From IMG/VR virus record IMGVR_UViG_3300037137_001341, positions 52,238 to 116,237 of that record: a stretch of DNA of 64,000 nucleotides. One strand, given 5' to 3'. Source of the stretch: a virus. The notes under the pieces are model-generated. The model ran no database searches, had not been told where the DNA came from, and was given only the letters and a program-made list of their open reading frames with translations. Made by a program: the position numbers and the translations under genes. This document shows positions 1-64,000 of the stretch, piece by piece. The first letter of the stretch is position 1. Every line of letters starts with the position of its first letter.

Positions 1-430
1 GGTCGCCGATGACGGCGAACTGCGTCCCGAGATCCTCGAAGAACACATCCCCGGACTTCACGAGCAGGAAGTCCTTGCCGGTCCCAGGGAAGCCCCTGGG
101 CGTGCGCCTGTAGATGGCCACGACGGTGCCCACGAACTCCCGGGATGTGCCGCCAGCTGGGTCCCCCGGCTCGGGGCCGCTCGGCGCGATCCGCAGGACG
201 GTCTTGCCGGTGAACTTCTCGGTGATCGAGCCGGGGCCAGTGGGGGCGTTCTCGATGATGTCGAGGGTCGACGGAGCGGTGTCTGTCAGCGTGGTAGCTA
301 CGGCCGTGTCCCACAGAACCTTCGGGGTTGCACCATCGAGGGTGATGATGGCGAAGTGTGGCGGCTGCAGCTGGATCGCAGATGGCCCGGCCGGAGCGAC
401 GTGGAGAGCGACGATGTCACCGTTTGCCAT
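1..430 (-). CDS. Hypothetical beta-rich protein, runs off the window edge; paralog of 434-862
   Basis: Read by hand (not in ORF track): MANGDIVALHVAPAGPSAIQLQPPHFAII...EFVGTVVAIYRR...FFEDLGTQFAVIGD; shares GDxV, QPP, (F/Y)(V/I)GxVVx(I/V)Y pattern with the next gene. Confidence 0.75.
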   Translation of the reverse strand, partial: MANGDIVALHVAPAGPSAIQLQPPHFAIITLDGATPKVLWDTAVATTLTDTAPSTLDIIENAPTGPGSITEKFTGKTVLRIAPSGPEPGDPAGGTSREFVGTVVAIYRRTPRGFPGTGKDFLLVKSGDVFFEDLGTQFAVIGD

Positions 431-433
431 GGC

Positions 434-862
434 TCAGCGATCCTCCAAGGGATGGACGCTTGGGAACGGTAGTTCGTAGTACATCCCGTTCGAGAGCGAA
501 CGAATCAGCACCTTGGTGCTGCCTGGGGCGTTCACGTCGTACACGTCCACGACGCGACCGATGTACGCATCCGAGTAGGGAACGAGCGGCTTCGTCGCCG
601 TCGCAGGTACTGCGATCCCAACGACCACCTTGTCGAGAAAGACGGCCAGCTGGATCGGCGACGCCGTGTCCGTGATCTTGTCCAGGGCAGCGTCCGGGAC
701 GCCCGTCAACGCTTCCTGGCCAGAGAACGTCACGTCGTTCACTCCGGGCGCAGCCGCCGTGACGACGCCGACCAGCGGGGGCTGCGGCTGCAGCGTGCCT
801 GGCGCGAGCGAGCCGACGGTCGACAGCTTCACACGGACTCGATCTCCGGCCACGAACGCCAT
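434..862 (-). CDS. Hypothetical beta-rich protein (tandem paralog)
   Basis: MAFVAGDRVRVK...YIGRVVDVYD...HPLEDR; ATG 7 nt after a -10 box. Confidence 0.75.
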   Translation of the reverse strand: MAFVAGDRVRVKLSTVGSLAPGTLQPQPPLVGVVTAAAPGVNDVTFSGQEALTGVPDAALDKITDTASPIQLAVFLDKVVVGIAVPATATKPLVPYSDAYIGRVVDVYDVNAPGSTKVLIRSLSNGMYYELPFPSVHPLEDR

Positions 863-869
863 GACCCCG

Positions 870-898
870 AGGCTACCGGCTGCCACCACCCGGGTCAA
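870..898 (-). promoter_or_regulatory. Sigma70-type promoter, leaderless
   Basis: TTGACC-17nt-TAGCCT, 7 nt before ATG at 862. Confidence 0.6.
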
Positions 899-1526
899 GT
901 GAGAGCGGATCGCCTGTGTAGTAGCGGGTTTCGTCGTCGTACATCATGGCCGCCGTCAGCTGGGGGATGTCCCGGTGCTCCCCCGCCATCGCCTCCAGGA
1001 CCAGAGCCCGCACGACGTTCGCCGCCTGCGCGCCGCGAGCACGTGACCGGCGCATCAGCGCCCGCCTGGCCCCGAGCGTGATGACCGTGTGCTCGTTCAC
1101 GGAGGAGCCCTTCACGTACGTCGGCAGAGGCTTCCCTTTCCAGAACCAGCGACGCGCCGATGCCGGCTCGTGCGACCCCATCAGGTAGTCGTGGATCAAG
1201 CTCCGCAGGAACGTCGGCGGGTGCGCGCTGCGAAGCTCGCACTCCGCCATCCACGCCGCATGGATCTGCGGCGGCATCCACATCTGGTACTGGTAGAGTC
1301 TCTCGATCCCCTCCTGGGTGCCGCCCGCGTTCGAGCGCGCTGGTGAGAGCCCGCGGTCGTGCAGCGCAAGGCGCGCCTGTGCCCGGACCTCCAGAAGCAG
1401 ATCCGTGTCGACGCCCAATCGCTTCGCGATGGCGTCAACACGGTCATCGGAGATGCGGACCGTCGCGTACTTCGTGCCCAGCAGCCGGGCCGCCAGCCAC
1501 TCGCGGAAGCTCTGCGGAGGCCCCAC
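873..1526 (-). CDS. Hypothetical protein, possibly tandem ribbon-helix-helix DNA-binding
   Basis: Two strand-helix-helix like segments (QYQMWMP...FLRSLIHDYL; HTVITL...VVRALVLEAM); coupled to the upstream gene. Confidence 0.5.
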   Translation of the reverse strand: MGPPQSFREWLAARLLGTKYATVRISDDRVDAIAKRLGVDTDLLLEVRAQARLALHDRGLSPARSNAGGTQEGIERLYQYQMWMPPQIHAAWMAECELRSAHPPTFLRSLIHDYLMGSHEPASARRWFWKGKPLPTYVKGSSVNEHTVITLGARRALMRRSRARGAQAANVVRALVLEAMAGEHRDIPQLTAAMMYDDETRYYTGDPLSLDPGGGSR

Positions 1527-1864
1527 TACTGAGTGACGATGCGCGACTGGTGGATGTGCGTGCAGTAGAGAACGTCACGTGGGCTCACCGCCACGAGCGC
1601 GAAGTCCTTTCCGCTGCCCGTCAGCATCTCCACCACGAGCATGATCCCGCCTGCGCCATCTGGCTCGACGTGAAGCACGCCGCTCAGGACAGGCACGGCA
1701 ATCGCGCCGCCCTCCTTGTTCATCGCCGGGATATGAGCATACGTGCAGCCGATGTAGGGCTCCCGCAGCTGCAGCATCGCCGGCTTCTCGTTGAAGGCGA
1801 AGTAGCCACTCGGGCGCTCGCCGGTGACCTGTGTCTCTTGTTCCTGCGCGTTTTCTTCAGCCAT
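1526..1864 (-). CDS. Hypothetical protein
   Basis: MAEENAQEQE...; overlapping start/stop with neighbours. Confidence 0.7.
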   Translation of the reverse strand: MAEENAQEQETQVTGERPSGYFAFNEKPAMLQLREPYIGCTYAHIPAMNKEGGAIAVPVLSGVLHVEPDGAGGIMLVVEMLTGSGKDFALVAVSPRDVLYCTHIHQSRIVTQ

Positions 1865-2972
1865 GATGCTTCTCCGCCTCCTGTAGCATGCGCCGGATAG
1901 CCGGCACGTTCTTGTTCTCCCACGACCACTCGGTGCGCAGGGCTTCAGCGTTCTGCTCGGCATGTGCCGCCACGGACGCCCAGTGCGAGTACATGACCCC
2001 GAGCGCCTCCGTGATGGCCTCCACGCTCACCGCCGGCGCCATCGAGCCCGGGAAGTCGTTCATCGAGGCGAGCGGCCCGTGCTCCACGATGACGGCCCCC
2101 GGCGGGTGGTTGCCCAGGAACTCCGCGTGACCGGTGCAGGCTGTCGCGATGACTGGGACGCCGCAGGCGAGCGCCTCCAGGGGAACCATGCCGAAGCCCT
2201 CGCCACGGGACGGCTGGCAGACCGCGTGCATCGCGCTGTACATGCCTGCGACGCCGTACTGCCCGTTCCCCAGTCCCGGCTGCGACTCCACGTCGCCGGT
2301 ACCGAGTCCCAGGTCGGCGCACCACCACCGCACCTTGGACATATGCAGCGGGTTCATCACCACGACGAGCTTCGCCAGCGGCGGCAGGGCCCCAGACCGC
2401 TTGGCGATCTGCCAGGCACGCAGGAGCATCTGCGTGCTCTTCCGCTCCGTCTCGCTGCTGGTCATGTGCAGCACCAGGAACCGCTCCAGCCGGAACTCAT
2501 GCTTCACGGCGTCGCGGAACTTGGGCATCAGCATGTGCACGGCAGGAGTGACTCCGTGCGGCGCAACAACCACGGGCATCGCGTCCGGCACATGCCGCCG
2601 GAGCACCGAGGCAGCCCAGGCGCTCGGAGCCAGGAGGCCGCCCGTGAGCATCCCCCGCGGCAGCACGCCTGACGGCTTCAGGAACGACTCCATCATCCCC
2701 TTCGGGAGTCCCTCGCTGTTCGGGGCGAGCAGGAGCCAGTGCGACTTATGCTCGCCCATGCGGTGCGCGTGCATGAGCCCCATCGGGGGGCCGAGGTTCA
2801 GCGACACCGGCGCGTTCGCCCCGGCTATCGCGTCTTCGCTCTCGAAGTCCATGGGCCATGTCCCTGCGTGCTCGCCAGCAGCCACGAGGGCACGCTCCAT
2901 GCCGCGTGTCACCTGCACGAACGAGTGCTCACCGACGGTGTGGCCGTAGAGGCGGACGCGCGACTCAGCCAA
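1857..2972 (-). CDS. Glycosyltransferase, GT-B / GT4 family
   Basis: PSRGEGFGMVPLEALACGVPVIAT motif, APSAW, PHGV, ERK; probable TTG start. Confidence 0.9.
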   Translation of the reverse strand: MAESRVRLYGHTVGEHSFVQVTRGMERALVAAGEHAGTWPMDFESEDAIAGANAPVSLNLGPPMGLMHAHRMGEHKSHWLLLAPNSEGLPKGMMESFLKPSGVLPRGMLTGGLLAPSAWAASVLRRHVPDAMPVVVAPHGVTPAVHMLMPKFRDAVKHEFRLERFLVLHMTSSETERKSTQMLLRAWQIAKRSGALPPLAKLVVVMNPLHMSKVRWWCADLGLGTGDVESQPGLGNGQYGVAGMYSAMHAVCQPSRGEGFGMVPLEALACGVPVIATACTGHAEFLGNHPPGAVIVEHGPLASMNDFPGSMAPAVSVEAITEALGVMYSHWASVAAHAEQNAEALRTEWSWENKNVPAIRRMLQEAEKHHG

Positions 2973-3174
2973 CGGAGAACCCCGTGGCCTTCGTGTGCAG
3001 CCAGCCGATGAAGCTCCATAGGGACATGCTCGTCTGGTCGAGGCCGGGAGCATGCAGCGCACTCCACCGGATCAGCTTCTTCTTGACCGGCTCCGGCATG
3101 AGTCGCTTGGCCTCGACGCGCTTCATCGCATCGACGAAGGCGTCGCTGAACACAGGTCCGGTCGGGTCAGCCAT
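2965..3174 (-). CDS. Small hypothetical protein
   Basis: MADPTGPVFSD..., GAGG RBS, coupled. Confidence 0.55.
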   Translation of the reverse strand: MADPTGPVFSDAFVDAMKRVEAKRLMPEPVKKKLIRWSALHAPGLDQTSMSLWSFIGWLHTKATGFSVG

Positions 3175-3364
3175 GTCGTCCTCTGTCTCCGGCGATGTGC
3201 TTCGCCAGTTCCGCCACCGCATCGATCAGGTAGTTCAACGCTTCCTCTGGGCCATCACCGTCGATGTCCATGCAGGACCTAGCGCGGTTGAGCGACTTGA
3301 AGATATCCACCATGTCCTCCGGCGGGATCCAGTCGCGGCTGTCGGGTTGCTTGTCGCGGCTCAC
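3167..3364 (-). CDS. Small hypothetical protein
   Basis: 65 aa, coupled on both sides. Confidence 0.55.
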   Translation of the reverse strand: MSRDKQPDSRDWIPPEDMVDIFKSLNRARSCMDIDGDGPEEALNYLIDAVAELAKHIAGDRGRHG

Positions 3365-3627
3365 TTGAGCATCGTTCCCTTCGCAATGGTCGCCGAGCGG
3401 CGCTGGTACTGCGTCGTCTCCTCGAAGCGTCGCAGTATCGCGAATTGGATGCCGTGCTGCGCGATCTGCGTTGGGGTGATTACTCGCGCCCGAACAAGCG
3501 CGGCCCCGATCGCATCCAGCTGCTGACGGTAGCTGTCGGCTAGAGCGCGCCAGTTGTATTGGGTCTCACCGTTCGGCCCCCTGGTGATCTTCTGTGCCTT
3601 CTTCTTCTTTTTCTTCTTCGTGGCCAT
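3361..3627 (-). CDS. Small basic protein (poly-Lys N-terminus)
   Basis: MATKKKKKKKAQK...; GGAGG upstream; only the 3' part of the tracked 490-aa ORF. Confidence 0.65.
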   Translation of the reverse strand: MATKKKKKKKAQKITRGPNGETQYNWRALADSYRQQLDAIGAALVRARVITPTQIAQHGIQFAILRRFEETTQYQRRSATIAKGTMLK

Positions 3628-4994
3628 CACCCGAACCCTCCTGCCTCGACCAGCTTCTTGTACGCATCCGGGAACCGCGTCGCGATCCGCGCCGCCATCA
3701 TGTTCCCCACGGGCCCGAGCCCGTACTTGGCGTAGAAGTCCGCAGGATGCACGCGCCGCTTCGGCGGCTGCGCCCTGCGGAGCGCGGCCCGTATCAAGAG
3801 CAGCGGGCTCTCCGCCCAGAGCGCGTCCTTCTCCCAGCCGTAGCCTGGATGCACAGGCTCGAAGGACACGTTTGGCGTGTCGGTCTGGCAGATCGAAACG
3901 TCGTCCGCTCCGGCGAACCCCGCCGGGCCGCTCCAGCCCGTGTAGACCATACGGTTGCCGGCGCAGCGAGCATCGAACGCCGGGAGATCCCAGCCCTCGG
4001 CATGTGAGCACGAGACGTAGATGTTGTTGTCCCGATGCAGATGCGCGATCTTCTCCTCCGGGAGCTTCTTCGAGAGCACACGTACGCGCTTGCTGAAGTT
4101 CCCCGGCGTCCAGCCCTTCGCCCGCACCGCCCCCTTGGCAAGCAGCTGCCTGATCGACTCCTCCACCGTGGGGTAGCCCTCCCACTCGCCCCACTCGTAC
4201 GTCTTGATGAACAGCGAGGCTCGCTCCTGCGGGGAGAACTCCAGGAGGAACGCCGTCAGAAGTCGGTGGTAGTTCTTCCGCGGCTCCCACTTGCCGATGG
4301 CGTAGAAGCGCCTGCCCTCCGGCACCGTCTCGGGCCCGCGAGGGGCCGACACGCGGCAGGCGAGGTTCGTGTCCGGGTCGTAGGGCGCCGGGATCGCGTA
4401 GACCTTCCTGACGCCGGCCCGACGGAATATGTCCACGGCCCACTCGCCGTGCACCCACACCTCGGCGCACCGGTTCAGCACGTTCGCGATCTCGGGGGAC
4501 ACCGTCGTGCGCTCCCACGGCGTGTAGACGATGGTGGACTCGTAGACCTTGATCTCGTCGGCGAAGCCGGACCAGCGGGCGCCGGCCGGCACGATCACCT
4601 GCTCCAAGTAGCTCGCGTTGTGGACGACCAGCTGCCGGATCGCGATGGGCACCGCTCCGAGGGATGTGTCCCGGAGGTAGCCGACAGTGGCCCGGATCTG
4701 CGGGTCTACGTCGTCCTCCATCATGTACTTCGGGCGCTGCAGCCGTCGTAGCGTCACCGGGAGCCCCGTACGCGCGAGCGCCTTCACCTGGGCACGAGCG
4801 TGTCGCGCGAGCCCATCCTCCAGGATGTCCCACCCGGCCTGGTACTCGATGCCGCAGGGCAGAAGCGCGTCGCTGCCGGGCGCTACGACGTGGCGCTCAA
4901 GCTCCGCGTCGGTGGGAGCCTGCCCCGTTCCGTCGCCGTCGAGCACGCCCGTCGGAGCGCGGAAGCCGGCCAGCTGCTCAATCAGTTCCGGCAT
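3627..4994 (-). CDS. Glycosyltransferase, GT-B / GT4 family
   Basis: YTPWE, IGKWEPRKN, SHAEGWDLPAFDARCAG motifs. Confidence 0.88.
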   Translation of the reverse strand: MPELIEQLAGFRAPTGVLDGDGTGQAPTDAELERHVVAPGSDALLPCGIEYQAGWDILEDGLARHARAQVKALARTGLPVTLRRLQRPKYMMEDDVDPQIRATVGYLRDTSLGAVPIAIRQLVVHNASYLEQVIVPAGARWSGFADEIKVYESTIVYTPWERTTVSPEIANVLNRCAEVWVHGEWAVDIFRRAGVRKVYAIPAPYDPDTNLACRVSAPRGPETVPEGRRFYAIGKWEPRKNYHRLLTAFLLEFSPQERASLFIKTYEWGEWEGYPTVEESIRQLLAKGAVRAKGWTPGNFSKRVRVLSKKLPEEKIAHLHRDNNIYVSCSHAEGWDLPAFDARCAGNRMVYTGWSGPAGFAGADDVSICQTDTPNVSFEPVHPGYGWEKDALWAESPLLLIRAALRRAQPPKRRVHPADFYAKYGLGPVGNMMAARIATRFPDAYKKLVEAGGFG

Positions 4995-5224
4995 CAGTTC
5001 GCACCCTCGGGCTTCTTCTCCAGAAGAGCCGTTACCTCATCACGCAGCATCCTCAAGTCCTCCTCCGACAGCCCGATACCGACGATCAAGCCACCGGCCA
5101 CCTTCACAGCAGTCGGGGCACCCACGAGGAGCGCAGGTCGCCCCTTCAGAATCCCCAGCGTCCACGTTCCCTTGCCACGCTTGAGCGCGGCAGATGCGCG
5201 CTTAAGGAGTTCCTCGTCGTCCAT
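4994..5224 (-). CDS. Small hypothetical protein
   Basis: 76 aa, coupled. Confidence 0.6.
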   Translation of the reverse strand: MDDEELLKRASAALKRGKGTWTLGILKGRPALLVGAPTAVKVAGGLIVGIGLSEEDLRMLRDEVTALLEKKPEGAN

Positions 5225-5230
5225 GTGCGA

Positions 5231-5512
5231 TCAGTTCAGGTTCGGGTCGCGCGCCGGCTTCTTCTTCTTGAAGCGCTGGTCCTTCGCTTCCTCGGCTATC
5301 GCCTGAGCGAATATCTCGCGCAGCATCGCTTTGGCCTTGGGGTCTTTCAGGCGCTTCCCTATCGCCGCCAGCGACGCGAACACGTGCTCCAGCGAGATCG
5401 TGACCGTGACCGTCCCCTGGGCCATCTTGCTTTTCACCCACGGAGCACGCTTGCCGATGCGGTGCGCCGTGCGCTTGCTCTTCTTCGAGACCTTCTTCCA
5501 TGTTGCCATCAC
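5231..5512 (-). CDS. Small basic hypothetical protein
   Basis: K/R-rich, GAGGAG RBS. Confidence 0.6.
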   Translation of the reverse strand: MMATWKKVSKKSKRTAHRIGKRAPWVKSKMAQGTVTVTISLEHVFASLAAIGKRLKDPKAKAMLREIFAQAIAEEAKDQRFKKKKPARDPNLN

Positions 5513-5805
5513 TCCTCCTCGATCACACCGAGCACGTCGTCCTCGGACATGAAGATTGAGTCCTCCGCGCCGCGGTTCTCGATCTCCGAGCCAGAGTACT
5601 TGCCGAAGATCACGCGGTCGCCCACCTTCAGCTTCGTCTCGATGAAGTGCCCCTGGTCCGAGAGCCGCCCGCGGCCCGCGGCGGTCACCGTGCCCTTCGT
5701 GAGCTTCTGCTTGGCGTTCTCGGGGATGATGATGCCCCCTTTGGTCACGTCCGTTGCCGGATCACGACGGACCACGATGCGGTTGCCGATGGGTCGAATC
5801 TTCAT
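5509..5805 (-). CDS. groES: Co-chaperonin GroES (Cpn10)
   Basis: MKIRPIGNRIVV, TKGGIIIPENAKQK, LKVGDRVIFGKYSGSEI, MSEDDVLGVIE; GGGAGG RBS. Confidence 0.95.
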   Translation of the reverse strand: MKIRPIGNRIVVRRDPATDVTKGGIIIPENAKQKLTKGTVTAAGRGRLSDQGHFIETKLKVGDRVIFGKYSGSEIENRGAEDSIFMSEDDVLGVIEEE

Positions 5806-6005
5806 AGCGAACCTCCCTTCCTTGATGTCTGCCCTTGCAAGCTCTGCTGCCACATGTCCGACACCCCGGTGAGCCACGACGTGGCGTCACTCTCCGTCTG
5901 GTTGTACAGCGGCGCGTAGCCGATGATCTCCCGCACCGCGTCCACCGTCTCCCGCACCGCCCGCGTCTCTTCTCGGGACCGCTTCCTGTACCGGTTGTGC
6001 CCCAT
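5802..6005 (-). CDS. Small hypothetical protein
   Basis: MGHNRYRKRSREE..., coupled to groES. Confidence 0.5.
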   Translation of the reverse strand: MGHNRYRKRSREETRAVRETVDAVREIIGYAPLYNQTESDATSWLTGVSDMWQQSLQGQTSRKGGSL

Positions 6006-6010
6006 CTCGC

Positions 6011-6607
6011 TCAGGCTTCCTCGACCTTCGAGTCCGCGATCCTGACGGCCCACGTGCAGCCGAAGTTGCTGCACCGGATGAGATCGTCCACGAAGATCGT
6101 GCCGCATATCCGCACGTAGAACGGCACCCCGTACGGGTCGACCAGCTGCACCATCTTCCCCTCCTGCTTCGTGTCCAGGAAAAACTTCCGGTGGCTCTTC
6201 CTGACCATCACCTGCGAAGACCCGTGCGGCTCACCACGCTCCAGGCACTTCGGGCACACGAGCGTGAAAAGCTCGTCTCCGTCCGGCGTCAGCACGATCT
6301 CGCCCACGCACTCCTGCCGGATGCTCTTGTCCCGGTTCAGGTAGTAGAAGACCACGCGCGGCGAGCCCGTGTCGTGCATCCGCATCGACGTGAGCTTCGC
6401 GTGCACGAACCCGTCCTTGGTCATCCCGGCGCCGTGGGCCGCAGCCGCCTGCTGCCTATCCTGGTGCGCCCTGCCAACCTCGGACATGTGCGCCTGCTTG
6501 GCGCGCTGCTTGTCGTAGGCGCCGCTGGTCGTCCCGCCTTTGACGATGATCTGCAGCGGGCTGGCGCCGATGGACGAGGCGCCACCCTTCTCATCAGGGT
6601 CGGACAT
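6011..6607 (-). CDS. Hypothetical protein with Cys motifs (possible Zn ribbon)
   Basis: CPKC ... CSNFGC. Confidence 0.65.
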   Translation of the reverse strand: MSDPDEKGGASSIGASPLQIIVKGGTTSGAYDKQRAKQAHMSEVGRAHQDRQQAAAAHGAGMTKDGFVHAKLTSMRMHDTGSPRVVFYYLNRDKSIRQECVGEIVLTPDGDELFTLVCPKCLERGEPHGSSQVMVRKSHRKFFLDTKQEGKMVQLVDPYGVPFYVRICGTIFVDDLIRCSNFGCTWAVRIADSKVEEA

Positions 6608-6610
6608 GTG

Positions 6611-6646
6611 GCTAGCATTGCTAGCTTAGCTAGCCGAACATGTCAA
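6611..6646 (-). promoter_or_regulatory. Promoter with triple GCTAGC operator-like array
   Basis: TTGACA at 6646-6641; GCTAGC at 6611, 6620, 6629 (9-bp period). Confidence 0.6.
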
Positions 6647-6951
6647 CGGCGTGCAGCGGCCATCAGGGCAGAAAGTCCGAAGATAGCCACCGAGCCGAGG
6701 ACCAGGGGCTTCCACCCGACGTCCTTGACAGCGTCCCGGACCATGAACCCGAAGAGCCCGAGCCCGCCGAGGAGGGCGAACGTGCCAGCCTCCTGGTTCT
6801 TCGGCAAGGCGTCCGTCTTGAAGAGGTCCCCATCACGGATCGCGCGGCCCGCCTCGTAGGCGATGAGCCCCCCACCGACGATGCCGGCGAACGCGAGGAC
6901 AGCCGTCTGGGTCTGTACCGTCGTCTCCGGGAGAAGCTCGTAGTCGCTCAT
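6643..6951 (-). CDS. Small membrane protein (3 hydrophobic segments)
   Basis: Three Gly/Ala/Leu-rich stretches, basic C-terminus. Confidence 0.7.
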   Translation of the reverse strand: MSDYELLPETTVQTQTAVLAFAGIVGGGLIAYEAGRAIRDGDLFKTDALPKNQEAGTFALLGGLGLFGFMVRDAVKDVGWKPLVLGSVAIFGLSALMAAARR

Positions 6952-9146
6952 GGGGAGCAGCGCACTTCGGCCCACTGGATCTCTCCCACGCACCTGAGCG
7001 CGGGGGCTCCGCCTGGGAGCACGACACTGAACGTGATCTCGTGGGCCGCCGTCGCTACCGCCGTCATCGTGACTCCGAGCGCCCCAGGATCTAGCCCACC
7101 GGACGCTACGGATGCGTCCACCACGGCGCCTCCCTCGTCATGTGCCAGGACGTCGAACCAGATCGACTGCCGTTGCGTGGATGGCGCCGCACTCTCCGCG
7201 ACGATCAGCATGACGCGGAAGGTGTACGCGAAGTGGTCCCGCGTCAGGAACGGCTTCACCGTGAAGTTGGTGAGGATCCCGACTACGCTCGGGCCGGCGG
7301 GAGTGAGCCGTCCCATAACCACGGTGCCCGACTGACAGCCGCCGTCCGCGCCGAAGCGCGGACCGCCACCGAGTACATGCCCGGACTCTTGCATCGAGTA
7401 GCCGTCCTCTCCGCCCGCATGGGAAGCGAACGCGGTCGACGTGCTGTTCTGGCCCTGCGCGTGGGAGTCGTTACCGCTTGCCGTGCACGAGATACCCTCG
7501 GCGTGCGAGTTACTGCCGCTTGCCAGTGCGCTCGCGCCCTCGGCGTGGCTCGCGATGCCCTGCGCAACGCTGTGGAATCCCTCGGCATGTGACGTAGGAC
7601 CGGACGCGACGCTCGTGTCTCCTTCGGCATGAGAGTTCAGACCACTGGCGATCGTTGTGATGCCTTCCGCGTGGGCATTATCCCCACTTGCAAGAGCGCT
7701 GTTCCCTTCGGCGTGCGAACGATCCCCCTGAGCGTTGCATGCGTCGCCTTCGGCGTGAGAAGCGAAACCGCTAGCAGATCCGCTGCTGCCCTCTACGTGC
7801 GAGTTCACGCCAAGGCTCTGTCCGGCCGATCCCTCGGCATGTGAGTTCGCTCCCTGCGCCAGTGTTCCTACACCCTCGGAGTGAGAGTTCCCTCCCGTCG
7901 CCTGCGTCGCGTTGCCCTCGGCGTGAGACACCTGACCGAGCGCTTGCGTCGAGCTTCCTTCGGAGTGCGAGAAGTCTCCTACGGCATGCGTCGAGAGCCC
8001 TTCGGCATGTGCCGAGTCACCGTTCGCCAGAGTCGCACTGCCCTCGGCGTGGGATGATGGCCCGTTCGCATGCGCCTGGAGGCCCTCGGAGTGAGACTGC
8101 AGGCCGTTGGCCTGCGTCTGCCTTCCTTCGGCATGAGCGAAGTTCGCCGTCGCCTGCGACTGGACGCCTTCAGCGTGCGATGCCTCACCGCTCGCGACCG
8201 TCGAGTGCCCCTCAGAATGTGACGAGAGCCCGGATGCCAGTGATGCCGTTCCCTCGGCATGTGACGCGACCCCAGATGCTGTCGTGAAGTTCGGGCCTTC
8301 GCCCTGCCCCTCGGCGTGGCTGTTCGTCCCGGTCGCTCTCGTAAGGTGGTTCTCCGCGTGAGATCGGGTGCCGCTCGCGAGGGTCTGCTCGCCCTCCGCG
8401 TGAGAGTGGTCCCCGCTCGCCGTACAGGACGCTCCCTCGGCGTGTGACACGTCTCCGCTGGCCGTGCTGTCGGCCCCCTCGGCGTGCGAGTGCCTGCCGG
8501 TGGCATCACAGGACACGCCCTCGGCGTGCGAGTTCTCGCCGCTGGCGATCGATAGTTGCCCTTCGGCATGTGACCGCAGACCGCTCGCCTGGGTCTGAGT
8601 TCCCTCGCAGTGGGACGCCTCGCCGCTCGCCGTCGAGTTGAGGCCCGTGGCGAAACTCGCGTGCCCGCTGGCCGTCGTCCCGTCGTTCTCGGCACATGCG
8701 TACAGACCGGTAATCGTGACGTTGTTCTTGACGCAGCCCTCCACGATCGGGCCGGCTATAAGCGTCCCGAAGATCACCAGCCCCATCACTCGTTGGCCCT
8801 TCGCCGCTCCGGCGATCTGGACATCGAGGATTGGGTCCGTGATTGTGAGCGCCTCGATCTGCTTCTGCAGATCCTCGGCAGTCGCTGCGAGCAGGATCCG
8901 CAGGTTGTCGATGTTCGCCCCGCCGACCATATTGGACCGGTCAGCGCCCTCGACCTCCAGGAAGAACATGTGCCCGTCGCCCGCGCCCGTGAGCGTGATG
9001 GATGCGACGGTCGAGTTCGGGAGAGCCTCAAACAGAGGAACTATTTTTGCGAGTATCTGCGCCCCCATGTCTTCCGCTGTTGCAGACTGAATTACCGCGC
9101 TTATCGCATTGGCGGTACCACCGAGGATTGTTCCGTATCTCGACAT
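6948..9146 (-). CDS. Putative spike/receptor-binding protein with YadA-head-like beta-roll repeats
   Basis: About 30 tandem 14-aa repeats AxGxxSHAEGxxxx between distinct N- and C-terminal domains; AAGGAG RBS. Confidence 0.8.
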   Translation of the reverse strand: MSRYGTILGGTANAISAVIQSATAEDMGAQILAKIVPLFEALPNSTVASITLTGAGDGHMFFLEVEGADRSNMVGGANIDNLRILLAATAEDLQKQIEALTITDPILDVQIAGAAKGQRVMGLVIFGTLIAGPIVEGCVKNNVTITGLYACAENDGTTASGHASFATGLNSTASGEASHCEGTQTQASGLRSHAEGQLSIASGENSHAEGVSCDATGRHSHAEGADSTASGDVSHAEGASCTASGDHSHAEGEQTLASGTRSHAENHLTRATGTNSHAEGQGEGPNFTTASGVASHAEGTASLASGLSSHSEGHSTVASGEASHAEGVQSQATANFAHAEGRQTQANGLQSHSEGLQAHANGPSSHAEGSATLANGDSAHAEGLSTHAVGDFSHSEGSSTQALGQVSHAEGNATQATGGNSHSEGVGTLAQGANSHAEGSAGQSLGVNSHVEGSSGSASGFASHAEGDACNAQGDRSHAEGNSALASGDNAHAEGITTIASGLNSHAEGDTSVASGPTSHAEGFHSVAQGIASHAEGASALASGSNSHAEGISCTASGNDSHAQGQNSTSTAFASHAGGEDGYSMQESGHVLGGGPRFGADGGCQSGTVVMGRLTPAGPSVVGILTNFTVKPFLTRDHFAYTFRVMLIVAESAAPSTQRQSIWFDVLAHDEGGAVVDASVASGGLDPGALGVTMTAVATAAHEITFSVVLPGGAPALRCVGEIQWAEVRCSP
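7400..8700 (-). repeat. 42-bp-period coding repeat (SHAEG repeats)
   Basis: Recurrent ccctcggcgtg / ccttcggcatg on the + strand. Confidence 0.85.
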
Positions 9147-9158
9147 GTTCGTTCTCCT

Positions 9159-9434
9159 TCAGTCCGCAAATAGCTTCGTTCGCTTCTGGATCTGCTTCAC
9201 GGCGATGCCCGCGATGAGCGAGACCACCACAGCCGTCGTGACCGAGATGAACAGTGGGCGACGGTACCAGACAACCTTGCCGTCGCGACACCCGTCACAT
9301 GACGGATGATCGTCTGGGCCTACGCAGACGACGCAATCGCCGTCCTTCAGATACGTGCACTCGGGGCACGTGACCAGGGCCATGCGCGTTTGCACCTGGC
9401 CGGTCGCAGTCGGGTAACCCACGTAGCCGATCAT
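9159..9434 (-). CDS. Small Cys-rich protein with C-terminal membrane anchor
   Basis: CPEC, CVVC, CDGC then TM and basic tail. Confidence 0.7.
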   Translation of the reverse strand: MIGYVGYPTATGQVQTRMALVTCPECTYLKDGDCVVCVGPDDHPSCDGCRDGKVVWYRRPLFISVTTAVVVSLIAGIAVKQIQKRTKLFAD

Positions 9435-9437
9435 GGG

Positions 9438-9761
9438 TCAGTCCTCGTCGTCGTCGTCCTCGTGACGCTCGCACCACTCGATGAAGCCGGCGATGGCGTC
9501 GAGGATGGTCTCGTAGCCGTCGTCGATCCGCAGGTGCTTCCTGAACTCTTCGCCTGACTTCAGGTCGACCTCTCGGATCTCGTAGCCACACGTCCTCGAC
9601 TCGTCGTTCGCTCCAGCGCCCTTCTCCCAGAAGAACGTGACGGCGACGTCCTCGCGACCGAGACAATCCTCGGCGCGCTCCGTCATGGCCTCCAGAAGCT
9701 CCGTGCCGACCTCGGCGTCTTCGAGGTAGTCCTCTTGGGGCAGGTGGTTGTTCGCGCGCAT
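9438..9761 (-). CDS. Small acidic protein
   Basis: 107 aa D/E-rich, starts MRAN. Confidence 0.65.
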   Translation of the reverse strand: MRANNHLPQEDYLEDAEVGTELLEAMTERAEDCLGREDVAVTFFWEKGAGANDESRTCGYEIREVDLKSGEEFRKHLRIDDGYETILDAIAGFIEWCERHEDDDDED

Positions 9762-9767
9762 GGACGC

Positions 9768-10424
9768 CTACCGGCCTCTCGCTCGCGATTCGTGCTGCGC
9801 CTTCAGCTTCAGCCTGTACCGCTCTCCGGCTGCGAGCCTACTCTGATGCTTCTCGTAGGCACTCGTGTAGTCCGACGGTGAACGGGGGCGGTGCTTGTGC
9901 TGATGCGACTCCCACGCCATGTACTCGGCCGGTGAGCGGTGCATGTTCTCCTCGTACCCCTCCCCAGGCACGTAGTACTCGTACTCGGCGATGCCGCGCT
10001 TCCCGAGCCTTCGCTCTCCCTTGCGCGACTTGCGCCTCCCTCGCCGTTGCCGATGCCAGTCGTCGCCTGGCTTCCGCGGCGCTTCCCTGCCACGCTGGTG
10101 CCGCTTGTTCGGCGTGAGCTTCTTCTGCCCCCACCAGGCGTACCCGAACAGGAGCCCGAGCCCGATGCCGAGCGCAACACCGCCAGCGACCACGCCCCAC
10201 GACGTCTCCTTGTACGTCGCCTCCGGGTCGGCCCCGAGCGCTGCCCAGTGCGGCAGGAAGTCATCCTCCCCCGGGATGCTCTGCCCGAGCCCGCCGATGC
10301 CAACGCGCATGGGGCCCGCACGCAGCGGGTTGATGCCCCAGCCCGGCACCGGCGCGTTCTGCCAGCCAGGCGTCGCGACGGCAAGCTCGTGGTAGTCGGC
10401 GTCAGGCACGTTCCAGTACGACAT
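9768..10424 (-). CDS. Membrane protein: GLG-motif N-domain, central TM, basic tail with LTPN/YEEN
   Basis: IGGLGQS, TM WGVVAGGVALGIGLGLLFGYAWW, R/K-rich tail. Confidence 0.75.
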   Translation of the reverse strand: MSYWNVPDADYHELAVATPGWQNAPVPGWGINPLRAGPMRVGIGGLGQSIPGEDDFLPHWAALGADPEATYKETSWGVVAGGVALGIGLGLLFGYAWWGQKKLTPNKRHQRGREAPRKPGDDWHRQRRGRRKSRKGERRLGKRGIAEYEYYVPGEGYEENMHRSPAEYMAWESHQHKHRPRSPSDYTSAYEKHQSRLAAGERYRLKLKAQHESRARGR

Positions 10425-10563
10425 CGTCTTCTCCTTCGTCCGACGCCATCGCGGGCACCGGGATCGTGTCCCGTTCGTTGTCGACGACCACGCCCCACTC
10501 CCAGGGGGAGGAGGCAAAGTCTTCCTGCGGCTCCTGGTTCTCCTGGTCGGGGTCCGGCGGCAT
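10402..10563 (-). CDS. Small acidic peptide
   Basis: MPPDPDQENQE...; GTGACT-17-TAGACT promoter-like element (10571-10599) 7 nt upstream. Confidence 0.45.
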   Translation of the reverse strand: MPPDPDQENQEPQEDFASSPWEWGVVVDNERDTIPVPAMASDEGEDDVVLERA

Positions 10564-10595
10564 GTGCCCCAGTCTACATGCCCCCTGGGCGCGAG

Positions 10596-10832
10596 TCACC
10601 TGCGGCCCCGCATCCACCAGGCTCCCAGGCCCACGGCCATGACCACCGCGGCGGAGATGACCACGGCGCCCCGCATGACGGCCATGTTGATGGCCGGCTG
10701 GGCCTGGTCCGAGGCGTCGTTGACCAGGGCCTCCATGGGCAGCGTGATCTCCGTGTCCTTCCCCCAGGGGAGGGGCAGGTCCACGAGGTACGTGATCGTC
10801 TTGCCGGGGCCGGCACCCATCGCTCGGTACAT
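10596..10832 (-). CDS. Small C-terminally anchored membrane protein, paralog of 11074-11460
   Basis: Shared GAGPG..TY.VD.P.PWGKDTEI and VGLxAWW. Confidence 0.8.
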   Translation of the reverse strand: MYRAMGAGPGKTITYLVDLPLPWGKDTEITLPMEALVNDASDQAQPAINMAVMRGAVVISAAVVMAVGLGAWWMRGRR

Positions 10833-10835
10833 GAG

Positions 10836-11069
10836 TCATTCCTCCGGTGGCGCGCCCGGAGGCACCCACCACGCTTCGACATCACAGTCGACGTCGCGCC
10901 ATCGCTGCTTGGTCACGCAGCCTCTGAGGAAGGCGTCCGTCTTCATGTGGGAGTCGAAGTACCCCTCCGCCTCCTCGCGCGTGTCACCCGCGAACACGTG
11001 TCTCACGATCGGATAGTCGTGCCCGCCGCCAGGCTCGTAGATGTCGACGACGAGACGCCACGCATGCAC
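10836..11069 (-). CDS. Small hypothetical protein
   Basis: 77 aa fills the gap in the operon. Confidence 0.6.
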   Translation of the reverse strand: MHAWRLVVDIYEPGGGHDYPIVRHVFAGDTREEAEGYFDSHMKTDAFLRGCVTKQRWRDVDCDVEAWWVPPGAPPEE

Positions 11070-11073
11070 CGCG

Positions 11074-11460
11074 CTACACGCCCTTCTTGATCCACCAGGC
11101 AGCGAGGCCGACCGAGAGGACCACCATGCCGGCGATGCCGAGCGCGGCCTTGATCGCGTCGTCCTTGACCATGTCGACCTTGGCGAACGTGATCTCCATC
11201 TGCTTCGCGATCTCGGGACGGATCACCTCGTCCATCACCTTCTTCACGAGCTTCGGCCCGTAGAGGTTCGCCTCGTCCTCCATGTCGTTGATGAGCTTCG
11301 TCTCCAGCGCGTTGATGTCCGGCGTGAGCGAAGCCCACGTGTCGGCGACCATCGCGTCGACCGGCACGACGATCTCCGTGTCCTTGCCCCACGGAAACGG
11401 CGCGTCGACCTTGTAGGTCTTCGTGGGACCGGGGCCTGCGCCGACGCCGTGGTAGCTCAC
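11074..11460 (-). CDS. C-terminally anchored membrane protein
   Basis: GTG start, SYHGVGAG..., PWGKDTEI, TM + KK. Confidence 0.8.
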   Translation of the reverse strand: MSYHGVGAGPGPTKTYKVDAPFPWGKDTEIVVPVDAMVADTWASLTPDINALETKLINDMEDEANLYGPKLVKKVMDEVIRPEIAKQMEITFAKVDMVKDDAIKAALGIAGMVVLSVGLAAWWIKKGV

Positions 11461-12098
11461 GCTGCCGCCTTCTGCTCGTACTCCCGCCGCAAGACCTCGT
11501 AGGCCACGTTGAACTTCTTCAGTCGCTCGACGTTCAATGCGCGCTGCCGATCGCTCTGCGGCCGGTCGGCGTTGTACTTCAACACGAGCTTCCGGTACTG
11601 CCGCTTGATCTGCTCCCAGTTCGAGCGCGGCGGCATCTTCAGCGCCTTGAGCGCCATCGCCACGGACATGCCGCCGGGAGCCTGCTGCGCCGGAGGCGGC
11701 GGGGATTCCTGACGGCCGTTGGTCCATCCCTCGGCGCGCTTCCTGGCCTTCGTCTCCCCGATGCAGACCTCGCAGATCGCGTCCGCCATGTAGTCCACGC
11801 GGGAATGTGCCAGGCAGCACGGGCGCCCGCACACGTCGCACTTCACGACCGCGTACGACCGGCAGGCTCGGGGTCTCCCGGTGCTCACGTCGGGCGAGGC
11901 GCAGGGCGTGGGGGACATGACGGCGAACGTCCACTTCGAGAGCGCGTTCTTCGTGAGATGCGAGCCCCACTCCTTCAGCTGTTCGGCGACCTCCTGAGCG
12001 GCGGTCGAGCTAGCGCCAAGGTTCTGCGCCATGACGGACGCGAACGTCTCCCACGGGATCTCTGCGGTGGCCCGCTTGAGGCGCTCGAAGAGATCCAT
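11457..12098 (-). CDS. Zn-finger + C-terminal J-domain-like protein (HPD replaced by NAD)
   Basis: CDVC..CCLAH..CEVC; WEQIKRQYRKLVLKYNADR...LKKFNVAYEVL. Confidence 0.8.
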   Translation of the reverse strand: MDLFERLKRATAEIPWETFASVMAQNLGASSTAAQEVAEQLKEWGSHLTKNALSKWTFAVMSPTPCASPDVSTGRPRACRSYAVVKCDVCGRPCCLAHSRVDYMADAICEVCIGETKARKRAEGWTNGRQESPPPPAQQAPGGMSVAMALKALKMPPRSNWEQIKRQYRKLVLKYNADRPQSDRQRALNVERLKKFNVAYEVLRREYEQKAAA

Positions 12099-12105
12099 CT
12101 GGCGC

Positions 12106-12801
12106 CTACGCCGCGGCAGCCGGCCGCGTCGCGTAGAAGGCGCCGAGACCGAGCACGGCCCCGATGCCCACGCCGGCCGCCATGCCCATCGGCTTGGTCT
12201 TCTTCCACAGGACGGCACCGAGGAGCCCCGCGACCGCGCCGCCACCGGCGTACATCGCGAGGTTCTTCTTGTCGTCATCCGTGAGCGGAGCCGCCGAGCC
12301 GAGACCGCGCAGATGACCACTGTGAACGACGGGGCGACGGGGAGGCCGCCGGCGCACCCTGCCGAGCCCGGCCGTAGCGCCTGCGTTGTACCAGGCGATC
12401 AGCGCCTTCTGGAAGCCGGCGTTCATGTGTGACCAGTCGTAGTCCGACAGAGACTCTGTCACATCGACGAGCATCATGTCGCACGAGTCCAGCTGGTTGA
12501 ACCGACCGAGCCCGTGCGCCTGACCCTTGTACGCAGACACGGTACACACGGAGATCCACCGTCCTGTATCCGTGTCGGTGTACCCACCGGTGTACCAGTG
12601 GTAGAGCGTGCTGCGGAATGTGTCCGGCAGCGCTTCCCACTCGCTGTCGTCCATGGCTTCCACTGCCGCGACGAGAGCCGCGTCCGTCCCGTCGCTCTTG
12701 TTGTACTGGCCGACGCCGCTGAAGTACTCGCCCATGCCCTTCATCCCGGGCGGCTTGTACGCGAAAAACTCACCCATTCCTGCTGGTGCTTGCTTGTACA
12801 T
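12106..12801 (-). CDS. Putative virion membrane protein with multiple GxG motifs
   Basis: GMGEFF, GMGEYF, HGLG, AGLG, LRGLG; two C-terminal hydrophobic segments. Confidence 0.75.
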   Translation of the reverse strand: MYKQAPAGMGEFFAYKPPGMKGMGEYFSGVGQYNKSDGTDAALVAAVEAMDDSEWEALPDTFRSTLYHWYTGGYTDTDTGRWISVCTVSAYKGQAHGLGRFNQLDSCDMMLVDVTESLSDYDWSHMNAGFQKALIAWYNAGATAGLGRVRRRPPRRPVVHSGHLRGLGSAAPLTDDDKKNLAMYAGGGAVAGLLGAVLWKKTKPMGMAAGVGIGAVLGLGAFYATRPAAAA

Positions 12802-12806
12802 TGGAG

Positions 12807-13856
12807 TTACCTCTTCCTTCGTAGAACGAGTGCGATCCCGAGCAGCGCCACAGCGCCGAGCCCATACATCGCCATGGTGCTCATCATCGGCGCGCTCGCG
12901 CCCCCGGTGTCCACCCGCGTGCCCTTCGTCTTGTCGGCCAGCGACAAGTACGGAGGCAGCACCGGGCCGCCGCCGCCAGCGAACCAGGCGTACAGGTTCG
13001 GCATCGACTTCTTCACGAAGTCCGGGCCCCCGCCCGCAGTGGTCGGAGCCGCCATGAGCCCGACCATGATCCCGATCCCAGTGGCGTTCGGGTACGTCTG
13101 CGCTCCCGCGGACGCGCTCACGGTCTTGCCGCTCATCACCGGGGACGCGGATACGATGTACTGCCAGAGCACGCTCGCCGCCGGCTCCCAGATCCCGCTG
13201 GTGTAGAAGTCGGGCGTGTAGGTCGCCTGCGCCGTCGTACTGAGCGCGAAGCCGCCGCTCGACAGCGCCATCAGCGACTTCACCTCGGCGAGCGTTGCCG
13301 CGTCACCGAGATCGAGCGTTATCCCGGTCACCGCAGCCGGCGCGCCTGCGCCGAGGCTTCCGTCATTGAACGCCCGCAGCGGGCCGAACGTGTTCATGCC
13401 CTCGTAGTGCGGCCCAAGGATCCCCTGGTTGTAGACCGAGATGGGCGTGCCACCGGCCTCGTCCGTATCTCCGAGCGAGCCATCGTTGTATGACCGCAGC
13501 GGTCCCGGCATCGAGGCGTCTGCCGGTGAGCCACCGACCACGCCGTCGGCGTACGCGAAGAGCGATCCAGCGGAGGCGTCACCGAGCCCGAGCGATCCGT
13601 CCGAGTACGCGAACAGCGGGCCAGGCATCGCGGACTCGTCCGGCGAGCCGCCGAACACGCCGTCCGAGTACGCCTGCAACGGCCCCTGCCCGAGCCCGAG
13701 CGATCCGTCCGAGTACGCGAACAACGGGCCAGGCATCTCGGCGCTTGCCGCCGAGCCCCCGACGACACCGTCGGCATATGCCTGCAGCGGGCCCTGACCC
13801 AAGCCGCCGGCGCCCTGGGTGATCTTGGTGCTTCCGAAATATGCGCCTAGCGGCAT
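12807..13856 (-). CDS. Putative virion membrane protein with N-terminal peptide repeats
   Basis: Repeats GPLxAYxDG(V/S) and DGSLG(LG); C-terminal TM + RRKR. Confidence 0.8.
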   Translation of the reverse strand: MPLGAYFGSTKITQGAGGLGQGPLQAYADGVVGGSAASAEMPGPLFAYSDGSLGLGQGPLQAYSDGVFGGSPDESAMPGPLFAYSDGSLGLGDASAGSLFAYADGVVGGSPADASMPGPLRSYNDGSLGDTDEAGGTPISVYNQGILGPHYEGMNTFGPLRAFNDGSLGAGAPAAVTGITLDLGDAATLAEVKSLMALSSGGFALSTTAQATYTPDFYTSGIWEPAASVLWQYIVSASPVMSGKTVSASAGAQTYPNATGIGIMVGLMAAPTTAGGGPDFVKKSMPNLYAWFAGGGGPVLPPYLSLADKTKGTRVDTGGASAPMMSTMAMYGLGAVALLGIALVLRRKR

Positions 13857-13885
13857 GTGTTCCTCGTTCCTGAGCCTACTCCGGG

Positions 13886-14113
13886 TCAGTCCCCTACGAA
13901 AGCCTCGATGCGGGGCCGCAGAAAGTACATGGCGATCCCGCCGGCTACGACGCCGACCCCGAGCCAGGCCCAGCCGGGCACACCGGCGCCGATCTCGTCC
14001 GCCCCGAGCCCAACGGCCCTCCCGAGGATCCCCATGGGGCCGCCCACGTTGTCCATCGTGGGCCCGAGCGCCTCGGCGCCAGCCGCAAGAGACCTCTTCT
14101 GCTGATCGGTCAT
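13886..14113 (-). CDS. Small membrane protein
   Basis: AVGLGAD; TM VPGWAWLGVGVVAGGIAMYFL. Confidence 0.75.
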   Translation of the reverse strand: MTDQQKRSLAAGAEALGPTMDNVGGPMGILGRAVGLGADEIGAGVPGWAWLGVGVVAGGIAMYFLRPRIEAFVGD

Positions 14114-14334
14114 CGGGACCTCGGCCTCACCGGATCACGCAGCACGAAATACCCGAGCACGATCGCCACCCCGAGGAGCCCGAGCGCCATCCGGTGCGCC
14201 AGCTGCACGGTCTCCGGCGACGGCTCCGTTGGAGCATCGCCCATCGCGCCCGAGCAGCCGCAGCCGCCCACGCCGACGAGCTTGCCGGACATGTCCCCGT
14301 AGGGAGGGACACCGGCGATGGCGACCAGATTCAT
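14110..14334 (-). CDS. Small membrane protein
   Basis: LVGVGGCGCSGAMGDA; TM + basic tail. Confidence 0.7.
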   Translation of the reverse strand: MNLVAIAGVPPYGDMSGKLVGVGGCGCSGAMGDAPTEPSPETVQLAHRMALGLLGVAIVLGYFVLRDPVRPRSR

Positions 14335-14336
14335 GT

Positions 14337-15254
14337 TCACTTCTTGTACTTCCGGTACATGTAGTAGCCGCCGCCACCCACCGCGAGCAGCGCAAGGATC
14401 CCCCACATCGCCGACGTCGAGGACGCCTGCGTCGTTGGCTTGTGGAACATCGGGATGCAGTTGCTGCCGACCAGATGTGATCCGGGCGGGCAAGTCGTCG
14501 CTACTGTCAGCGCCACGCAGTTGCCGTTCGCGTCCCACACGTACCCTGGTGAGCAGTCGCCCGCGCAGACGCTCGTGCCGTCCGTGAAGTGGAACGGTGA
14601 CCTGCCCGCTGGACACGTCACGCAGTTCCCGTTCGCGTCCCAGGCATGCTCCGGGTCACAGATCCCCGCGCACTGCCCCTTGAAGAGCGCGTGCCCCGGA
14701 GGACACGACGTCACCGCGCACGGCGGCGCCGCCATCAGCTTCGCCCACCAAGCGGGATCGTGTTGGCCGAGCCAGCAGAGGACGTTCCAGTCCTTGTTGT
14801 CCCCACCTCCCGCGTTGCAGTAGTCCCGCAGCTTCGCGAACTCCGGCGTGATGCACGCAGCAGGAGCCGGGAGTCCGGCGCCGGGACAGAACGGGAGCTT
14901 CGAGAGCGCGATGGCGGTCCACTGCGCCGCCGTGTCATTCACGCAGTCGAAGTCCGGGTTCAGCACGCGGCCATTGGCGCAGTTGGCGATAACGCCGGCC
15001 GTGTACGTGTCGATGCACGTCGGCGTCGGGCAGATGTTCGAGTCGGCAACAGAACACGGCGGAAAGGCGGCCAGCCTCCCACTCATCTTGTACTCGACGC
15101 CGAGCCCGGTCAGCGTTCCGCTTCTCTGAGCCGCACAGAGCCCGACCGCCTCGTCATGCTCCGCCTGCGAGACACACGTCGGCTCCGAGAGGGAGCGGAT
15201 CCCGCTGGGGGTCATCTCCAGGAGGCCGAGACCTGTCATCGATCGGTACGTCAT
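14337..15254 (-). CDS. Cys-rich C-terminally anchored protein
   Basis: MTYRSMTGLG leader; CPPG / CSPGYVWDANGNC modules; TM + RKYKK. Confidence 0.85.
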   Translation of the reverse strand: MTYRSMTGLGLLEMTPSGIRSLSEPTCVSQAEHDEAVGLCAAQRSGTLTGLGVEYKMSGRLAAFPPCSVADSNICPTPTCIDTYTAGVIANCANGRVLNPDFDCVNDTAAQWTAIALSKLPFCPGAGLPAPAACITPEFAKLRDYCNAGGGDNKDWNVLCWLGQHDPAWWAKLMAAPPCAVTSCPPGHALFKGQCAGICDPEHAWDANGNCVTCPAGRSPFHFTDGTSVCAGDCSPGYVWDANGNCVALTVATTCPPGSHLVGSNCIPMFHKPTTQASSTSAMWGILALLAVGGGGYYMYRKYKK

Positions 15255-15258
15255 CGGA

Positions 15259-15813
15259 TCACTTCTTCCTGAGCATCATGTACCCGAGGCCGAGCACAGC
15301 GACGGCACCGAGCCCGTACAGAGCCATGGTGGTCGTGCTCATGCCGGCCTGCGTGTCTCCGCCGCCGCCGGCGGAGCAGTGCGGAGTCTCCTGCGCCTTG
15401 TCCCAGTACGTCGGCGACTTGCTGGCGGCCCAGCAGAGCGAGTTCATCCCGGCCGTCGGCCCGTCGAAGAACGGGTACTTGTCGCAGTACGCGAGCCCCT
15501 GCAGATACGTTTCGTCGAGGCACGCCGGCATGCCACCGGCGAACGCCGTGTCGAAGCTCGGGCACCCTGGAAGGGCGTCCACGCCGCACTGATTCAGGTG
15601 AGCGCAGAGCGCGCTCCACACGGCGGCGCTCACGCCGGGGGGAGCCGGCTCCTTGGCCTTACATTCGGCGATGGCCGCGATCCAAGTCTGATCGAGGCAC
15701 GTGTTCCCGCCCTCCGTGGGGATCCCCTGACCGCACGGCAGAGCGGTCGCGTACTGCATGGCCTGCTCAAGCGTGGGGGGCGGTTCGGCTCCTATGCTGC
15801 TGTTTCGGTACAT
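15259..15813 (-). CDS. Cys-rich C-terminally anchored protein
   Basis: MYRNSSIG leader; YC...N.LCW motif shared with neighbours; TM + RKK. Confidence 0.85.
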   Translation of the reverse strand: MYRNSSIGAEPPPTLEQAMQYATALPCGQGIPTEGGNTCLDQTWIAAIAECKAKEPAPPGVSAAVWSALCAHLNQCGVDALPGCPSFDTAFAGGMPACLDETYLQGLAYCDKYPFFDGPTAGMNSLCWAASKSPTYWDKAQETPHCSAGGGGDTQAGMSTTTMALYGLGAVAVLGLGYMMLRKK

Positions 15814-15819
15814 GGCGCA

Positions 15820-16860
15820 TCACTTCTTTCTCATCACCATGTAGCCGACACCGAGTGCGACGAGCGCGCCGATCCCGAACATAGCCATGGTCGTGCTGCT
15901 CATTCCGGCTTGCTGCGTGCCGCCACCGCCACCGCCGGCGGACGGCGGGACACATGCGCCGGTGACCGGATCACGGGTGTACCCGTAGCCGTATACGGAG
16001 CAGTCGTCGGCCGGCAGGATGTGCTTGGTCGTGTCGGCCTGCAGCACGCAGGTACCGCTGGAGTCCCTGATGTAGCCGGTGTCGCACGGGGTCGGCAGCT
16101 TCACGTCTGCAACGCAGTCGCTTCCGACCAGATGGAAGCCCGCGCTGCACGTCTTGGGTGGTGGCGGCGTCGGCGCCGCTACAGGGATGCAGTTGCCGTT
16201 CGCGTCCCACACGTACCCTGGTGAGCAGTCGCCGACGCACTGGCCCTTGAACATCGAGTGCCCAGGAGGGCACGTCGTCGGGGCGGCGCCCGCAGTTGCC
16301 ACGCAGTTGCCGTTCGCGTCCCAGACATATCCCGGTGAGCAGTCGCCGACGCACACGAACTTCTTCGACGGCAGCATGAACATCGAGTGCCCAGGAGCGG
16401 CAACCGGAACGTCCATGAACTGCTGGTACAGATCCGGGAAGCGATGCAGCGTCCAGCAAGCCGCGTCGAGACTAGGGTTCCGTGGGTAATTGACCGGAAA
16501 CGTCTTGCAGTAGTTGATCTCGTTCCGAAAGACGGTCCCGACTTCCGACGTATCGGTGCATCCCGGAATCATGGCGATCCATGGCGCCGTGTCGATGTCC
16601 GAGCAGCCCAGCTTCTTGAACATGCCGCAGGTTCCGAGTGCAGCACGCGCATCCTGGAACTGCTGGTCGGTCAAGTTGGCCGGCTTCTGGCCGGTGTAGA
16701 ACAGCGACAGGATCTGGATCATCTGCGCGCTGAGACACGGCGCGTTAGCCAAGTCCGCGGGGCAGCCGTTCACTGCGATCCCGTAGAGCAGGTACGCGAC
16801 CTGATCCGGCGTCAGCGGGGCCTCGGCGGCCCCGAGTCCTCTCATCTCTCTGTACGTCAT
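15820..16860 (-). CDS. Cys-rich C-terminally anchored protein
   Basis: MTYREMRGLG leader; two CVGDCSPGYVWDANGNC modules; TM + RKK. Confidence 0.85.
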   Translation of the reverse strand: MTYREMRGLGAAEAPLTPDQVAYLLYGIAVNGCPADLANAPCLSAQMIQILSLFYTGQKPANLTDQQFQDARAALGTCGMFKKLGCSDIDTAPWIAMIPGCTDTSEVGTVFRNEINYCKTFPVNYPRNPSLDAACWTLHRFPDLYQQFMDVPVAAPGHSMFMLPSKKFVCVGDCSPGYVWDANGNCVATAGAAPTTCPPGHSMFKGQCVGDCSPGYVWDANGNCIPVAAPTPPPPKTCSAGFHLVGSDCVADVKLPTPCDTGYIRDSSGTCVLQADTTKHILPADDCSVYGYGYTRDPVTGACVPPSAGGGGGGTQQAGMSSTTMAMFGIGALVALGVGYMVMRKK

Positions 16861-17693
16861 CGCCGACGGTTCCTTGCCAGCTGCCGCGAGGCAGGCGTGT
16901 AGGAGCCGCCGATCCTGGGCGCCCGCTTCGACCAGAGCATGTACCCCAGCACCGCGGCTCCGAGGCCCACGGCGATGGGCAAGCTCAGGTTCGTCTTGGT
17001 GTCCACGGAAGGCGTCGTCGGGACGAGCTTGATCGGCGGCGCGGCAGGCGGCCCCGTCGGCACCGTGACCGGCGTCGCGATCGTCATCTGCGCCGTCAGC
17101 GCATCCTGGAAGGACGAGGTCGCCGGGGTCGAGCGCGTCGTCGAGCCCTGCGACGGGATCTGCGCCGCGAAGACGAGTGCACCACCGACGGCGGCGGCTC
17201 TCGGCGCGATGGTGAGCGTGTGCTTCGGCAGCTGGGACATGTCGATGCGCTCGCCCCAGTGGAGGAACGCAATCGTCGGGACGGGCTTCGCGTCGTCCTG
17301 CCGGTAGACGGCCTGCGTCTCGTACGCCTTGTACGCCGTCCCCTTCCACATTGCGTCGATCGACGCCTGCGTCATCGGGCCCTTCGTGATGATCGCTACG
17401 AAGGGCAGCGGGGAGCCGTAGGACAGCTGCATGGCCGCAGCGATCTGGTCGTCGTTCAGGCCCCAGAGCACGATGTTCGTGTCCGGGTTCGTGATCTCCT
17501 CCCAGGTCGTGTCGCTCGTGCGCGACGCCCACGGCGTGTACGTGCCGAGCACCTGGAGGTCCAGCGCCGTGGTGAGTTCCGAGAAGATGCTCTGCGCCGG
17601 CATGTCCCCGAGGGACGTGCCCGGGGGCGCCGGGATCATGCGCAGCGAGTCCCAGGCCGCGCCCGAGCCGCCATGCTCCATGTAGGAGGACAT
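16857..17693 (-). CDS. C-terminally anchored membrane protein
   Basis: GTSLGD near N-terminus, P/T linker, TM, tail ending LARNRRR. Confidence 0.75.
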   Translation of the reverse strand: MSSYMEHGGSGAAWDSLRMIPAPPGTSLGDMPAQSIFSELTTALDLQVLGTYTPWASRTSDTTWEEITNPDTNIVLWGLNDDQIAAAMQLSYGSPLPFVAIITKGPMTQASIDAMWKGTAYKAYETQAVYRQDDAKPVPTIAFLHWGERIDMSQLPKHTLTIAPRAAAVGGALVFAAQIPSQGSTTRSTPATSSFQDALTAQMTIATPVTVPTGPPAAPPIKLVPTTPSVDTKTNLSLPIAVGLGAAVLGYMLWSKRAPRIGGSYTPASRQLARNRRR

Positions 17694-17847
17694 CACCACG
17701 GGAGCCTCACTCGCTCGCCCGCAGAAGCCAGCCGGCCGCCGTTTCCCGAGCACGACTCGGCTGCCAGCATGTCCGACGCTGGAGCGGTTGCCGATGCCCG
17801 CCGAAAGAGCGACGTCGGCCGACTGGCCTCTACGGGTGAACGAAAAG

Positions 17848-18135
17848 TCACGGCTTGTACCTCGAAGGGTTGAGCCGCACGGCGGTATCCCATGCTCCGT
17901 CCCTGGAGATCAGGGCAGTCTCCGCCGCCTCCACATCTCCGGCGTCCTCCAGGTAAACGCGCATGTCCTCGAAGACACCAGACACGATCTCGAAGAGCTT
18001 TGATGGATCTCCGTGCAGGAGGTCCAGCGCCTCCATGACTCGCTCGTGCGCCATGTCCGACTTCGTCGGTGGACCACGACGGCTTTTCTTGCCGTGAATC
18101 CCAGCCGCCGGAAGCATCTTCATGTTCCTTTTCAT
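17848..18135 (-). CDS. Small hypothetical protein
   Basis: MKRNMK..., GGAGG RBS, coupled to the upstream gene. Confidence 0.65.
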   Translation of the reverse strand: MKRNMKMLPAAGIHGKKSRRGPPTKSDMAHERVMEALDLLHGDPSKLFEIVSGVFEDMRVYLEDAGDVEAAETALISRDGAWDTAVRLNPSRYKP

Positions 18136-19040
18136 CGTGGCCCTCCACCGAGCGACCCTGGACCACCGCTCGCGTTCGTCAGGGGCTTCATGCACTCCAT
18201 CAAGGAGTCGAGGTGAAGCTCCGGGATCAGCATCCCCGCGATGTCGTACTCGATGAACGCGATCGGCGACGGGATGGGCTGGAAGATCACGCACCGGACC
18301 TGCACGGTCTGGTTCGACCTCGCGTAAAGCGTGAACGGCACCGACAAGGGACCGTACCGCGTCGGCCGCTGCGGCAAGAGCGACGTACCGACGCCGGCCG
18401 CGCTCGCGAAGCTCGACGCCCCGGCGATGTTGAACGTGGACCCCTGCGCCGCTCCGACCGCTGCCGCGAGCGCGGGCGGAAGCTCACCCCCTCCGATCGC
18501 TGGCGTCGTGAAGGCCTGCGTGAACGTCTGGATGGGCACGGGGTCCAGCTGGTACAGCAGGTTCCCCGGCTGGTGCTGGTCCACGCTGATCTGGAAGCCC
18601 ATGATCGAGGAGAAGCGCCGGGCTTCGACAGGCACGGTGTCGCCAGCGTCCACACCCGAGAACCGGTAGATGTCCGGGCGGAGATCGAACAGGAGGAGCG
18701 CGAACGTGCTCGGCACCTTGAAGGCACCAAGCTCGAACGTGAACGGCGTCTCCGGGCTGACGTCGTCGAGGAACATGCCCTCCTCGGGCAGCCGCCGGTA
18801 CAGCTGCTCGAACGGCACCACCGACGGGTGCACCATCAGGGAGCCCAGGAAGCCACCCGCAAGCTGCACCCGATCCGCGTTGCACCCGAGGGATGTGCCC
18901 TCGCCAGGGTACGGCGCCGGGGGCGGAGCATCGCCCAGCCCCGGTCGCAGGTACTGCGCGGGGCGCGCGGGCGGCTGGACCGAAGGAAGGCCCAGCCCCG
19001 CGATCTGCCTTGCTGAAAGGTGCAGAGGGGGCTGGTTCAT
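18132..19040 (-). CDS. Putative minor capsid/penton-like beta-sandwich protein
   Basis: N-terminal IAGLG / PGLGD arm then alternating hydrophobic strands; GGAGG RBS; follows capsid candidates. Confidence 0.5.
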   Translation of the reverse strand: MNQPPLHLSARQIAGLGLPSVQPPARPAQYLRPGLGDAPPPAPYPGEGTSLGCNADRVQLAGGFLGSLMVHPSVVPFEQLYRRLPEEGMFLDDVSPETPFTFELGAFKVPSTFALLLFDLRPDIYRFSGVDAGDTVPVEARRFSSIMGFQISVDQHQPGNLLYQLDPVPIQTFTQAFTTPAIGGGELPPALAAAVGAAQGSTFNIAGASSFASAAGVGTSLLPQRPTRYGPLSVPFTLYARSNQTVQVRCVIFQPIPSPIAFIEYDIAGMLIPELHLDSLMECMKPLTNASGGPGSLGGGPR

Positions 19041-19053
19041 GCGTGCCTCCGCT

Positions 19054-20163
19054 TCAGGTCAGACGGACCGGACCAGGCGGCTGGATGATCTTGAACCCGT
19101 GCAGCCCGATGAAGAGGAGGCCATCGGGCAGGCGCGTGATCGGATCGACCGTCGCCGTCTGGTTCAGCGGATCCACGACGCCCTCATGGACGTCGTACTG
19201 GCTGCCCAGGAACGGGTAGAGCCCGCCGGCCGCGAAGCCGGAGGCGTTGCCCGCGGGCGGGTTGTTCACGTGCGTCGGCTGCACCTTCCACTGGACCGTC
19301 TCGCCACGCTCGAAGAAGTCGAGCGCGCCCAGCTGGAAGGGGCTGTTGATGCTGTCCGAGTAGAACGCCGAGGGCACCGGGTCGTTCGACCGCGGGTAGC
19401 CGGCGCCCTGGTTCAGCATCGTGATGACCGCGTCGAACTCCATCGAGCGGAAGGACGAGTGGTTCGAGGGGCTCGCGTAGATCGGCGCGCCCGTGCCCGG
19501 CGCCGCGATGCCGGTGATCGGCTGGTAGCCCGCCGCGCCGTCGTTCAAGTCCCAGGCCGAGTGGATCGGCCGGAAGCGACCGAACGAACGTCCCTGGAAC
19601 GCCGCCTGCGCCTGCGACACAGGATCGCGGGCCGCGAACTGGAAGGCCGACTGGAAGGCCGCGAACCGCGCAACGGCCACGAACGGGCCGTCCTGCGAGA
19701 TCGTCTTCGTGCCCTGCTGCTCCGAGATCGTGTTCGACCCGATGGGGATCGTCACGAGGAGGTCGAACGGAACCCGCCGGCCCGGGATCGACTCGATGTA
19801 CCGGACGTGATCGTTCACGTTGCCGTTACCGAAGCCGTTCCCGTTGCTCTTGCCCTCGACGCCCTGCAAGGCGTTCGCGAGGTTCTGCAAGTCGCGCGTG
19901 TTGCGCTCCAGCGCCTGACGAAGCAGCGCGGTGTCGCCCTGGTTCGCCTTCGCCATGTCCGCGGCCTGGCGCGCCTGGCCCGCCGCGTACCCAGCCTGCT
20001 GCTGCAGCTGAGCGAGGATCTGATTGAGGTCTGCCACTGTCTTGTGCCTCCGGTTAGGAGTACCGGACGGGAACCCAGGGTACATGCCCCAAGCGTCCCA
20101 GTCCGTGCCATCGGTCAGATTCAGGCCCGGCCCCAGGTCGCCCCAGGGCCGGTCCGCGCTCAC
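19054..20163 (-). CDS. Putative capsid protein (coiled-coil N-arm + jelly-roll-like domain)
   Basis: Helical Q/A-rich N-part, beta-rich C-part ending LFIGLHGFKI; alternative start at 20085. Confidence 0.5.
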   Translation of the reverse strand: MSADRPWGDLGPGLNLTDGTDWDAWGMYPGFPSGTPNRRHKTVADLNQILAQLQQQAGYAAGQARQAADMAKANQGDTALLRQALERNTRDLQNLANALQGVEGKSNGNGFGNGNVNDHVRYIESIPGRRVPFDLLVTIPIGSNTISEQQGTKTISQDGPFVAVARFAAFQSAFQFAARDPVSQAQAAFQGRSFGRFRPIHSAWDLNDGAAGYQPITGIAAPGTGAPIYASPSNHSSFRSMEFDAVITMLNQGAGYPRSNDPVPSAFYSDSINSPFQLGALDFFERGETVQWKVQPTHVNNPPAGNASGFAAGGLYPFLGSQYDVHEGVVDPLNQTATVDPITRLPDGLLFIGLHGFKIIQPPGPVRLT

Positions 20164-20171
20164 TGAGACGT

Positions 20172-20206
20172 CCAGTGACTCACAGGCAAGTGCCCGGAAT
20201 CACTGG
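20172..20206 (-). terminator. Stem-loop downstream of the putative major capsid gene
   Basis: CCAGTGATTC/GAGTCACTGG outer stem, inner CGGGCA/TGCCTG; no U-tract. Confidence 0.4.
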
Positions 20207-20212
20207 GCTTTC

Positions 20213-20992
20213 TCACTGAACGTCGCGCGCGAAGAGACCGTCGAAGGTGAATTGGATCACCTTGTTGATGCCGTCCACGGCGTTCAGGTTGCTCTGGAGG
20301 GACAGGTAGTTCCGTCCCTGGGGACCGTTGGTCATCCCCGCGAGCACGCCGTTGCCGCCGTCCGGCAGCGGCAGGATCTGCGCCGTGCAAAGCACGTTCT
20401 GCCGTGGTGGCAGGAGAATCGCGCGGGCGAGGCGCAAAATCGCAGTGTGGTCCGGCGTCCCGTTGTTGAAGTGGATCAGATCCGAGGATCCGCCGAGGTC
20501 GCCCCAGAGGCCGCCGCCGTCCGGGAAGTACTTCGTGGCCATGTTCGAGATCGAGTTCTTCTCGCCCGTCCCATAGCTCCAGTGCAACTGCTCTTCGGCT
20601 TGCCAGTAAAGCCGATAGACGTCTTCGATCGAGCCCGGGTACTGCCCCGCGCCGGGCCCACCGGGGTTCGCGAAGAAGTTCGCCGCGCCGTCCTGGGAGA
20701 AGTCGCCGTTCTGCTTGATGTTGCCGTTCGCAGGACCGGTCGCCCGGATCTGCGGGTTGCGGAACCACGTGAACACGCGCAGGGCGAGCGTCACGTGCGA
20801 CTGGTCGGACGGCAGGGTCGAACCGTTCTGGAGGTTCGTCAGCGCGTTCGGGTCGTCGATGCGCTGCTGGTTCGAGAACAGCTTCTGCGTCGCGTTGACG
20901 GGGTTGATGTTGCCACCGAGCCCGCTGGTGCGGATCAGGGTGTCGTAGAAGGGCTGGTGCACACGCTCGCGGACGTTCGTCAGCTTTGCCAT
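20213..20992 (-). CDS. Putative major capsid protein (jelly-roll type)
   Basis: 259 aa, soluble, beta-rich, N/G-rich; QPFYDT, TNLQNGSTLP, C-terminal IQFTFDGLFARDVQ; strong AAGGAG RBS; directly downstream of the core protein. Confidence 0.6.
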   Translation of the reverse strand: MAKLTNVRERVHQPFYDTLIRTSGLGGNINPVNATQKLFSNQQRIDDPNALTNLQNGSTLPSDQSHVTLALRVFTWFRNPQIRATGPANGNIKQNGDFSQDGAANFFANPGGPGAGQYPGSIEDVYRLYWQAEEQLHWSYGTGEKNSISNMATKYFPDGGGLWGDLGGSSDLIHFNNGTPDHTAILRLARAILLPPRQNVLCTAQILPLPDGGNGVLAGMTNGPQGRNYLSLQSNLNAVDGINKVIQFTFDGLFARDVQ

Positions 20993-21082
20993 GGAAATCT
21001 CCTTGAGAGATGGGTGGGTGACCCCGGGACCGTTTTGTAAGGGTGTCGTCCCTTGTTTCCCGAAGTCGGTTCTAACGCCCCG

Positions 21083-21129
21083 CGCCCCGGGGTCTGCTGC
21101 GTGGGATGCACGCAGCGCCTACCGGGGCG
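21083..21129 (-). other. Nested stem-loop in the intergenic region before the capsid gene
   Basis: cgccccgg(21083)/ccggggcg(21122) enclosing gctgcgtg(21096)/cacgcagc(21109). Confidence 0.6.
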
Positions 21130-21147
21130 AGAGGAGAGAGGAAGTGA

Positions 21148-23661
21148 TCAGCCGCCGCTGAGCACCCCGTTCCCACCAGGACCCTGGAGGATCCCCGCGG
21201 GAAGCTCGGACTCCGTGTAGTGCGCGTCCGCAGAGGTCGTCCCGGCCCAGAGAGGACCGTTCGGGATCCACTGCGACTGCGTCGGCACGGTGCTCTCCGC
21301 GAACCCGCCGTTGCTCGGCGAGGCCGTGAAGAACTCACCGAGCCCCGCAGCAGCCTGCCCAGCGACCGCCTGCGTCGCGCCCTGACCCAGTCCAGCAGCC
21401 GACTCGGCGAGATCCAGGATCTGATCCAGGTTCGCGTCGGGACGGATGCCGTCGTCGATGGGAAGCTGCCCCATGTGCGAACGACCGGGCATGAGGGCGA
21501 GCGGGCCGGCCTTCTCGTAGAATCCCACTCCCTGGGTGCCGGGACCAGCGAAGTACTCGCCCACGCCCGAGGCGGGCTTGAAGTACTCGCCCACGCCGGC
21601 GTGCGCCTGCGTGAACTGCGGTGCCTGCCCGATCGATGCGTACTGGGGCATGATCGAGTGAGCGTTCTTTGCGATGCCGAGGCCTCGCAGGTGACGCGGC
21701 TGGTAGCGACCCGAACCGCGCAGCGCGGATGCCCGGCTGTTCGAGTAGCCGTCGAGGTACGAGAGCACCTGCGGCTGGTTGGCCGCAGTGAGTGCCGTCC
21801 GAACGAAGGACTCCAGGAAGGAGACCATCATACCGGCCGACACCGCCATCCTGGTCTCGACCTTGACGGCCTTGACCATGGACATGCCCGCGATGCCCAC
21901 GCCACCGATGACGAGGCCCGTGATGGGCTTCTGCCAGGTCGCGATGATCGACTGCTTGCCGTTGGAATCGACGACCGCCATGCCCGCGAACGTGGTGCCG
22001 TCAGCCGACGTCAGCGCCTTCACTGCCGCGCCCGTGAGGGCTCGGTGCGCGAAGAAGCCGATGAGGATGAGGCCGCCCGTCTTGAGCAGCGCCGTCATGT
22101 CCCCGGCGAACCCGTTCTTGAGGTACCGGTTCGCGTGAAGCCGACGACCGAGCCCGTGACGGCGATGACGCCTGCTGTGGCGCCGACGCCGGCTGTTCTC
22201 CTCGTAGTGCCTGTTCCGCACGAGGTACAGGCCGCGCTTCAGACGGCGGACCTTCCGACGACCGATGCGACGCGGCACTCCACGCACGCGACGGGACTTG
22301 CTCTTGCGCTTCGCGACCTTGCGCTTGCCGCGCTTCTTGCCGCCCTTGCCCTTGGCCTTGCGCGTACGCCACGCCTTCCGCGCAGCGGCTGCACGCTTGG
22401 TGCTCTTGCGCTTCCCCTTGCGCTTCGCGACCTTGCGCTTGCCGCGCTTCTTGCCGCCCTTGCCCTTGGCCTTGCGTGTACGCCACGCCTTCCGCGCAGC
22501 GGCTGCACGCTTGGTGCTCTTGCGCTTCCCGCTCTTGCGGGACTTCGCCTTCTTCTTCTTCTTTCTCGCCTTGGCCATTCTCTTCGCTCCCGCGTTGGGT
22601 GTGAACGCATCCATGCCTCGCTCGACACGAGCGGCAGCAGCCTTGCGGCGCTTCGCGATCCGATCGCGCGCCTTCTTGTACGCCTCGACGTTCTTGTAGT
22701 CCTTGGCGCTGATCGCCCCCGCGATTGCCCACTCGGGGATCTTGCGGAGCCGCTTGCCCTTGCGGGTCATGTAGCTCAGCCCCCGCGCGCCCCGGCGCGG
22801 GTTGTAGAGGCTCGCCCGACGGAACGGACCGTAGGCCACGCGCGCCCGGTGCCCGCTCTTGGAGGTCTTCGACTGCTTCGGCCACTTGGACTTCACGGCC
22901 TTGCGGTGCCGCTTCGCCACGTTCGCCGGCAGCATCCGCTTCGCCTCGCGGATCTTCTCTTTCTCGGCCCGGATCTTCAGCCGCTCGATGGCCTTGTTCT
23001 CGCGCTGCACCGCCTTCTCGGCCTGCGTCTTCGCGCGCTCCATCGCCTTCCCCGCCGCCTTGATCCGCTTCTCGGCCGCCTTGATCCGCTTCTCGGCCGC
23101 CTTCACGGTCTTCGACGCGCGCTTGCGCTTGGCCGGAGTCGACGTGGCCGCCGCACCGCGACGCCCCGACGCCTCCTGCCAGTGCTGCCACGGAGTCTTG
23201 CGTGGAGAAGATGAGGAGGAAGCAGCAGCGCGACCCTTCCCGAAGGTGGCCTCGTGAGAGGCCTCGTAGGCCTCCCGCTGCGCCTTGGTCTGCCGCTTGG
23301 ACAGATTGCGCCGGAGCCCGCGCTTCCGCGTGCGACCGCCACCTGCTGCGCGACGGTTTTCCTGCATGCGCCGCACGAAGGCGGCGCGGTGAACTCCGTT
23401 CGATGACATTGCCATGCTTCCGCTCCTGTTGGCCATGAGGCGCCGAGCGCGAGCAACGCGCTCGGCGCGGGACAGACCGTGGACTGCGCTGCGAGCGGAG
23501 TGGGCACGCGCATAGGCCCCGGGGCCATTCACCGCCGAGAGCGTCGTGACGCCCATGGGGTTCGGCCGGTAGCTGCCGGCGTTCGGCCGCGCCATGCGGT
23601 ACGCGCCCACATCCGCCTTGCGGATGGGGAACGCGCGACCGATTGCTTTGCGACTTGCCAC
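21148..23661 (-). CDS. Very basic, membrane-anchored putative core/DNA-condensing precursor protein
   Basis: About 510 aa K/R/A-rich N-part, three hydrophobic segments, C-part with GVGEYF/GLGEFF repeats. Confidence 0.8.
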   Translation of the reverse strand: MASRKAIGRAFPIRKADVGAYRMARPNAGSYRPNPMGVTTLSAVNGPGAYARAHSARSAVHGLSRAERVARARRLMANRSGSMAMSSNGVHRAAFVRRMQENRRAAGGGRTRKRGLRRNLSKRQTKAQREAYEASHEATFGKGRAAASSSSSPRKTPWQHWQEASGRRGAAATSTPAKRKRASKTVKAAEKRIKAAEKRIKAAGKAMERAKTQAEKAVQRENKAIERLKIRAEKEKIREAKRMLPANVAKRHRKAVKSKWPKQSKTSKSGHRARVAYGPFRRASLYNPRRGARGLSYMTRKGKRLRKIPEWAIAGAISAKDYKNVEAYKKARDRIAKRRKAAAARVERGMDAFTPNAGAKRMAKARKKKKKAKSRKSGKRKSTKRAAAARKAWRTRKAKGKGGKKRGKRKVAKRKGKRKSTKRAAAARKAWRTRKAKGKGGKKRGKRKVAKRKSKSRRVRGVPRRIGRRKVRRLKRGLYLVRNRHYEENSRRRRHSRRHRRHGLGRRLHANRYLKNGFAGDMTALLKTGGLILIGFFAHRALTGAAVKALTSADGTTFAGMAVVDSNGKQSIIATWQKPITGLVIGGVGIAGMSMVKAVKVETRMAVSAGMMVSFLESFVRTALTAANQPQVLSYLDGYSNSRASALRGSGRYQPRHLRGLGIAKNAHSIMPQYASIGQAPQFTQAHAGVGEYFKPASGVGEYFAGPGTQGVGFYEKAGPLALMPGRSHMGQLPIDDGIRPDANLDQILDLAESAAGLGQGATQAVAGQAAAGLGEFFTASPSNGGFAESTVPTQSQWIPNGPLWAGTTSADAHYTESELPAGILQGPGGNGVLSGG
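22303..22530 (-). repeat. 114-bp tandem duplication encoding a 38-aa basic repeat
   Basis: KRKSTKRAAAARKAWRTRKAKGKGGKKRGKRKVAKRK twice; copies at 22303 and 22417. Confidence 0.95.
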
Positions 23662-23730
23662 TCTTCTCGACTCTTCTCGGCGGATCTGTGATCCGGCGAG
23701 GCGTCGGGAAGGCGCCCTGCGAACTCTTGA

Positions 23731-23759
23731 AAGCTACCGAGAGGATGTCCCTACGTCAA
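23731..23759 (-). promoter_or_regulatory. Sigma70-type promoter of the core/capsid operon
   Basis: TTGACG-17nt-TAGCTT. Confidence 0.65.
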
Positions 23760-23793
23760 GGAAAAGCGTTTCTCCTGGGTTTTCCCCGAGAGT

Positions 23794-24108
23794 ATGCTCC
23801 AGCTGGCCATGCTCGCGCCCCCACACGGACCGACGGCTGCGCGCCCCCTGCATCTGGCGTACCCGGAGGTTTTTGCTGGACTCGGAGAGAGCCAAAATCC
23901 CGCCGGAACCGCGATGCACGCGGTGTCCTGGTCCACAGGCTCGATCGTCATCGACACCATGATCGGCGGCGCGGCCGGCTACGCCCTCTCTCCGTCCCCC
24001 GGGGACCGATGGAAGTGGGCCCTCGGGGGGGGAGCAGCGACCGGGCTCGCCGGGGTGTTCGGGTTGCTCGCCACGGCTGGATTCAGCTACGTGCGGCGAC
24101 GTCGATGA
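23794..24108 (+). CDS. Small membrane protein, similar to 33922-34317
   Basis: FAGLGES; AGYALSPS..DRWKW...GVFGL; RRRR tail; start may be 23809. Confidence 0.7.
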   Translation: MLQLAMLAPPHGPTAARPLHLAYPEVFAGLGESQNPAGTAMHAVSWSTGSIVIDTMIGGAAGYALSPSPGDRWKWALGGGAATGLAGVFGLLATAGFSYVRRRR

Positions 24109-25172
24109 ACATTCTGTACGGCGTGTGCGGCGACGGGATGGGGCACGCGATGCGCTCTGCGGTGCTGGCCCATCACCTGGAGAACGCCGGGCACGAGATC
24201 ACGTTCGTGTCGAACGACGGGGCGCTCAAGTACTTGCGTCGGCGAACGAAGCGGCAGCCGATCGAGGTCATCGGGATGCACTCCAAGATCACGCGCAACG
24301 TCGTCTCTCCATTCGGCACGCTCGTGGCCAACGCGCTCCGCCAAAGCAAGGGCGTGTGGGGGAATATGCTGGCGTCCATGGAGATGGTGACGAAGCTGCC
24401 GGACGTCGTCATCACGGACTTCGAGCCGACGACGGCGCACTACGCGCTCACGATGTCGAAGCCGCTCATCGCCGTGGACAACGTCCACTTCCTGAACCAC
24501 TGCACGCACCCCGCATCGTTGATCAACAGCGATTACTCCGCAGCCGCCTTCATGTACGAGGTCTGCGAGAACCTCATCCCGACGGCGCGGCGGTATCTCG
24601 TTACGACCTTCGCACAAGCCCCGGTCTTGCGGCCCACCACCACGCTGCATCTTCCGATCCTTCGAGAAGAGATCCTCTCTGCCAAAGATTCCGCATCATG
24701 TGGCGAGCACGTCGTGGCCTACTTCAACGACAAGGCGGACCACGCGATGCTCGCCCGCGTGTTCCAGAAGGCCAGCGCGCCGATCTTTCTCTACGGGAAG
24801 GCTTCGCAGAAACACCGGAAACAGGAAGGCAACGTCACGTTCTGCCCGTTCTCGGACGAGGCGTTCATTCAGGACGTGGCTTCCTCGCGCGCCGTCATCG
24901 GCGGCTCCGGGTTCACGTTTATGACCGAGGCGATCTTCCTCGGGAAACCGATGTTTGCGCTTCCGTACGAGATGCAGTTCGAGCAGATCCTGAACGCGAA
25001 CTACCTGGAGGCGCTAGGATACGGGGAGCGCTGCAGGCACATGACGCCAGAATCCCTCCGCTCGTTCCTGGACAACGTCCCCCGCTACACGGAGAAGCTC
25101 CAGGAGTTTCGTCACGACGGGAACGCTGACCTGTTCGCGTCCGTTGAACGAGCGCTGCAGGAGGTTGCGTGA
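24105..25172 (+). CDS. Glycosyltransferase, GT-B (GT1/GT28-like, MJ1255 type)
   Basis: MNILYGVCGDGMGHAMRS, ITDFEP, GGSGF..TEA..LGKP...QFEQILNA. Confidence 0.9.
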   Translation: MNILYGVCGDGMGHAMRSAVLAHHLENAGHEITFVSNDGALKYLRRRTKRQPIEVIGMHSKITRNVVSPFGTLVANALRQSKGVWGNMLASMEMVTKLPDVVITDFEPTTAHYALTMSKPLIAVDNVHFLNHCTHPASLINSDYSAAAFMYEVCENLIPTARRYLVTTFAQAPVLRPTTTLHLPILREEILSAKDSASCGEHVVAYFNDKADHAMLARVFQKASAPIFLYGKASQKHRKQEGNVTFCPFSDEAFIQDVASSRAVIGGSGFTFMTEAIFLGKPMFALPYEMQFEQILNANYLEALGYGERCRHMTPESLRSFLDNVPRYTEKLQEFRHDGNADLFASVERALQEVA

Positions 25173-25900
25173 CCCGCATCGCGCACCTGACGGACATGCA
25201 CCTGGACGGCGGGTACGAGCGCCGCGCTCGACTCGATAAAGCCATCGCGCATGCCGCGCAGCTGGGATCGCAGCATCTGCTTCTCACCGGCGATCTCACC
25301 GAGTCAGGAAGCCTCAGAGAGTTCGAGGACATCGCTGACGCGCTTCACGGCTGGCCCACCAACGCGGTTACGATCGTGCCAGGCAATCACGACGGGCACC
25401 CCGCTCGCTGGCGCGAGGCCCTCAACGGTCCGCTGCAGGAGTTCCGACTCACCAGCACCCCCGGGATGGTCACCGATGTTGGGGACGCCGTGATCGTACC
25501 GGTCTCGACACAGATCGGCAGCCGGGCTCCGTTGTTCTGGGCACTCGGGCATGTGAGCGCAGCGCAGGTCCGCATGCTGCACGCCGCCGCCGATGCCACA
25601 GCCGTCAGAAGGAAGGCGATGATCGTGGCGATGCACCACGGGCCGCAACTGAATCTCCTGCAGCCTCTCGACGGCCTCACGAACCGGCACGCCATCGGCG
25701 CGCTCGTGAAGAAGCATCCTCACGTGTGGCTTTGCTGCGGACATGACCATCGCGCCCTGGACCTGGGGCATGTGTTCGTGGCCGCCAGCGTGGCGGGACA
25801 TGACGACCCTCTGCGCGTCTATGACGTTCGCGGGCCGCAGCTGGCGCCGGTCTACAAGAGCGGGAAGAGTGGCTCGTACTTCGACTGGCTAGGTCTGTAG
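25169..25900 (+). CDS. Calcineurin-like metallophosphoesterase
   Basis: DxH, TGDLT, PGNHD, HH, GHDH motifs. Confidence 0.92.
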   Translation: MTRIAHLTDMHLDGGYERRARLDKAIAHAAQLGSQHLLLTGDLTESGSLREFEDIADALHGWPTNAVTIVPGNHDGHPARWREALNGPLQEFRLTSTPGMVTDVGDAVIVPVSTQIGSRAPLFWALGHVSAAQVRMLHAAADATAVRRKAMIVAMHHGPQLNLLQPLDGLTNRHAIGALVKKHPHVWLCCGHDHRALDLGHVFVAASVAGHDDPLRVYDVRGPQLAPVYKSGKSGSYFDWLGL

Positions 25901-26155
25901 ATTCTGCTTCTGGTTGTGGCTCACGACCCAGGTCAGCACGAACGCCTCGATTGCGAGCGCCGCTCCGAACGAACGGACCCAGAGACGAGGGTGCTCGTCC
26001 CCCGCGAGGAATCGAAGGCCGCCCGCAATCAGGATCGTGCGGCCTGCAACGCTGATCGCGATGTCGCGCAGAGCCGTCGGCTTGCCGTCTACAAGCCCGA
26101 TCGCAGCCGCGCTCGACGGAAGCTGTCTTGGATCATCGCACGGAGACATGATCAT
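25889..26155 (-). CDS. Small membrane protein
   Basis: Two hydrophobic segments; coupled. Confidence 0.6.
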   Translation of the reverse strand: MIMSPCDDPRQLPSSAAAIGLVDGKPTALRDIAISVAGRTILIAGGLRFLAGDEHPRLWVRSFGAALAIEAFVLTWVVSHNQKQNLQT

Positions 26156-26517
26156 CTCCGCCGCCTCGTAAGCACGAACGCCGCCAGGAACGCGGCGCCC
26201 CCCGCGATGGCCACCTGGAGCCCGAGCCCTGGCCGCGCCGTCAGTGCGCCACGGGCCCGAGCCTGGAAGCATGTGACCTCGTCCCACGACGGCTTGATCT
26301 CCGGGTCACATGTATCCATCCAGTGCCGGATGTCCTCCTGCGTGTACCCGCGGCGCTCGTACGGGGCCATGAGCGCGAAGGGGATCTGCCACTCCGGGAC
26401 CTTCGCCGGGTCGACGCCTGCCTCGTGCAGCAAGATCCCGAGGTACTGATACTCGCGCTTCGCCCGCACCTCCGGCGCGTCGCGGTAGATCGGCGTGTCC
26501 ATCGTCATGGTCGCCAT
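26152..26517 (-). CDS. C-terminally anchored membrane protein
   Basis: TM + RRRR. Confidence 0.7.
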   Translation of the reverse strand: MATMTMDTPIYRDAPEVRAKREYQYLGILLHEAGVDPAKVPEWQIPFALMAPYERRGYTQEDIRHWMDTCDPEIKPSWDEVTCFQARARGALTARPGLGLQVAIAGGAAFLAAFVLTRRRR

Positions 26518-27563
26518 CAGCGTCTCCCTCGGAAGAAGTACACGCCGAGCGCAACGGCGGCCAGTGCGCCAACGGCAACGAGCACCTTCGCGCGGTTGTC
26601 CTGCGCTCGCTGGTCCGCCTCACCGAGCGCGAGGTTCATGCGCTGGCGGAAGCAGTCGGGGTCTCCGTTGCAGCCGATGACCCAATCGAGTGCCTCTACC
26701 GGCTCGACGCCACGGCTCTTCAGAGCGGCGAGCACGGTGAGGTCCGCGGCGTTCTGCGGGACGTTTAGCGCGAGATCGAGCCAGGCACGCTCCTGCACCA
26801 TCGATCCGATATACGCAGCAAGCTCGTTAAGCTCCTGCGTGCGTTCCATGTCATCGAGGCTCTCTCCAGCGGCGACTTGCTGTCGCGCTGCAGCGGCAAT
26901 CTGCGCGTGTGTCGGAGGCGGAACCGGAGCCGCGGCCGACGCCGGAGGAGGAGACAGCACCGTGCCGGGAGGAGGCTCGGCGGCAGAGACGAACTGGATC
27001 TTGTTCGCACTGTCCGTCGTCATCTTGCAGACGGCGATCGGCTGACACGGCACAGAGTCGCCGCCGAAGTTAAACCGCAGTTCGCGCTCACACCAGCCGG
27101 TCGGCGTTCCGTACGCGCGCAGCGTCGTGCTCACCGCGCTCCACGCCTCGAAGGCGTCCTGGAAGTTCTGCGCGCAGGGCGCCGGATCCTTCCTGTTGTG
27201 GAGCTTGTCCTGGACCCTTGCCGCCAAGTCGTACGCGAGCGCGCTGGCCTGCTTGTAGTCCTTGCCCGGCTTGACCCTCTGCTCCGCGATGACCGTGTTC
27301 GCTACGATGTGAGCCGCCGTGATCGCGTAGTTCAGCGGCCACACCGCGGCGACCAGCGGATCGGCAGGGATCACCACAGATGCGCCCTGGTCACCGGCAT
27401 ATGCCAGAATCGTATGGACGTCTCCCCCACCGCTGAGCATCGCCTGCGCAGTCTCGACGGCGACGCGATGTAGCTCCGCAAGCCCGGGGCCACCCCAGAG
27501 GTAGTCGTACGGTTCCGGCACCACCTGCGGGACCGGCAGTTCACCGAAGCCCCCGTAGCTCAC
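26517..27563 (-). CDS. C-terminally anchored membrane protein
   Basis: GTG start SYGGFGEL; TM + RGRR; GGAGG RBS. Confidence 0.75.
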   Translation of the reverse strand: MSYGGFGELPVPQVVPEPYDYLWGGPGLAELHRVAVETAQAMLSGGGDVHTILAYAGDQGASVVIPADPLVAAVWPLNYAITAAHIVANTVIAEQRVKPGKDYKQASALAYDLAARVQDKLHNRKDPAPCAQNFQDAFEAWSAVSTTLRAYGTPTGWCERELRFNFGGDSVPCQPIAVCKMTTDSANKIQFVSAAEPPPGTVLSPPPASAAAPVPPPTHAQIAAAARQQVAAGESLDDMERTQELNELAAYIGSMVQERAWLDLALNVPQNAADLTVLAALKSRGVEPVEALDWVIGCNGDPDCFRQRMNLALGEADQRAQDNRAKVLVAVGALAAVALGVYFFRGRR

Positions 27564-27799
27564 GACTGCCTCCAGATCATGTACCCCGACGCAACCAGGA
27601 GCCCGAGGCCGATGAACCCGACAGTCGACAGACGTACCTGCGACGTCTCCTGCTCTGAGAGCGTCTTGCTGATCTGCAACAGCTGCTTTTGCTCCAGCGT
27701 CAGCGGCTTGCAGTCGCCGTTCTCGTCCCAGGCGTAGCCGGGGCTGCATATGCCGACGCACTGGCCCTTGAAGAGCGCATGACCAGAAGCGCAGGTCAT
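27560..27799 (-). CDS. Small Cys-module membrane protein
   Basis: CASGHALFKGQCVGICSPGYAWDENGDC + TM. Confidence 0.75.
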   Translation of the reverse strand: MTCASGHALFKGQCVGICSPGYAWDENGDCKPLTLEQKQLLQISKTLSEQETSQVRLSTVGFIGLGLLVASGYMIWRQS

Positions 27800-29946
27800 C
27801 GCCTCATCATCCTCGCTGCGGCCCATCCCGCAAGGGCGCCGCCGCCGACGGCAAGAAGCCCGTAGTTCAGCGCGTCGCCACGGCGCTGGCCCCGGCGGCG
27901 CGCCTCCTTCACAGCGGTGCGGAACGAGGCTGCGTTCGCGGCCACCTTGCGCACAGCATCCCGCTTGATGGCCGCGCTCGCGACGAGCCACTCGTTGCCG
28001 GTATGTGTCGCCGCCACGTCGGCCGCCTGCGCCATCTGCTGCTGGACCGAGTACTGGCTCGTGGCCATCGAGACCGTTCGCGCCACGTCACGCTGCACAA
28101 GAGCCGACGCCGCGGCGGCCTGCTGGAGCGACCCATGCAGCCACCGACCCCACTCCGGGGTCGAGCAGCCACCAACCTCGGTGCCTCCACTCCACGCGAC
28201 CGTTCCGATCTTCTGAAGCTCCTCCTTGTCGGAGTGCTCGTAGCTGTCCCACTTGGTCACGTTGCGGTCTGCGAACTGCCCCTCGACGCAGTCGTAGTCC
28301 CACTTCCACATGTTCGGCTTGCCGGCGCGACGATGGCAGCGGTTGACCGTGCGGGGATCTTCTGCCGCCGCGTACTCGGAGCCCTTCATCGCCAGGACCA
28401 CCTGGAACGGCGTCACGTACCGGCGGGCTCTCCAGAACGCCAAGGAGGAGAGGGCGTCGCAGCTGGGGCTCTGCTCGGTGATGTTCGGGATGCGAGCCTG
28501 CCCGAGCGCGGCGCGCGAGTAGTCATACGAGTCGCGAACGACGATCGGGTCGGTGAAGAACTGCAGGTACGGACACCCGGCCGGAACGACGCAGGAGCGT
28601 GTGACCGGATACGGGTAGCGCATGTACTGGTGCGCCTTCGCGTCGATCGGGACCGGGTTGCCGTTCTGGTCGTAGACGAAGTCGAGCGTGTTGCCGCCGG
28701 CTTCCATCTCAGGAAACAGGCGGATTCCGTCCCCGCTCGCCGCCGTGCAGCTGATCCCTTGCGAACGACCGTACGGGCGCAGCCATTCATCGTTCACCTG
28801 CATGAGCCCGTCGAGGCTTCCCTGCATCTTCTGCCAGTACAGCTGGTACTGGACCCACAATGTCGCCGCGAGATCCGTGCAGACCGCGGTCCCGGCCGCC
28901 GCCGCCTGACGCGCTGCCTGCTGCGCCAAGCTGAGCTTCTCGCTGTCGGTCGGACCGAATCCGAGCGCGTCTGCCAGAACCGGGACGAGCGCGCCGCCGA
29001 TGATGTTCCCCAGAATGGCTCCGATCGGAGCGGGGAGCCCGAACAGCTGCCCGATGGCAGCGCACATGGTGCCGCACGCGCCGATGATGATGCCCTCAAC
29101 GCCCGCGAGCGAGATTGAGCCAGTGCTGATCGCGTCCACGGTAAGCTCGCACATGGAGAACGCGGTGCCGGGAATGATCTGCAGCATTGCGGCCCGACCG
29201 CAGGAGTGCAGGAACGCGGTCGGATCCGTGTTCGTAATGATCGGGATGCCGAACCGCGACATGTAGGAGGACCCGAGCGCGAGCGCCCACGATTCGGCGC
29301 CGTCCACGGTCGTCGGCAGATTGTGGATCATCTGCCCGGCGGCGATCAGTTCGGGAGGCAGACCGATCTGTCCGCAGTTCGTGAGGACGAACGACTGCAT
29401 CATCGCCACCGCGGCTTCGGGCGTCGGGTTCGTCAGCAGGTTCGGGTGCGAGAAGATGTAGGCCTCGCACCAGTTGACGGTCTCGTCGTCGCTGAGCGGG
29501 TTCCTGATGCTGATGTCGGGCGCGTTCGGCAAGCCGCTACGCGCCTTGGCCAAGGTATCGCGCCCCCGCTGGACATATCCCTGAAAGACCGGTCCGGCCC
29601 AGGCGGCTGCCTGCTCCCCCGCCCACTTCTTGATGGTATCTCTGCCGCTGCTCGACGTCGGGTCCACGATGGGGACCCACGGCACCTGGATGCCGGTGTC
29701 ACTGGCGAAGTCGCTCCTCGCCTTGTCCGCCGCCGCCTGCGTCACATACCCCTGCGCGCCGGGGCTGATGGTGTTCACGTACGCGGGCGCCCCGGCGGGG
29801 CCTCCGGCGACCACGGCCTTGTAGAGCCCCACTTGCGTGCCGGTGTCGGCTGGGATGGCGATGCCGCCGTTCACGGAAATCTGCCCCAGCCCACTCCGGC
29901 GCGGGACCCAGATGTGCGGGCCACGGCCGCCGCCGGAGAAGGTCAT
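27796..29946 (-). CDS. Large membrane-associated putative virion protein (possible entry/ejection role)
   Basis: RSGLGQ leader, internal Gly-rich hydrophobic hairpin, Cys-containing domain, C-terminal TM + RR. Confidence 0.7.
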   Translation of the reverse strand: MTFSGGGRGPHIWVPRRSGLGQISVNGGIAIPADTGTQVGLYKAVVAGGPAGAPAYVNTISPGAQGYVTQAAADKARSDFASDTGIQVPWVPIVDPTSSSGRDTIKKWAGEQAAAWAGPVFQGYVQRGRDTLAKARSGLPNAPDISIRNPLSDDETVNWCEAYIFSHPNLLTNPTPEAAVAMMQSFVLTNCGQIGLPPELIAAGQMIHNLPTTVDGAESWALALGSSYMSRFGIPIITNTDPTAFLHSCGRAAMLQIIPGTAFSMCELTVDAISTGSISLAGVEGIIIGACGTMCAAIGQLFGLPAPIGAILGNIIGGALVPVLADALGFGPTDSEKLSLAQQAARQAAAAGTAVCTDLAATLWVQYQLYWQKMQGSLDGLMQVNDEWLRPYGRSQGISCTAASGDGIRLFPEMEAGGNTLDFVYDQNGNPVPIDAKAHQYMRYPYPVTRSCVVPAGCPYLQFFTDPIVVRDSYDYSRAALGQARIPNITEQSPSCDALSSLAFWRARRYVTPFQVVLAMKGSEYAAAEDPRTVNRCHRRAGKPNMWKWDYDCVEGQFADRNVTKWDSYEHSDKEELQKIGTVAWSGGTEVGGCSTPEWGRWLHGSLQQAAAASALVQRDVARTVSMATSQYSVQQQMAQAADVAATHTGNEWLVASAAIKRDAVRKVAANAASFRTAVKEARRRGQRRGDALNYGLLAVGGGALAGWAAARMMRR

Positions 29947-30506
29947 CCCGCGATGCCGTCCTTCCCAATCGTGAGCGAGCCGCCGGTCAGGAGCATGTGC
30001 ACCCCCTCGGGGGTGTACACGAACAGAAACGTCTCCCCTGTCTCTGGGTGCTTCGCCGAAGCGAGCATCGCCCGTGAGATTCGGACCTCGTAGAAACCGA
30101 CGTTCTTCGGGAGCACAAGCTCCCCGCCATCGTCCTCTTCGTAGAGGTGCACCTGGACGCCGAGTAGCGGTCCGAGCCGCGTGAAGTGCTTCGGCATGGG
30201 CTCGTCGAACTGCACGACGGGGCCCACGACCTCGATGCGGCTCGACGGGGAGCCCCACTCGCGAAGAAAGCCTGGCGCCGCGTACACGGTGCGTGAACCC
30301 TCTGCCACGTGCTTGTAGTCCTCGTGCTCCGCGAGGTTCTTCTGCCACTTGTTCGAGCGGTACATCTCGGCGCCGCCGACACCGATCTCCTGCATCCGAG
30401 ATGGCCAGGTGAACGGCATCTCGATCTCGCGCTCAGACTCCCGCGCGTAGAACGTCTTGAACGTCTTCAGCGCCTGCGGCTTAGTATCGACGACGCGGAG
30501 GGCCAT
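29943..30506 (-). CDS. Soluble hypothetical protein in the structural module
   Basis: MALRVVDTKP...MYRSNKW...DYKH...LTIGKDGIAG; no TM. Confidence 0.7.
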   Translation of the reverse strand: MALRVVDTKPQALKTFKTFYARESEREIEMPFTWPSRMQEIGVGGAEMYRSNKWQKNLAEHEDYKHVAEGSRTVYAAPGFLREWGSPSSRIEVVGPVVQFDEPMPKHFTRLGPLLGVQVHLYEEDDGGELVLPKNVGFYEVRISRAMLASAKHPETGETFLFVYTPEGVHMLLTGGSLTIGKDGIAG

Positions 30507-30517
30507 GACGGAGGATT

Positions 30518-30868
30518 CTACCTCTTCTTCGCGACGTACCAGAGAAGCACTGCACCGGCGACTCCAGCGACCACCCAGAGTACTGTTGACGGCGGCGCTC
30601 CGTCGAGCCCGGCGAGCGAGCGCGTGCGGCGCACGAGGCGCGCCTCGTCCACCGGAGCGATGAGGCCGACAGCTACGTCGCCCTCGCCGACGATCTTGGA
30701 GCCCGGCGGGACCGGGCGGCCCGCCTCGATCGAGGGGACGCCGATCTTCGTGGCGGCCTGAAGGACAGGGGACGGGAGATCGTCGTTGATGTTGAAGCTC
30801 CCCGGTGCCTGCAGGTACTCGTACCCGCCGGTGTCCGGCTTCCATCGCGAGTAGATCGTGGTGCTCAC
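30518..30868 (-). CDS. C-terminally anchored membrane protein
   Basis: GTG start; LAGLD; TM + KKR. Confidence 0.7.
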   Translation of the reverse strand: MSTTIYSRWKPDTGGYEYLQAPGSFNINDDLPSPVLQAATKIGVPSIEAGRPVPPGSKIVGEGDVAVGLIAPVDEARLVRRTRSLAGLDGAPPSTVLWVVAGVAGAVLLWYVAKKR

Positions 30869-31770
30869 GCCGCCGCTCCTCGCCGCCGAGACGCGAGCAT
30901 CATGGGGACGACGATGCTCGCCACGTAGAGCCCGAGCCCGATCGCGGCGACCCAAGCGAGCGGCTGCAGCAGGGTCCCCATGAAGCCAAGGAGATCCGGG
31001 TTCCCATTCTTCTGGATGCTCTGCATCGCGGCGACGCAGTTGCGCATGTCATCCGCGGTGCCGGTCTTGCTGAGCTTGTCGCAGTACGCGATGACCTTGT
31101 CGGTGATCGGGGAGCCGATCTGCCAGACGTACACGAGGTAGCAGACCCCGAGGACAAGTACGATGCCGAGCGCCGCGAGCGCCCAACCGCCGAGCACCAG
31201 CTGGATTGCCCCGACACCAGCTGCCGGCGCCTCCGGCGTCGTCTTGAACTGATCAAGGTGCCCGTTCTTTTCCAGGTCCACGAACGTCTGCCACGTCTGC
31301 ACAAGCGAGTTCGCGTGCGCCATGACGTCGCCCGGCGTGACCTTGCCGGCCCGCATCGCGTTCTCCATGACGCCGTCGTAGTGGAGGTACGCGCCGTTCA
31401 TGGACGAGGCCGCGAGCGTCGCGAGCGCGTCCACCGCGAGGGAGCGAGGGAAGTGCACCGACGCCTCCCAGTCGCCAGCCTTCGTCGCCTGCCACACGTC
31501 GGCGCCCGTCTGGTTGATGAGCGCCATCAGCTGCGTCATCGCATGCCGAGCATCGCCCGCCTGGATGGTCCGGTACTTGTCCCGGAACTCCTGGCTGAGC
31601 TTGCCGAGCACGCCGAGGAACTTGGCGCCCTCCTGGAGCATGAGATCCTGGTACGCGCTGTCGAAGCCGTTCTCGTCGATGCCATGACCCTTCGCGATCA
31701 GGCCGTCCCATGGGATCCCGGGCGGCCCCACGAGGTCGTCGTACATCCCGGCGAGCTTCTCGATGAACAT
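30865..31770 (-). CDS. Membrane protein with two TM segments
   Basis: AGVGA then TM, Cys-pair loop, TM + RRR. Confidence 0.75.
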   Translation of the reverse strand: MFIEKLAGMYDDLVGPPGIPWDGLIAKGHGIDENGFDSAYQDLMLQEGAKFLGVLGKLSQEFRDKYRTIQAGDARHAMTQLMALINQTGADVWQATKAGDWEASVHFPRSLAVDALATLAASSMNGAYLHYDGVMENAMRAGKVTPGDVMAHANSLVQTWQTFVDLEKNGHLDQFKTTPEAPAAGVGAIQLVLGGWALAALGIVLVLGVCYLVYVWQIGSPITDKVIAYCDKLSKTGTADDMRNCVAAMQSIQKNGNPDLLGFMGTLLQPLAWVAAIGLGLYVASIVVPMMLASRRRGAAA

Positions 31771-31776
31771 GTGCGT

Positions 31777-32148
31777 TCAGACCTTTGCTGCGCGTTTTCT
31801 GTCCGTCCGCCAGGCCATGTACGCGAAGATGCTGAAGCCGGCAGCAACCGTGGCCCAGGCCCACTGAGGCACCTGATCGATTGCTGTTCGGAGGTCGCGC
31901 CCGAAGTTGCTCGGCTTCGGACCGCCAGTGAGGTAGGCCGCCCAGCCCTGCGTGAAGAGATCGGGCGGCGAGTAGTACCCGAGGTTCACCAGCGTCGCCG
32001 GGTCCGGGTGCCCGTTCGGATCCATCCCGTACGTCGCGTTCCGCGCCGTCTGCTGGTACGCGAGGATCGCGCCATCCGTTGCGCTATCCCAGTGCCCCGT
32101 TTGAGGGACGCCGAGATTCTGCTGAACCTTCTGGATCGCCGTGGGCAT
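31777..32148 (-). CDS. Peptidoglycan-binding (PG_binding_1-like) membrane protein
   Basis: IQKVQQNLGVPQTGHWDSATDGAILAYQQ...NGHPDPATLVNLG; TM + basic tail. Confidence 0.75.
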   Translation of the reverse strand: MPTAIQKVQQNLGVPQTGHWDSATDGAILAYQQTARNATYGMDPNGHPDPATLVNLGYYSPPDLFTQGWAAYLTGGPKPSNFGRDLRTAIDQVPQWAWATVAAGFSIFAYMAWRTDRKRAAKV

Positions 32149-32154
32149 GGACGC

Positions 32155-32553
32155 TCACCTCTTCTTGGAAGCGCGGTAGATGAGGGCTCCACCGACAGCG
32201 ACGGCCGCGATGGCCCCGCCGTAGAGCATCCAGTTCGTGCCGCCGGTGCCGCCGAACATGCCTGCGCTGGTGCCAGGTTTCTTCGTCCCCGTGTCGCCGT
32301 ACACGACCACCTCGGGAAGCGTGATCACGCCGATGCTGTTGCCCGAGAGGCTCCCGTTGCCGACCCCGTTCATGCCGTCCGGGCTGAGCCCCACCTGCTT
32401 CGGCAGAATGGCGCGGAGCCTCGCGTTCAGGAACGAGATGTCCCTGTACTGGTGCTGCCCAGCGTACCCGAGCCCTGCCATCGGAGGACGAGCCTGCTGC
32501 CACTCCGCGTTCAGCAGAGCGTAATCCTCGTAGGCGATTGTTCCGTAGGCCAT
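32155..32553 (-). CDS. C-terminally anchored membrane protein
   Basis: MAGLG, MNGVG; TM + KKR. Confidence 0.75.
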   Translation of the reverse strand: MAYGTIAYEDYALLNAEWQQARPPMAGLGYAGQHQYRDISFLNARLRAILPKQVGLSPDGMNGVGNGSLSGNSIGVITLPEVVVYGDTGTKKPGTSAGMFGGTGGTNWMLYGGAIAAVAVGGALIYRASKKR

Positions 32554-32557
32554 CGGC

Positions 32558-33316
32558 TCACTTCCTCTTCTTCGACATGTACAGGCCGGCACCGACCGCG
32601 GCGACGACGAAACCACCGAGCATCCAGGCCGTGGCGCTGGAGGACTTGCCCGTCGTCGGCCCGACGTGCGGAGCATCGGCGATCTTCGCCGGGAGCACCA
32701 TGTTCGGGCAATCCAGATCGAAGCGGATGCTTGTACATCCAGCCGGCAGCGAGGGGAGCACCGGATGGAAGCTGATGCCAAGCTCATGGAGCTTGAACAT
32801 CGCTCCGCAGGTCGCGCTGTCGTACACACCGGTCTGCGGGATCGCGTTGTAGCCGGCGGCGGTCAGCGCAGTGCTCAGCGCATCCTGCAGATCATCCGCG
32901 ATATTGCTCTTCTGGTTCAACGCGAGGAAGCACGGATCGGCCGCCGGCCCGGCTGGGGGCGAGGTCCCACCACTAGAGGGCGCGACCGGCGCGGCGGTCG
33001 AGTCCGACGGGGCCTGAGAAGGAGCAGGCGCAGCCGCGACCCACGACGCCGGCAACTTCACGACGTCCCCGACCTTCGCGCAGAACCCGTACTGCGTGCA
33101 CTTGTGCGCCGGGTTCGCCGTGGCAAGTTCGGTCCACCGGTTGCCGTTGCCCGTGATCGCCTTCGCGACGGACGTGCCGGTGTCCCCGCTCCTCCAGGTG
33201 TACGTCGGCGCCGATGACAGACCGAGCCCCCCGAAGCCCATGTTCGAGCCGTCGAACAGGCCGCCGCCGTAGCCGCCGCCACCGAAGATGCCTTCTCGCG
33301 TGTGAACCTGGATCAT
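32558..33316 (-). CDS. LysM-like + PG-binding-like membrane-anchored protein
   Basis: YTWRSGDT..SVA...WTELATAN...VGDVVKLP; LQDAL..AGY..IPQTGVYDSATC; TM + KKRK. Confidence 0.8.
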   Translation of the reverse strand: MIQVHTREGIFGGGGYGGGLFDGSNMGFGGLGLSSAPTYTWRSGDTGTSVAKAITGNGNRWTELATANPAHKCTQYGFCAKVGDVVKLPASWVAAAPAPSQAPSDSTAAPVAPSSGGTSPPAGPAADPCFLALNQKSNIADDLQDALSTALTAAGYNAIPQTGVYDSATCGAMFKLHELGISFHPVLPSLPAGCTSIRFDLDCPNMVLPAKIADAPHVGPTTGKSSSATAWMLGGFVVAAVGAGLYMSKKRK

Positions 33317-33318
33317 TG

Positions 33319-33594
33319 CTATCTCCTGACGAGACAAAAACCGCCGATGACGCCGATTGCACCGAGGAGCCATGGCGTCCACGGCGCGTAGGTCTCCGCA
33401 GTCGCCGCCGCCTGACCGAGTCCGTTGGCAGGGACGAAGCCGCGCCTGAGCATCCCCGGCTGGAGCCCCATCGTGCGCGGCGGGATCATGCCCAGGCCCT
33501 GCGTCGACCAGTTCGACGGAACGTGGATGACGTCACGGAAGATGGCCGCGCCCTCTTCGCGCTCCTGCAGACCCTTTCCATCTCGACGGTACAT
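33319..33594 (-). CDS. Small membrane protein
   Basis: QGLG, NGLGQ; TM + RR. Confidence 0.7.
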   Translation of the reverse strand: MYRRDGKGLQEREEGAAIFRDVIHVPSNWSTQGLGMIPPRTMGLQPGMLRRGFVPANGLGQAAATAETYAPWTPWLLGAIGVIGGFCLVRR

Positions 33595-33597
33595 GAC

Positions 33598-33918
33598 CTA
33601 GTAGCTGCCTTTGTAGCCGGAGAAGTGGAGGTACGCATACGTCGCAAGCCCCAGGGCCGCGATGAACAGCACCGTCTTCCCGACGGACGGGCCAGCCGTG
33701 TCGTCCCCAAGCCCTTGCATCCCCGCTTCGAGCCCGAAGTCGTTCGGTCGCTCCGCCCACGGGAGCCCGAACTGCGGGCGCGTGTAGATCGGCCCGTGGA
33801 ACCGCGTCGGGTACGAGTGCAGCATCACGGTGTACGGGTTCGGCACGCCAGGGGGCACCGGACCGTCGTACGTGTTCAGCGACTGGCCTAAACCAGCCAT
33901 GCAGGGAACGCACGCCAT
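33598..33918 (-). CDS. Small membrane protein
   Basis: MAGLGQ, MQGLGDD; C-terminal TM. Confidence 0.75.
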   Translation of the reverse strand: MACVPCMAGLGQSLNTYDGPVPPGVPNPYTVMLHSYPTRFHGPIYTRPQFGLPWAERPNDFGLEAGMQGLGDDTAGPSVGKTVLFIAALGLATYAYLHFSGYKGSY

Positions 33919-33921
33919 CGT

Positions 33922-34317
33922 TCAGCCCTTCCTCTTGTTCGCGACGATGCCCATGACGCCGAGACCGAGCACCCCGGTGAAGAGCCCGACCGGCACACCG
34001 ATCCAGCCCCACGTGGTCGCATCCTGCCGAGACGGCGCAATCGCCTTGCCCGCCTGGTAGCTCAGCGCGCCTGCGACGCCGAGGATCGCCAGCATCCAGG
34101 CCATGTCCGCGCTCGTCATCTTCGTGTCCACCGGGACGCCAGTCCCTGTGTCAGCCGGGGCATCCCCGAGCCCACGTATCGCAGCCACCACGGGGCTCAG
34201 CGCGAAGAACCGTGACTTGCCGACCGCGCCGGTGCCGGCGGCTGCCTGCGTCATGGCGCCGGCAGGGACGTCCTGCGAGAAGACGTCGAACGTGGGCAAA
34301 ATGCTTTGGCTGTCCAT
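33922..34317 (-). CDS. Small membrane protein (2 TM)
   Basis: IRGLGDA; two TM; KRKG tail. Confidence 0.75.
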   Translation of the reverse strand: MDSQSILPTFDVFSQDVPAGAMTQAAAGTGAVGKSRFFALSPVVAAIRGLGDAPADTGTGVPVDTKMTSADMAWMLAILGVAGALSYQAGKAIAPSRQDATTWGWIGVPVGLFTGVLGLGVMGIVANKRKG

Positions 34318-34324
34318 GTGCTCC

Positions 34325-35020
34325 TCACTTCTTCATCAGGGTCGCGGCCACGATGCCGACCGCGACGCCGACGATGGCGAATCCCGCGAAGATGCCGAAC
34401 TTGGAGCCGGAATCCGTCGCCGGAGCATCGGCACCGAGCCCGTTCACTGGCCACGCCTCCTCGTTCGGGATCCAGGTCCCGCCGGGATCGGGATGCGTGA
34501 CGTTCTGCGGACTCACGCCGGGAGGAAGCTCCCAGAGCAGCTGCCTCTCGCGCACGGTGTCCAGCTGGCTCTGATCGATCGCGACCGCGCCGCCGGGCAC
34601 GTACATGACGGGCTGGCCAGTGGTCGCGTCGATCACCTCCGACGGCTGGTAGTCGATCGAGTTCACCAAGTAACCCGGCATCGAAGCGTGGTCCGCGAAC
34701 ACGCCGTAATCCGGGTGGATGTTCCCCTGCGTGCCGTGCGGATCGAACACGCCATTGCCTTGTACATCGTCCGCTGCTGCGAGCGTGTTTAGCTCGTTCG
34801 CGTAATCCTTGATTCCGATGTCTGCGGTCATGCCGTTGTCTCCCAGGCCCGCGATGTTGCGCCCACGCGCGCCGCGGTACATGTCGTACGAAGGGTTCAT
34901 GCCGCTCGGACGCATGTCCGGCGGCCCGATCTCGTCGATGCTCGGAAGGTCGCCGCCGAACATCGGCTGGCTCGCGTACACCGGGTACGGGGGACGCAGG
35001 GCTCGAAGGACGTTGCTCAT
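34325..35020 (-). CDS. C-terminally anchored membrane protein
   Basis: IAGLGDN, VNGLGAD; TM + KK; AAGGAG RBS. Confidence 0.8.
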   Translation of the reverse strand: MSNVLRALRPPYPVYASQPMFGGDLPSIDEIGPPDMRPSGMNPSYDMYRGARGRNIAGLGDNGMTADIGIKDYANELNTLAAADDVQGNGVFDPHGTQGNIHPDYGVFADHASMPGYLVNSIDYQPSEVIDATTGQPVMYVPGGAVAIDQSQLDTVRERQLLWELPPGVSPQNVTHPDPGGTWIPNEEAWPVNGLGADAPATDSGSKFGIFAGFAIVGVAVGIVAATLMKK

Positions 35021-35607
35021 GTGATGCTCCTTGGCGCTCCCGGATCTTCATCGAGGCTCACCGTGTAAAAAGTCGTCACACGATCGAGCATGCCGCGCTC
35101 GTCCGTGCCCCCGACGGGGTCACAAACTACCCATTCCCCGCTTCGCGGTTCCTTCACGCGCGTGAACACGTGGCTGTACTGGCCGGCCTCACCGAAGCCG
35201 ACGACCACGAACTCGGCGACGCGGCCAAGCTGCAACGCCATCGTCGCGATGATCGTCGCCATGTCATCGCAATCACCGATCGCACTTCCGTGCGCGGCTA
35301 CTTCCTCGACGAGCCTCTGTGCGTCCTTCACGAGTTCGGTGTGCAGGGGGTCGTTGACGTAATGAACGCGCTCCGTCACCCAGTACCGCACCGCCAGGAT
35401 CTCGCCGAGGTAGTCCTTCGGCTGCACCTGTCGAACGATCTGCTCGACCATGCTCCGCACGAGCATGCTCTTCTCGCCCCGTTCGCCATGCGTCGCGCTC
35501 ACCATGGCCCGGAGTGTGTCCGGGTGACCATGAAAAGCGCTCAATGAGTGTGGCGGGTTAGCGGAGAGCAAGGGTATCCCGAGCCGGGGGTCGGGAGCGC
35601 CCTGCAC
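35017..35607 (-). CDS. Transglutaminase-like (papain-fold) Cys-His-Asp enzyme, putative maturation protease
   Basis: YVNDP, GDCDD, YSHVF, WVVCDP: catalytic triad in transglutaminase order. Confidence 0.85.
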   Translation of the reverse strand: MQGAPDPRLGIPLLSANPPHSLSAFHGHPDTLRAMVSATHGERGEKSMLVRSMVEQIVRQVQPKDYLGEILAVRYWVTERVHYVNDPLHTELVKDAQRLVEEVAAHGSAIGDCDDMATIIATMALQLGRVAEFVVVGFGEAGQYSHVFTRVKEPRSGEWVVCDPVGGTDERGMLDRVTTFYTVSLDEDPGAPRSIT

Positions 35608-35612
35608 TCGGA

Positions 35613-35641
35613 AGCCTACCGGCGCCAGGCTCGTAACTCAA
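35613..35641 (-). promoter_or_regulatory. Sigma70-type leaderless promoter
   Basis: TTGAGT-17nt-TAGGCT, 5 nt before GTG at 35607. Confidence 0.55.
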
Positions 35642-35679
35642 GCGCGGGATATGTCCTGGGGTTTTCCGGCTACTTCGTC

Positions 35680-35886
35680 TCAGCCCCGCGGCTCCGACAG
35701 CATCCATGCGCGCCCCTCGGCGCGCCGCATCGCGACCACGCGGGCCGTGCCCTTATCGAGCAGCACGCTCGCGATGGCGAGCGCGGCGAAGATGCTGGTC
35801 CCGAGCCACCAAACCTTTCTGTCCTCCTCGCTCGTGTCAGCGCCGATGCCGATGGAGGAGCAGCAGGTTCCGATTTGGCGGTACAT
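35680..35886 (-). CDS. Small membrane protein
   Basis: MYRQIG..SIGIGAD; TM. Confidence 0.7.
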   Translation of the reverse strand: MYRQIGTCCSSIGIGADTSEEDRKVWWLGTSIFAALAIASVLLDKGTARVVAMRRAEGRAWMLSEPRG

Positions 35887-35889
35887 GAT

Positions 35890-36093
35890 CTACCGGCTCC
35901 CCCGAAGCCCGAGCGGGTCCTTCGCGTCAATGGCGAAGAACGCGACCGCGAGGCCCACGAGGAGGCCGCCTGCGACCCAGCTGGTGCCCGAACCCATCTG
36001 CGCCGTGTCGGCGCCGATCCCAGACATGTGTCTGCGCCCGTGCGGCCTGACCAGTGGCGCGCCGCCGTAGCCACCTGCGACGCTGTGGTACAT
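35890..36093 (-). CDS. Small membrane protein
   Basis: MSGIGAD; TM. Confidence 0.7.
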   Translation of the reverse strand: MYHSVAGGYGGAPLVRPHGRRHMSGIGADTAQMGSGTSWVAGGLLVGLAVAFFAIDAKDPLGLRGSR

Positions 36094-36100
36094 GTCCCAG

Positions 36101-36129
36101 AGGCTACCAGGAGGTCAGGGGCCGGGCAA
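36101..36129 (-). promoter_or_regulatory. Sigma70-type leaderless promoter
   Basis: TTGCCC-17nt-TAGCCT, 7 nt before ATG at 36093. Confidence 0.55.
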
Positions 36130-36133
36130 CCTC

Positions 36134-38776
36134 CTACGACGGCTGCGCCTGCGCTGCCCGCGCCTGATGCTGCGCCGCGATCTGCTGCCAGAGCTTCTCG
36201 ACCCAGCGCTTGCCGTCGCGTCGCAGGATCACCGACTCGGCGCCGCCCGGCATCCCCCTCACGACGCTCAGCAAGTCCTCCGGCTTGTGCATCTGCACGA
36301 GCGCGCCGCTCGGGTCGGGGTACGCCTCCACGAAGCGCTGCGCGAAGATTTCTGCCGGGAGCCCGACGTTGATCGCCCGCTCGACCTCGGCGCGGAACTC
36401 CACGATGGCCGTGTCCGGGAAGATGGCCCCCAGCGCGTTCGTGCCCTGTCCGTTCTGGGGCACATGCTCCTGCGGTGGGGACTGGACCTGCGGGGCCGGC
36501 TGCGGGGACATGTTCTGGGGAGGCGGCTGGACCTGCTGCATCGGAGGAGCCATCGGCGTGGTCGGCTGCATCGGCTGGACCTGTTGCTGTGGCTGCGGCT
36601 GCGGCTGGAACGGCGCCTCGGGCGGGATAGTCGGCTGGTGCCCCGCGACGGGCACAGATCCCTGCGAGGCCCACGCAACCGTCCGTCGCGGCTGCGGCCT
36701 CGGGATCCGCTGCTGCTGTGGCGGCTGCCCCTGCCCCTGAGCCGGCGGCAGCTGGCGCGGAGCGCCCGGTTGCCCCTGTCCACCACCGGCGCGTGCTTCC
36801 ATCGCCCTCGGGAGCCACTCGTTCATCGTCTCGAACGCCTTCGAGAGCCCCATGCCGACGGTGCCGACGAAGCGCTCGCCCGCGGTCTGGTTCGCGTTCT
36901 CGTCGGTCTTCGTGAAACCGAGCGCCTCGGCCTGCGCCGTGATCTTGCCGATCACCTGCACCGGGTCCTTCGACTTCTCGGCTTCCTCTCGGGCCTCCGA
37001 AAGCTCCTCTTCGAGCCGCGCGATCCGCTCCTTCGCGTTCGCCAGCTGCATGTCCCACGTGCTCTTGGTCGTGTCCACGCGGGTCGTATGCTGCTCACCC
37101 TGCATCCGAAGCTCGCGGGCGTGCTGCTCCCGCATGTCCTTGATGCGGTCGTCGAAGCGCGCAACCGTCTCGGCCACCCGGCGCTCGGCGACGTCGCGCT
37201 CCTCGCGCCTCGTCTGCTCGACCTGCCCCTTCAGTTCGGTCTCGCGGTCACGCCACCGGCGCTCGGTCTGCTCCAGAATCTCCCGTGCATGCTTCTCGGA
37301 GTCTTCGAGCCGCTCACGCAGGCGCTTCAGTTCATCGTCGTGCCGCTCCTTCAGCGCCGAGCCGGACTCGCGGTTCTGCTCGCGGATCCGGTTCGTCTCC
37401 TCCATGTGAGCCTGACGCAGACGCACGATCTCGTCCTCGGCGTTCTTGCCTGGGTGCATCTCCTTCACGAGATGCACGGCGTCCTGCACCGGGTTCTGCG
37501 ACACGCGCTGGTTCTGCTGCTGCTCCGCGAGCCTTTCGAGCTTCAGACCCATCTGCTTGGCGTCCTCGCGTGCGAGGGACAGCTGCTCGCGCAGCGACTC
37601 TTCGCGTCTCTCAGCCGACCTGTTCGCCTGCTCCACTGCCTGCTTGCTGGCATCGCTGACGATCGACAGGACGTCCTTGTTCGGGGCGGCACTCACCAGC
37701 GCCGCCTTGCGAAGCTCCTCCTTCTCCTCGTCGGCACGCTTCAGCAGGTTCTGCATGAAGTCGATATTCGTCCGGTGCATCGCTGCGTCGGCCGGTGTCG
37801 CCGGGACGGCGCCTTGCTGGAACCCTGGTGCGAACGGATTCATCGAACTTTCTCCCTGCTTCTGCTGATTCTGCTTGGTCGGATTGGTGCCCGGGAGCAC
37901 CGCCAGGTTCGGCGGGAACACCGGAACGGTGTAGCGGAACGGATCGGTCTTCGCCTTGATGATGGGAAGGCCAGTCGCTGGATCTCGGCGCCCCTTCGGA
38001 TCGGGGCCGTAGACGGTGAGCGCGTAGACACGGCCCCCGTACCACTGGTGGAACTCGCTCTCGGTGATCGCCTCCCGGATCTCACCGAGGTAGCCCGAGC
38101 ACGGGATCTGCGCCCAGACCCTCGGTTCCAGCCGCTCGACGCGAATGAAGTGCTGGCCGTCACCGATGGTGAAGCGCGCGTACACATCCCGCAGGTTCTT
38201 CGGCTGCTTCCAGCCGACCAGATCCTCGTTGTCTGTCGGCCGCACCTCCCCGATCGTCGGGTGAGTACGCATCCTCGGATCTGCTTCGGTCGCGGGGATC
38301 TCGTCCATCGGTGAGTGGACCACTTCCTCCTGCGGGTCACCCTCCGTGAGCCCCTCGTCGTACACGTCGGCCACCGGCTGCTGCGAGCGCGAGGGCCTGG
38401 CAGGGAGCGGTGGCTCGCTCTCCCCCTCATCTGCTGGGGGCGGGTGCCGCCGCAGCACAGCCTCGAAGGCAGCGGAGACGGCAGCTGCCGGCGCTTCGCG
38501 GCGTTTGACGGCCACGACTGGCTCGGGGTGCTCTTTCCTGGCCTCTTCCCGGGCGTCCTCGGTCATGGCCAGGAACTCGTCCGGGTCTATGCGCCGACGG
38601 CGAGCTTCGGCGCGGAGCTTGTTGGCCCAGCGCGCCTTGAGTGCGCCCCGCTCCCTCGGTGACATGTCCGCGTACGGCTGGTACGCGACGCCGTAGAGCC
38701 GGGACTCAGCCAGCAACTGCCGATCGATCTGCCTGGCTGAATCCTCGGGCTGCTGCTCGGAGGCCGGTTCGCTCAT
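36134..38776 (-). CDS. Large coiled-coil protein (880 aa)
   Basis: Acidic N-part, globular middle, long E/R/K heptad region, Q/P-rich linker, helical C-domain. Confidence 0.8.
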   Translation of the reverse strand: MSEPASEQQPEDSARQIDRQLLAESRLYGVAYQPYADMSPRERGALKARWANKLRAEARRRRIDPDEFLAMTEDAREEARKEHPEPVVAVKRREAPAAAVSAAFEAVLRRHPPPADEGESEPPLPARPSRSQQPVADVYDEGLTEGDPQEEVVHSPMDEIPATEADPRMRTHPTIGEVRPTDNEDLVGWKQPKNLRDVYARFTIGDGQHFIRVERLEPRVWAQIPCSGYLGEIREAITESEFHQWYGGRVYALTVYGPDPKGRRDPATGLPIIKAKTDPFRYTVPVFPPNLAVLPGTNPTKQNQQKQGESSMNPFAPGFQQGAVPATPADAAMHRTNIDFMQNLLKRADEEKEELRKAALVSAAPNKDVLSIVSDASKQAVEQANRSAERREESLREQLSLAREDAKQMGLKLERLAEQQQNQRVSQNPVQDAVHLVKEMHPGKNAEDEIVRLRQAHMEETNRIREQNRESGSALKERHDDELKRLRERLEDSEKHAREILEQTERRWRDRETELKGQVEQTRREERDVAERRVAETVARFDDRIKDMREQHARELRMQGEQHTTRVDTTKSTWDMQLANAKERIARLEEELSEAREEAEKSKDPVQVIGKITAQAEALGFTKTDENANQTAGERFVGTVGMGLSKAFETMNEWLPRAMEARAGGGQGQPGAPRQLPPAQGQGQPPQQQRIPRPQPRRTVAWASQGSVPVAGHQPTIPPEAPFQPQPQPQQQVQPMQPTTPMAPPMQQVQPPPQNMSPQPAPQVQSPPQEHVPQNGQGTNALGAIFPDTAIVEFRAEVERAINVGLPAEIFAQRFVEAYPDPSGALVQMHKPEDLLSVVRGMPGGAESVILRRDGKRWVEKLWQQIAAQHQARAAQAQPS

Positions 38777-39309
38777 GCGTCCTCGGGAGCCTCATCCTCG
38801 TCGTCATCGTCATCGTCGTCATCATCCTCGTCCTCGATGACGATCGACTTGGTGAAGTCAGCCATCCCCTGTGTCATGCGCCGCAAGGTCGCGAAGACCT
38901 CCCGCTGCGCGTCACCCTCGACACCGGCGGGGACCAGGCTCGTGAGCCCGTCGAGCAGCTTGGTGTACTGCTCGAACAGCTGGAGGTACTTGTCGGCGTC
39001 TTCCTTCAGGAGCGCTGACGTGTCACCGGCACCATCCGGGAGATCCGCGACGTGGTTTTCGAGATCCACGATGGCGACGGCGCTAGCCGACGCGAGATCC
39101 ATGATCAGCGTCATCACGGTGCCGCCGACCTCGCGGTAGACCTTCGCAATCTCCGGCTTGCCAGCGTCGTCCGCGGACTTCGCCAGGGACGCAAACCTGT
39201 CGCGTCCCTCCGCGGCGTCGATGTAGAGCGTGCGGAACTCGCTCTCGGTGTCGGGCTCGTCTGTCGGTTCGGCCGGCGTCGTCTGCAGCGTCTGAGTGGG
39301 TTCGGACAT
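38773..39309 (-). CDS. Acidic helical protein
   Basis: 178 aa with poly-Asp C-terminus. Confidence 0.75.
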   Translation of the reverse strand: MSEPTQTLQTTPAEPTDEPDTESEFRTLYIDAAEGRDRFASLAKSADDAGKPEIAKVYREVGGTVMTLIMDLASASAVAIVDLENHVADLPDGAGDTSALLKEDADKYLQLFEQYTKLLDGLTSLVPAGVEGDAQREVFATLRRMTQGMADFTKSIVIEDEDDDDDDDDDEDEAPEDA

Positions 39310-39314
39310 GTACT

Positions 39315-40031
39315 TCAGTTCTCCTGGTTCTCGTCGTCGCGCTTCGGCTCATCGAAGATCCCGAAGCCCTGGAAGATGGGAAGGTGTGTGCGTTTTGCGC
39401 CCTGCTCGATCTTGAACTTGTCGAAGTCGTCGAGGCGCTTGATGCTCTCGACGTCGTACGGGTGGCGCATGTCGCAGGCCCACATGCCGAGATCGGACAC
39501 GGTCATAAACGTGCCCTCGGTCGTGCGACGCGCGGAGCAGAGGCGGTAGTGCTTCTTGTGCGTGGCGTTCAGGTAGAAGCTGCCCTGCTGGCGCACGTAG
39601 TGGTGGCACTGCGGCCGGATCGGCAAGACCTCGACCCACTCGTCGCTGGAGATGTTGGTCGCGCCCTGCTCCCGCACGAGGTTGTTCTTGACTCGATAGC
39701 AACCGTTCGGTGCGCGCGAAACGTCCGCGGGCTCGAACGTCGCTTTGATCTCTCCCCATTCGTCGCGCATCACGAACTTCGAGACGTCCGCCATGCACAC
39801 GAGCGACTCCGTCGAGAGCGCGGGGATGTCGTCGCCGTTGGTCGTCGTGTCGACCGTCACGGGCATCCCATCGGGGCCCGTGACGCGCATCGCTGGCCCC
39901 GGCTGGAAGTCCTCGTCCACCTCATCGAAGGGGTGGAACTCGGTTTCCGCGTCTACGTCGCCCTCGGGCCCCTCGTGAACGGTCTCATCCGGCTCAGCGC
40001 TGTCGCGCGAGTCCCCTGGTTCGTCGGACAT
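39315..40031 (-). CDS. Hypothetical protein with Cys/His motifs
   Basis: CHHY, C, WACD; acidic N-terminus. Confidence 0.75.
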   Translation of the reverse strand: MSDEPGDSRDSAEPDETVHEGPEGDVDAETEFHPFDEVDEDFQPGPAMRVTGPDGMPVTVDTTTNGDDIPALSTESLVCMADVSKFVMRDEWGEIKATFEPADVSRAPNGCYRVKNNLVREQGATNISSDEWVEVLPIRPQCHHYVRQQGSFYLNATHKKHYRLCSARRTTEGTFMTVSDLGMWACDMRHPYDVESIKRLDDFDKFKIEQGAKRTHLPIFQGFGIFDEPKRDDENQEN

Positions 40032-40039
40032 GTGCCGGC

Positions 40040-40068
40040 ATGCTAACCACGGACATGTGCCCGATCAA
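40040..40068 (-). promoter_or_regulatory. Sigma70-type leaderless promoter
   Basis: TTGATC-17nt-TAGCAT, 8 nt before ATG at 40031. Confidence 0.55.
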
Positions 40069-40098
40069 CGCCCTGATCACTACCAAGCCTTGCAGAAC

Positions 40099-40590
40099 TC
40101 ACGCAGCGGGCTTGCCCGGCGCCTTGGGCACTTCCTGCGGCGTGGAGACATGTGACCCGTCGAACTCCTCGATGAAGCTCGCCAGCGCTGGGTCCGCCTG
40201 GACGATGGGGGCCTGTTTTCCGAGCTTCTGAAGCTCCGCCGCGAGGCCGTTCGAGACCCTCACGACGCGCTGAAGGTCGCGCATGAGCCACGCCTGGGCC
40301 ACGCCGGCCGCCTGACTCGACTCCCGGTAGAACCGCTGCCAGGTATCCCGCTCCTTTTCGATGCCCTCGATGATCCCGAAGAACTCGGAGGCCCTCCGCT
40401 CGTGCGTTCGGGCCAGATCGGCCAGTTCTCCGGCTGCCCCATTCGCGTCCTCGGCGCTCTTGACCGCGAGGTCGAACCCCGTTCGCAGCTGCTTGATCCG
40501 CTCCAGGGCCACATGCCACAGGGCCGCCAGCACCAGGAGGAGAAGCAGGGTGGAACCCCCGAATATCTGCGCAAGTAGTCGAAATGTCAT
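40099..40590 (-). CDS. N-terminal TM + coiled-coil protein
   Basis: MTFRLLAQIFGGSTLLLLLVLAALW then heptads. Confidence 0.7.
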   Translation of the reverse strand: MTFRLLAQIFGGSTLLLLLVLAALWHVALERIKQLRTGFDLAVKSAEDANGAAGELADLARTHERRASEFFGIIEGIEKERDTWQRFYRESSQAAGVAQAWLMRDLQRVVRVSNGLAAELQKLGKQAPIVQADPALASFIEEFDGSHVSTPQEVPKAPGKPAA

Positions 40591-41015
40591 CCGTATTCTC
40601 TCTGAAGCCAACGGAGCGCGCAGTCGGCTCCAGGGTGAAGGTGGGGGCCCGTAGCCGCGGGATCGGCCCAGATCCAGGCCGTGTGCTCGCCGTCGAGCTT
40701 CGGCGCGAACTCCTCCCGCACGGTAACCACGAAGAGGGTGTAGGCCAGCGCGACGGGCTCGCCGTCGCCGTCCCCAGTGACGACGTCGCCGTCGAGCAGC
40801 TGGACGAGATCCAGGCATGTGACGCAGTCCGTCAGGATCGCGGGGAGCCCCGTCTCCTCGTCCAGTTCTCGGGCGGCCGTCGCTTCCGGCGCCTCGCCGG
40901 GATCGGACATGCCACCGGGGTGGCTCCATCCCTGGCCGTCCGTGCGCTCCATGAGCAGCACGCGGCCGGTGTTCTCGGCGAGAATGAGGGTGCCGGCGGC
41001 GCGAGGTATGGTCAC
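40587..41015 (-). CDS. Nudix hydrolase
   Basis: Nudix box GGMSDPGEAPEATAARELDEETGL. Confidence 0.93.
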   Translation of the reverse strand: MTIPRAAGTLILAENTGRVLLMERTDGQGWSHPGGMSDPGEAPEATAARELDEETGLPAILTDCVTCLDLVQLLDGDVVTGDGDGEPVALAYTLFVVTVREEFAPKLDGEHTAWIWADPAATGPHLHPGADCALRWLQREYG

Positions 41016-41281
41016 GTCACGTCACTCTCGGGGCGATCCCCGATGACGATCCCTCGATGCTGATTCGCGCGCCGCGCCCGCTTCTCCGGCTTCGGCGTGT
41101 CACGATCGTAGCCCTTCTCGCGCCATGCTTTCATGTACTTGCGGTGGCACTCCTTGCAGTGCCGCTGGTAGCCGTCGCGGCGGTGCGTGGCGAAAAGCGC
41201 GGTGCTCAGGAAGTCCTGGTGGCCGGCGCACCACGCCTTTCCCTCCGGCGGGTCGCCGTGAATGGTTGCACGCTTCGCCAT
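41012..41281 (-). CDS. Small Zn-finger-like basic protein
   Basis: CAGH...F...DGYQRHCKEC. Confidence 0.65.
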   Translation of the reverse strand: MAKRATIHGDPPEGKAWCAGHQDFLSTALFATHRRDGYQRHCKECHRKYMKAWREKGYDRDTPKPEKRARRANQHRGIVIGDRPESDVT

Positions 41282-41599
41282 TCACGCGCCCCGCAGAAAC
41301 GCTTCCATCCGATCCCCGAGCAAGTTCACGACCTGCTCCCTCGTGGTGGCCCCGGATTCGATCGCCATCACGAACAGTTCCGCGATCTTGCGCACGTCAT
41401 CTGCCGGCACATACCCCGCGTCCCGCAGATCCTGCTCGGTGGCCCATTCGCAGCCGCTGGGCTTGAAGTTCTCGGTGCCCACGACGGTCCCGGTCCCCCG
41501 GCCGGTCTTTGTCACCAGCAGGGCGAACCTCGTGGGATCCGGCCGGGTGAACATGATGGGGCGCGTGGCGCCGGCCGGGATGCTCTCTTCGTCCATCAT
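41282..41599 (-). CDS. Hypothetical protein
   Basis: 105 aa, coupled. Confidence 0.6.
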   Translation of the reverse strand: MMDEESIPAGATRPIMFTRPDPTRFALLVTKTGRGTGTVVGTENFKPSGCEWATEQDLRDAGYVPADDVRKIAELFVMAIESGATTREQVVNLLGDRMEAFLRGA

Positions 41600-42186
41600 T
41601 TTCCACGCCCCAGCCGGCGCGACGCAGCGCCCGGCAGCGCCCCGCGCCCCCCGCTCGGCGGCAGCTGCCCGCGCTCCGCTTCGGCCGCGATCAGCCGCTG
41701 TTCCAGCCGCTCGATCACCCCGAGGAGCTTGATGTTGGCCATCTGGCCGGTCCGGCTGTCGGCGCGCCCCATGGCCTCGGGATCGTAGATGTTCGTGGCG
41801 ATCGGGCCGCCGCCGAAGATCCCGCCCGCCGTGGAGCCCCCGAGGCCATGTACCCCGTCGAGAAGCTCGGCCTCCTCCTCGTACCAGCGCTCCCGCGCTT
41901 CCTCCGCGCTCTCCCCGCGGTCGTCCCCGCGGTACCTGACCACGGGGGACCCCTCGAACTCCTGCGACCTGTGCCGCTCGATCGCCTCCTCGCGGGTGCG
42001 CGCGAGCGCGGCGCCGCTGGCGTCCCCGAGCGGGTCCGGCCGCGTGATCGCCCGCGTCGGCGTTGGAGCGGGGTCGGCAGTGCCGACCCCCATCGCCTTC
42101 TCCAGCATCTCCCGCTTGATGACGTCGACCGTGACGCCCCGCATCTTGGCCAGCAGCTTCAGCGCCTCCTCGAAGTCGTCGGACAT
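41596..42186 (-). CDS. Hypothetical protein
   Basis: MSDDFEEALK...; TTGCGA-17-TACCCT promoter (42194-42222) 7 nt upstream. Confidence 0.65.
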   Translation of the reverse strand: MSDDFEEALKLLAKMRGVTVDVIKREMLEKAMGVGTADPAPTPTRAITRPDPLGDASGAALARTREEAIERHRSQEFEGSPVVRYRGDDRGESAEEARERWYEEEAELLDGVHGLGGSTAGGIFGGGPIATNIYDPEAMGRADSRTGQMANIKLLGVIERLEQRLIAAEAERGQLPPSGGRGALPGAASRRLGRGK

Positions 42187-42200
42187 GCGCTCAAGGGTAG

Positions 42201-42566
42201 CTAGCCACTCGACGATTCGCAAGCCCCGAGCGCCTTCTGCACCGCGTCCTCGCCGTCGTCCGTGTCCTCCGCGGGAGTGCCCTTTGGGAACTGTTCCCGC
42301 GCGAGCTTGCGGAGCGCCTTGCGGGACTCCTTCGTCATCACCCAGTCCGGGTTCCCGATGCAGCGCCCGGTGTTCAGACTGAACTCGACGGCGTTCGCGC
42401 TGCCCCAGGTGAGCAGGGCACGTGTCCGCGTATCCAGTCGGACGAGCGACTCCTCGCGTTCCTGCAGCGCGGCTGCGGTGCGCTTGTAACCGCCGCGCTT
42501 CAGCTTGCCGTCCTCGGTCTGCTCGCGGGTGAGAACGGGCCAGTACTGGAGCTTCACGGCGGTCAT
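42201..42566 (-). CDS. Hypothetical protein
   Basis: 121 aa, coupled. Confidence 0.6.
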   Translation of the reverse strand: MTAVKLQYWPVLTREQTEDGKLKRGGYKRTAAALQEREESLVRLDTRTRALLTWGSANAVEFSLNTGRCIGNPDWVMTKESRKALRKLAREQFPKGTPAEDTDDGEDAVQKALGACESSSG

Positions 42567-44032
42567 GGTTTGCCTCGCACTTCGTCACGGAGCGCCGACG
42601 GCAACGTCTCGAAGAGCGACACGATCAGGCGGTGAACACGCTCACCGAGGTTTGGCGTCGCCGCCAGTTGCCTTGCGAGCCGGACCAGCGCGGCGCGGTC
42701 GCTCTTCGCGGCGTCGCGCTCGGCCGTGATGGTCACGACCTCTTCCAGAGACGTGGACTTCTGGAGCGCGGCTACTTCGTCCACGAGAACGAGTGTCGCG
42801 CTGCGAACCGCGGAGCGAGTCCTCGTGGCTTCCTGATCCTGCACCAGAGACATATCCGCCTGCAGCTTCCGGTTCTCGGCAACCAGTCGCTCGTTCCCCG
42901 CTGCTAACAATCGTGCTTCACCCTCCGCGTCGTTGCGCCGCTTCGCGTGGTCGGCGATCTGTCCGATGGCGACCATCTTGGACTGCTCAGCCTCGTCCTT
43001 CTCGCGCTCCAGCCTGATGAGTCGCTGGTTGGCGAGCGCGAGCCGGCCGCGCACTACCTCTACCTCCGCCGTCAGCCACGCCACTCGACGCACGCTGTTG
43101 TGGTCCTCCAGATGCGCCGCTAACTTCTCAGCGTCGTCGAACGTCTTGTCGCAGATCAGGCAGGTGATCGGGCCGGCGAATGTCAGCGCCTCCGCGTCCA
43201 CAGCCCGCTCCGCTTCCGCTGCCTCCGCGTCGGTCAGGGCGAAGCCGACGTCCTCGCGCGGCTCCTGTCGCGGATCGCTCCACCCTTCGGGCATACCAAC
43301 CTCGTCGAGCTTGCGCTGCAGCTCGCTCACGCGGTCGTTCGCCGCCGCGTACTGCTGCGCGAGGTCGTTGTAATCCCTCACCATCGTCGCCACGACCGCG
43401 TCCACGTCCGCGCCGCGCTTGGCATACTCAGCCTGCTCGGCGAGCACCTCCTCGATGACCTCCGGCGACGCCGCCACATGCACCTGCTTGTTCCACTGCT
43501 CCCGCTGCGCGATGCGGAGCAAGATCAGGTAGCCCAGAAGATCCTTGATGACGTCCTCGCCTGCGGCGATGCCGCGCATGAGCCGCGAGAGCTTGTCGTC
43601 GATTCGGACACGGATCTGTTCCACCGTGTCGGACTTCGCGAAGATCCTGACGGGCGAGAGCGCAGAGGAACCGTATGCGCGGTTTTTCTCCAGCAGCATC
43701 GCCTTGAGCGCGTCGCACTCCTCGGAGATGCGCTCGGCGTCGCTGCGCATCGCGCGCTCGACCGCGTGGTCGTTCAGGTCATCGTTCGTGTTGCTTCCGT
43801 CCATGCTGCTGCCTCCAATGGTCCGTGCTCTCCACGCCTCGTCCTCGCCGGCTTCTTCCAGATCGGTCAACATCTCTCGCAGGCTCGTCACATCCTTGCC
43901 AAGTGAGACAGGGATACTGGAGTTCCCGTACTTGTGCCAAACCTCGAAGCCATCAGCGCAACCGGCACTGCGCACCGCGTAGAGATTGCCGCGCCGCCAG
44001 ACCGGGCTGTCATCGTTCGTCGTCTGTTCCAT
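42563..44032 (-). CDS. Multidomain protein: DUF1599/Nmad1-like all-alpha domain + C2H2 finger + coiled coil
   Basis: KNRAYGSS, IRVRIDDKLSRL, EDVIKDLLGYLIL; CLICDKTF..AEKLAAHLEDH; internal GGAGG-ATG at 43804. Confidence 0.7.
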   Translation of the reverse strand: MEQTTNDDSPVWRRGNLYAVRSAGCADGFEVWHKYGNSSIPVSLGKDVTSLREMLTDLEEAGEDEAWRARTIGGSSMDGSNTNDDLNDHAVERAMRSDAERISEECDALKAMLLEKNRAYGSSALSPVRIFAKSDTVEQIRVRIDDKLSRLMRGIAAGEDVIKDLLGYLILLRIAQREQWNKQVHVAASPEVIEEVLAEQAEYAKRGADVDAVVATMVRDYNDLAQQYAAANDRVSELQRKLDEVGMPEGWSDPRQEPREDVGFALTDAEAAEAERAVDAEALTFAGPITCLICDKTFDDAEKLAAHLEDHNSVRRVAWLTAEVEVVRGRLALANQRLIRLEREKDEAEQSKMVAIGQIADHAKRRNDAEGEARLLAAGNERLVAENRKLQADMSLVQDQEATRTRSAVRSATLVLVDEVAALQKSTSLEEVVTITAERDAAKSDRAALVRLARQLAATPNLGERVHRLIVSLFETLPSALRDEVRGKP

Positions 44033-44131
44033 GCTCCCTCTCATCTTTTCGTTCCGCCCGTCGCCACACGTACGTCGCCACCATCACGACGCGCCAGGCG
44101 TTGCACCACCTGGACGCCTCACTCGTGTCGG

Positions 44132-44530
44132 TCACGCGCCCTCCATCTTGCAGTCCTCGCCGCACGTTGCGCAGCACCCGTCCTCGTCCGCCTTGACGTG
44201 AGGGCCACAGGTCGGACAGGTGAACGACCCGCCCGCGAGTTCCGCGGCTCGTTCCTTCTCCCACTCGTCCAGCGCGTCTACTGCGTCGGCGAGCGCGTCG
44301 AGTAGACCGCGTCCCGTCTCCTCGTGCGCCTCTGCCTCCCTATCCATGTCCTCTTTCCGCCAGTCCCGCGCAGCGCAGACGATCTCGCGCTGCATCTTGA
44401 ACTTGTCCTCGTACGCGGCGCACATGGCACCAAGCTGGTCGCGCTCCTTCTCGGCGCGTGCCAGCCGGTCGCGTAGCTCCTGCTCGTACGGCGTGCTCGC
44501 TGGCATCTGGTCGCGGCTGATGAGGGTCAT
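44132..44530 (-). CDS. Coiled-coil protein with C-terminal Zn ribbon
   Basis: CPTCG...GCCATCG. Confidence 0.65.
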   Translation of the reverse strand: MTLISRDQMPASTPYEQELRDRLARAEKERDQLGAMCAAYEDKFKMQREIVCAARDWRKEDMDREAEAHEETGRGLLDALADAVDALDEWEKERAAELAGGSFTCPTCGPHVKADEDGCCATCGEDCKMEGA

Positions 44531-44958
44531 GTGCTGTTCGCGCACACCGCGCACCCCTCGTCGGGAGCGAGCAGCACAGTCCGGTGGTTCGGGCACGGTT
44601 GGCGCATCGAGTCGATGCGAGCGAGCAATCGGTCGCGCTCGTCGCTCAGGCGCTTCGCCTCGTCGGCGGCCTCCCCGATCAGCGCGTTCGCACGGTCGAG
44701 CGCTCCTCTCAGGTCGTCCCTCACGGATGGTTCCCACCACACGACAAGCACCTGTACCTGCGCCCACCAGAGGTTCTGTAGCTCCCACTGCAGCGTCTCG
44801 TGGGCGTCCTTCAGCGCCTCCCAGCGGGAGCGCTCCATCATCTCGGCGGGCACCACGAACGGCTCCATGTAGAGCGTGTGCAGGAAGTGCTCCACCGCGT
44901 CGGCAGCGCGCCCTTCCCAGACGCGGACACGGATGCTCAGCGGGGTCACGTCCTTCAT
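44527..44958 (-). CDS. Hypothetical protein with C-terminal Cys/His motif
   Basis: CPNH...GCAVC. Confidence 0.6.
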   Translation of the reverse strand: MKDVTPLSIRVRVWEGRAADAVEHFLHTLYMEPFVVPAEMMERSRWEALKDAHETLQWELQNLWWAQVQVLVVWWEPSVRDDLRGALDRANALIGEAADEAKRLSDERDRLLARIDSMRQPCPNHRTVLLAPDEGCAVCANST

Positions 44959-45143
44959 CAGTTCCCCTTCCCGCTGGGCGGCTCTTCCTGGAACAGCGCC
45001 ACGAAGTTCACGAAGAAGTCCGCGAGCGCCTTCGTGCCGCGCAGACGCGCGAACGTGGCGGCCGTGATGCTCACGGTCAGGAACCAACTACCGTCCTCGT
45101 TCTGGTGAACGCTGATCCCGTTGCGACTCGGAGGCATGTCCAT
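44958..45143 (-). CDS. Small hypothetical protein
   Basis: AAGGAG RBS, coupled. Confidence 0.55.
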   Translation of the reverse strand: MDMPPSRNGISVHQNEDGSWFLTVSITAATFARLRGTKALADFFVNFVALFQEEPPSGKGN

Positions 45144-45153
45144 CGGTGCTCCT

Positions 45154-46065
45154 TCACTCCCCCATGTAGACGGCTTCGCCGGGCAGGAGCTTGCGAAACT
45201 GGATCCAGCCCTCGACGTTGCCGAGGAAGTTGCGAGCGCGCTTGTGCGTGAGCACCCACTCCCGTCCATTCCATTCGAGGTCGTCCTGACGGAAAAGCCC
45301 CAGTTCGCGCTGTGTCATGGGCCGAAGCGCGTGCTCGAACGGCGACATGTGCCCGTCGGCTCGGAGCTTGTCGCAGATCGCGCTCGCCTTCTCGGGCGTC
45401 GTAGCGTCGTGGCGCTCGTAGCTCACCGCCGCGCAGCGCCCGACACAGACCTTGACGGGATCGAAGCCGCGAGCGATTAGGGCGTGCTCCTCGACGCGCA
45501 CCACTCCGTACGGGCCGCGCACGAGCGGCAGATGCCAGTCACCGTAGTTCACCAAGAGCGGAACGCTGGCGAGCCTCGCTTCGCGCATCATGCCGGCGAT
45601 CTTGAACATCTCCGGCTGGGCCATCTTGCTGATGCGAAGCGCGTCCCAGTTGGCCCACTCAGTCGAGGTCACGATGACAGTGTGCCAAGCGTAGGTTTCG
45701 ATGACCCGGTTCGCGTGCTGCTTGTGGACGCCGTCGGCAGAGAGATCGCGCGCATGCGCCACGGCCTCAGCGACTGCGGTGTACCAGTGCCCACGCGCCT
45801 TGGCGTCGTCCATGTCGACGAGCACATCGTCCGCCTGCATGCCGCGCTGGTTCTTGCCGAACGCCTCCGGTACGAACGGATTCTCCATGACCTGCTCGAT
45901 GCGCCGCTCGACCGGGATCGCGCGGCTTGACGCGCTGTTGCGCGAGAGCACGCGGTGCGTGTTGAACTCTGCCAGGATGATCCTGGGGAATGTGACCTGC
46001 AACGTGGTCACGCGGTGGTCATTGGGACTCAGTGAGTCCGCCAGGATCTTTGCTTCGTAAGACAT
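45154..46065 (-). CDS. thyX: FAD-dependent thymidylate synthase (phage-type ThyX/Thy1)
   Basis: FPRIILAEFNTHRVLSRNSASSRAIP, HKQHANR, AQPE, HMSPFEH. Confidence 0.9.
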   Translation of the reverse strand: MSYEAKILADSLSPNDHRVTTLQVTFPRIILAEFNTHRVLSRNSASSRAIPVERRIEQVMENPFVPEAFGKNQRGMQADDVLVDMDDAKARGHWYTAVAEAVAHARDLSADGVHKQHANRVIETYAWHTVIVTSTEWANWDALRISKMAQPEMFKIAGMMREARLASVPLLVNYGDWHLPLVRGPYGVVRVEEHALIARGFDPVKVCVGRCAAVSYERHDATTPEKASAICDKLRADGHMSPFEHALRPMTQRELGLFRQDDLEWNGREWVLTHKRARNFLGNVEGWIQFRKLLPGEAVYMGE

Positions 46066-46066
46066 G

Positions 46067-46339
46067 CTACTTGCTCTCGCACTCCTTCCCGCGCTTCTCG
46101 ACCATCTGCCAGCACCGCGGGCGCTCTTTCAGGTCCATGACCCTCTTCGGCATCGTGTCCTCGCACACCGTCATCGCGCACTGCGCGCCGCTGCTGATGT
46201 AGACGGAGATGTCGTTCGGCACGCTGTCAGGCACGACCCAGCATCGGTCGGGCTCGCGACCCGTGACGATGATGTACGTGAGCACCGCGCAGAGCGCGAC
46301 GAACGCGGACGGCAGTACGAGTGGGATGATCTTCTTCAC
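46067..46339 (-). CDS. Small N-terminal TM protein
   Basis: GTG start, TM, 4 Cys. Confidence 0.55.
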   Translation of the reverse strand: MKKIIPLVLPSAFVALCAVLTYIIVTGREPDRCWVVPDSVPNDISVYISSGAQCAMTVCEDTMPKRVMDLKERPRCWQMVEKRGKECESK

Positions 46340-46665
46340 GAGCCGCCATCCCCTGCGAGCGCGTTCCGTCCCTTCCCGTGTCGCCCGAGGCGCTCCAGGA
46401 ACGCCTGCTCCTCCGCATCGTGCTTCGCCTTCTTCACCGCGGCGTACGCCTTGAGCCCAGCCCGAAGCTCGTCCTCCGGCATGTCTCCACGGTTCCAGCC
46501 GTTCAGGAGGTAGAGCGCCTTGCTCGACAGGTAGCTCAAGGCGATGTTCATGCCGTAGTTCACGCGCGCCCGCTCGTCGTCGATGCCATGTCGCTTGCCG
46601 ACACGGTAGAACCCCCAGCACAGCACCACCACGGTGCTGGCCGCTATCGCCGGCTCCCAGGTCAT
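46336..46665 (-). CDS. Small N-terminal TM protein
   Basis: [20 protein letters not shown]. Confidence 0.6.
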
Positions 46666-47048
46666 GTGCCCTCTCCCTCCATCACGGTCGCCGTCCACCC
46701 CTCGCGCGCCATCGCCTCCGCGATCTCGTCGTCGATGACGCCGTGGTCGTAGGAGCAGTAGTACGTCATGTAGTCGCCCTCGCCGACGATCGCCGCAATC
46801 ATGTCGCCCGCAGCGCGGAACGAGTAGCTCGCCGTGTCGCCGTTCGTGTGCTTCCAGTCGATGTTCGCAAGCGAGCCCCAGAGCCGGTGCCCGATGCCCT
46901 TGCCCTCGTACCAGCCGGGATGCCCCTGCCCGACATGTTCCTTGCGCAGTCGCTCCCCGAGCGCCCGCTCGACCGCCGCCTCGAAGAGATCCTCGTCGTT
47001 CCGCGGACGCCCGCCCGTCACGCCGCCCATGCCTCCGAAGTCCGTCAT
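46662..47048 (-). CDS. Hypothetical phage protein
   Basis: [31 protein letters not shown]. Confidence 0.7.
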
Positions 47049-47278
47049 GTGCCGTCCCATCCTTCCTGTCGAGCCCTGGCTAGCACGTCTCTGTCATCGA
47101 TCATGTTCGCTGTCCAGCGCTCACCGCGCTGCACTCCCGACTCGACATGTGCCAGCCGCACCGTCGTCTCCCCTGCGCTGCCTGCGATGATGGTGAACCA
47201 GCCCTCCTTCGGTCGCCAGATCCAGATCGGGCCGAAGAGCACCGTGCCGTCTTTCAGAACTACGCGAGCGTCGTGCAT
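47045..47278 (-). CDS. Small hypothetical protein
   Basis: 77 aa, GAGGGG RBS, coupled. Confidence 0.6.
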
Positions 47279-47288
47279 CGCCCCTCAC

Positions 47289-47432
47289 TCAGTACCACTG
47301 CACATGCTTCTGGATGCACCGCTCGCAGAAGGGCATGCCGCAGCCGAAGCAGCGCTTGATCTGTTCCTTCGTGCCGCCGAGGCCGCAGTCCGAGCAGCGG
47401 GCACCTTCAGCGAAGTAGCGTCGGGCGTTCAC
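47289..47432 (-). CDS. Small Zn-finger protein
   Basis: CSDC, CFGC, FCERC..KH. Confidence 0.6.
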   Translation of the reverse strand: MNARRYFAEGARCSDCGLGGTKEQIKRCFGCGMPFCERCIQKHVQWY

Positions 47433-47779
47433 TGGGCTGCCTCCTCGTGCATCTTCTTGCCGAGCGCTGTCGCAAGCTGCAGGCCGCTCATGGGATGCGG
47501 CGTGTCCTGCTCGACTGGCAGCAGAGGCATATGCTGCAGAACCAGATCGTCCCGCGGCATCTTGTGGACCCACTCGGCGCGGGCACGCGCGCCGAACCAG
47601 TAGTGGTTCCAGACGACGCCGAGCACGCCGCCGGTCCCCCGGTGCGTCACGAGCCAGCGCTCGACGTTGCCGGTCGGGGCGCGGGGAGATGCCGTGCTGA
47701 TCGGGTTCACCGCCGGGAACGGCGCGAAGACGCGCCTGGGCTTCTTCTTGGCGAGCTTGAGCGGGGTCTTGAGGGCCAT
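47429..47779 (-). CDS. Hypothetical protein
   Basis: MALKTPLKLAKKK..., coupled. Confidence 0.6.
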   Translation of the reverse strand: MALKTPLKLAKKKPRRVFAPFPAVNPISTASPRAPTGNVERWLVTHRGTGGVLGVVWNHYWFGARARAEWVHKMPRDDLVLQHMPLLPVEQDTPHPMSGLQLATALGKKMHEEAAQ

Positions 47780-48300
47780 CACCGCACCATCCTCGCTCCC
47801 GCGAGCGCCACCGCAATCGCGTCGCTCGCGTGCTCGCTCATCACTTTCGGGCAGTCCCTCACGAGGGCACGTACCGCTCGCTGCACCTGTGCCTTGCTCG
47901 CTGTTCTCGGGATGCCGGCGAGCACCGCCTTCACCTGCACGGGCGTCGGCTCGTAGAACAGGAAGCCCTCCTGGAACGTGTACGCGCGGACCAGACCGAC
48001 GACCTGCTGCACGAGCATGCCGGAGGCGTTCGTCTGCCCGGTCCGGCGCTTGCCCTCCTGCACCCCGGCCTGCTCCTCGCAGGCGACGACCAGTTCTTCG
48101 GTCCTGACGCCCTGGAACACAGAACGCGGGATGGCTCGTAGCTTCCAGTAGATCATCGCCATGCGCTCGTTCGGGCGATCCTTGGACGACGTCCGTATGG
48201 TGTCCACGTGCGCTAGGCGCCACTTCTCTGCGTCGCGCATGATGACCGCGACCCCGCACGCAGCGAGCCCAGGGTCTATACCTATGGCCAGCCGGATCAC
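47779..48300 (-). CDS. ruvC: Holliday junction resolvase RuvC
   Basis: IGIDPG, ACEE, PVQVKAVLAG..TASKAQVQ, HASDAIAVAL. Confidence 0.93.
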   Translation of the reverse strand: MIRLAIGIDPGLAACGVAVIMRDAEKWRLAHVDTIRTSSKDRPNERMAMIYWKLRAIPRSVFQGVRTEELVVACEEQAGVQEGKRRTGQTNASGMLVQQVVGLVRAYTFQEGFLFYEPTPVQVKAVLAGIPRTASKAQVQRAVRALVRDCPKVMSEHASDAIAVALAGARMVR

Positions 48301-48536
48301 CAGTCCTCCTTGTCCCAGGCGATGACCTCCGACAGCGCGTTCATCACCGCGTCGTGCACGGCCGTGACGACAGTCTCCTCGTCCGGCTTGTTTGTGTGCT
48401 TGCGCGCATGCACGAGGCCGTACCGCACGCCCGCGTTCACGCAGTCGTTGATGATGGCATACGCGCGGAAGCGCACCTGCACTCCGGTCGCCAGCGGCTT
48501 CCGCCGCCTGCGCTTCACTCGCTTCCTCGCGACCAT
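48297..48536 (-). CDS. Small basic hypothetical protein
   Basis: MVARKRVKRRRRK..., coupled. Confidence 0.6.
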   Translation of the reverse strand: MVARKRVKRRRRKPLATGVQVRFRAYAIINDCVNAGVRYGLVHARKHTNKPDEETVVTAVHDAVMNALSEVIAWDKEDW

Positions 48537-48844
48537 CAGTTCACCGGGGGCATCGGTGCCGCTGCAGCGACGACCGACGGCGGCCTGACCATCTCGTCCA
48601 GGAACCAGCGAAGCTCGTCGGCCTCCTTCTGGATCTTCGTGATGTCCGTCTCGTCGGCGACGGCGAGCGTGACGGACACGCCGCTGCGCGAGATCGAGAC
48701 GCTCTCGACCTCCACCGCGGAGAGCGACGTGATGACGCCGAGCGCCTGCTTGATCTCCGGGAGGCGGTTGTCCCAGTGGCGCGCCCACCACCACGGAGTG
48801 ACGTTGCTGACGAGAGAATGGCCCGAATAGCTGCTGTTGCTCAT
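48536..48844 (-). CDS. Hypothetical protein
   Basis: First gene after a promoter-like element. Confidence 0.55.
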   Translation of the reverse strand: MSNSSYSGHSLVSNVTPWWWARHWDNRLPEIKQALGVITSLSAVEVESVSISRSGVSVTLAVADETDITKIQKEADELRWFLDEMVRPPSVVAAAAPMPPVN

Positions 48845-48845
48845 G

Positions 48846-48881
48846 GCTAGCTACCTTGCGGCTAGCCAAGTGCTTCGTCAA
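48846..48881 (-). promoter_or_regulatory. Promoter with two GCTAGC sites
   Basis: TTGACG-17nt-CAAGGT; GCTAGC at 48846 and 48861. Confidence 0.5.
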
Positions 48882-48947
48882 CGGCCAGTTTTCAGGGGAA
48901 CATGACCACGCGATTTTCTTTCGCGGGCATGTGACGGCGAACGCGAT

Positions 48948-49703
48948 CTACGGAGTGGGTTTGCCGCCGAGGCGTCCGAGGAACGGTGCGCCAGCGGCGG
49001 TGCGGGCCTTGATCGGCGCCGTCGCGGTCGCCTCGGTCTTCGAGGCCGACGAAGTCGGCCAGCCCTGATCGAACTTGAGTTTGTCCTTCAGCTTCATCAG
49101 CTTGTCGAGCGCTGGTGACGACTTCGTCGGGGCGTTGCCGCGCGGCAGCGGCGGGAAGTCGATGAAGCCGCCGATGGCGTTCATCAGCCGCGTTCCCTTC
49201 GCGGCGCCCGCGCTCATGTTGTAGATGACGAGCGCCTCCTCAAAGTCGTTCCCCGGACTCTTGTCCACGAGACGCTGAGCCATCGGTGAATACTGGTCTG
49301 CCAAGTCTGCGGCGGTGCCCGCAAGAGAGAACTCGAACCCCCAAAATTCCGGGAGGAAATTCTCCGGCGTAGGAGTGCCACCGAACGCTACGGCGAGCAG
49401 GTTGATGTTCGGCTGTATGAAGATCAGCGGCACGAACGTCAGCGAGAGCGTGAACGTGTGCCCGTCTCCGGCGCCGGCAAGCTCAGCGTCCGCAAGGCCC
49501 AGCAGGAGCTGGGAAGGGAAGTCCACTGCGATGAGTGCGTTCTGGGCAACGACAGAGTCCAGCGCCTCCTGGGCTTTGAGAGCCATCTCGTCTGCTTCGG
49601 CCGCCTGGACACATACCTCCAGGAACGGACGAATGGGCGTGGAAGGCGGGAGAGACGCAAAGAAGAGCCGGGGACTGAGCAACACCAGTGGCGAGATGGC
49701 CAT
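48948..49703 (-). CDS. Stand-alone homolog of the spike N-terminal domain
   Basis: LAGAGDGHTF and AGAAKGTRLM match LTGAGDGHMF and AGAAKGQRVM of 6948-9146; own promoter TTGACT-17-CAATCT (49710-49738). Confidence 0.75.
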   Translation of the reverse strand: MAISPLVLLSPRLFFASLPPSTPIRPFLEVCVQAAEADEMALKAQEALDSVVAQNALIAVDFPSQLLLGLADAELAGAGDGHTFTLSLTFVPLIFIQPNINLLAVAFGGTPTPENFLPEFWGFEFSLAGTAADLADQYSPMAQRLVDKSPGNDFEEALVIYNMSAGAAKGTRLMNAIGGFIDFPPLPRGNAPTKSSPALDKLMKLKDKLKFDQGWPTSSASKTEATATAPIKARTAAGAPFLGRLGGKPTP

Positions 49704-49734
49704 GGCCCCAGATTGCCAGGACACATGCCTGTAG

Positions 49735-50409
49735 TCAACGCACGAGCGAGCGGACCTCTTTCGCTGCGTCTTCAAGCCCCCCGGTGACGTCCAAGTGCCC
49801 GGTCGGCACGGCGTCGGGGCCCGTCGGGTCACCCTCCCAGAATGTGACCTGCCAGACGATGCCGGGCCTGGTCGAGCGGGTGATGCTGACCCAGCCGCGG
49901 TAGCTGCCGGTGCGGCGGAGGCTCATGCTCTCGTCGCGCATGGGGGAGGCGAACGCTCCGGTGCGCGCGACTTCTGAGCGCACATGCTCAGCGAAGGCGT
50001 CGCGCTCGTGTCGGAGACGGGCCGCGAACACCGCGAGTGGCTCGCGCGGGTTGTTCCTGTACTTCTCGTTGACCGAGACGCCGCTGCCTCTCGGGTAGCG
50101 CATCCCGAGTCGCCTGAGCAGCGCCTTGCGCGGACGGTCGTGCAGGTCGATGTTGTCGTAGCCGATGCGGTCCTCGTCGAACAGATCGAGAAGCTCCTCC
50201 AGCCGGTCCTGAGACACGTCTGCGTATGCGTCACGGTACTCGACGCCGCGCTCTTCGTGACCCGACACCCGCAGCTTGCCTTCGACCGCATCGACAAGCG
50301 GCTCGGCGCCCCTGTACATGTCCGCCGTCTCGTCCCACGTCGCGCACGCCTCCTCGTCAGCATCCGGTTCGAGCATGCTGCACGTAAGCTCGATCGTTGC
50401 GAACTTCAC
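49735..50409 (-). CDS. Two-domain hypothetical protein with YRNNP linker
   Basis: GTG start; acidic N-domain; C-domain WQVTFW...PTGH. Confidence 0.65.
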   Translation of the reverse strand: MKFATIELTCSMLEPDADEEACATWDETADMYRGAEPLVDAVEGKLRVSGHEERGVEYRDAYADVSQDRLEELLDLFDEDRIGYDNIDLHDRPRKALLRRLGMRYPRGSGVSVNEKYRNNPREPLAVFAARLRHERDAFAEHVRSEVARTGAFASPMRDESMSLRRTGSYRGWVSITRSTRPGIVWQVTFWEGDPTGPDAVPTGHLDVTGGLEDAAKEVRSLVR

Positions 50410-50729
50410 AGCATCCTCGCCGCGAGCTTCGCAAGCCGCGCCGGGCTCGGCGAGTACGCCCACATGATCAACGCCAGGTGCCTGCGCGTTGGCACGCCGT
50501 CCTTCCAGAGCGGCTCACCATGCGCCTTCACCTGGGCCATGTGCCTCGCCACGAAGTTGTCGCGCTTCAGCGCCCAGTGCTCCGACAGCCGATTCGGATC
50601 TCCGCCGGCACGTCGGTACGCGGTCATAAAGCCACGCGGGCTACGAGCTACGACCGACACGCCGAGCTTTCTGGCTGCGGACATGTACTGGTCGATGAGC
50701 CAGAGGCTCAGGTAGCGCGGACTGCTCAC
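50406..50729 (-). CDS. Small basic hypothetical protein
   Basis: 107 aa, coupled. Confidence 0.65.
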   Translation of the reverse strand: MSSPRYLSLWLIDQYMSAARKLGVSVVARSPRGFMTAYRRAGGDPNRLSEHWALKRDNFVARHMAQVKAHGEPLWKDGVPTRRHLALIMWAYSPSPARLAKLAARML

Positions 50730-51769
50730 AGCGCCTCTCTCCCGTTCTCGACCAGCGCCTCCTCGATGTCCTTCCCGCCCGCCGTCGGCGTGTGCCCCGG
50801 ATCGAAGATCACGATGCGGTCCCAGTCATCGGCGTCACGCGCGACGTGCCAGCCGATGTTCAGCAGGTGTACGTCGCGCAGGTAGACGCCGTGCGACGCG
50901 AGCATGTTCAGGGACTCGCCGAGTGGAGCGGCGGCGGGACCGTTGAACATCGTCTCGACGACGCGGTTGATCTTGTACTCGGCGTCTTCCAACGACTTGG
51001 AATGAAGCCAAAACTGGGACGGGCTCGTACGAGGATTCTTCCGCTTGTGCCACTCGGTCGCCAGCATCCGGTACTTGCCGAGACCATCGAGCGCCACGTC
51101 TAAGTCCTGCGCCCCTGGGCCGTAATCTTTTAGGGCCGGAGATCGAAGCCCTAGCGGGAGCCCGTACTTCCCGCGCGTGAAATCGCTGAAGTGCAGACTG
51201 TCACGTCGGTTCACGAACACCGGCACGACATTCTCACGCACGATCGCCCAGACCTTCTTCTTCCGTCCGCCGTACACGATGTCCGGCGTGATCCGGTGGA
51301 TGCTCTTGATCTCCGGGAAGCCCTGAAGGCCCCACTGCTCGTCCCGTACGAGCCCAGCGATCTTCGACCAGATCGGCCCCTCTGTCGGATCGATCGAGAG
51401 CTTCACGACCCACGGTGGCGTGCTCTCGAAGACGCAGCCCCAGTGGCCGCATCCGAGCATCGCGCCGAGCGGCATCCCGATGGCCGCCTCGATCTTGTCG
51501 CGCTTCGTGAGCAGCTGCTCGACCCACGCCTTCTTGCGTACGTTCGCCACGTACTCGTCCTCGTCGTACGGCAGCGCCTCCAATCCTTCGCGCGTCCGCA
51601 CCATCACCACGGCGGCGCGTGTCGCGAGGAAGGCATCTCCAGGCTCTACGCCTGACTCGATCATACTCTCGGCGACGTCATCCGGCTCGACGCCGTACAC
51701 GGAGAGCGCCGCAGCCGCGCGCTGGATCAGGTCGTCGATGTCGCTCCGGGCGAAGTGCTCGGGGTTCAC
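50726..51769 (-). CDS. Protein kinase-like protein
   Basis: LGCGHWGCVF (Gly loop), VVK, RDVHLLNIG (catalytic loop), IVIFDPG. Confidence 0.8.
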   Translation of the reverse strand: MNPEHFARSDIDDLIQRAAAALSVYGVEPDDVAESMIESGVEPGDAFLATRAAVVMVRTREGLEALPYDEDEYVANVRKKAWVEQLLTKRDKIEAAIGMPLGAMLGCGHWGCVFESTPPWVVKLSIDPTEGPIWSKIAGLVRDEQWGLQGFPEIKSIHRITPDIVYGGRKKKVWAIVRENVVPVFVNRRDSLHFSDFTRGKYGLPLGLRSPALKDYGPGAQDLDVALDGLGKYRMLATEWHKRKNPRTSPSQFWLHSKSLEDAEYKINRVVETMFNGPAAAPLGESLNMLASHGVYLRDVHLLNIGWHVARDADDWDRIVIFDPGHTPTAGGKDIEEALVENGREAL

Positions 51770-51975
51770 GCGACCTCGGGTGCCGGCAGCCGCCGGATCG
51801 TGTGCACTCCCCTCGGGCACGGCGGGTGCGCGACTTCCAGCGGGTTCATCTTCGGGGTCATCCGGCAACCGAGCTTCGAGCAGCAGTCGGCGTCCACCTC
51901 GGCGGCTTCCTGGCTCACGTACGGGAAGTGCCGCACGAGGCCGTCAGGGCATATGATCTGCCACCAGTCGGTCAC
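51766..51975 (-). CDS. Small Cys-rich hypothetical protein
   Basis: 69 aa, fills operon gap. Confidence 0.5.
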   Translation of the reverse strand: MTDWWQIICPDGLVRHFPYVSQEAAEVDADCCSKLGCRMTPKMNPLEVAHPPCPRGVHTIRRLPAPEVA

Positions 51976-51978
51976 GGG

Positions 51979-53964
51979 TCACCCGGCGCCCGAGTGCCAC
52001 TCGACTGACCACCCGTCATCCCCGCCGTACTTGCTCCGCGCGTACTGTGCTGCCTCGCGGTAGCTGCCGAAGCTGGTCGGGTCGATGTCGCCACCAACGA
52101 CGTGGATGCGCCAGGCGCTGCCTGGGACGTGCCACTTCCCACCCTCCGCGTTCGCCGCCATGTCCCCCGCGTTCGTCTCCAGGTGCATGCGCTCCGGCTG
52201 CAGCCACTCGACGCTGGTGCCCAGACTGCGCACTCGACTCACTCCTGGCCCGGGATGGCGCTGCATCTGTTCCGCCTGCGCAGACGCACCCTCGTACGCG
52301 CCTTCGCCTTGGCCGTAGCCCATGACGCCCCAGACGTAGCCGCGTGGGGCGCGCTCACCAGAGAACGGACTCACTGAGTACACGCGGTACGTGCCGTACC
52401 TGGAGAACTCCCCCGAGGCGTTCGCCGCCATGTTCACCGCGAAGTGGTGCGGCTTCGTATAGCTCTCGCGCGGCGCCGACGGATCGAACGGCTTCGATGA
52501 TGGCGGGGGCGGGGGGCGGCGGGCGTTCTCTTCGTAACCAGACACCGGCTGCAGATTATCGGCAGCCGTCGTCCACTCGGTCAGGTTCACGCCGGGCACC
52601 CGGTCGATCGCTACGACGTCCGCGGCGACACCACCTGGAACCCTACGCATGCTCTTGATCCGAACACGCTGGCTCCCGTGGAAAAGAGCGACGTCTCCGA
52701 CGGAGAGCCCGAAGTGTCTCTGCACAGCCTCGTCCCAGTTGGCGACGAGCTTGCGCTGGTTCCCGGCGTACCCGCGCTCCGCGAGCCACGTTTGCTCGAA
52801 CTCGTGCGCCGCCTCGGACGCGCTGAAGCCCGCCTGGTACAAGTGCCGCCAGTACTCGGCCTGCGCTTCACCAAAGTGATAGCCACCTCGTTCGAGCAGA
52901 ATCGACACGTCCTCGACCCAGTTCGCGTAGCTCGGGCCGCCGCGCCTGTTCCCTTCGTAGTCAGCGTCGGACTGCCTCCACCGCATCGTTGCCACCGTGC
53001 CAAGTTCTGGCGTGGTGACATCGACATCGCTACCGCCGTGGTACTCGTAGAACTCGGCGTCCGGGTACATCTTCAGCAGCCACCGTTTGGCTTCCAGGAG
53101 GGCAGACTTGCGCGTGTTGTCTGGGTAGCCGGCGAAATCGAAATCCCAGCCCGTCGCAAGAACCACTTCGTAACCGGATCGACGGTTCTTCACGAGCCCA
53201 TGCATGCCCGGCGGGAGCATCTCCCTCGCCGCCGCCTGCGCGTCTTCACGTTCCTCGCGCTCCTGCGCCGCGCCGCCACCGAACGCACGCCGCAGCGCCG
53301 CGACGTTCTCGGACTCCGCCGGTGCTGCAGCCGCTGCAGCAGCAGCCGGCTTCTTCCTCGGCTTCGGCGCTGGAGCAGCCGGTGCCGGCAACGCCCGTGT
53401 CACCGGAGCATATCCCCCAGGCGCGAGGTACTTGGCCATGCCGGGCGGCAGCATCCCATGCACGTAGGCTTCGTGTTCTTCCTGCCGCTGCGCAGCCGGG
53501 ACGAGGGCCTGTACCAGCGCGGCGCGTTGCTCCGGCGGCAGGACATGTGCTGGCAGCCCGGCCATGAACTGCTCCTCGGCCAAGACCAACGCGATCTCGA
53601 AGTCCTCGTCGGTCGCCTGCCCCCTGGCGCTCACCCCGTCGGCGGTGAGCATCAGGTCGAACTCGTTCTTCGCGGCGCCGAAGGTCAGGTGCGCGCCGTG
53701 CTGGTACAGGAACTCGTACAGGCGCGCCTCGAAGTCCGGGTCGATGCGCTTCGTGCGAGCACGTGACCCCATCGCCGCATTGAGCACGGTCTCGATGCTC
53801 ACGTCATGGAACTCGCCGCCGGGGTCGATCGTGATCTTGAACCCATCCGGCGTCACGCCGATGTCCACGACGCTCTTGGACTTCGACAGCCACTCGACGA
53901 GCTTGTTCTGGTAGCTCGGGTCGAGGTCGTGAAGCGTGACGTCGTCGGGATTGCTGCGGCCCAT
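51979..53964 (-). CDS. Polyprotein-like multidomain protein with Asn-motif linkers
   Basis: Small domains separated by LVKN, YEGN, YAGN/LVAN, YEEN, FAVN/MAAN, LETN/MAAN; TTGCGC-18-TAGCCT upstream. Confidence 0.75.
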   Translation of the reverse strand: MGRSNPDDVTLHDLDPSYQNKLVEWLSKSKSVVDIGVTPDGFKITIDPGGEFHDVSIETVLNAAMGSRARTKRIDPDFEARLYEFLYQHGAHLTFGAAKNEFDLMLTADGVSARGQATDEDFEIALVLAEEQFMAGLPAHVLPPEQRAALVQALVPAAQRQEEHEAYVHGMLPPGMAKYLAPGGYAPVTRALPAPAAPAPKPRKKPAAAAAAAAPAESENVAALRRAFGGGAAQEREEREDAQAAAREMLPPGMHGLVKNRRSGYEVVLATGWDFDFAGYPDNTRKSALLEAKRWLLKMYPDAEFYEYHGGSDVDVTTPELGTVATMRWRQSDADYEGNRRGGPSYANWVEDVSILLERGGYHFGEAQAEYWRHLYQAGFSASEAAHEFEQTWLAERGYAGNQRKLVANWDEAVQRHFGLSVGDVALFHGSQRVRIKSMRRVPGGVAADVVAIDRVPGVNLTEWTTAADNLQPVSGYEENARRPPPPPSSKPFDPSAPRESYTKPHHFAVNMAANASGEFSRYGTYRVYSVSPFSGERAPRGYVWGVMGYGQGEGAYEGASAQAEQMQRHPGPGVSRVRSLGTSVEWLQPERMHLETNAGDMAANAEGGKWHVPGSAWRIHVVGGDIDPTSFGSYREAAQYARSKYGGDDGWSVEWHSGAG

Positions 53965-54043
53965 CGAGAGCCAAGGCTACGCCCGCGGCGGGGCGGGGCG
54001 CAAGACCCCCACCCTGGACGGCGGGTTTTAGGGCTTTCGCCGC

Positions 54044-55927
54044 TCATCGATCCTCGTACTCACCGTACTCCGTCTGCGAGGTGTACTGGTTCTGCGTCTC
54101 GCCGTTGGTGGTCCTGAAGCTCGCGGTCACGTAATCGAACGGGATATGCACGCGCTCGATGTACCTGCTGCCGTCTTTGTTCTTCGCGAGATGGAACATG
54201 TGCTTCTCGGTTCTCGTGCCGCCAGGAGGCTCGTGAACCTCCAGATGACCAAGCAGCACATGCTCGGCCATGTTCTCCAGGTCGCCTGATTCTTTCAGGT
54301 CGTGCATCGTCGGCGGTTTGGTCGAGTTCTCCGGGCGCTTCAACTGCGAGAGCAATAGCCCAGCAGCGTTGCCTTGCTTGATCGCGTCGCTCAGCGTCCT
54401 GGCGATGTGCGTGATCTCGACGCGGCGATCTTGGCACCGTTTCGCGCACGTCAGCGCCTGCAGGTAGTCCACGATCACAAGCTGCACGTCTTCTTCTTTG
54501 CACACGGACAGCACGATGTGCGCCAGTTGCTCGGCCGGTTTACCTATGCCGTCGATGAAGAACGGAGTGCGTTCTGCCTGCAAGGCAGCGAGTTCCATCT
54601 TGTCGATGTCCTCTTGCCGCAAGTCGTTGTCGCGGATCCTGGAAGCGTTCACACGAGCACGTCGTGACATGAACCGCTGCCCGTACATCTCCGCGCCGTC
54701 TTCTCCCGTGACGATGAGCACACGCGCGCCTGCACGGATCGCTTCGTCGGCCACCATGATCGCGAAGGACGACTTTCCGAACGACGTCTCGGCGCCGAGG
54801 ATCGCGATCTTCTGACGACGCAGACCACCGAGGGCTTCGTCCAGCTGAAAGTTCCCGGTCGTGACTCCGCGTACCTTGACGTTCGTCCTGGCTAGCTTGA
54901 CGACAGCGTCCAGCAGGTCGCCGATGGATAGCAGGCCTGCTTTCTGCGCCGCTGTTCGCTTTGGCGCTGGCGCCGTTCCCTCCTCGGCGATTGCGGCACG
55001 CTCGACGTCATCGTCTTCCGATTCTTGCGGGAGCCACTCGGGGGGCTCGTCGTCTGCGGCGCCGTAGTGCTCCGGCGGTGGTTCGTAGCGGCGATCATCG
55101 GTGAGCTTGTAGCCGCTCGGCACGCGCGCCTTCTCGACCGCGTCGTGCGCCTTGTGCCGTAGCTCGCGCTCGGTCCACGGGGGCTCGCAGCGTGCGTTGA
55201 ACTCGCAGAGGATCCGGTACGTGGCTTCTACGTCGAGACCGAACCCTTGAGCAGCGGCGAGCGCGGCAGCCCACGTTGCAGCATGTCCCCCCTGTCCCGA
55301 GATCCCCGGCGGCATCTTCGCGACGTAACTCGACGCTCGACGCTCGTTGCGTGCGTACTCGTCGCGCGCCGTGTGAATCGGAATCACCGGGGCGGCATGG
55401 CGAGACGGAGGTTCCGGCATTGCCAGGATCGCGTCCGGGTCGAGCGGCTCTCCAGCGAGTCGATACGACACGAACTCGCCGCCGCCTGGCGTGAACCAGA
55501 AGCGTCCAGGGTCCTTCGGCGCCGGATCCAGTTTACCTCCAGCGCGAGCGTTCACGCGGCGCCAGATGGCCGCGTACTCGAACGGTGACACGGGGCGAGC
55601 GAGCGGAAGAATCACACGGAAGCGCGGTGCTTCTGCCGTGTGCTTGCGTGTCGTGTGCAGGAACCCGAAGGTGCCGCTCCAGAGATTCATGGCGCCCTGG
55701 ATCGTCTCGGCACCGTCGTAGTCGAGCACGACCGCGGTCACCTGTCGGACATTCTCGCCCTCTCTCGTCGGAGGATCGAAACGTGCTGCAGACCAACCCG
55801 GATGCTCTCGATCACCGTGGAACTCACCGCCGCGCTCGAACCTGTCAAACAACGCTTCCCATTCGGTCTCAACGGTCTGTCCCGACGTGTCGAGCAGGTT
55901 CGGCCAGTGCGTGACGATCGCTTTCAT
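54044..55927 (-). CDS. Primase-helicase (primase-like N-domain, PriCT-like, DnaB/SF4 helicase)
   Basis: VLDYD, LHTT, PRFRVILPL; NARCEPPWTEREL; Walker A AETSFGKS, VIVDYLQ, LLSQL, DLKESGDLE, AKNKDG. Confidence 0.9.
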   Translation of the reverse strand: MKAIVTHWPNLLDTSGQTVETEWEALFDRFERGGEFHGDREHPGWSAARFDPPTREGENVRQVTAVVLDYDGAETIQGAMNLWSGTFGFLHTTRKHTAEAPRFRVILPLARPVSPFEYAAIWRRVNARAGGKLDPAPKDPGRFWFTPGGGEFVSYRLAGEPLDPDAILAMPEPPSRHAAPVIPIHTARDEYARNERRASSYVAKMPPGISGQGGHAATWAAALAAAQGFGLDVEATYRILCEFNARCEPPWTERELRHKAHDAVEKARVPSGYKLTDDRRYEPPPEHYGAADDEPPEWLPQESEDDDVERAAIAEEGTAPAPKRTAAQKAGLLSIGDLLDAVVKLARTNVKVRGVTTGNFQLDEALGGLRRQKIAILGAETSFGKSSFAIMVADEAIRAGARVLIVTGEDGAEMYGQRFMSRRARVNASRIRDNDLRQEDIDKMELAALQAERTPFFIDGIGKPAEQLAHIVLSVCKEEDVQLVIVDYLQALTCAKRCQDRRVEITHIARTLSDAIKQGNAAGLLLSQLKRPENSTKPPTMHDLKESGDLENMAEHVLLGHLEVHEPPGGTRTEKHMFHLAKNKDGSRYIERVHIPFDYVTASFRTTNGETQNQYTSQTEYGEYEDR

Positions 55928-56820
55928 GCGCTCTCGCTTTCAACGCCGACTGGCGCGCCGTCGTCCGCTTCGAGCAGCTTGTGCAGCCGAACAGCTTCCG
56001 ACGCTGGCAACCTCGTTTGGCCAGCGGCGCGTCGGTTCGCTACACCGAGCAAGCGAGCGAACGTCGATGGGTTCCCGAAGATGTACCCGATGTCTTTGTG
56101 CTCCTTGCCCTTGTCCTCGGTGCCATTGACCATGCCGTCGTCGGACGCGACGTCGAGGATCCGGTGACAGCCCTGTTCGCCGTACAGGTCGATCGCCTCG
56201 GCGATGATCCGAGCGTGCACGTCGTCGGCACCGAGCCCGAGCTTCGCCCCGACGCGCCCCGTGACCTTGGCCCAGTGGGCGTGCACTTCCTGAACGTCTT
56301 TCCGTTGCCGCGGTGCGTTACCGCGTAGGCCATCCCCCATCGGGTCCCTCGGTCGGCCCTCCCCCTGCACCCCCTCTGGACGGGATGGGAAGGGAAGGGA
56401 AGGGAGGGGATTGGGACGCGCGCGAGGCGCGAGACTTTTGTTTTCTTTCCTGGGAGTCTCGGAAAGATTCTCGGGAGTCTCGCGAAAGTTCTCGGAAGGA
56501 GAAGGCACCTTTGGCTTACCAGGCTTGTCAACCCTCTGGTGTTTCGCCCAGTTACGGATCGAGTAGTACGACTGGCCGTCGACCACGTAAATCCGGCAGT
56601 AGCGGATTTCCACAAGCCGAGCCAACGCGGCTGAGACCACCTCAAGTGGTTGCCCAGAGAAAATCTGGGCGCCTAGAAACTTTTCGCTGCCGCGTCCGTT
56701 CCCGTGGTCGTCGGCCAGCAGGATGAGTCCGATGGAGAGGACCCTGGCGTCGGAAGATGACTCGTTGAGTAGCTCGTCTTCGAGCCACTCGGGTTTCAGA
56801 GAGCGGATGCGTCCGCTCAT
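55924..56820 (-). CDS. Phage replication initiator/organizer
   Basis: RIRSLKPEW, LSIGLILLADDHGNG, IRNWAKHQR; directly upstream of the helicase. Confidence 0.8.
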   Translation of the reverse strand: MSGRIRSLKPEWLEDELLNESSSDARVLSIGLILLADDHGNGRGSEKFLGAQIFSGQPLEVVSAALARLVEIRYCRIYVVDGQSYYSIRNWAKHQRVDKPGKPKVPSPSENFRETPENLSETPRKENKSLAPRARPNPLPSLPFPSRPEGVQGEGRPRDPMGDGLRGNAPRQRKDVQEVHAHWAKVTGRVGAKLGLGADDVHARIIAEAIDLYGEQGCHRILDVASDDGMVNGTEDKGKEHKDIGYIFGNPSTFARLLGVANRRAAGQTRLPASEAVRLHKLLEADDGAPVGVESESA

Positions 56821-56869
56821 GGCGTACGACCTCGACGGGACGTCGACATGGGTTCCCCTCGGAGGCGAA

Positions 56870-57046
56870 CTACGCGACCCGTTGGGTCGATTCGGACTTG
56901 CAGCGCTTGGCGAACTCCCTGACGGATCGCCGGATAATCTCGGTGCGCGGGAGCTTCTCGATTCGAGCGGCTTCATCCACGAGTCCGAGATCCTCTTCGT
57001 CCAACGGGACCTGCACGACCGTCTTCTTGTTGCTGGGCATCTCCAT
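56870..57046 (-). CDS. Ribbon-helix-helix (CopG-like) regulator
   Basis: VVQVPLDEEDLGLVDEAARIEKLPRTEIIRRSVREF. Confidence 0.8.
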   Translation of the reverse strand: MEMPSNKKTVVQVPLDEEDLGLVDEAARIEKLPRTEIIRRSVREFAKRCKSESTQRVA

Positions 57047-57074
57047 GATCTTCTTGTTCTCCGGGGAGCAGCGG

Positions 57075-57109
57075 ACCCTATGTGAAACCCACGCAGTGGT
57101 CAAGCTATC
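57075..57109 (-). promoter_or_regulatory. Sigma70-type promoter of the RHH/replication operon
   Basis: TTGACC-17nt-TAGGGT, with GCTATC abutting the -35. Confidence 0.6.
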
Positions 57110-57129
57110 TGTTACGTTAGCCTTACGTG

Positions 57130-57819
57130 TTACTTCCGCTTCGGCTTGCAATCCTTCGGATCTCCATGGATCCAGCCGGTCTGCGGCGACCACGTGGCGG
57201 GCATCCCCTCGGGCACCACGGTCTGGCAGCGGCGGCACGGGAGGGCGAAGCGTGCCGGGTAGATGTGTCCTACCTTGCTCGGAGCTAGCCACTCGTCGCT
57301 GTCGAACACCTGCGGGTATCTCCCGGTGCCGCCGAAGTCGTTGGCGCGGTCACCGCGCCCGAGCTTGCCGGATGTCTTCTTCTGTTCCTTCTTCAGATCG
57401 AAGCAGGAGCGCAGATCGGACGGCGGCACAACGAAGCGTCCTGTCGTCTCATTCCAGTAGACCGCGCGCTTCGCGTCCTTGCTGCCGGTCCAGCCGGCAA
57501 GCACGAACGTCGGCGCGTCGCGGTCGATCACGAGGATGAATACCGCGTCGTCCGGGTCATCCGTCTTCACGAGTAGCTCTCCAGCCGCGGAGCTAGCCGT
57601 GCGGATGATCACGCAGGATGGGGCACGTCCGAGCCGCTGCCATATCTTCCAGTCCTTCAGCGCGGTGAAGGCGCCGTCCCACTTCCTGTGCAGCGCGACG
57701 GCGACGGCCATCTCGGCGATGGCGGCATGTACCCCGGTGGGTGTACCGCGCTTCTTGCCGATCTCCGTCGCCGCCGCGATCTCGTCAACGCCGAGCTTCA
57801 CCGTGAAGCGCGGTGTCAC
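57130..57819 (-). CDS. Hypothetical protein with C-terminal Zn-binding motif
   Basis: AEMAVA, LAGW; ARFALPCRRC...H...C. Confidence 0.65.
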   Translation of the reverse strand: MTPRFTVKLGVDEIAAATEIGKKRGTPTGVHAAIAEMAVAVALHRKWDGAFTALKDWKIWQRLGRAPSCVIIRTASSAAGELLVKTDDPDDAVFILVIDRDAPTFVLAGWTGSKDAKRAVYWNETTGRFVVPPSDLRSCFDLKKEQKKTSGKLGRGDRANDFGGTGRYPQVFDSDEWLAPSKVGHIYPARFALPCRRCQTVVPEGMPATWSPQTGWIHGDPKDCKPKRK

Positions 57820-58829
57820 TCGGCAACTTCGCCCATCTTGGTCTGTGTGTCGGGGATATGTGCCGCCGACTCCCTTCGCTCTTCGTGACGCGCTTCCTGT
57901 CGCGCGTCCAGGGCTTGTTCTTGCCGCTCCTGCTGCTGGCGCCGCCGTCGCTGCGGTTGCGGCGCTGGAGTCACTGCTGGGGCCGCGGCGTCTGCGAGCC
58001 GGTCGAGCGCGCTCGGTTGCGCCTCTCCAAGCTGACGTTCCGGCTGCGGCGCCGCCAGTGAGCCGACGTCAAGGTCGAGCCCCGCGAGCGCGTTCCGTCC
58101 CGCCTCCTCGGAGTCCTCGGAGACCATCGCCCTCGCGAGATCCGAGTCCGCGCTGAGCGTCAGCGTGTCACAGAGCCGCCGGAGCGCGGTCTTGCTCCAC
58201 ATGGCCTCGGTGTTGTCGATCCAGGGACCGTAGCCCTTCTTCGCCGCATCGCTCGCGCCCATGGCCTTCTTGATCTCCGGCGCGCCGATGACGACGAAGC
58301 GGTCGTAGTTCCCGACCTCCTTCGAGTGCCAGATGACCTTCGCGTAGGCGTACTTGAGCGCGCCGCGCACCTCCGAGTCCGTGGGCCTGTGCGCGAGCTT
58401 CGCCGGCTCGTAGGCGTACTCGAACTGGTCGTTCTCGAACACGACGCGGGCGTAGATGTCCCGGATCTCCTTGTCGCTGCCGAACGCGAGCTTGCGCAGC
58501 CCCTTGTACCCGGTCTGGAACCCGCACACGAAGGTGTTTGTGTTTTTGTTCCAGCGGGGGATCAGGTAGCCCTCACCGAACACGTTGTCGAGCGAGAGCC
58601 CGACCTGCGCGGCCTGGATGACGGCGCCGATGACGCTCACCGGGTCGCACTCCAGGATGCGCGGCGTGGTCTGCACCGCGGTGAGGTAGACGCGGAACAG
58701 GCGCTTGCCGTCGATGTGTCTCGGTAGCGCTGAGAGGATCTGTGCCTGCACCTTGTCGCTCATCAAGAGCGAACGGAGGCTGGCCATCTTCTGTCGTGCG
58801 GGGATGATCTCGTTGTTGGACATGCTCAT
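57816..58829 (-). CDS. recT: RecT-family single-strand annealing recombinase
   Basis: ALPRHID, CDPVSVIGAVIQAAQVGL, GEGYLIP, FQTGYKGL, PW...EAMWSKTALRRL. Confidence 0.93.
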   Translation of the reverse strand: MSMSNNEIIPARQKMASLRSLLMSDKVQAQILSALPRHIDGKRLFRVYLTAVQTTPRILECDPVSVIGAVIQAAQVGLSLDNVFGEGYLIPRWNKNTNTFVCGFQTGYKGLRKLAFGSDKEIRDIYARVVFENDQFEYAYEPAKLAHRPTDSEVRGALKYAYAKVIWHSKEVGNYDRFVVIGAPEIKKAMGASDAAKKGYGPWIDNTEAMWSKTALRRLCDTLTLSADSDLARAMVSEDSEEAGRNALAGLDLDVGSLAAPQPERQLGEAQPSALDRLADAAAPAVTPAPQPQRRRRQQQERQEQALDARQEARHEERRESAAHIPDTQTKMGEVAE

Positions 58830-58846
58830 GTTCTCCTTCTTCTGAC

Positions 58847-59812
58847 TCAGACGTCGATGCGGTTGCTGAACTTCAGGATGCGCGTCGCGGCGACCACGTG
58901 CGCCTTCACGGGGTACGCGGCGCGCGTCTCGAACTTGTAGATGCCCTTGTTCTCCGGGAGGAGCCCGCGCTTCGCGGTGCCCATGAGCGCACTGATCTCG
59001 CGCTTCGCCTCCTTCTCCTCTTCCTCGGCGCTCTTGCGCCGCTCGGCGGCATCGAGCAGCTTGTCGTGCCACTTGAGCACGTCGGCGGGCAGCTGGATGA
59101 CGCGCCCGTCCTCGCGCATCTTCTTCAGCGTCGAGATCGTGGAGTCGCTCGCGTCGAGCGGCGGCGGGGTGCCCTCCTGGACCATCTGCCAGAACGCCTG
59201 CGTCTTCGTGATCAGCGTCTTCAGGAACTTCTCGTTGCGGGCGACGTGCGTGAAGATGAACTTCTGGCCGCCGATGAGGCATGCGATCGACGTGTAGAGG
59301 CGCGTCGTCACGAGCATCTGCTGCTGCACCTGGATCTGGTAGTAGAGTGGGGCCTCTTCACTCCAGTCCGCTGCGTATCGCTCGCCGGTGGTCTTACACT
59401 CCAGCAGGCCCGCGGTCACCGACCTGGGGTTCTGCTGCTCGTAGTCCGGCGTCGCGAGCAGCCAAGGGAACGCGCGTGAGCGGAGCAGGTGCGCCCCGAG
59501 CGGGTGCTTCCACACCTCGCGCCCCGTCTCCTCCGCGAACGTCTCGCCGACGATCGCTTCGAGCTTGCGACCCCACTTCATGCGCTCGTTGTCCGGCTGC
59601 GGATCGATCTCGCCGCGCTTCCGTTGGTACAGAGAGAACGGGCTCTCCCACGGGTTCACCCCGAAGATGATCGCGGCCTCGCTCGCGCCGATCCCGGTGT
59701 CACGCGCCTTGAGCCACCCCGCACGATCCTTCTCCGAGTCTGCGACCGTGAGGAACGGGCGGCGCCCGCTCCTGCTCCCCTTGCTCATCTGCCTGCGCTG
59801 CGGTATCTTCAT
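58847..59812 (-). CDS. YqaJ-like (lambda-type) exonuclease
   Basis: WLKARDTGIGASE, WGRKLE, LLATPD, LLECKT, YYQIQVQQQM. Confidence 0.93.
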   Translation of the reverse strand: MKIPQRRQMSKGSRSGRRPFLTVADSEKDRAGWLKARDTGIGASEAAIIFGVNPWESPFSLYQRKRGEIDPQPDNERMKWGRKLEAIVGETFAEETGREVWKHPLGAHLLRSRAFPWLLATPDYEQQNPRSVTAGLLECKTTGERYAADWSEEAPLYYQIQVQQQMLVTTRLYTSIACLIGGQKFIFTHVARNEKFLKTLITKTQAFWQMVQEGTPPPLDASDSTISTLKKMREDGRVIQLPADVLKWHDKLLDAAERRKSAEEEEKEAKREISALMGTAKRGLLPENKGIYKFETRAAYPVKAHVVAATRILKFSNRIDV

Positions 59813-59900
59813 GGTGTCAGGGCTCCTTCGTCGTGGTCCAGACTCGCGGCCCGCCCCTCATGCTCGGGGCGGGCCGCATCTATTCGTGCTCGGGGAAAGC

Positions 59901-60002
59901 AAAGTGCTCCTCCTATGGCTAGCCGTCAAGGAGCGGTGTGACACACCCTGTCCGACCTCGCCTGCCTTGACAGATCGGGCTAGCCTGGCTATCACGGCTA
60001 TC
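59901..60002. promoter_or_regulatory. Divergent promoter pair with GCTAGC/GCTATC array
   Basis: Minus: TTGACG(59929)-GCTAGC..-CACTTT; plus: TTGACA(59967)-17nt-TATCAC with GCTA(G/T)C at 59979, 59988, 59997. Confidence 0.65.
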
Positions 60003-60092
60003 CAGAGCATGCCGTCGGTGAGTGGGCGCTTTTCCCGCCACAAGCTCACCGGCGGCATGTTCGCTCCCGTCACATCCCCCAGGAGAGAAAGC

Positions 60093-60653
60093 ATGACACG
60101 CGAAGAGTTTTTGGCGCTTCCGTTGAAAGAGGCGCTCGGAGCGATCTGGGATCTCTCCCCACAGCGGTTCGAGGCGATGAAGGCGCCGGTCGTAACGCGC
60201 CCAGCGAGCCCAGTCCGCGCCGGCGGCAGGGGCCTAGCGCCAAAGTACGATCAGGTGGTCTACCGCAAGGACGGCGTCCAGTACGCGAGCGAGATGGATC
60301 TCTCCAGCCTGGTTTATTGGCGGGATCGGAGCGCCGCCGGCATCGACGATCCGAAATACGGTGAGAAGAACGAGAAGACCGCGAAGTCGCTGACGTACTG
60401 GATCGAGTACCGGGAGAAGACCCCGATGGCTCAGTGGTCGGGGGAGCGGAACCGCCAGCATGTGACGGCGGAGGTGCCGAGCGATGACGCGGCGATCTAC
60501 CCGCGAGAGCCCCGTGCTCCTTCTCCTTATGGTTCACAGCGCAGTGGGCCGCCACGCGGGACGCAGCATCGTGAAACTCGCGCCGCCGATCCCGAGCCCG
60601 AGCCCCCGGAGCAGCAGTTGTTCAGCGCTGATGAGGACGACATCCCGTTTTAG
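60093..60653 (+). CDS. Hypothetical protein with SSB-like acidic C-terminal tail
   Basis: Ends DEDDIPF; AGGAG RBS. Confidence 0.7.
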   Translation: MTREEFLALPLKEALGAIWDLSPQRFEAMKAPVVTRPASPVRAGGRGLAPKYDQVVYRKDGVQYASEMDLSSLVYWRDRSAAGIDDPKYGEKNEKTAKSLTYWIEYREKTPMAQWSGERNRQHVTAEVPSDDAAIYPREPRAPSPYGSQRSGPPRGTQHRETRAADPEPEPPEQQLFSADEDDIPF

Positions 60654-60657
60654 TCAC

Positions 60658-61587
60658 ATGACGCCGCTGCATGTCTCCGCACGCCCGGACTTCGACGCGC
60701 TCGACGTGAGCAGCGACGAGGGGCCAGCCCGTACAGAGGACGGGCGCGCGTGGGTGCGCTGGGCGAAAACTGGCGCGTTCTCGGGCTGGTACGCCGTCGG
60801 CGCGCGGAAGCCGAAGCTCGTGGGGCGGCCGACGTTCTGGGGGGCGGTCCACGCCGTGGCGTGCGCATGTGCTGGCGGGAACGTGGACCAGGCGCACTGC
60901 TGCGGCCGAGGCGTGCTTGCTCTCGGCGGGCTCGGTGTCACGATGCGCTCGGGATATGCCCAGCTGCTCCTGCATTGCTGCCTGCTGGCGAACCCGGCAC
61001 GCTACGTCGAGGTCATGGCCCCGGTGATCCGCGAGACGGGGATCTACACGAAGAAGACGGAGAAGAGCCCGAGCGGCGTTGCCCTCTGCACGCACGGGAA
61101 GTACGCGATGAACGAGAGCCAGATGCGGTCCCTCGTGATGATGGACTCCGACTCGATCACCTGGACGACGTCGCAGAAGAAGCGGGCGAAGGTCTGGGTC
61201 GCCTGCTGCTCGGAGCTTCTCCGGGACGAGGCGATGGACGTGGCGCAGCACGCCTTCGCCGAGCAGGTCATGCCGGCGATCCTAACCGACACGACAAAGG
61301 AGGCGATCAAGTGGCCGAAGGGCCCGCGTGACGCCTGGCAGTACACGCACGAGCAGCAGATGCTCTGGGCGCTGTCGCTCGTGATGGCGCTCGAAGACGA
61401 GCACGACACCGCGACGCTCGTGTGCGCGGCCCGAGACGGCGAGCCACTGGAAGATCCCCTTGCGGCAGCGGCGGTCCTGCGGAATATGCAGCGCGAAGTG
61501 CAAGACCCGCACTACGGGGATATGTTCAGGAACCGGTTCGTGACCGCGATGGCGCTGCTCGCGCCGTTGATGCAGGTGACGCTGTGA
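60658..61587 (+). CDS. Hypothetical protein (possibly degenerate lysozyme-like fold)
   Basis: 309 aa, coupled; function weakly supported. Confidence 0.6.
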   Translation: MTPLHVSARPDFDALDVSSDEGPARTEDGRAWVRWAKTGAFSGWYAVGARKPKLVGRPTFWGAVHAVACACAGGNVDQAHCCGRGVLALGGLGVTMRSGYAQLLLHCCLLANPARYVEVMAPVIRETGIYTKKTEKSPSGVALCTHGKYAMNESQMRSLVMMDSDSITWTTSQKKRAKVWVACCSELLRDEAMDVAQHAFAEQVMPAILTDTTKEAIKWPKGPRDAWQYTHEQQMLWALSLVMALEDEHDTATLVCAARDGEPLEDPLAAAAVLRNMQREVQDPHYGDMFRNRFVTAMALLAPLMQVTL

Positions 61588-62123
61588 AGATGAAGCGGGA
61601 CGATGTCTCTGGCCCTGACTACATGGGCGAGTACTTCGAGTCCGGCTACGAGGCTGGCATCCGGGGCGCGCCGCTTCTGCCGGTGCCTGAGCCGCTGAAG
61701 CTGCAGTTTCGTTCGTACGGCTTCGTGTACGAGCACACGCATGTGAAGCGCGCGGACTCCTTCGATCTGGATGCGCCTCCCGATGAGGTTCTTCAGGCCC
61801 CCATGGAGCCCGGATTTGCGTTCTGCCTGAGATGTCAGGTGACCGCGCCGTACCGACCCAAGTGGCTGCTCGTGGCGACGCCGGGCTTCCAGATCCAGCG
61901 CCTGACTGTGGACCGTGTGTATATGTTGCTGGACGACGTCGATGGAGACCTCTATCTGACCACCGTGTGGGACACGATCACGGATGTGCTCCAGCTGGAG
62001 CGGTTGCGGCTGCCGGGCCACACCATCGACCGCAACGGCACATTGGAGCTTCAGGCCAAGCTCCGTCCCGGCAACGTCGCCACCCGGTTCAGCGCGATGG
62101 TCGTCGGCGAGGAGGCAGCCTGA
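61584..62123 (+). CDS. Beta-rich hypothetical protein (possible single jelly roll)
   Basis: APYRPKWLLV, FQIQRLTV, LELQAK, RFSAMVVG. Confidence 0.6.
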   Translation: MKMKRDDVSGPDYMGEYFESGYEAGIRGAPLLPVPEPLKLQFRSYGFVYEHTHVKRADSFDLDAPPDEVLQAPMEPGFAFCLRCQVTAPYRPKWLLVATPGFQIQRLTVDRVYMLLDDVDGDLYLTTVWDTITDVLQLERLRLPGHTIDRNGTLELQAKLRPGNVATRFSAMVVGEEAA

Positions 62124-62554
62124 TGGCCCGGATAATCGGCCTCGGGGTGCGTAACCAGTACGGGCGCATGGTCTGGCATCGGCTTCCGGCACGTGTCAAC
62201 CGTCCCGCTAGGCTCCATGCCTGCCTGATTCGCCCGGAGGAGGCGCTGTACGAACTCCTGGACGCGGAGGGTCCCAGGCTCCGCGAGTGGCGGCCGGTCC
62301 ACCCGGCGCGTGCGCCGCAAGTGATCGCCGCCGTGCTGCAGGCACGGGCACAACAGCTGCCTCGGCTGCATCGCGAGCAGATCGAACTCCCGCCTCCTCG
62401 GCGCATCGGCGGTCCGGTGATCCCGTACCGCCTGCAGCCCTATCTTGCCGCCCTCGAACTCGTGGCCATGATGTCGCTCGCTACGCGAGCACTCGAAGGA
62501 GACCTATGCACAAAGACAAGCACCAGGCAGCGATCGATGCGCTCTCCGAACTGA
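62123..62554 (+). CDS. Hypothetical protein
   Basis: GGAGG RBS, TGATG coupling. Confidence 0.55.
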   Translation: MARIIGLGVRNQYGRMVWHRLPARVNRPARLHACLIRPEEALYELLDAEGPRLREWRPVHPARAPQVIAAVLQARAQQLPRLHREQIELPPPRRIGGPVIPYRLQPYLAALELVAMMSLATRALEGDLCTKTSTRQRSMRSPN

Positions 62555-63198
62555 TGCGGAGCGAACTCGACGGCGACATGCGCGGGAGGTTCGCGTGCGT
62601 GAACCGGCTCGCGGTGCTCGCGCAGAAGCTCCAGATCGAGATGAACCCGCGCCCCGAGGACATGGACGAACAGCAGAATGAGTACGGCATAAACGTCGCC
62701 GACCACGGCATGATCAGGGGTGGCAACGCCATGTACGGCGGCGATCAGCAGCAGATGGCCCGTGAGATGCTCGCGATGCTCGGCCCCGCGATGGGCGGCC
62801 TCCAGGGCAACAACGAGGCGAAGAAGCGGGAGTCGATGGCTCGGGAACTGAACGAGCTACTCGATGCCAGGAACCGTTTTCTATTCGGCACCGGAGCCCA
62901 GGACCCGGAAGCTGTGGCCGCTGCGGCACGACTCGCGAAACGGATCAACGTGCTCACCGAACTGGTGAGCCAGGAAGAAGAAGAGGAGAAGCCCCATGCA
63001 CAAGCCCCAGAACTTCACGTGGTTCCTGCCGTCGATGTACGGCGACATCAAGCTGGAGAAGGTCACGGACAAGACGACGCGCCTCACGCTCGTCGGGCTC
63101 TCCCCGACGGAGAAGGAGGCCGTGAAGGCGCTCTTCGCGCGGGCGGTGAAGCCGGGGGCCTTCAAGAAGGTGTGGACATCAGAGACGGCGCTGCGTGA
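62506..63198 (+). CDS. Hypothetical helical protein
   Basis: AAGGAG RBS then MHKDKHQ; 3' end overlaps the next gene. Confidence 0.6.
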   Translation: MHKDKHQAAIDALSELMRSELDGDMRGRFACVNRLAVLAQKLQIEMNPRPEDMDEQQNEYGINVADHGMIRGGNAMYGGDQQQMAREMLAMLGPAMGGLQGNNEAKKRESMARELNELLDARNRFLFGTGAQDPEAVAAAARLAKRINVLTELVSQEEEEEKPHAQAPELHVVPAVDVRRHQAGEGHGQDDAPHARRALPDGEGGREGALRAGGEAGGLQEGVDIRDGAA

Positions 63199-63856
63199 CG
63201 TCGACCTCGGCTCCCTGAAGGAGCAGATGCTCTCGCTCGACGCGCCGATCTCGCAGGTGCAGGACTTCCTGCAGAAGAAGCTGAAGCCACACCGGAAGCA
63301 GGTGTCCGTGGTGCGCTTCGCAAGCGGGCGGCTCGAAGAGCTTTCCGAGGCGACGCTGCAGGTCATCGACGGCTCCGGGGAGGATGTGCCTGGGACGGTC
63401 GTGGAGGCTCAGGCGGTGGAGCCGGTCGTGGAGAAGAAGGAGAAGCCGGCACCCAGGAAGGAGGACAAGCCCGCGGTGGCGGCGACGGTGGGGCAGCCGG
63501 CGCTCGGGTGCCCGGTACCGGAGTTCGACGAGGTCGAGATCCGGGCGACACGTGTCCTCAAAGCGTTCCTGACGCCGGAGCAGATCGAGGACTTCAACCG
63601 GCGGCAGCAGTTCGTGGCCGTCGGCGCGGACACGGGGCACAGGTACCTGCTCACGTCGCGGCAGTCGCGGCACGCCTTCGAGCAGGCGAGCTTCCGCTCG
63701 CTCTACGACATGGACGAGCGGCAGGCGCTCTGCGTACATGACTGGGAGGTGCCGGCCGCCGAGGAGCTTCTCGGTTTGTTCCTGCATGTATCCCTGCCGG
63801 GGCTCGAAGGCTTCGTGCGGTCCATGCCGGACCGGGACGGAGTGCTGCACCGGTGA
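62996..63856 (+). CDS. Hypothetical protein
   Basis: GAGGAG RBS; FLTPEQ..DF, GADTGHRYLL, LCVH motifs. Confidence 0.75.
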   Translation: MHKPQNFTWFLPSMYGDIKLEKVTDKTTRLTLVGLSPTEKEAVKALFARAVKPGAFKKVWTSETALRDVDLGSLKEQMLSLDAPISQVQDFLQKKLKPHRKQVSVVRFASGRLEELSEATLQVIDGSGEDVPGTVVEAQAVEPVVEKKEKPAPRKEDKPAVAATVGQPALGCPVPEFDEVEIRATRVLKAFLTPEQIEDFNRRQQFVAVGADTGHRYLLTSRQSRHAFEQASFRSLYDMDERQALCVHDWEVPAAEELLGLFLHVSLPGLEGFVRSMPDRDGVLHR

Positions 63857-64000
63857 GCATCCTGAAGATCCTTGGGGCGATGGGCCTGCCGACGAAGCTG
63901 CCGAACGGCCACGATCTCGGCTGCCTGTGCAACGAGTGTCACGCCCTCCGCGCCGCCCGGCAGGAAGCGATCGGTGAGCGCATCCGAGCCGGCAAGGAGC
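63853..64000 (+). CDS. Partial hypothetical protein with Cys/His motif
   Basis: GTGA overlap; HDLGCLCNECH; runs off the window. Confidence 0.5.
   Translation, partial: MSILKILGAMGLPTKLPNGHDLGCLCNECHALRAARQEAIGERIRAGKE

Follow-up and report, generated by a model that had tools for sequence, protein, structure and literature searches.

Gene content and modelled folds suggest a large tailless, membrane-containing bacterial virus with no recognisable packaging motor

We analyzed a 64-kb stretch of DNA (hereafter the window) that forms the last part (C1:52238-116237) of an IMG/VR virus record made up of one 116,237-bp contig and covers more than half of the genome. On balance, and with only modest confidence, we favor the view that it belongs to a large bacterial virus that has no tail, encloses an inner membrane and a protein-condensed DNA core in a jelly-roll shell, and uses no packaging motor. 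The original prediction from the same DNA had proposed a tailless membrane virus, and the gene content supports it. We infer the tailless, membrane-containing icosahedral architecture itself from gene content and from middling fold matches, all with Z <8. Coordinates below are window positions, and the genes lie on the minus strand unless noted.

A total of 167 genes were called by GC3 across the record, 83 in the window and the rest in the other 52 kb, and all proteins were scanned against Pfam and PHROGs. GC content is 63-68% along the whole window, and no tRNAs were found. The record is collinear with a 140-kb relative but circularly permuted against it, and both of its ends land in a single variable interval. 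Six relatives have direct terminal repeats (111.6, 125, 136.2, 138.4, 143.7, and 179.4 kb). Family contigs span 111-182 kb, and the frequency of terminal repeats among them points to a genome that is either circular or circularly permuted. We conclude that the record, which comes from sediment metagenomes, is a nearly complete 116-kb genome from an uncultured bacterial virus lineage. The size contrast drawn earlier is real: prokaryotic double-jelly-roll viruses, most with a packaging ATPase, have genomes of roughly 7-18 kb (PMC5894146).

Phage-like genes had been reported without the hallmarks of tailed phages, and the scans of all 167 proteins confirmed this: Pfam and PHROGs gave no match to a terminase, portal, HK97 capsid, tape measure, tail tube, sheath, or baseplate, and no FtsK/A32 packaging ATPase in the window or the other 52 kb. 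The sole "portal" match (phrog_15528, 44 residues) was rejected. It sits in a NUDIX hydrolase (40587-41015), and the family behind it also scores in 14 of 14 control genomes. Six-frame scans of this genome and four relatives were blank for TerL_ATPase, FtsK_SpoIIIE, Phage_portal, and Phage_capsid, while Pox_A32 gave one match, to the P-loop only (12.6 bits). Terminase_6N was blank in nine relatives, among them the six with terminal repeats, and FtsK_SpoIIIE matched once in five further relatives, again at the P-loop only (14.8 bits). Walker-A scans of four genomes left the DnaB helicase as the only conserved P-loop protein.

The family has no tailed-phage hallmark genes: the HK97 capsid, portal, and terminase genes that were to be sought in the flanks turned up neither there nor in the rest of this nearly complete genome, nor in nine relatives. 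A packaging ATPase was correctly said to be invisible in the window, but the suggestion that it lies outside did not hold: by the measure of sequence profiles and Walker motifs, the whole family lacks any recognisable packaging ATPase. A motor might still be deviant or supplied by the host, and, since folds were modelled for two proteins, another gene might encode a divergent protein of the HK97 or double-jelly-roll type. The family-wide lack of a packaging ATPase makes a PRD1-type packaging mechanism unlikely; by analogy, a protein-condensed core like that of SPV1 would be the better model.

The conserved block contains a trio of genes (18132-20992) previously singled out as beta-rich capsid candidates, two of which we folded with AF2; both models are jelly-roll sandwiches. 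The best-conserved protein of the family (57-80% identity in relatives) is a 259-aa single jelly-roll protein (20213-20992) and a candidate major capsid protein. A strong ribosome-binding site, AAGGAGA, lies 7 nt upstream of its ATG, and none of its 677 homologues is named. Its model, of moderate confidence (pLDDT 74.6, pTM 0.77), finds its best capsid match in SPV1 (6oj0; VIA Z 5.6-6.1, 135-136 of 178 residues aligned), with TasA at Z 6.6. Other jelly-roll matches include TNF-like proteins, PRD1 P5, and capsid proteins of picornavirus, SGIV, HHIV-2, and SH1.

The adjacent 327-aa protein (19054-20037), a candidate second capsid protein, consists of a 60-residue N-terminal helix followed by a jelly-roll domain (residues 85-327). 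Its reading frame is open to 20163, and its homologues, 706 in number and all unnamed, start at residue 43. The model, also a beta-sandwich jelly roll of moderate confidence (pLDDT 68.5), was matched by Foldseek to SPV1 (6oj0_Z, E 3e-3; VP4 in BFVD, probability 1.00). VIA returned Z scores of 7.7 for PBCV-1, 6.8 for HHIV-2, 6.5 for SH1, 6.3 for HCIV-1, and 6.2 for PRD1 P3, and 6.5 for SPV1 with 140 of 178 residues aligned. When re-aligned, the best 50 matches were mostly viral jelly-roll capsid proteins, including those of SPV1, SH1, HHIV-2, HCIV-1, PRD1 (P3), PR772, FLiP, PBCV-1, SGIV, and vaccinia (D13). Among named language-model clusters, those of the PM2 P2 and PRD1 P3 capsid families come nearest (0.76-0.77), which we treat as a lead only. 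All fold matches fall under the tool's own noise mark of Z 8, a Z of 5.6-7.7 being middling, and the non-capsid jelly rolls TasA, peptidylglycine monooxygenase, and TNF-like proteins score on par with capsid proteins. On these models, the conserved block codes for at least two jelly-roll proteins.

The third member of the trio, a beta-rich 302-aa protein (18132-19040), is syntenic in eight relatives at 33-81% identity. It has no Pfam, PHROG, or atlas name and no profile similarity to its two trio neighbors, and its atlas neighbors are labelled mostly Uroviricota. Each of the eight relatives examined has these genes in one order: basic protein, two jelly rolls, beta-rich protein, and tail-anchored protein.

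The basic core protein that had been predicted is indeed present. This 837-aa protein (21148-23661) carries 197 K+R against 44 D+E (net charge +153) and is a candidate DNA-condensing protein tethered to the membrane. About 515 Lys/Arg/Ala-rich residues with an internal duplication precede hydrophobic helices (approximately residues 520-620) and a C-terminal part that is conserved and repeats G-V/L-G-E-Y/F-F motifs. It belongs to no Pfam or PHROG family. In relatives, where its C-terminal third is 38-69% identical, its gene is in every case the one immediately upstream of the jelly-roll pair.

Membrane proteins are numerous, if fewer than the "about 30" small ones first counted: 23 of the 83 window proteins have a membrane helix under a strict criterion (Kyte-Doolittle, 19-residue window, ≥1.7). 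A C-terminal membrane helix followed by 2-4 Lys/Arg occurs in 16 proteins genome-wide and in 14-18 per genome across the family. Helix scans found such helices in conserved proteins of 298 aa (16857-17753, basic tail) and 231 aa (34325-35020, KK tail) and in a 414-aa protein (26517-27761, RGRR tail). An 850-aa protein with two central membrane helices (27796-30348) is variable among relatives, being found in G001 only, at 37% identity. Topologically, the basic C-termini of the tail-anchored proteins are not easy to reconcile with a vesicle from the cell membrane.

The first large gene of the conserved block encodes an 880-aa protein (36134-38776) that is possibly a scaffold or size-determining protein. 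It comprises an N-terminal domain of ~310 aa, a charged coiled coil of ~280 aa, a Pro/Gln-rich linker, and a C-terminal domain. It has no P-loop and no Pfam, PHROG, or PDB sequence match, and it is kept in G001, G003, and G005 at 29-44% identity. Among the best-conserved genes (54-74% identity in three relatives) is that of a 196-aa transglutaminase-like cysteine protease (35017-35607), a candidate maturation or sorting enzyme. The Transglut_core match (PF01841, E 4e-6) came from a joint scan of window proteins and was tied to this gene by its Cys motif, GDCDD. The motif G[LVIMF]G occurs 55 times in the block against 26.4 expected, and 36 times elsewhere against 43.7 expected.

Two proteins resemble chaperones: a GroES (Cpn10) homologue (5509-5877; PF00166, E 2.7e-27) and a basic protein (11457-12320; net charge +32) with a Cys-rich, zinc-ribbon-like center and a C-terminal J domain (DnaJ PF00226, E 1.2e-6, residues 226-281), kept in all three relatives compared. 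The predicted spike corresponds to an acidic 732-aa fiber or spike candidate (6948-9146) with YadA-head repeats (PF05658, E 7e-6; phrog_25468, E 1.2e-72), whose N-terminal 125 aa recur in C1:10106-11212 and four smaller paralogues. Three glycosyltransferases are encoded around the jelly-roll genes. Two, of GT4 type by Pfam and PHROGs (1857-3062 and 3627-4994), are kept in all compared relatives; the third (Glyco_trans_1_3, PF13528, E 6.9e-84) forms with a metallophosphoesterase (PF00149, E 1.5e-12) the only plus-strand pair within the block (23643-25900).

The NUDIX gene, ThyX (45154-46065), and RuvC (47779-48300) serve nucleotide metabolism and recombination. Pfam and PHROGs define a replication and recombination module (54044-59812) with a primase-DnaB helicase (54044-55927), a replication initiator (55924-56976), and a YqaJ/RecE-like exonuclease (58847-59812). 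The genome also encodes a giant tyrosine recombinase and, outside the window, the peptidoglycan hydrolases Amidase_2, M23, and M15. Of the starts, 55% have a Shine-Dalgarno core in front of them, compared with a background of 22%. The DnaB/DnaC-type replication genes, RuvC, YqaJ, hydrolases, and Shine-Dalgarno motifs support a bacterial host, as predicted, although on other grounds: sigma-70-like promoters are not enriched in 17001-37000 (1 site against 1.5 expected), and the PG-binding domains cited amount to one weak PG_binding_1 match in the window (E 5.9e-4).

We weighed other explanations for this gene set. A virus of a new lineage might have a particle other than an icosahedral shell around a membrane: an enveloped, pleomorphic, ovoid, or rod-shaped one with a nucleoprotein core, in which the jelly-roll proteins act as surface, matrix, or receptor-binding proteins that form no lattice. 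The absent packaging ATPase, the giant candidate condensing protein, the many membrane proteins, and the presence of TasA and TNF-like proteins among the middling fold matches would all suit such a particle. We nevertheless think it unlikely, as upright capsid jelly rolls from icosahedral viruses that contain a membrane predominate among the re-aligned matches of 19054-20037, and the two jelly-roll genes are the best conserved and adjacent, as in SPV1-like and SH1-like viruses.

That the record is instead a plasmid-like or mobile element, whose membrane and beta-rich block builds a cell-surface or vesicle structure, seems improbable. Virion hallmark genes are not recognisable by sequence, and the giant tyrosine recombinase, glycosyltransferases, and YadA-like adhesin repeat could belong to such an element. 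Pfam scans found no relaxase, type IV secretion ATPase, or partition genes, however, no plasmid with DNA similarity was found, and the family has several endolysin-type hydrolases, phage-type replication genes, and free-standing genomes with terminal repeats. Copies fall in metagenome bins of six different taxa, which might indicate a mobile element, but such inconsistency is expected if viral contigs were mis-binned. Just as improbable, in our view, is a tailed phage in which divergence has carried the capsid, portal, terminase, and tail genes past profile detection. Tailed phages typically have terminal repeats and genomes as large as the 111-180 kb seen here, the genes for replication and recombination look phage-like, the 880-aa protein with its coiled coil resembles a tape measure, and the atlas neighbors of 18132-19040 mostly bear Uroviricota labels. 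Yet the terminase large subunit, a P-loop ATPase, is usually easier to find than any other phage gene, and here there is no terminase and no conserved P-loop protein except DnaB. Pfam and PHROGs found portal, capsid, tube, sheath, and baseplate families in none of the proteins, and the models of the two best-conserved structural proteins show jelly rolls rather than HK97.

For the tailless virus that we favor, the nearest analogue would be the 20-kb archaeal virus SPV1 (Portogloboviridae). SPV1 has VP4 and VP10, each a single jelly-roll protein, together with a nucleoprotein core and an inner membrane; its few assignable genes include those for a glycosyltransferase and a methyltransferase, and its ICTV profile lists no packaging ATPase among nine (PMC8459092). 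Its chains are the best capsid match for 20213-20992 and among the best for 19054-20037, our candidate single jelly-roll shell proteins. The likeness extends to the missing ATPase, the many predicted membrane proteins, the glycosyltransferase and methyltransferase and, going by the genes, a dedicated protein that would condense the genome into a core beneath the membrane. SPV1 differs in its hyperthermophilic archaeal host and size, the family here being apparently bacterial and 111-180 kb. It shares no sequence similarity with the family (fold Z 5.6-6.5, middling), its VP1 is small where the candidate core protein has ~600-840 aa and membrane helices, and the family has its own helicase-primase, protease, chaperones, and fibers.

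Viruses of the P23-77, SH1, HHIV-2, and HCIV-1 type likewise have two different single jelly-roll proteins from adjacent genes, with membrane proteins in the same module (fold Z 6.2-6.8, 118-145 residues aligned). Their genomes are 17-31 kb, and an FtsK/HerA-type packaging ATPase adjoins the capsid genes; the family here lacks this ATPase and any sequence similarity. The bacterial viruses PRD1 and PM2 (Tectiviridae and Corticoviridae) lack a tail and have an inner membrane, vertex spikes, and small membrane proteins, a plan the genes here suggest, and matches to them are weak (PRD1 P3, Z 6.2; the P2/P3 clusters). They have a double jelly roll within one capsid protein, whereas our two models are each single. 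Chloroviruses, iridoviruses, and poxvirus D13 offer a jelly-roll shell over an inner membrane, as may exist here, with genomes of at least 100 kb, their own glycosyltransferases, and a cysteine protease for maturation, for which we have a candidate. These large cytoplasmic DNA viruses of eukaryotes also have tail-anchored virion membrane proteins, and PBCV-1, EhV-201, SGIV, and D13 are among the fold matches. Their eukaryotic hosts, double jelly-roll capsids, A32-type ATPase, and own polymerases have no counterpart found here, and the resemblance is one of design, not detectable ancestry.

In the particle we envisage, the jelly-roll proteins would form an icosahedral shell above an inner lipid layer studded with tail-anchored proteins. 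The genome would be condensed by the 837-aa basic protein rather than pumped into a preformed shell, and the hydrophobic and C-terminal parts of that protein would tie the DNA core to membrane and shell, an arrangement resembling the core of SPV1. Trimming of proteins at the common G-(L/V/I/M/F)-G motif is probably the task of the transglutaminase-like protease, and the GroES and J-domain proteins probably help folding or assembly. The YadA-like fiber would bind the host, and the peptidoglycan hydrolases would serve entry or lysis. To our knowledge, condensing and enclosing 116-180 kb in this motor-free way has no precedent among bacterial viruses. The particle-building block looks like that of small jelly-roll viruses with a membrane, in a genome six to ten times as large as theirs.

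The sequence lies on a single 116,237-bp contig (C1; the window covers bases 52,238-116,237), which IMG/VR classes as linear and CheckV rates as 85% complete. GC content is 63-68% throughout. True frames here have very high GC3, so we called genes from codon-position GC, which gave 167 genes in the contig and 83 in the window, nearly all of the latter on the minus strand. No tRNAs were found in the window and no terminal repeats on the contig. Comparison at the protein level with three relatives, each taken in full, showed that the contig is collinear with, and circularly permuted relative to, a 140-kb relative. Both contig ends map to a single variable interval in that genome, so little is likely to be missing.

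A marker gene occurs on 21 IMG/VR contigs of up to 182 kb, with family contigs spanning 111-182 kb, and six relatives carry direct terminal repeats (111.6, 125.0, 136.2, 138.4, 143.7 and 179.4 kb). Some members, such as a 179,401-bp contig with terminal repeats (L044) and a 182,423-bp contig (L052), are about 60% larger than the 116-kb genome, with about 60 kb extra. The sequence comes from sediment metagenomes, and no RNA run is listed among the sequencing runs that contain it. Megablast of W15001-40000 (window coordinates) against phage and plasmid collections gave no match, nor did tblastn of the capsid candidate against phages; helicase matches were to distant DnaB genes only, at 25-28% identity. 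We found no description of such a family in full-text literature, which is not proof that it is unpublished. The virus-like genomes form a coherent family that is both large and abundant, and their genes are of bacterial type.

To define what the family lacks, we scanned all 167 proteins against Pfam and PHROGs. Neither the window nor the other 52 kb contained a match to terminase, portal, HK97 capsid, scaffold, tail tube, sheath, baseplate or tape-measure families. Six-frame profile scans, which are independent of gene calls, were likewise blank for TerL_ATPase (PF03354), Phage_portal (PF04860) and Phage_capsid (PF05065) in this genome and four relatives, and nine relatives, of which six carry terminal repeats, were blank for Terminase_6N (PF03237). 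Of the genes whose presence in the flanks would have spoken against the original prediction, namely HK97 capsid, portal and terminase, neither kind of scan gave a match. One PHROGs match labeled "portal" (phrog_15528) covers 44 residues inside a NUDIX hydrolase (W40587-41015). It also appears in 14 of 14 control genomes and therefore does not mark a portal.

The original prediction also suggested that a packaging ATPase may lie outside the window. The large terminase subunit of tailed phages is a P-loop ATPase joined to a nuclease, and tailless viruses of the PRD1 type use an FtsK/HerA-type enzyme. FtsK_SpoIIIE (PF01580) was blank in six-frame scans of this genome and four relatives, and gave one P-loop-only stretch (14.8 bits) in five further relatives. 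Pox_A32 (PF04665) gave one such stretch in five genomes (12.6 bits), which lies within a DnaC-like protein from a single relative. Both matches are below curated cut-offs and are not conserved. In a Walker-A scan of four genomes, the DnaB helicase was the one P-loop protein to be conserved, and no ATPase lies beside the capsid candidates, which are flanked by a basic protein and a tail-anchored protein. Given these scans, the expected ATPase is absent from the family rather than displaced to the flanks.

The family does share a minus-strand block (approximately W6,000-40,000), where the genes common to all four compared genomes concentrate. At its core, eight of eight relatives keep the same gene order: a basic 837-aa protein (W21148-23661), proteins of 259 aa (W20213-20992), 327 aa (W19054-20037) and 302 aa (W18132-19040), and a tail-anchored 298-aa protein. 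The 259-aa protein, preceded by a strong ribosome-binding site, is the best conserved in the family (57-80% identity). It has 677 homologues and the 327-aa protein 706, all unnamed and without Pfam domains; a full HMMER scan gave 106 clusters at 50% identity. The 302-aa protein fell only into unnamed viral clusters in a protein atlas. Profiles of the three capsid candidates found nothing meaningful by sequence among solved structures, and a search for the genomes of short (~200-aa) capsid-candidate homologues yielded one weak locus. We also considered whether the three are paralogues, and profile-profile comparison showed no similarity among them.

In the AlphaFold2 model of the 327-aa protein (53-row alignment, pLDDT 68.5), a beta-sandwich comes after an N-terminal helix of 60 residues. 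The model's top Foldseek match in the PDB is a chain of Sulfolobus polyhedral virus 1 (SPV1; 6oj0_Z, E 3e-3), and among BFVD viral models SPV1 VP4 matched with probability 1.00 but a TM-score of 0.26-0.43. A Foldseek-independent search returned PBCV-1 (Z 7.7) and HHIV-2 (Z 6.8). VIA re-alignment of the top 1,000 Foldseek chains gave mostly viral jelly-roll capsid proteins: SH1 (6.5), SPV1 (6.5, 140/178 residues), HCIV-1 (6.3), PRD1 P3 (6.2) and HHIV-2 (6.2), and also FLiP, PR772, PBCV-1, SGIV and D13. The 259-aa protein is modeled as a single eight-stranded sandwich (pLDDT 74.6, pTM 0.77), with matches to TasA (Z 6.6), SPV1 (Z 5.6-6.1), TNF-like proteins, PRD1 P5 and many capsid jelly rolls. 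None of the match lists for these two folded proteins contains an HK97 fold.

The models thus support a jelly-roll fold class well for both proteins. All Z values are below the tool's stated noise mark of 8, and homology of either protein to any one family is therefore not well supported. The nearest named language-model clusters, the PM2 P2 and PRD1 P3 capsid families (0.76-0.77), serve as a lead only. Predicting the two proteins as a complex gave a score of 0.00, which delivers no verdict and is evidence neither way. The expectation that W18132-20992 would encode jelly-roll folds accordingly holds for two of the three products, at match scores under the noise mark. Overall, we have a family without head-tail or packaging-motor genes whose conserved block encodes at least two predicted jelly-roll proteins.

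Other genes encode candidate membrane and core components. A membrane helix is predicted in 23 window proteins. In 16 proteins here, and in 14-18 per relative, such a helix leads straight into 2-4 Lys/Arg residues that end the protein (...LRRKR, ...LRKK, ...TRRRR), and most of these tail-anchored proteins are encoded in the block. The basic protein has approximately 515 Lys/Arg/Ala-rich residues (197 K+R, net charge +153), then hydrophobic helices and conserved C-terminal repeats of G-V/L-G-E-Y/F-F. A G-(L/V/I/M/F)-G motif occurs 55 times in block proteins versus 26.4 expected, compared to 36 versus 43.7 expected elsewhere. A well-conserved transglutaminase-like cysteine protease (W35017-35607) and three glycosyltransferases are encoded in the same block. 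Across W6643-36093 and the same block in three relatives (G001, G003 and G005), G-L/V-G often sits just before or inside the C-terminal helix. This three-part layout of motif, helix and basic tail recalls sortase- or exosortase-type sorting signals, and the cysteine protease is conserved alongside.

Several other block genes deserve mention. A GroES homologue lies at W5509-5877 (PF00166, E 2.7e-27), and a basic, Cys-rich, family-conserved protein (W11457-12320) ends in a J domain whose HPD motif is replaced by NAD. A YadA-repeat fibre shares its N-terminal domain with another fibre-like protein and with four small paralogues, making a six-member family in which a domain of approximately 125-170 aa heads the two fibre-like proteins and stands alone four times (W6948-9146 and W48948-49832; C1:10106-11212, 11894-12409, 13449-14087 and 13975-14547, in contig coordinates). 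In an 880-aa family-wide protein (W36134-38776), about 280 residues form a charged coiled coil and another stretch is a Pro/Gln-rich linker; the protein matches neither a Pfam nor a PHROGs family and lacks a P-loop. By sequence, neither it nor a 661-aa protein found anything meaningful among solved structures.

Outside the structural block, the replication and recombination genes are phage-like and of bacterial type. The window encodes a primase-DnaB protein (W54044-55927), a replication initiator (W55924-56976), a YqaJ/RecE exonuclease (W58847-59812), RuvC, ThyX and NUDIX, and the remainder of the contig encodes Amidase_2, M23 and M15 cell-wall hydrolases, a GDSL lipase and an FkbM methyltransferase. 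A Shine-Dalgarno core precedes 55% of starts versus 22% in the background. Together, DnaB, RuvC, the peptidoglycan hydrolases and the Shine-Dalgarno sites point to a bacterial host without singling out a group. Sigma-70 promoters, previously offered as a pointer to the host, showed no enrichment in our scan. Metagenome-bin labels of related contigs (Pseudomonadota, Pirellulales, Pseudomonadales, Gemmatimonadota, Methanomicrobiales, Burkholderiales) are mutually inconsistent, and we treated them as mis-binning for that reason.

Three plus-strand loci also stood out. A 1,451-aa protein (C1:47881-52236), far above ordinary integrase size, ends 1 nt before window base 1 and has a tyrosine-recombinase domain at approximately residues 257-583 (PF00589, E 1.2e-17; phrog_1, E 8.8e-21), its remaining residues being unassigned; its counterparts in two relatives have 1,279 and 1,369 aa. 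An RNA-repair-like pair (C1:18846-21525) combines a CCA/poly(A)-polymerase-type nucleotidyltransferase bearing a tRNA-ligase phosphodiesterase-like tail with a P-loop kinase (AAA_33, polynucleotide-kinase PHROG). A MoxR-type AAA+ ATPase and VWA-domain protein pair (C1:39200-41673) is common with only one relative, G003.

Among known virus groups, PRD1/PM2-type viruses (Tectiliviricetes) have an FtsK/HerA-type (A32-like) packaging ATPase, which is absent here, and an inner lipid membrane, to which the 14-18 tail-anchored proteins per genome here, mostly clustered in the structural block, point only indirectly. Each of our models is a single jelly-roll domain, and the matches to this group (PRD1 P3 at Z 6.2, clusters at 0.76-0.77) are weak. 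P23-77/SH1-type viruses build their capsids from two adjacent, upright single jelly-roll proteins. Two adjacent genes here gave jelly-roll models, with matches to SH1, HHIV-2 and HCIV-1 (Z 6.2-6.8) that are under the noise mark. No sequence or profile similarity was found, and the packaging ATPase that those viruses encode beside their capsid genes is missing. In a survey of prokaryotic double-jelly-roll viruses, genomes measured approximately 7-18 kb and an FtsK/HerA ATPase was present in most; its authors remark that a P-loop ATPase is hard to miss (PMC5894146).

The closest described design is that of SPV1 (Portogloboviridae), which combines a nucleoprotein core and an inner membrane with proteins of the single jelly-roll type, VP4 and VP10 (PMC8459092). 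VIA aligned 135-140 of 178 residues to SPV1 at Z 5.6-6.5, with no sequence similarity. A packaging ATPase is absent here, and the basic protein is a putative condensing protein. SPV1 has few assignable genes, including a glycosyltransferase and a methyltransferase, in a 20-kb genome with an archaeal host (PMC8459092); that genome is circular, whereas the family contigs here are 111-182 kb and carry bacterial-type genes.

We weighed four readings. We lean toward a large tailless bacterial virus with a jelly-roll shell, an inner membrane, a protein-condensed DNA core and no packaging motor. In such a particle, an icosahedral jelly-roll shell would lie over the membrane, and the DNA would be condensed by the giant basic protein, not pumped in. 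The tailless part of the original prediction agrees with the missing head-tail genes and the two jelly-roll models; the arrangement of shell over membrane is something we infer. Some other particle architecture could accommodate the same genes, with structural matches all under the noise mark, and is unlikely beside two adjacent, highly conserved jelly-roll genes. A non-viral element, which would fit the missing head-tail families, is very improbable given the phage-type replication genes, the cell-wall hydrolases and the lack of DNA similarity to plasmids. Least probable is a very divergent tailed phage (Caudoviricetes, Duplodnaviria). The replication genes are phage-like, but the terminase, portal and tail genes of that group were not found by Pfam/PHROGs or six-frame scans, and for its HK97 capsid no capsid family was matched by sequence, the two best-conserved structural proteins being modeled as jelly rolls.

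A further step from the tailless virus is plausible, though somewhat less likely than not: a high-rank undescribed lineage with a single jelly-roll shell, an inner membrane, a pre-condensed DNA core, no motor, and its own sorting or maturation system. That system might comprise the C-terminal helix with its basic tail, the G-hydrophobic-G motif and the transglutaminase-like cysteine protease. If so, bacteria would have, in this family, an equivalent of SPV1 as well as of the large eukaryotic viruses that contain membranes.

The tailless phages known to contain a membrane are tiny, and bacterial viruses characterised so far with genomes larger than approximately 20 kb are, to our knowledge, all tailed phages. 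The chance that this family represents a new lineage of high rank, with an assembly principle of its own, is substantial. If the tailless reading is true, the tailed-only rule would be broken by an abundant family, with about 700 homologues per capsid candidate and genomes of up to 180 kb. It would also be the first large bacterial virus without a DNA-packaging motor, raising the question of how 100-180 kb of DNA is condensed and enclosed. The two jelly-roll genes offer simple markers for such viruses, to which current tools give no label beyond unclassified or tailed phage, and the family would supply a bacterial data point for the origin of large membrane-containing jelly-roll viruses.

Follow-up and report, generated by a model that had tools for sequence, protein, structure and literature searches.

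The 64,000-nucleotide stretch analysed here (the window) encodes on its minus strand a large basic core protein, a modular 661-aa protein, a small transglutaminase-like protein and two membrane proteins with basic tails. A giant tyrosine recombinase gene lies just upstream of the window and represents a third family, besides those of the core and 661-aa proteins, in which the tetrapeptide hydrophobic-x-x-Asn recurs.

9768..10517, minus strand: membrane protein, basic tail with LTPN and YEEN; tail in G000 only
16857..17753, minus strand: membrane protein, basic tail ending LARNRRR; tail in G000 only
21148..23661, minus strand: core protein gene, 837 aa; 91 homologues, AF2 model
22114..23661, minus strand: core basic N-terminal half, residues 1-516, 11 motif copies; 11/16 Asn against an 8.8% background
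35017..35607, minus strand: transglutaminase-like protein, 196 aa, candidate enzyme; Pfam PF01841
51979..53964, minus strand: 661-aa modular ORF, defined by homologue comparison
52150..53196, minus strand: variable part of the 661-aa ORF, 10 motif copies

The core protein, whose start in the database lies 22 codons later than that of the 837-aa ORF, comprises a basic N-terminal half, hydrophobic helices and a C-terminal GEYF-repeat domain. Lysine makes up 15% of its residues, and a glycosyltransferase gene stands head to head with its own. The 91 homologues range from 460 to 830 aa and are 34-74% identical in the C-terminal half. A preliminary description of this DNA had counted L, M, Y or F three places before (at -3 of) 11 of the 16 Asn in the basic half, and that count is exact for residues 1-516 of the translation (binomial P 7e-9, the four residues together forming 8.8% of the composition), as against 0 of 8 Asn in the C-terminal half. 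Across 90 homologues, 633 of 1227 basic-region Asn carry one of these residues at -3, with 124 expected. When all residue pairs at distances 1-6 were ranked in 40 non-redundant core sequences without the window's own protein, the top three couplings were Met (z 25.7), Tyr (18.5) and Phe (16.6) with Asn at +3; Asn follows at that distance about 24% of Met and about 22% of Phe in the basic regions.

Some ten sites per core protein fall in conserved columns within predicted linkers, where they keep their position while the flanks diverge, and two of them are invariant over 32 aligned homologues. The sites of the window's own protein are the following.

23560..23571, minus strand: YRPN, residues 31-34, first conserved site; motif in 19/19 occupied rows
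23428..23439, minus strand: LMAN, residues 75-78, C-terminal end of a predicted helix
23398..23409, minus strand: MSSN, residues 85-88, predicted coil; motif in 16/17 column Asn
23356..23367, minus strand: MQEN, residues 99-102, end of the conserved HRAAFV helix; 17/17
23305..23316, minus strand: LRRN, residues 116-119, predicted coil; 18/18
22921..22932, minus strand: LPAN, residues 244-247, kink between two long helices (AF2 model)
22594..22605, minus strand: FTPN, residues 353-356, closes the conserved central domain; Phe and Asn invariant, 32/32
22195..22224, minus strand: LVRN and YEEN, residues 480-489, inside an arginine tract
22114..22140, minus strand: LHAN and YLKN, residues 508-516; last Asn invariant, 32/32

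The first of these sites precedes a conserved segment, PMGVTTL..VNG.GAY, and the first hydrophobic (membrane) helix begins one residue after the invariant last Asn. The position of YEEN is kept in the G001 and G002 orthologues, and some relatives carry tandem RRRYEDN units in the LVRN/YEEN region. In the AF2 model, 8 of the 11 sites lie in coil, three are no more than two residues away from the end of a helix, and none is inside a helix core or strand. Family members carry between 4 and 17 sites each, mostly in low-confidence coil.

The core family defines the motif in some detail. Asn is fixed and M, F, Y, L or V occupies -3 in 67% of cases against a background of about 15%, with Met, Phe and Tyr accepted and Ile not. 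Gly is depleted at -1 and -2 (1.2-1.3% against 7.6% background), -1 favours Pro, Ala and Lys/Arg, and +1 favours R, G, A and P, so that the motif Asn is usually followed by R, K, A, G or P; the +2 position is enriched for F, I and R. Such preferences at several positions would be expected if the peptide were bound in a groove. Within the arginine tract, acidic residues are about twofold enriched at -1 (YEEN, YEDN), which argues against DNA contact by the motif. An N-glycosylation sequon was considered and rejected, as S/T is not enriched at +2; PglB-type enzymes would instead call for an acidic residue at -2. The residue after the Asn is Pro at 9% of the sites in the core family and at 18% of those in the 661-aa family; most endopeptidases spare bonds before Pro, and its presence counts against a processing site. 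The sequence is compatible with more than one scissile bond: a cut following Phi-[K/R] would also fit papain-like P2/P1 rules.

The 661-aa protein is without a Pfam or PHROG domain, and its modular architecture is visible only through comparison with homologues, which reveals that a conserved domain of some 170 aa at the N-terminus gives way to variable modules with the motif between them (LVKN, YPDN, YEGN, YAGN, LVAN, YEEN, FAVN, MAAN, LETN and MAAN in the window's ORF). In seven homologues the motif accompanies 43 of 78 Asn, with 17 expected (P 1.6e-10), and 15 further representatives have it at 55 of 95 Asn in their variable part, with 19 expected (P 6e-16); enrichment in this part is found at offset -3 only. 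Of 207 module pairs, 147 align all the way to both ends of the module. A 79-aa module confined to the window's ORF is enclosed by LVKN and YEGN, both of which precede RR, and because N-R-R is repeated at both junctions its ends are fixed only to about three residues. Likewise, a conserved 31-aa peptide has the motif on both sides and unrelated modules after it. In the recombinase family, offset -3 is again the most enriched (468 of 1226 Asn against 282 expected, 48 homologues), and 118 of the 146 Asn in the last 150 residues of the same homologues carry the motif. Two alignment columns show it in every row that has Asn (39/39 and 35/35), the two invariant sites coming after an acidic variable linker and ahead of a conserved C-terminal tail.

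Judged by these sequence comparisons, three unrelated protein families share hydrophobic-x-x-Asn as a genuine, conserved signal of the recognition type. The families belong to an uncultured group of large bacterial viruses (about 90 core-protein clusters, contigs up to 182 kb) and carry it at predicted linkers, helix ends and module seams. The preliminary description had proposed an Asn-directed cleavage site or packaging signal; a recognition-type signal in at least three unrelated families, placed in linkers, supports part of that proposal. Its further claim that the motif generally marks basic or internal proteins does not hold, as outside the three families the motif occurs at background frequency.

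We give roughly even odds (a probability of about 0.5) to the reading in which the motif is a trans-read recognition site for site-specific precursor processing; the cut itself, its position after Asn, the identity of the enzyme and the virion location of the substrates are what we infer. Location in linkers and at helix ends, coincidence with the boundaries of an indel and of conserved blocks in the 661-aa family and an invariant site directly before the membrane helix of the core protein all fit a processing site. In this model, a viral or host enzyme would read [M/F/Y/L/V]-x-x-N in trans, with endoproteolytic processing the most likely outcome. The protamine-like half of the core protein would be severed from its membrane anchor and chopped into about ten arginine/lysine-rich peptides together with small conserved domains, the 661-aa family would release interchangeable modules, and the giant recombinase would lose its conserved C-terminal tail.

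A comparable arrangement is found in adenovirus, where the protease AVP cuts pVII, pre-mu (pX) and other virion precursors at sites such as M-R-G-G and I-V-G-L|G (PMC4246237). There too several unrelated precursors share a short consensus in which a hydrophobic residue stands three positions ahead of the decisive one, and the substrates include protamine-like DNA-condensing proteins. In pre-mu, sites delimit a basic peptide, after which comes a hydrophobic segment, and the last core-protein site here adjoins the membrane helix in the same way. However, adenovirus uses Gly-Gly in place of Asn and has one or two sites per protein rather than about ten; its enzyme belongs to clan CE (adenain/Ulp1-like, C5/C48), not detected here, whereas our candidate is transglutaminase-like. 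Furthermore, cleavage is demonstrated in adenovirus and only predicted for the present sites, and the host here is bacterial.

Within bacterial viruses, internal and ejection proteins of T4-like and phiKZ-like (SPN3US) phages are processed by a prohead protease (PMC5694885, PMC7411985). This system likewise acts on many head-internal proteins and on targeting peptides through a motif of three or four residues, the last of them fixed, with propeptides removed after packaging; its fixed residue is Glu, not Asn, and the enzyme is a serine protease with the herpesvirus-assemblin fold. The motifs in this type of processing are L/I-x-E and A/S/G-x-E. No prohead-type protease gene, portal or terminase was detected in this genome, and no structural hallmark was found in it by Pfam, PHROGs or PDB sequence search. 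A further parallel is provided by the polyvalent proteins of phages and conjugative elements, which are built of multiple swappable modules and, in the view of Iyer et al. (2017, PMC5512222), accompany the DNA on delivery and are split into individual units by processing. This genome encodes PcfJ and other conflict-type domains. A zincin-like peptidase domain is usually part of a polyvalent protein itself, and no defined motif at the seams is described for such proteins; they are recognised by 2-15 identifiable conflict or enzyme domains, often with a peptidase in cis, a composition that the 661-aa ORF does not show.

A second protease in the genome, a possibility raised in the preliminary description, has one candidate: the 196-aa transglutaminase-like Cys-His-Asp protein encoded at 35017..35607, which matches PF01841 with 27.5 bits (cut-off 23, E 4e-6; 28.7 bits in a six-frame search). 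Pfam scans of about 150 ORFs returned no other protease family except wall-type M23, and no Peptidase_C5, C48 or C57. Cys113, His146 and Asp163 are invariant in five orthologues; orthologues are 65-72% identical, lie 8-11 kb from the core gene and occur in all core-bearing records checked with a completeness of 45% or more. In the nearest ESM Atlas clusters the share of PF01841 is 63-66%, and the protein has no PDB sequence relative. Its AF2 model has a pLDDT of 42, and its agreement with a papain-like core is limited to the order helix(Cys)-strand(His)-strand(Asp). Members of the transglutaminase-like superfamily have this triad too, the Cys standing at the N-terminus of a helix and His/Asp on or near successive strands; they include the peptidases that remove lasso-peptide leaders and PeiW/PeiP, pseudomurein endoisopeptidases of phages. 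Site-specific leader cleavage has precedent in the fold, and PeiW/PeiP are lysins. We know of no member that acts as a virion maturation protease or requires Asn. By analogy with PeiW/PeiP the gene may instead have a lytic role, and small transglutaminase-like proteins of a similar kind are widespread in other viral clusters. What makes the protein a candidate reader of the motif is conserved synteny together with its being the sole peptidase-like fold found; co-occurrence with the core gene is expected of any two clade-core genes.

A broader and more doubtful scenario is that the whole clade (uncultured, G+C-rich viruses of bacteria, about 110-180 kb in size) matures its particle by means of a new hydrophobic-x-x-Asn protease of transglutaminase fold that frees protamine peptides and cargo. 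A membrane-anchored 'poly-protamine' precursor would here give rise to about ten DNA-condensing peptides, and cargo modules and enzymes would be freed from their targeting parts; in a variant, the enzyme would take the Asn side chain as acyl donor and cross-link cargo and core. If the motif is indeed a cut site, it would represent a protease specificity new among viruses, and the maturation enzyme would probably be of a new type as well. Bacterial viruses would then, like adenoviruses, condense their DNA by means of protamine-like peptides released by processing, in a counterpart of the AVP/pVII/pre-mu system made from unrelated parts, and a simple sequence rule would predict the mature products and packaged cargo of a widespread uncultured virus group. 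The motif is directly amenable to peptide and co-expression work.

Several alternatives to processing have to be weighed. It is unlikely, in our view, that the tetrapeptide serves for docking or packaging without cleavage, as a repeated ligand that tethers core and cargo proteins to a pocket on the capsid inner face, a membrane protein, a packaging adaptor or a chaperone. Preferences at several positions, linker location and occurrence in three families would fit docking equally, ten copies per core protein would give avidity, and Pro at +1 is no obstacle to binding. However, docking gives no reason for the motif to fall at an indel junction, at the ends of conserved blocks and exactly at the membrane-helix junction, and it is without an identified partner.

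Rather less probable is an Asn-directed modification, with the Asn carboxamide acting as acyl donor for the candidate enzyme to form an Asn-Lys isopeptide cross-link with the lysine-rich core or the capsid, or being deamidated, or, less likely, with Asn being glycosylated. The candidate enzyme's superfamily does include true transglutaminases and deamidases, and lysine is abundant in the core protein. Isopeptides between Lys and Asn occur in the HK97 capsid and in pilins, and substrates of microbial transglutaminase resemble YEEN-ARRP in that an aromatic residue stands at -3 and Arg-Pro follows the Gln. Glycosylation could draw on the gene beside that of the core protein and on the many viral glycosyltransferases. 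Yet transglutaminases act on Gln, not Asn, no S/T sequon follows the motif Asn, and the seam position and indel junction are better explained by cutting.

Helix capping deserves mention as an improbable alternative, in which the motif would be an intrinsic turn element that breaks long basic helices without any trans reader. Three core sites are at helix ends, one Asn stands directly before a helix in the AF2 model, and Asn, Gly and Pro are classic helix terminators; but most sites are in low-confidence coil, and the enrichment of Pro at -1 indicates that the tetrapeptide itself is not helical. Punctuation of this kind would also hardly refuse Ile at -3 while accepting Met, Phe and Tyr, nor recur at the module seams of non-basic, non-homologous proteins. 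Autocatalytic cleavage at Asn through a succinimide, without a protease, is more improbable still. Asn-Pro and Asn-Gly bonds are the most prone to this chemistry and several viral coat proteins self-cleave at Asn, but known asparagine peptide lyases have a single self-cleaving site in a folded catalytic context, against 4-17 in disordered, low-confidence linkers here, and the required hydrophobic residue at -3 would be left unexplained. Chance, or a pattern drawn post hoc, agrees with the background frequency elsewhere in the proteome and is rejected for the core, 661-aa and recombinase families by independent homologues, with P from 1e-10 to far below.

For the scattered instances in other proteins, chance is the best reading. 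Without the core protein, 77 of 452 Asn in the window proteome (17%) carry the motif against a 16% background, and the enrichment across ORFs that would attend a general mark is not seen in four related proteomes without core (804 of 3248 against 757 expected, z 1.9), where hydrophobic -3/Asn comes 44th among 240 anchor/offset pairs. Non-core proteins show no enrichment in their basic regions (31 of 140 against 24.4 expected, P 0.09), protein starts of the form MxxN are at chance, Asn being no commoner at position 4 than at 2 or 3, and extended patterns reach only z ~2. Since most hydrophobic-x-x-Asn matches outside these families are chance, the rule is not for proteome-wide use. About half of the instances listed in the preliminary description (MRAN, MKRN, YRNN, LTPN, LARN, YVAN and LVEN) are present and indistinguishable from chance; MKRN, listed as a protein start, stands at an internal Met of ORF 17848-18294, and the ORF at 50726-51868, said there to be a kinase, has no Pfam match. 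The LARN of 16857-17753 is among these, and orthologues of this gene and of 9768-10517 are without the motif-bearing basic tails, those of the latter in G001 and G002 stopping just past the TM helix. The recurrence of YEEN in three proteins was correctly reported: it is present in 9768-10517, 21148-23661 and 51979-53964, with 0.07 copies expected in the genome, and the 9768-10517 product, though its sites are indistinguishable from chance, is a possible extra substrate.

The hydrophobic-x-x-Asn motif ([M/F/Y/L/V]-x-x-N, counted mostly as L, M, Y or F at -3) is genuine in the core protein and is shared by two other protein families, while its generalisation to basic or internal proteins, as advanced in the preliminary description, is unsupported. 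The three families are represented here by the following genes:

21148-23661, minus strand: core protein, 837 aa, with a basic N-terminal half (residues 1-516), hydrophobic helices and a C-terminal GEYF-repeat domain
51979-53964, minus strand: modular 661-aa protein, with a conserved N-terminal domain followed by variable modules
47881-52236 of the full source record (L037:7881-12236), plus strand: giant tyrosine recombinase, 1451 aa, PF00589

Translation of the core gene reproduces exactly the count first reported for residues 1-516, in which 11 of the 16 Asn carry L/M/Y/F at -3 (binomial P 7e-9, these four residues making up only 8.8% of this half); the C-terminal half has the motif at 0/8 Asn. 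The eleven motif Asn are residues 34, 78, 88, 102, 119, 247, 356, 483, 489, 511 and 516. When the C-terminal half was used as the query, 91 similarly built proteins, 34-74% identical, were retrieved, and in the basic regions of 90 of these homologues, the window's own protein being omitted, L/M/Y/F stood at -3 of 633 of 1227 Asn against 124 expected. Enrichment at this position is strongest for Met (x7.7) and Phe (x6.9), followed by Tyr (x4.9), Leu (x3.3) and Val (x3.0), and is not seen for Ile; Pro is over-represented at both -1 and +1, and Gly at +1. An unbiased scan covering every residue pair 1-6 positions apart in 40 non-redundant core basic regions, again omitting the window's own protein, ranked M+3N (z 25.7), Y+3N (18.5) and F+3N (16.6) first, second and third; in core basic regions, one in four Met and one in five Phe have Asn at +3. 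Each protein of the family carries 4-17 copies (median 10), and the unit has been amplified in some lineages, for example as tandem RRRYEDN. Conserved motif columns fall at 12, 56, 66, 80, 97, 334, 461/467/476 and 494 of the alignment (database-form numbering). Two columns are invariant: an F-x-x-N at the close of the central conserved domain, and a motif abutting the first hydrophobic helix. Six additional, divergent homologues, reached via the transglutaminase-like gene considered below, also show the signal. The lysine-rich part of the core includes a 38-aa tandem duplication (22300-22530, minus strand) in which the motif is absent. The word GEYF, the "first motif" of the preliminary description, is found 18 times in four genomes where 0.5 would be expected, C-terminal to the core membrane segment (21148-22000, minus strand) and in other proteins of two related genomes, G001 and G002.

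The 661-aa ORF is the next most enriched protein after the core. Its seven homologues have the motif at 43 of 78 Asn (17 expected, P 1.6e-10), and an exhaustive search with the N-terminal domain yielded 15 further representatives in which, downstream of that domain, 55 of 95 Asn bear it (19 expected, P 6e-16) with other offsets unenriched. The usual context is G-[Y/L/M]-x-x-N-[A/P/R]-R-R-P. In the alignment, a 79-aa module unique to the window's protein lies between LVKN and YEGN; since both are followed by RR, its boundaries can be placed no more precisely than the repeated N-R-R. Conserved blocks extend to Asn, with 147 of 207 module pairs reaching both module ends, and a conserved 31-aa peptide has the motif on both sides, the modules downstream being unrelated among homologues. 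No stand-alone copies of these modules were found in the four genomes. A peptide of the form (P)FDP....R..Y.K.HHFA[VI]N (52432-52536, minus strand) is kept in the source record and in its relatives G001, G002 and G005, as well as in most homologues, always with the motif at its end.

The recombinase gene ends one base before the window starts. Among its 48 homologues (900-1570 aa), enrichment peaks at offset -3 (468/1226 against 282 expected), and in the last 150 residues the motif accompanies 118 of 146 Asn. Two columns carry it in every Asn-bearing row (39/39 and 35/35), with a variable acidic linker on one side and, on the other, a conserved C-terminal tail that ends ..LPSA[IL]RMM.AMT..F.

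Beyond these families the picture is different. Basic stretches of non-core proteins gave 31 of 140 Asn against 24.4 expected, and in the window without the core the motif covers 17% of Asn against a 16% background. Across four proteomes, a hydrophobic residue at -3 of Asn ranked 44th of 240 anchor/offset pairs (z 1.9), with no over-dispersion at -3 beyond that at other offsets. A conservation-aware test on 53 orthogroups, the core excluded, was weak (17/74 against 9.6 expected, rank 32/240), and extended regular expressions combining the motif with basic residues reached only z about 2 outside the core and 661-aa families. The individual tetrapeptides first listed all exist, YEEN being present in the three proteins named for it, but MKRN begins at a Met inside its ORF, not at the start; more generally, MxxN starts are at chance level, Asn being as common at protein position 4 as at 2 or 3. 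Some homologues begin at a motif Met and may come from truncated or split genes. The LTPN/YEEN tail of 9768-10517 and the LARN tail of 16857-17753 (minus strand) belong to membrane proteins whose basic C-terminal tails follow a TM helix in this genome only; the tails are absent from orthologues, which in G001 and G002 end right after the helix. Given these null tests and missing tails, scattered instances outside the enriched families are indistinguishable from chance. The true start of 9768-10517 probably lies 31 codons downstream of the annotated one. Motif depletion in the capsid-candidate orthogroup (3/64, 19054-20163) was set aside as a signal, because swings of comparable size are seen at other offsets and its orthologues are not independent of one another. 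ThyX has the motif at 7 of 11 Asn (P 0.009). The protein holding YVAN and LVEN was called a kinase, a label without Pfam support; as an anecdotal observation, a kinase-like protein retains L-[LV]-x-N at the C-terminus in three genomes and here has two additional copies ahead of a fused extra domain.

The anatomy of the sites gives an indication of how they may be read. Gly is nearly absent at -1 and -2 (about 1.2% against 7.6%), K/R, A and P are favoured and hydrophobic residues disfavoured at -1, acidic residues at -1 are ~2x enriched within arginine tracts, and +1 is occupied by R, G, A, K or P. In an AF2 model of the core (mean pLDDT 60), 8 of the 11 sites lie in coil and the remaining 3 within 2 residues of a helix end, in agreement with a location in linkers, and the last motif Asn immediately precedes the first hydrophobic helix; a fold search of the PDB with this model gave no match below E 0.6. 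This is the pattern expected of an extended peptide that another protein reads, rather than of helix periodicity or DNA contact. Helix periodicity or capping was rejected as the source of the motif, as was a DNA-level, AT-rich-codon or internal-start origin: Val and Leu are enriched at -3 but Ile is not, and Phe and Tyr, which have non-start codons, provide a quarter of sites.

A search for a second protease, proposed at the outset, yielded one candidate:

35017-35607, minus strand: transglutaminase-like protein, 196 aa (PF01841, 27.5 bits against a cut-off of 23)

Besides wall-type M23, this is the only peptidase-type fold recognised by Pfam in ~150 ORFs. It is among the clade's best conserved genes (65-72% identity among relatives), with Cys113, His146 and Asp163 invariant, and lies 8-11 kb from the core gene in all checked core-bearing records at least 45% complete. 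Eight of 11 further records reached via this gene hold a core homologue, the other three being fragments 17-38% complete. PDB sequence searches with the protein returned nothing, and an AF2 model from five sequences (pLDDT 42) was too low for a fold search. Given this low-confidence model and the frequency of similar small transglutaminase-like proteins in other viral clusters, the connection of the candidate with the motif is only circumstantial. Three of five orthologues carry L-S-x-N-P-P at the N-terminus.

The best available reading, to which we give a probability of roughly one half, is that the motif is a site-specific processing signal, putatively for cleavage. In this model, hydrophobic-x-x-Asn in exposed linkers would be the recognition site of an endopeptidase acting in trans, which may be the transglutaminase-like protein; the core precursor would be cut into basic peptides and small domains and detached from its membrane anchor, the 661-aa protein would be split into modules, and the recombinase tail would be separated. 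We infer a cut after Asn (Asn as P1), which would fit the indel junction and the conserved block ends. In 9-18% of sites Asn is followed by Pro, which most proteases would not tolerate there; a papain-like alternative, with the hydrophobic residue as P2, is possible. Docking without cleavage, whereby the same extended peptide would be bound by another protein, is a doubtful alternative, set beside the block ends and the indel junction at Asn. Asn-directed cross-linking, deamidation or glycosylation would place the chemistry on the fixed residue itself and seems unlikely. Intrinsic structural punctuation, to which the helix-end positions might be ascribed, is very unlikely, helix periodicity and capping having been rejected. 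Self-cleavage is highly improbable.

The closest functional analogue of the proposed processing system is adenovirus maturation, in which AVP cleaves protamine-like pVII and pre-mu, among other precursors, at short consensus sequences where a hydrophobic residue stands three positions ahead of a Gly pair (PMC4246237). The likeness lies in the short consensus, the hydrophobic residue at -3 and the protamine-like substrates, cleavage being only proposed here. The system is not a member of the adenovirus type: the fixed residue here is Asn, and Pfam scans of ~150 ORFs detected no clan CE protease. Head maturation of the T4 and phiKZ types and the polyvalent proteins described by Iyer et al. (PMC5512222) offer further analogues. 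The present analysis adds a statistical limit to the motif claim, second and third putative substrate families with seam evidence, and the co-occurrence of a candidate enzyme. A literature search found no published description of either the motif or the virus group.

The window is the final 64 kb of a 116,237-bp IMG/VR record, 66% G+C and estimated to be 85% complete, with genes densely laid out and mostly on the minus strand. Recognisable genes encode a DnaB-type primase-helicase, a replication initiator, a RecE-like exonuclease and several glycosyltransferases, and the virus also encodes GroES (Cpn10), a DnaJ-domain protein, ThyX, NUDIX, RuvC and metallophosphatase (11457-12320, 45154-46065 and others). 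The region upstream of the window encodes wall hydrolases, vWA proteins, PcfJ and the recombinase. This set of replication, chaperone, wall hydrolase, PcfJ and recombinase genes points to a bacterial host. Neither Pfam nor PHROGs detected a terminase, portal, HK97-type or jelly-roll capsid or FtsK-type ATPase in ~150 ORFs of the source record and G001, G002 and G005; PHROGs gave zero matches to structural-region ORFs, tblastn zero matches to cultured phages, and PDB sequence searches with an 880-aa ORF and a capsid candidate nothing. The related records include some of 111-138 kb that carry direct terminal repeats, and the three compared in full (G001, G002 and G005) are all complete with terminal repeats. 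A 732-aa fibre-like protein (6948-9146, minus strand) has YadA_head repeats and matches PHROG 25468 (E 1e-72), and the word SHAEG, found ~20x in the genome, is probably located in this protein.

Follow-up and report, generated by a model that had tools for sequence, protein, structure and literature searches.

Roughly half of the virion-module proteins of an undescribed large virus share a short linear motif, glycine-hydrophobic residue-glycine, and this Gly-Leu-Gly tag may be where the virus trims or sorts the proteins of its particle. The motif is conserved and, in nine genomes, restricted to the virion module, and the same module is headed by a gene for a transglutaminase-fold enzyme with a Cys-His-Asp triad. 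Our best reading, which we put at a probability of about 40%, is that the motif, written as G-(L>V,M,F,I)-G and located in flexible N-terminal or linker segments of roughly half of the module proteins, is a recognition site cut by this enzyme. The record analyzed is 116 kb long and estimated to be 85% complete; the block studied comprises positions 9768-36093 of the window, the whole 64-kb stretch of DNA to which all coordinates refer. The lineage consists of undescribed large viruses, with records of 111-182 kb, that are probably membrane-containing, tailless viruses of prokaryotes. Its structural proteins have no Pfam, PHROG or NCBIfam match except for a few common domains: a DnaJ domain, the transglutaminase core and several matches below threshold.

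Counting was done on the 37 minus-strand proteins of the block with hydrophobic segments masked, and 2000 within-segment shuffles served as the null. G-[LVIM]-G was observed 39 times where 15.2 +/- 3.8 occurrences were expected, a count reached by 0 of the 2000 shuffles, and G-L-G alone was observed 25 times (4.9 expected). The control motifs G-A-G (8 observed, 8.8 expected) and G-S-G (2 and 4.6) showed no enrichment, and the other 52 proteins of the window carry G-[LVIM]-G at chance level (15 observed, 14.2 expected). The motif is therefore specific and not an effect of a glycine-rich background, which the first-pass annotation had named as an outcome that would count against its proposal. 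That annotation also described the motif as rare in replication proteins; enrichment is indeed missing there, but the level is that of chance and not a depletion. Its figure of about 25 motif-bearing proteins was close, although "nearly every" structural protein was an overstatement, as sites lying outside membrane segments occur in some 22 of the 39 module proteins. No site outside membrane segments was found in the 369-aa, 348-aa and 280-aa module proteins or in the enzyme itself. The same gene block is enriched for the motif in eight related genomes (G001-G005, G008, G014 and G017; records of 111-179 kb), while enrichment was never seen in the remainder of related genomes where this was examined whole. 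Because 58 sites are encoded by 27 different 9-mers, the signal lies at the protein level.

The context of the motif is also patterned. Met occupies position -2 in 8 of the 39 module sites (6.7-fold), and M-x-G-[LVIM]-G occurs 7 times in the module (0.5 expected) and 0 times elsewhere. The broader [MIL]-x-G-[LVIM]-G is present 13 times in the module (2.1 expected, z 7.5) and 4 times elsewhere (4.7 expected). It accounts for the whole excess of [MIL]xGxG in the module (19 observed, 10.7 expected, z 2.6), the excess thus depending on a hydrophobic residue between the glycines, and [MIL]xGGx is not enriched in the module (12 observed, 10.6 expected). In the pooled set, -2 favors M or T with E, K and Q nearly absent, -1 is small, +1 favors A or E, and +3 favors P, with Phe also enriched at +3 and Tyr at +2. 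This pattern looks like a set of subsite preferences. The annotated tendency toward A, D, Q or E after the motif was borne out, with Q, A, E, D or G following in most sites, as was the location of many sites near the protein start. Sites are over-represented 1.7-2.2x in the first 30 residues, and to the same degree 5-25 residues ahead of a membrane helix, and the spacing between site and helix ranges from 7 to more than 100 aa. Most motif-bearing module proteins are tail-anchored membrane proteins.

Among orthologues, identity is 69% at the motif residues, 57% in the flanking 10 residues on either side (p 0.01) and 52% protein-wide (p 0.002), while the middle hydrophobic position of a given aligned site may be L, V, M or F without restriction. 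Peptide modules ending in the motif have been shuffled among proteins of different genomes. Stretches rich in Gly, Ala and Tyr/Phe contain many of the sites, and some sites belong to paralogues or internal repeats, which would fit a motif without a single partner that arose as a by-product of paralogy and of Gly/aromatic-rich, low-complexity segments in a membrane-shell matrix. We consider this improbable: segment shuffles that keep composition never reach the observed count, G-A-G and G-S-G remain unenriched, single sites are invariant amid variable flanks, and the context preference extends to exclusion of charged residues at -2.

Features of the virion module in window coordinates, listed by descending position.
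Position	Strand	Product	Motif sites	Conservation and remarks
35890-36093; 35680-35886	-	Two small paralogous membrane proteins	G-I-G-A-D-T in each, ~10 aa before helix	
35017-35607	-	Transglutaminase-fold Cys-His-Asp enzyme; longest ORF 196 aa		
34325-35020	-	Tail-anchored protein, 231 aa	G-L-G at aa 58 and 194, second ~10 aa ahead of anchor	Both sites retained in 4/5 orthologues
33922-34317	-	Small membrane protein	I-R-G-L-G-D	[MV]-[RK]-G-L-G in 3/4 orthologues
33598-33918	-	Tail-anchored protein, 106 aa	N-terminal Cys pair, then G-L-G; second G-L-G (G69-L70-G71) at border of conserved domain and variable linker	Second site invariant in alignment of 7 orthologues down to 31% identity
33319-33594	-	Tail-anchored protein, 91 aa	Two G-L-G	
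32558-33316	-	Tail-anchored protein, 252 aa	G-L-G at end of Gly/Phe/Tyr-rich N-terminal peptide	Peptide module found within the 33598-33918 orthologue of two distant relatives
32155-32553	-	Tail-anchored protein, 132 aa	P-M-A-G-L-G at aa 27	Retained in 3/3 orthologues
27796-29946	-	Membrane protein, 716 aa	S-G-L-G-Q at aa 19	
21148-23661	-	837-aa protein: Lys/Arg-rich N-terminal half, hydrophobic helices, C-terminal tail	Eight G-[LV]-G, six in tail; three tail copies of G-V-G-[EF]-Y ~10 aa apart	Repeats retained in orthologues (Met replacing Val) and in distant clades
20213-20992	-	Most conserved module protein, 259 aa	G-L-G at aa 24 after invariant N-terminal arm	57-89% identity across >700 metagenome proteins
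14337-15254; 15259-15759; 15820-16860	-	Cys-rich tail-anchored paralogues	M-T-Y-R-x-M-x-G-L-G begins two of the three	
13886-14340	-	Two 75-aa membrane proteins	V-G-[LV]-G	Site of 13886-14113 retained in 4/5 orthologues
12807-13856	-	Tail-anchored protein, 349 aa	Repeat units with D-G-S-L-G(-L-G) ends	
12106-12801	-	231-aa protein	Five or six	N-terminal G-M-G-E-[YF]-F copies resemble those of the 837-aa protein
9768-11460	-	Distal module end; small membrane proteins at 9768-10424 and 11074-11460	N-terminal or pre-helix G-[IV]-G	10596-10832: N-terminal M-G-A-G-P-G stretch, sole G-L-G inside membrane helix

The product of 20213-20992 is a candidate capsid protein; its structural model is a jelly-roll-like beta sandwich (pLDDT 63) whose matches are generic jelly rolls (best Z 7.1).

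The annotated likeness of the enzyme to transglutaminases was upheld by a match to Pfam PF01841, which scored 27.5 bits where the cut-off is 23 (E 4e-6, profile positions 6-108 of 108). Its start is likely the TTG at 35571, which would give a protein of 184 aa as in the homologues. The triad C113, H146 and D163 is invariant in 32 homologues. In the AF2 model (pLDDT 86.7), the predicted core is, with confidence, alpha/beta and of a transglutaminase/papain-like fold. The best Foldseek matches were 3kd4 and 3isr (E 4e-5), then PNGase, LapG, TgpA and PeiP, with a probability of 1.00 for 3kd4, 3isr, PNGase, LapG and TgpA. Putative cysteine proteases and the protease LapG are among the closest solved structures, and where activities have been assigned, the fold matches are for the most part hydrolases or non-enzymes. 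Neither the enzyme nor its homologues have an N-terminal hydrophobic stretch of the kind expected for an export leader. The gene is present in 13 of 13 relatives with a completeness of 90% or more, among them a clade with a capsid-like protein only 33-38% identical, and is a core gene of the lineage. The first-pass annotation correctly placed it near the head of the module; the promoter of its own that was also ascribed to it was not found by a sigma-70 scan. The TGA of the gene overlaps the ATG of the motif-bearing 34325-35020 (ATGA), and the two are translationally coupled.

Searches for other proteases agree with the annotated lack of an adenain/Ulp1-like gene: HMMs for C5/C48 matched nothing, even at E values as high as 10, in a six-frame search of the 116-kb, 85% complete record, and homology searches of the same record found no C39, S77, S78 or ClpP homologue. 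The enzyme is the sole protease-like gene in the record among the families tested, although a further protease may be encoded in the portion of the genome that the record, 85% complete, lacks.

An enzyme of this type might also be a true transglutaminase or a sortase-like transpeptidase, with the motif as acyl donor for cross-linking virion proteins or for joining them to another acceptor. The Cys-His-Asp fold fits acyl-enzyme chemistry, Gln follows the motif in 8 of the 39 window sites, and some sites stand directly before a helix with a basic tail, like sortase signals. However, the +1 Gln is neither conserved among orthologues nor enriched in the pooled set, the distance from site to helix varies between 7 and more than 100 aa, and the activities assigned to fold matches are mainly hydrolytic where the matches are enzymes at all. 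We regard cross-linking as very improbable.

In the cleavage reading, the enzyme is the most likely reader of the motif and would act as an endopeptidase during particle maturation, removing short N-terminal peptides and severing domains from linkers or anchors, much as the adenovirus protease or the T4 prohead protease processes numerous virion precursors. A cut after the second Gly would place Leu at P2, the usual preference of papain-like enzymes (clan CA). We infer that the enzyme is a protease, that it recognizes the motif, and where it would cut. The maturation system proposed in the first-pass annotation is partly supported: motif and enzyme are both real and consistent with it, and the link between them is putative; co-occurrence is uninformative on this link because every relative has both. 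Several observations speak against cleavage. A number of sites would free peptides of only 4-10 residues, and conserved Cys pairs occur in the N-terminal peptides that precede some sites, an unusual feature for propeptides that are to be discarded. The close-spaced copies in the 837-aa protein are followed by conserved aromatic residues, and in this they resemble repeated docking motifs more than cleavage sites. Viral transglutaminase-fold enzymes of known function include cell-wall isopeptidases, PeiP being among the fold matches. In favor of cleavage, the virus encodes a separate SLT lytic transglycosylase, and thus the transglutaminase-fold enzyme needs no cell-wall role.

The main rival explanation, which we hold somewhat less probable than cleavage, is that the motif stays uncut and serves for docking or targeting; the hydrophobic side chain between the glycines, often with aromatic residues close by, would plug a pocket of the capsid shell or a scaffold, as encapsulin cargo peptides do. 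Such a peptide would tether membrane proteins and the putative DNA-binding 837-aa protein to the shell, or load the particle, and the enzyme would have another role, for example as a virion-borne cell-wall hydrolase or other hydrolase. Docking explains close-spaced copies at least as well as cleavage, and the 12106-12801 protein has further copies. It is also favored by the enrichment of Tyr (+2) and of Phe or Pro (+3), by the clustering of sites at N-termini and 5-25 aa before membrane helices, by the free interchange of L, V, M and F, by the shuffling of motif-ended modules across genomes, and by the repeat end D-G-S-L-G-L-G of 12807-13856, which is near the encapsulin targeting consensus D-G-S-L-G-I-G-S-L. 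Its binding partner is hypothetical, however, no encapsulin or HK97 shell protein was detected (PF04454, PF05065), and it leaves the conserved protease-fold enzyme at the module head unexplained. Moreover, as far as we know, a motif common to many proteins of one virus has usually proved to be a protease site.

Motif-directed processing of many virion proteins occurs in tailed phages, adenoviruses and giant viruses. We know of no such processing in prokaryotic viruses with internal membranes and, to our knowledge, the transglutaminase fold is not known as that of a virion-maturation protease. We advance only tentatively, and with some doubt, the general claim that large, probably membrane-containing, tailless prokaryotic viruses mature their particles with a transglutaminase-fold cysteine protease whose substrates, virion proteins numbering more than 20, would be cut at G-(L/M/F/V)-G. 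If the enzyme does cut at the tag, this would be an independent origin of viral maturation proteolysis, a system outside the tailed phages whose logic and part of whose site are convergent with those of the proteases of adenovirus and giant viruses. It would also offer a simple means of predicting which mature products a dark proteome yields. If the tag is a docking peptide, it would act as an address label used generally in assembling a membrane-containing particle, and it could help to load proteins into such particles.

Prohead proteases of the T4 and phiKZ types cut many head proteins at short motifs, and these head proteins have a short N-terminal peptide with the protease motif at its end. 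The novelty claimed for a maturation system in a bacterial virus therefore needs qualifying; what would be new is the enzyme fold, the motif and the type of virus. Likewise, G-L-G closes an 8-10 residue peptide at the start of several module proteins, but here the motif is another one, many sites are internal or adjoin helices, and neither an S77/S78 protease nor an HK97 capsid was found in the record.

LapG and the other bacterial transglutaminase-like cysteine proteases (BTLCPs) are proven endopeptidases, and the motif they recognize consists of two residues with small side chains (PMC10990149). The enzyme is of the same fold class as LapG/BTLCP (4fgq, E 5e-3, probability 1.00, TM 0.42-0.45), with 12-15% identity in the structural alignments and no LapG-family match in the Pfam scan. 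LapG is periplasmic and calcium dependent with a single adhesin as substrate, whereas the enzyme here lacks a leader.

Encapsulin targeting peptides, with the consensus given above, bind via hydrophobic residues around a glycine hinge (PMC7925596). Like them, the present motif is a short peptide of the Gly-hydrophobic-Gly type found at flexible ends of numerous proteins that are otherwise unrelated, although D-G-S-L-G-L-G occurs as internal repeats in 12807-13856 and most sites lack the Ser-Leu part. The candidate capsid here is jelly-roll-like, and no match to an encapsulin or HK97-fold shell was found.

The adenovirus protease is a single cysteine enzyme with a short Gly-based motif in many capsid and core precursors (PMC3386624). 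Here the candidate enzyme has a transglutaminase/papain-like fold, with no clan CE (C5/C48) homologue found in the record, and cleavage is a proposal. The description "adenovirus-like" is only partly apt: 13 of 39 sites fit (M/I/L)-X-G-X-G, but (M/I/L)-X-G-G-X is unenriched and a hydrophobic residue is needed between the glycines. The likeness extends to the basic, putative DNA-binding protein, which here carries several sites.

The 116,237-bp IMG/VR record is linear, 85% complete and 66% G+C, the window is its final 64 kb, and the minus strand holds nearly all genes across 1-60 kb. Genes called with a codon-bias model place 37-39 proteins in the virion module (9768-36093, minus strand). With hydrophobic segments masked and the expectation taken from within-segment shuffling, G-[LVIM]-G was observed 39 times in these proteins versus 15.2 +/- 3.8 expected (0 of 2000 shuffles reach 39), while the remaining 52 proteins of the window carry 15 versus 14.2 expected. 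The excess is due to G-L-G (25 vs 4.9 expected) and G-V-G (9 vs 4.3 expected), with no enrichment of G-A-G or G-S-G in the module. Because the enrichment is specific to G-L-G and G-V-G and to the module, an effect of glycine-rich background is excluded, and the enrichment proposed in the first-pass annotation stands; its wording that "nearly every" structural-module protein has the motif is too strong, since at least one site is present in only about 22 of 39. Methionine is enriched 6.7-fold two residues before the motif, and M-x-G-[LVIM]-G occurs seven times in the module (0.5 expected) and nowhere else in the 116-kb genome.

The signal is at the protein level. A cause in the DNA was rejected, as codons vary (58 sites are encoded by 27 different 9-mers) and the preference for CTC, which encodes about 80% of the leucines in G-L-G, is seen outside the module too. 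Throughout the genomes examined, both within the module and beyond it, CTC encodes about 70-85% of leucines flanked by glycine codons, versus 24-69% overall, and CTG is avoided there; neither GGCC nor CCWGG shows strong avoidance.

Relatives were found in IMG/VR by the 369-aa protein, the 259-aa protein and the enzyme, and those with classed ends and direct terminal repeats measure 111-180 kb. Genomes G001-G005 and G017 were fetched whole and three more in part; G016, on whose pieces gene calls looked unreliable, was excluded. Motif enrichment is confirmed and holds for the whole lineage (see table), and outside the module, in genomes examined whole, the motif is at or below expectation (43 vs 40.1 in G017). 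The favoured hydrophobic residue differs by clade: G008 prefers Phe, and G014 prefers Met and Phe. Across orthologue alignments, identity at the motif residues is 69%, compared with 57% for the ten-residue flanks on each side (p 0.01) and 52% protein-wide (p 0.002). One G-L-G of the 106-aa protein family is invariant in seq­uences down to 31% identity (n = 7), exactly at the junction between a conserved domain and a linker variable in length and sequence. Lineage-specific insertions contain new motif copies, and peptide modules ending in the motif are swapped among proteins of different genomes. Pooling 206 sites from six diverse genomes gives M or T at position -2 (E, K and Q almost excluded), S, A or N at -1, A or E at +1, Y at +2 and P or F at +3; sites are about 1.7-fold over-represented in residues 1-30 and 5-25 residues ahead of a helix. 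On this sequence evidence, we regard G-[LVIM]-G as a genuine short linear motif that is conserved.

Features discussed (window coordinates unless prefixed G000:C1, the source record in its own coordinates) and module G-[LVIM]-G counts in related genomes.
Feature	Coordinates	Observed	Expected
DnaJ protein	11457-12098		
Shared anchor; repeats	12807-13856		
Small membrane protein	14110-14340		
Cys-rich repeats	14337-15254		
Shared anchor	15259-15759		
Shared anchor; Cys-rich repeats	15820-16860		
259-aa (capsid-like) protein	20213-20992		
837-aa protein	21148-23661		
Two-gene island	24105-25900 (+)		
Cys-rich repeats	27560-27826		
Peptidoglycan-binding-like segment	31777-32148		
Peptidoglycan-binding-like segment	32558-33316		
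106-aa protein	33598-33918		
Transglutaminase-fold enzyme	35017-35607 (-)		
Small membrane protein	35680-35886		
SGNH/GDSL-SLT gene pair	G000:C1:15527-16804		
1424-aa protein	G000:C1:47962-52236		
G001, module		38	15.7
G002, module		33	11.7
G003, module		38	12.6
G004, module		19	11.1
G005, module		19	9.6
G017, module		30	13.6
G008, module		30	12.6
G014, module		37	18.0

Eleven of 39 module proteins begin M-(S/T/A)-Y or M-Y-(R/H/K), often right before a G-x-G site, and M-S-Y-x-G-[LMV]-G starts recur in the distant relatives G008, G014 and G017; such starts appear to form a second signature, at the N-terminus. The 106-aa protein and its orthologues carry an N-terminal M-x-C-x-x-C beside the motif with the Cys pair conserved, and C-C or C-x-C adjoins G-[IV]-G in the two small membrane proteins. 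Such pairs could serve in metal binding or lipid attachment.

The ORF heading the module matches Transglut_core above the curated Pfam cut-off, with C113, H146 and D163 invariant in 32 aligned sequences, which bears out the presence of a transglutaminase-like enzyme. Homologue comparison suggests a TTG at 35571 as its true start. A hydrophobic leader is absent, its stop overlaps the start of the following gene, itself motif-bearing (ATGA), and no sigma-70-like promoter lies upstream, contrary to the promoter of its own that had been proposed. AF2 models the enzyme confidently (pLDDT 86.7); the nearest solved structures are the putative cysteine proteases 3kd4 and 3isr, followed by PNGase, TglA, LapG, TgpA, Rad4 and the pseudomurein isopeptidase PeiP. 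Metagenomes contain >295 homologues at 57-77% identity. The enzyme is present in 5/5 first relatives and 15/16 further ones, among them all 13 records at least 90% complete and a clade in which identity of the capsid-like protein falls to 33-38%; no relative lacking it was found, the sole record without it being a 45%-complete fragment. Six-frame HMM searches of the 85%-complete record revealed no C5, C48, C39, S77, S78 or ClpP protease, in agreement with the earlier observation that an Ulp1/adenain-like gene (C5, C48) is missing. The left arm of the record encodes a core SLT lytic transglycosylase and an SGNH hydrolase, and the virus therefore already has a cell-wall enzyme. This SGNH/GDSL-SLT gene pair (E 3e-19 for SLT), about 36 kb ahead of the window, is kept across relatives. 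An unrelated-looking 35-kb viral contig of 51% G+C (L011, IMGVR_UViG_3300028610_002683) encodes a distant homologue of the enzyme, 25% identical, together with one of the SLT protein, and two neighbouring small proteins there begin M-S-M-G-L-G and M-G-I-G.

Our leading reading, to which we assign a probability of about 0.4, is that this candidate protease-fold enzyme, the product of a core gene, would cut virion proteins at the motif. Counted in its favour are the core protease-fold enzyme at the module head, with no other protease among the families tested, and a motif context that looks like protease subsite preferences. If the cut fell after the second Gly, Leu would occupy P2, where papain-like enzymes usually prefer it. 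A transglutaminase-type fold able to cut at a short small-residue motif is exemplified by LapG (PMC10990149). Co-occurrence, proposed as a check, was found in every relative, and because all have both motif and enzyme it has no power to discriminate. Complex prediction for the enzyme (alignment A1) with residues 1-84 of the 106-aa protein (alignment A6) gave 0.01 (mark 0.32) and counts neither way. The motif might instead be an uncleaved docking or targeting peptide, which we consider somewhat less likely. In favour of docking, the tail of the 837-aa protein has copies spaced by about 10 aa, aromatic residues after the motif and Cys pairs within short N-terminal peptides are conserved, and the 12807-13856 repeats are similar to the encapsulin consensus targeting peptide (PMC7925596), but family searches detected no encapsulin or HK97 shell. 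Cleavage and docking can both hold. Phage T4 has a targeting peptide whose end is the protease site. We think it improbable that the motif is part of cohesive low-complexity segments, and more improbable still that it is a cross-linking site.

A hydropathy scan identified 22 module proteins as tail-anchored, with a soluble N-terminal part, a single C-terminal helix and a short basic tail, and their abundance suggests a particle with a membrane. In Pfam, PHROG and NCBIfam the larger module proteins had no matches other than that of the enzyme, a DnaJ domain, and PG_binding_1 and Cys-rich hits below threshold, and no PDB profile hit for the three conserved non-membrane proteins had an E value under 0.29. 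The most conserved module protein, of 259 aa, is modelled with moderate confidence as a jelly-roll-like sandwich matching generic jelly rolls only (best Z 7.1; Foldseek E above 0.04). In the ESM Atlas, all matches of the 369-aa protein were to viral clusters without a name; A32 and FtsK family searches found no packaging ATPase, and the family search detected no HK97 capsid. Bins containing the capsid-like protein are labelled Pirellulales, Pseudomonadota, Gemmatimonadota and even an archaeon; they look like mis-binned viral contigs and give no host name. The two peptidoglycan-binding-like segments lie in tail-anchored proteins and hint at a cell-walled host; PG_binding_1 scores 20.4 bits (cut-off 23), and a LysM-like stretch was noted by eye.

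A near-identical C-terminal anchor, in which a Ser/Thr-rich stretch is followed by a helix containing G-x-G pairs and by R-K-K, occurs in three proteins that otherwise differ, suggesting anchor-module exchange among paralogues. Cys-rich repeats of ~25 aa (C-x-x-G-H-x-x-F-K-G-Q-C ... G-Y-x-W-D-x-N-G-N-C), which match TIL and EB below threshold, are disulfide-type modules in tail-anchored proteins without a signal peptide. The DnaJ (J-domain) protein, above the Pfam cut-off and kept in all relatives, has N-A-D (by eye) where His-Pro-Asp is usual. The plus-strand island, which breaks into the minus-strand module, is shared with G001 only, its products being glycosyltransferase-like and metallophosphoesterase-like by eye. 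Just ahead of the window, the 1424-aa protein, conserved in G002-G004, has a tyrosine-recombinase (Phage_integrase) domain and a far larger remainder.

Literature searches returned no account of this virus lineage or of transglutaminase-like virion proteases. Published adenovirus protease sites are (M/I/L)XGX-G and (M/I/L)XGG-X (PMC3386624). In the module, [MIL]xGxG owes all its enrichment to sites whose two glycines flank a hydrophobic residue, and [MIL]xGGx is as frequent as expected by chance. The proposed adenovirus-like system is matched in part: the likeness of the motifs is genuine but incomplete, and the candidate enzyme has another fold. Tailed phages are already known to process many of their head proteins at motifs, and if cleavage at the motif is true here, the novelty would reside in the enzyme fold, the motif and the virus type.
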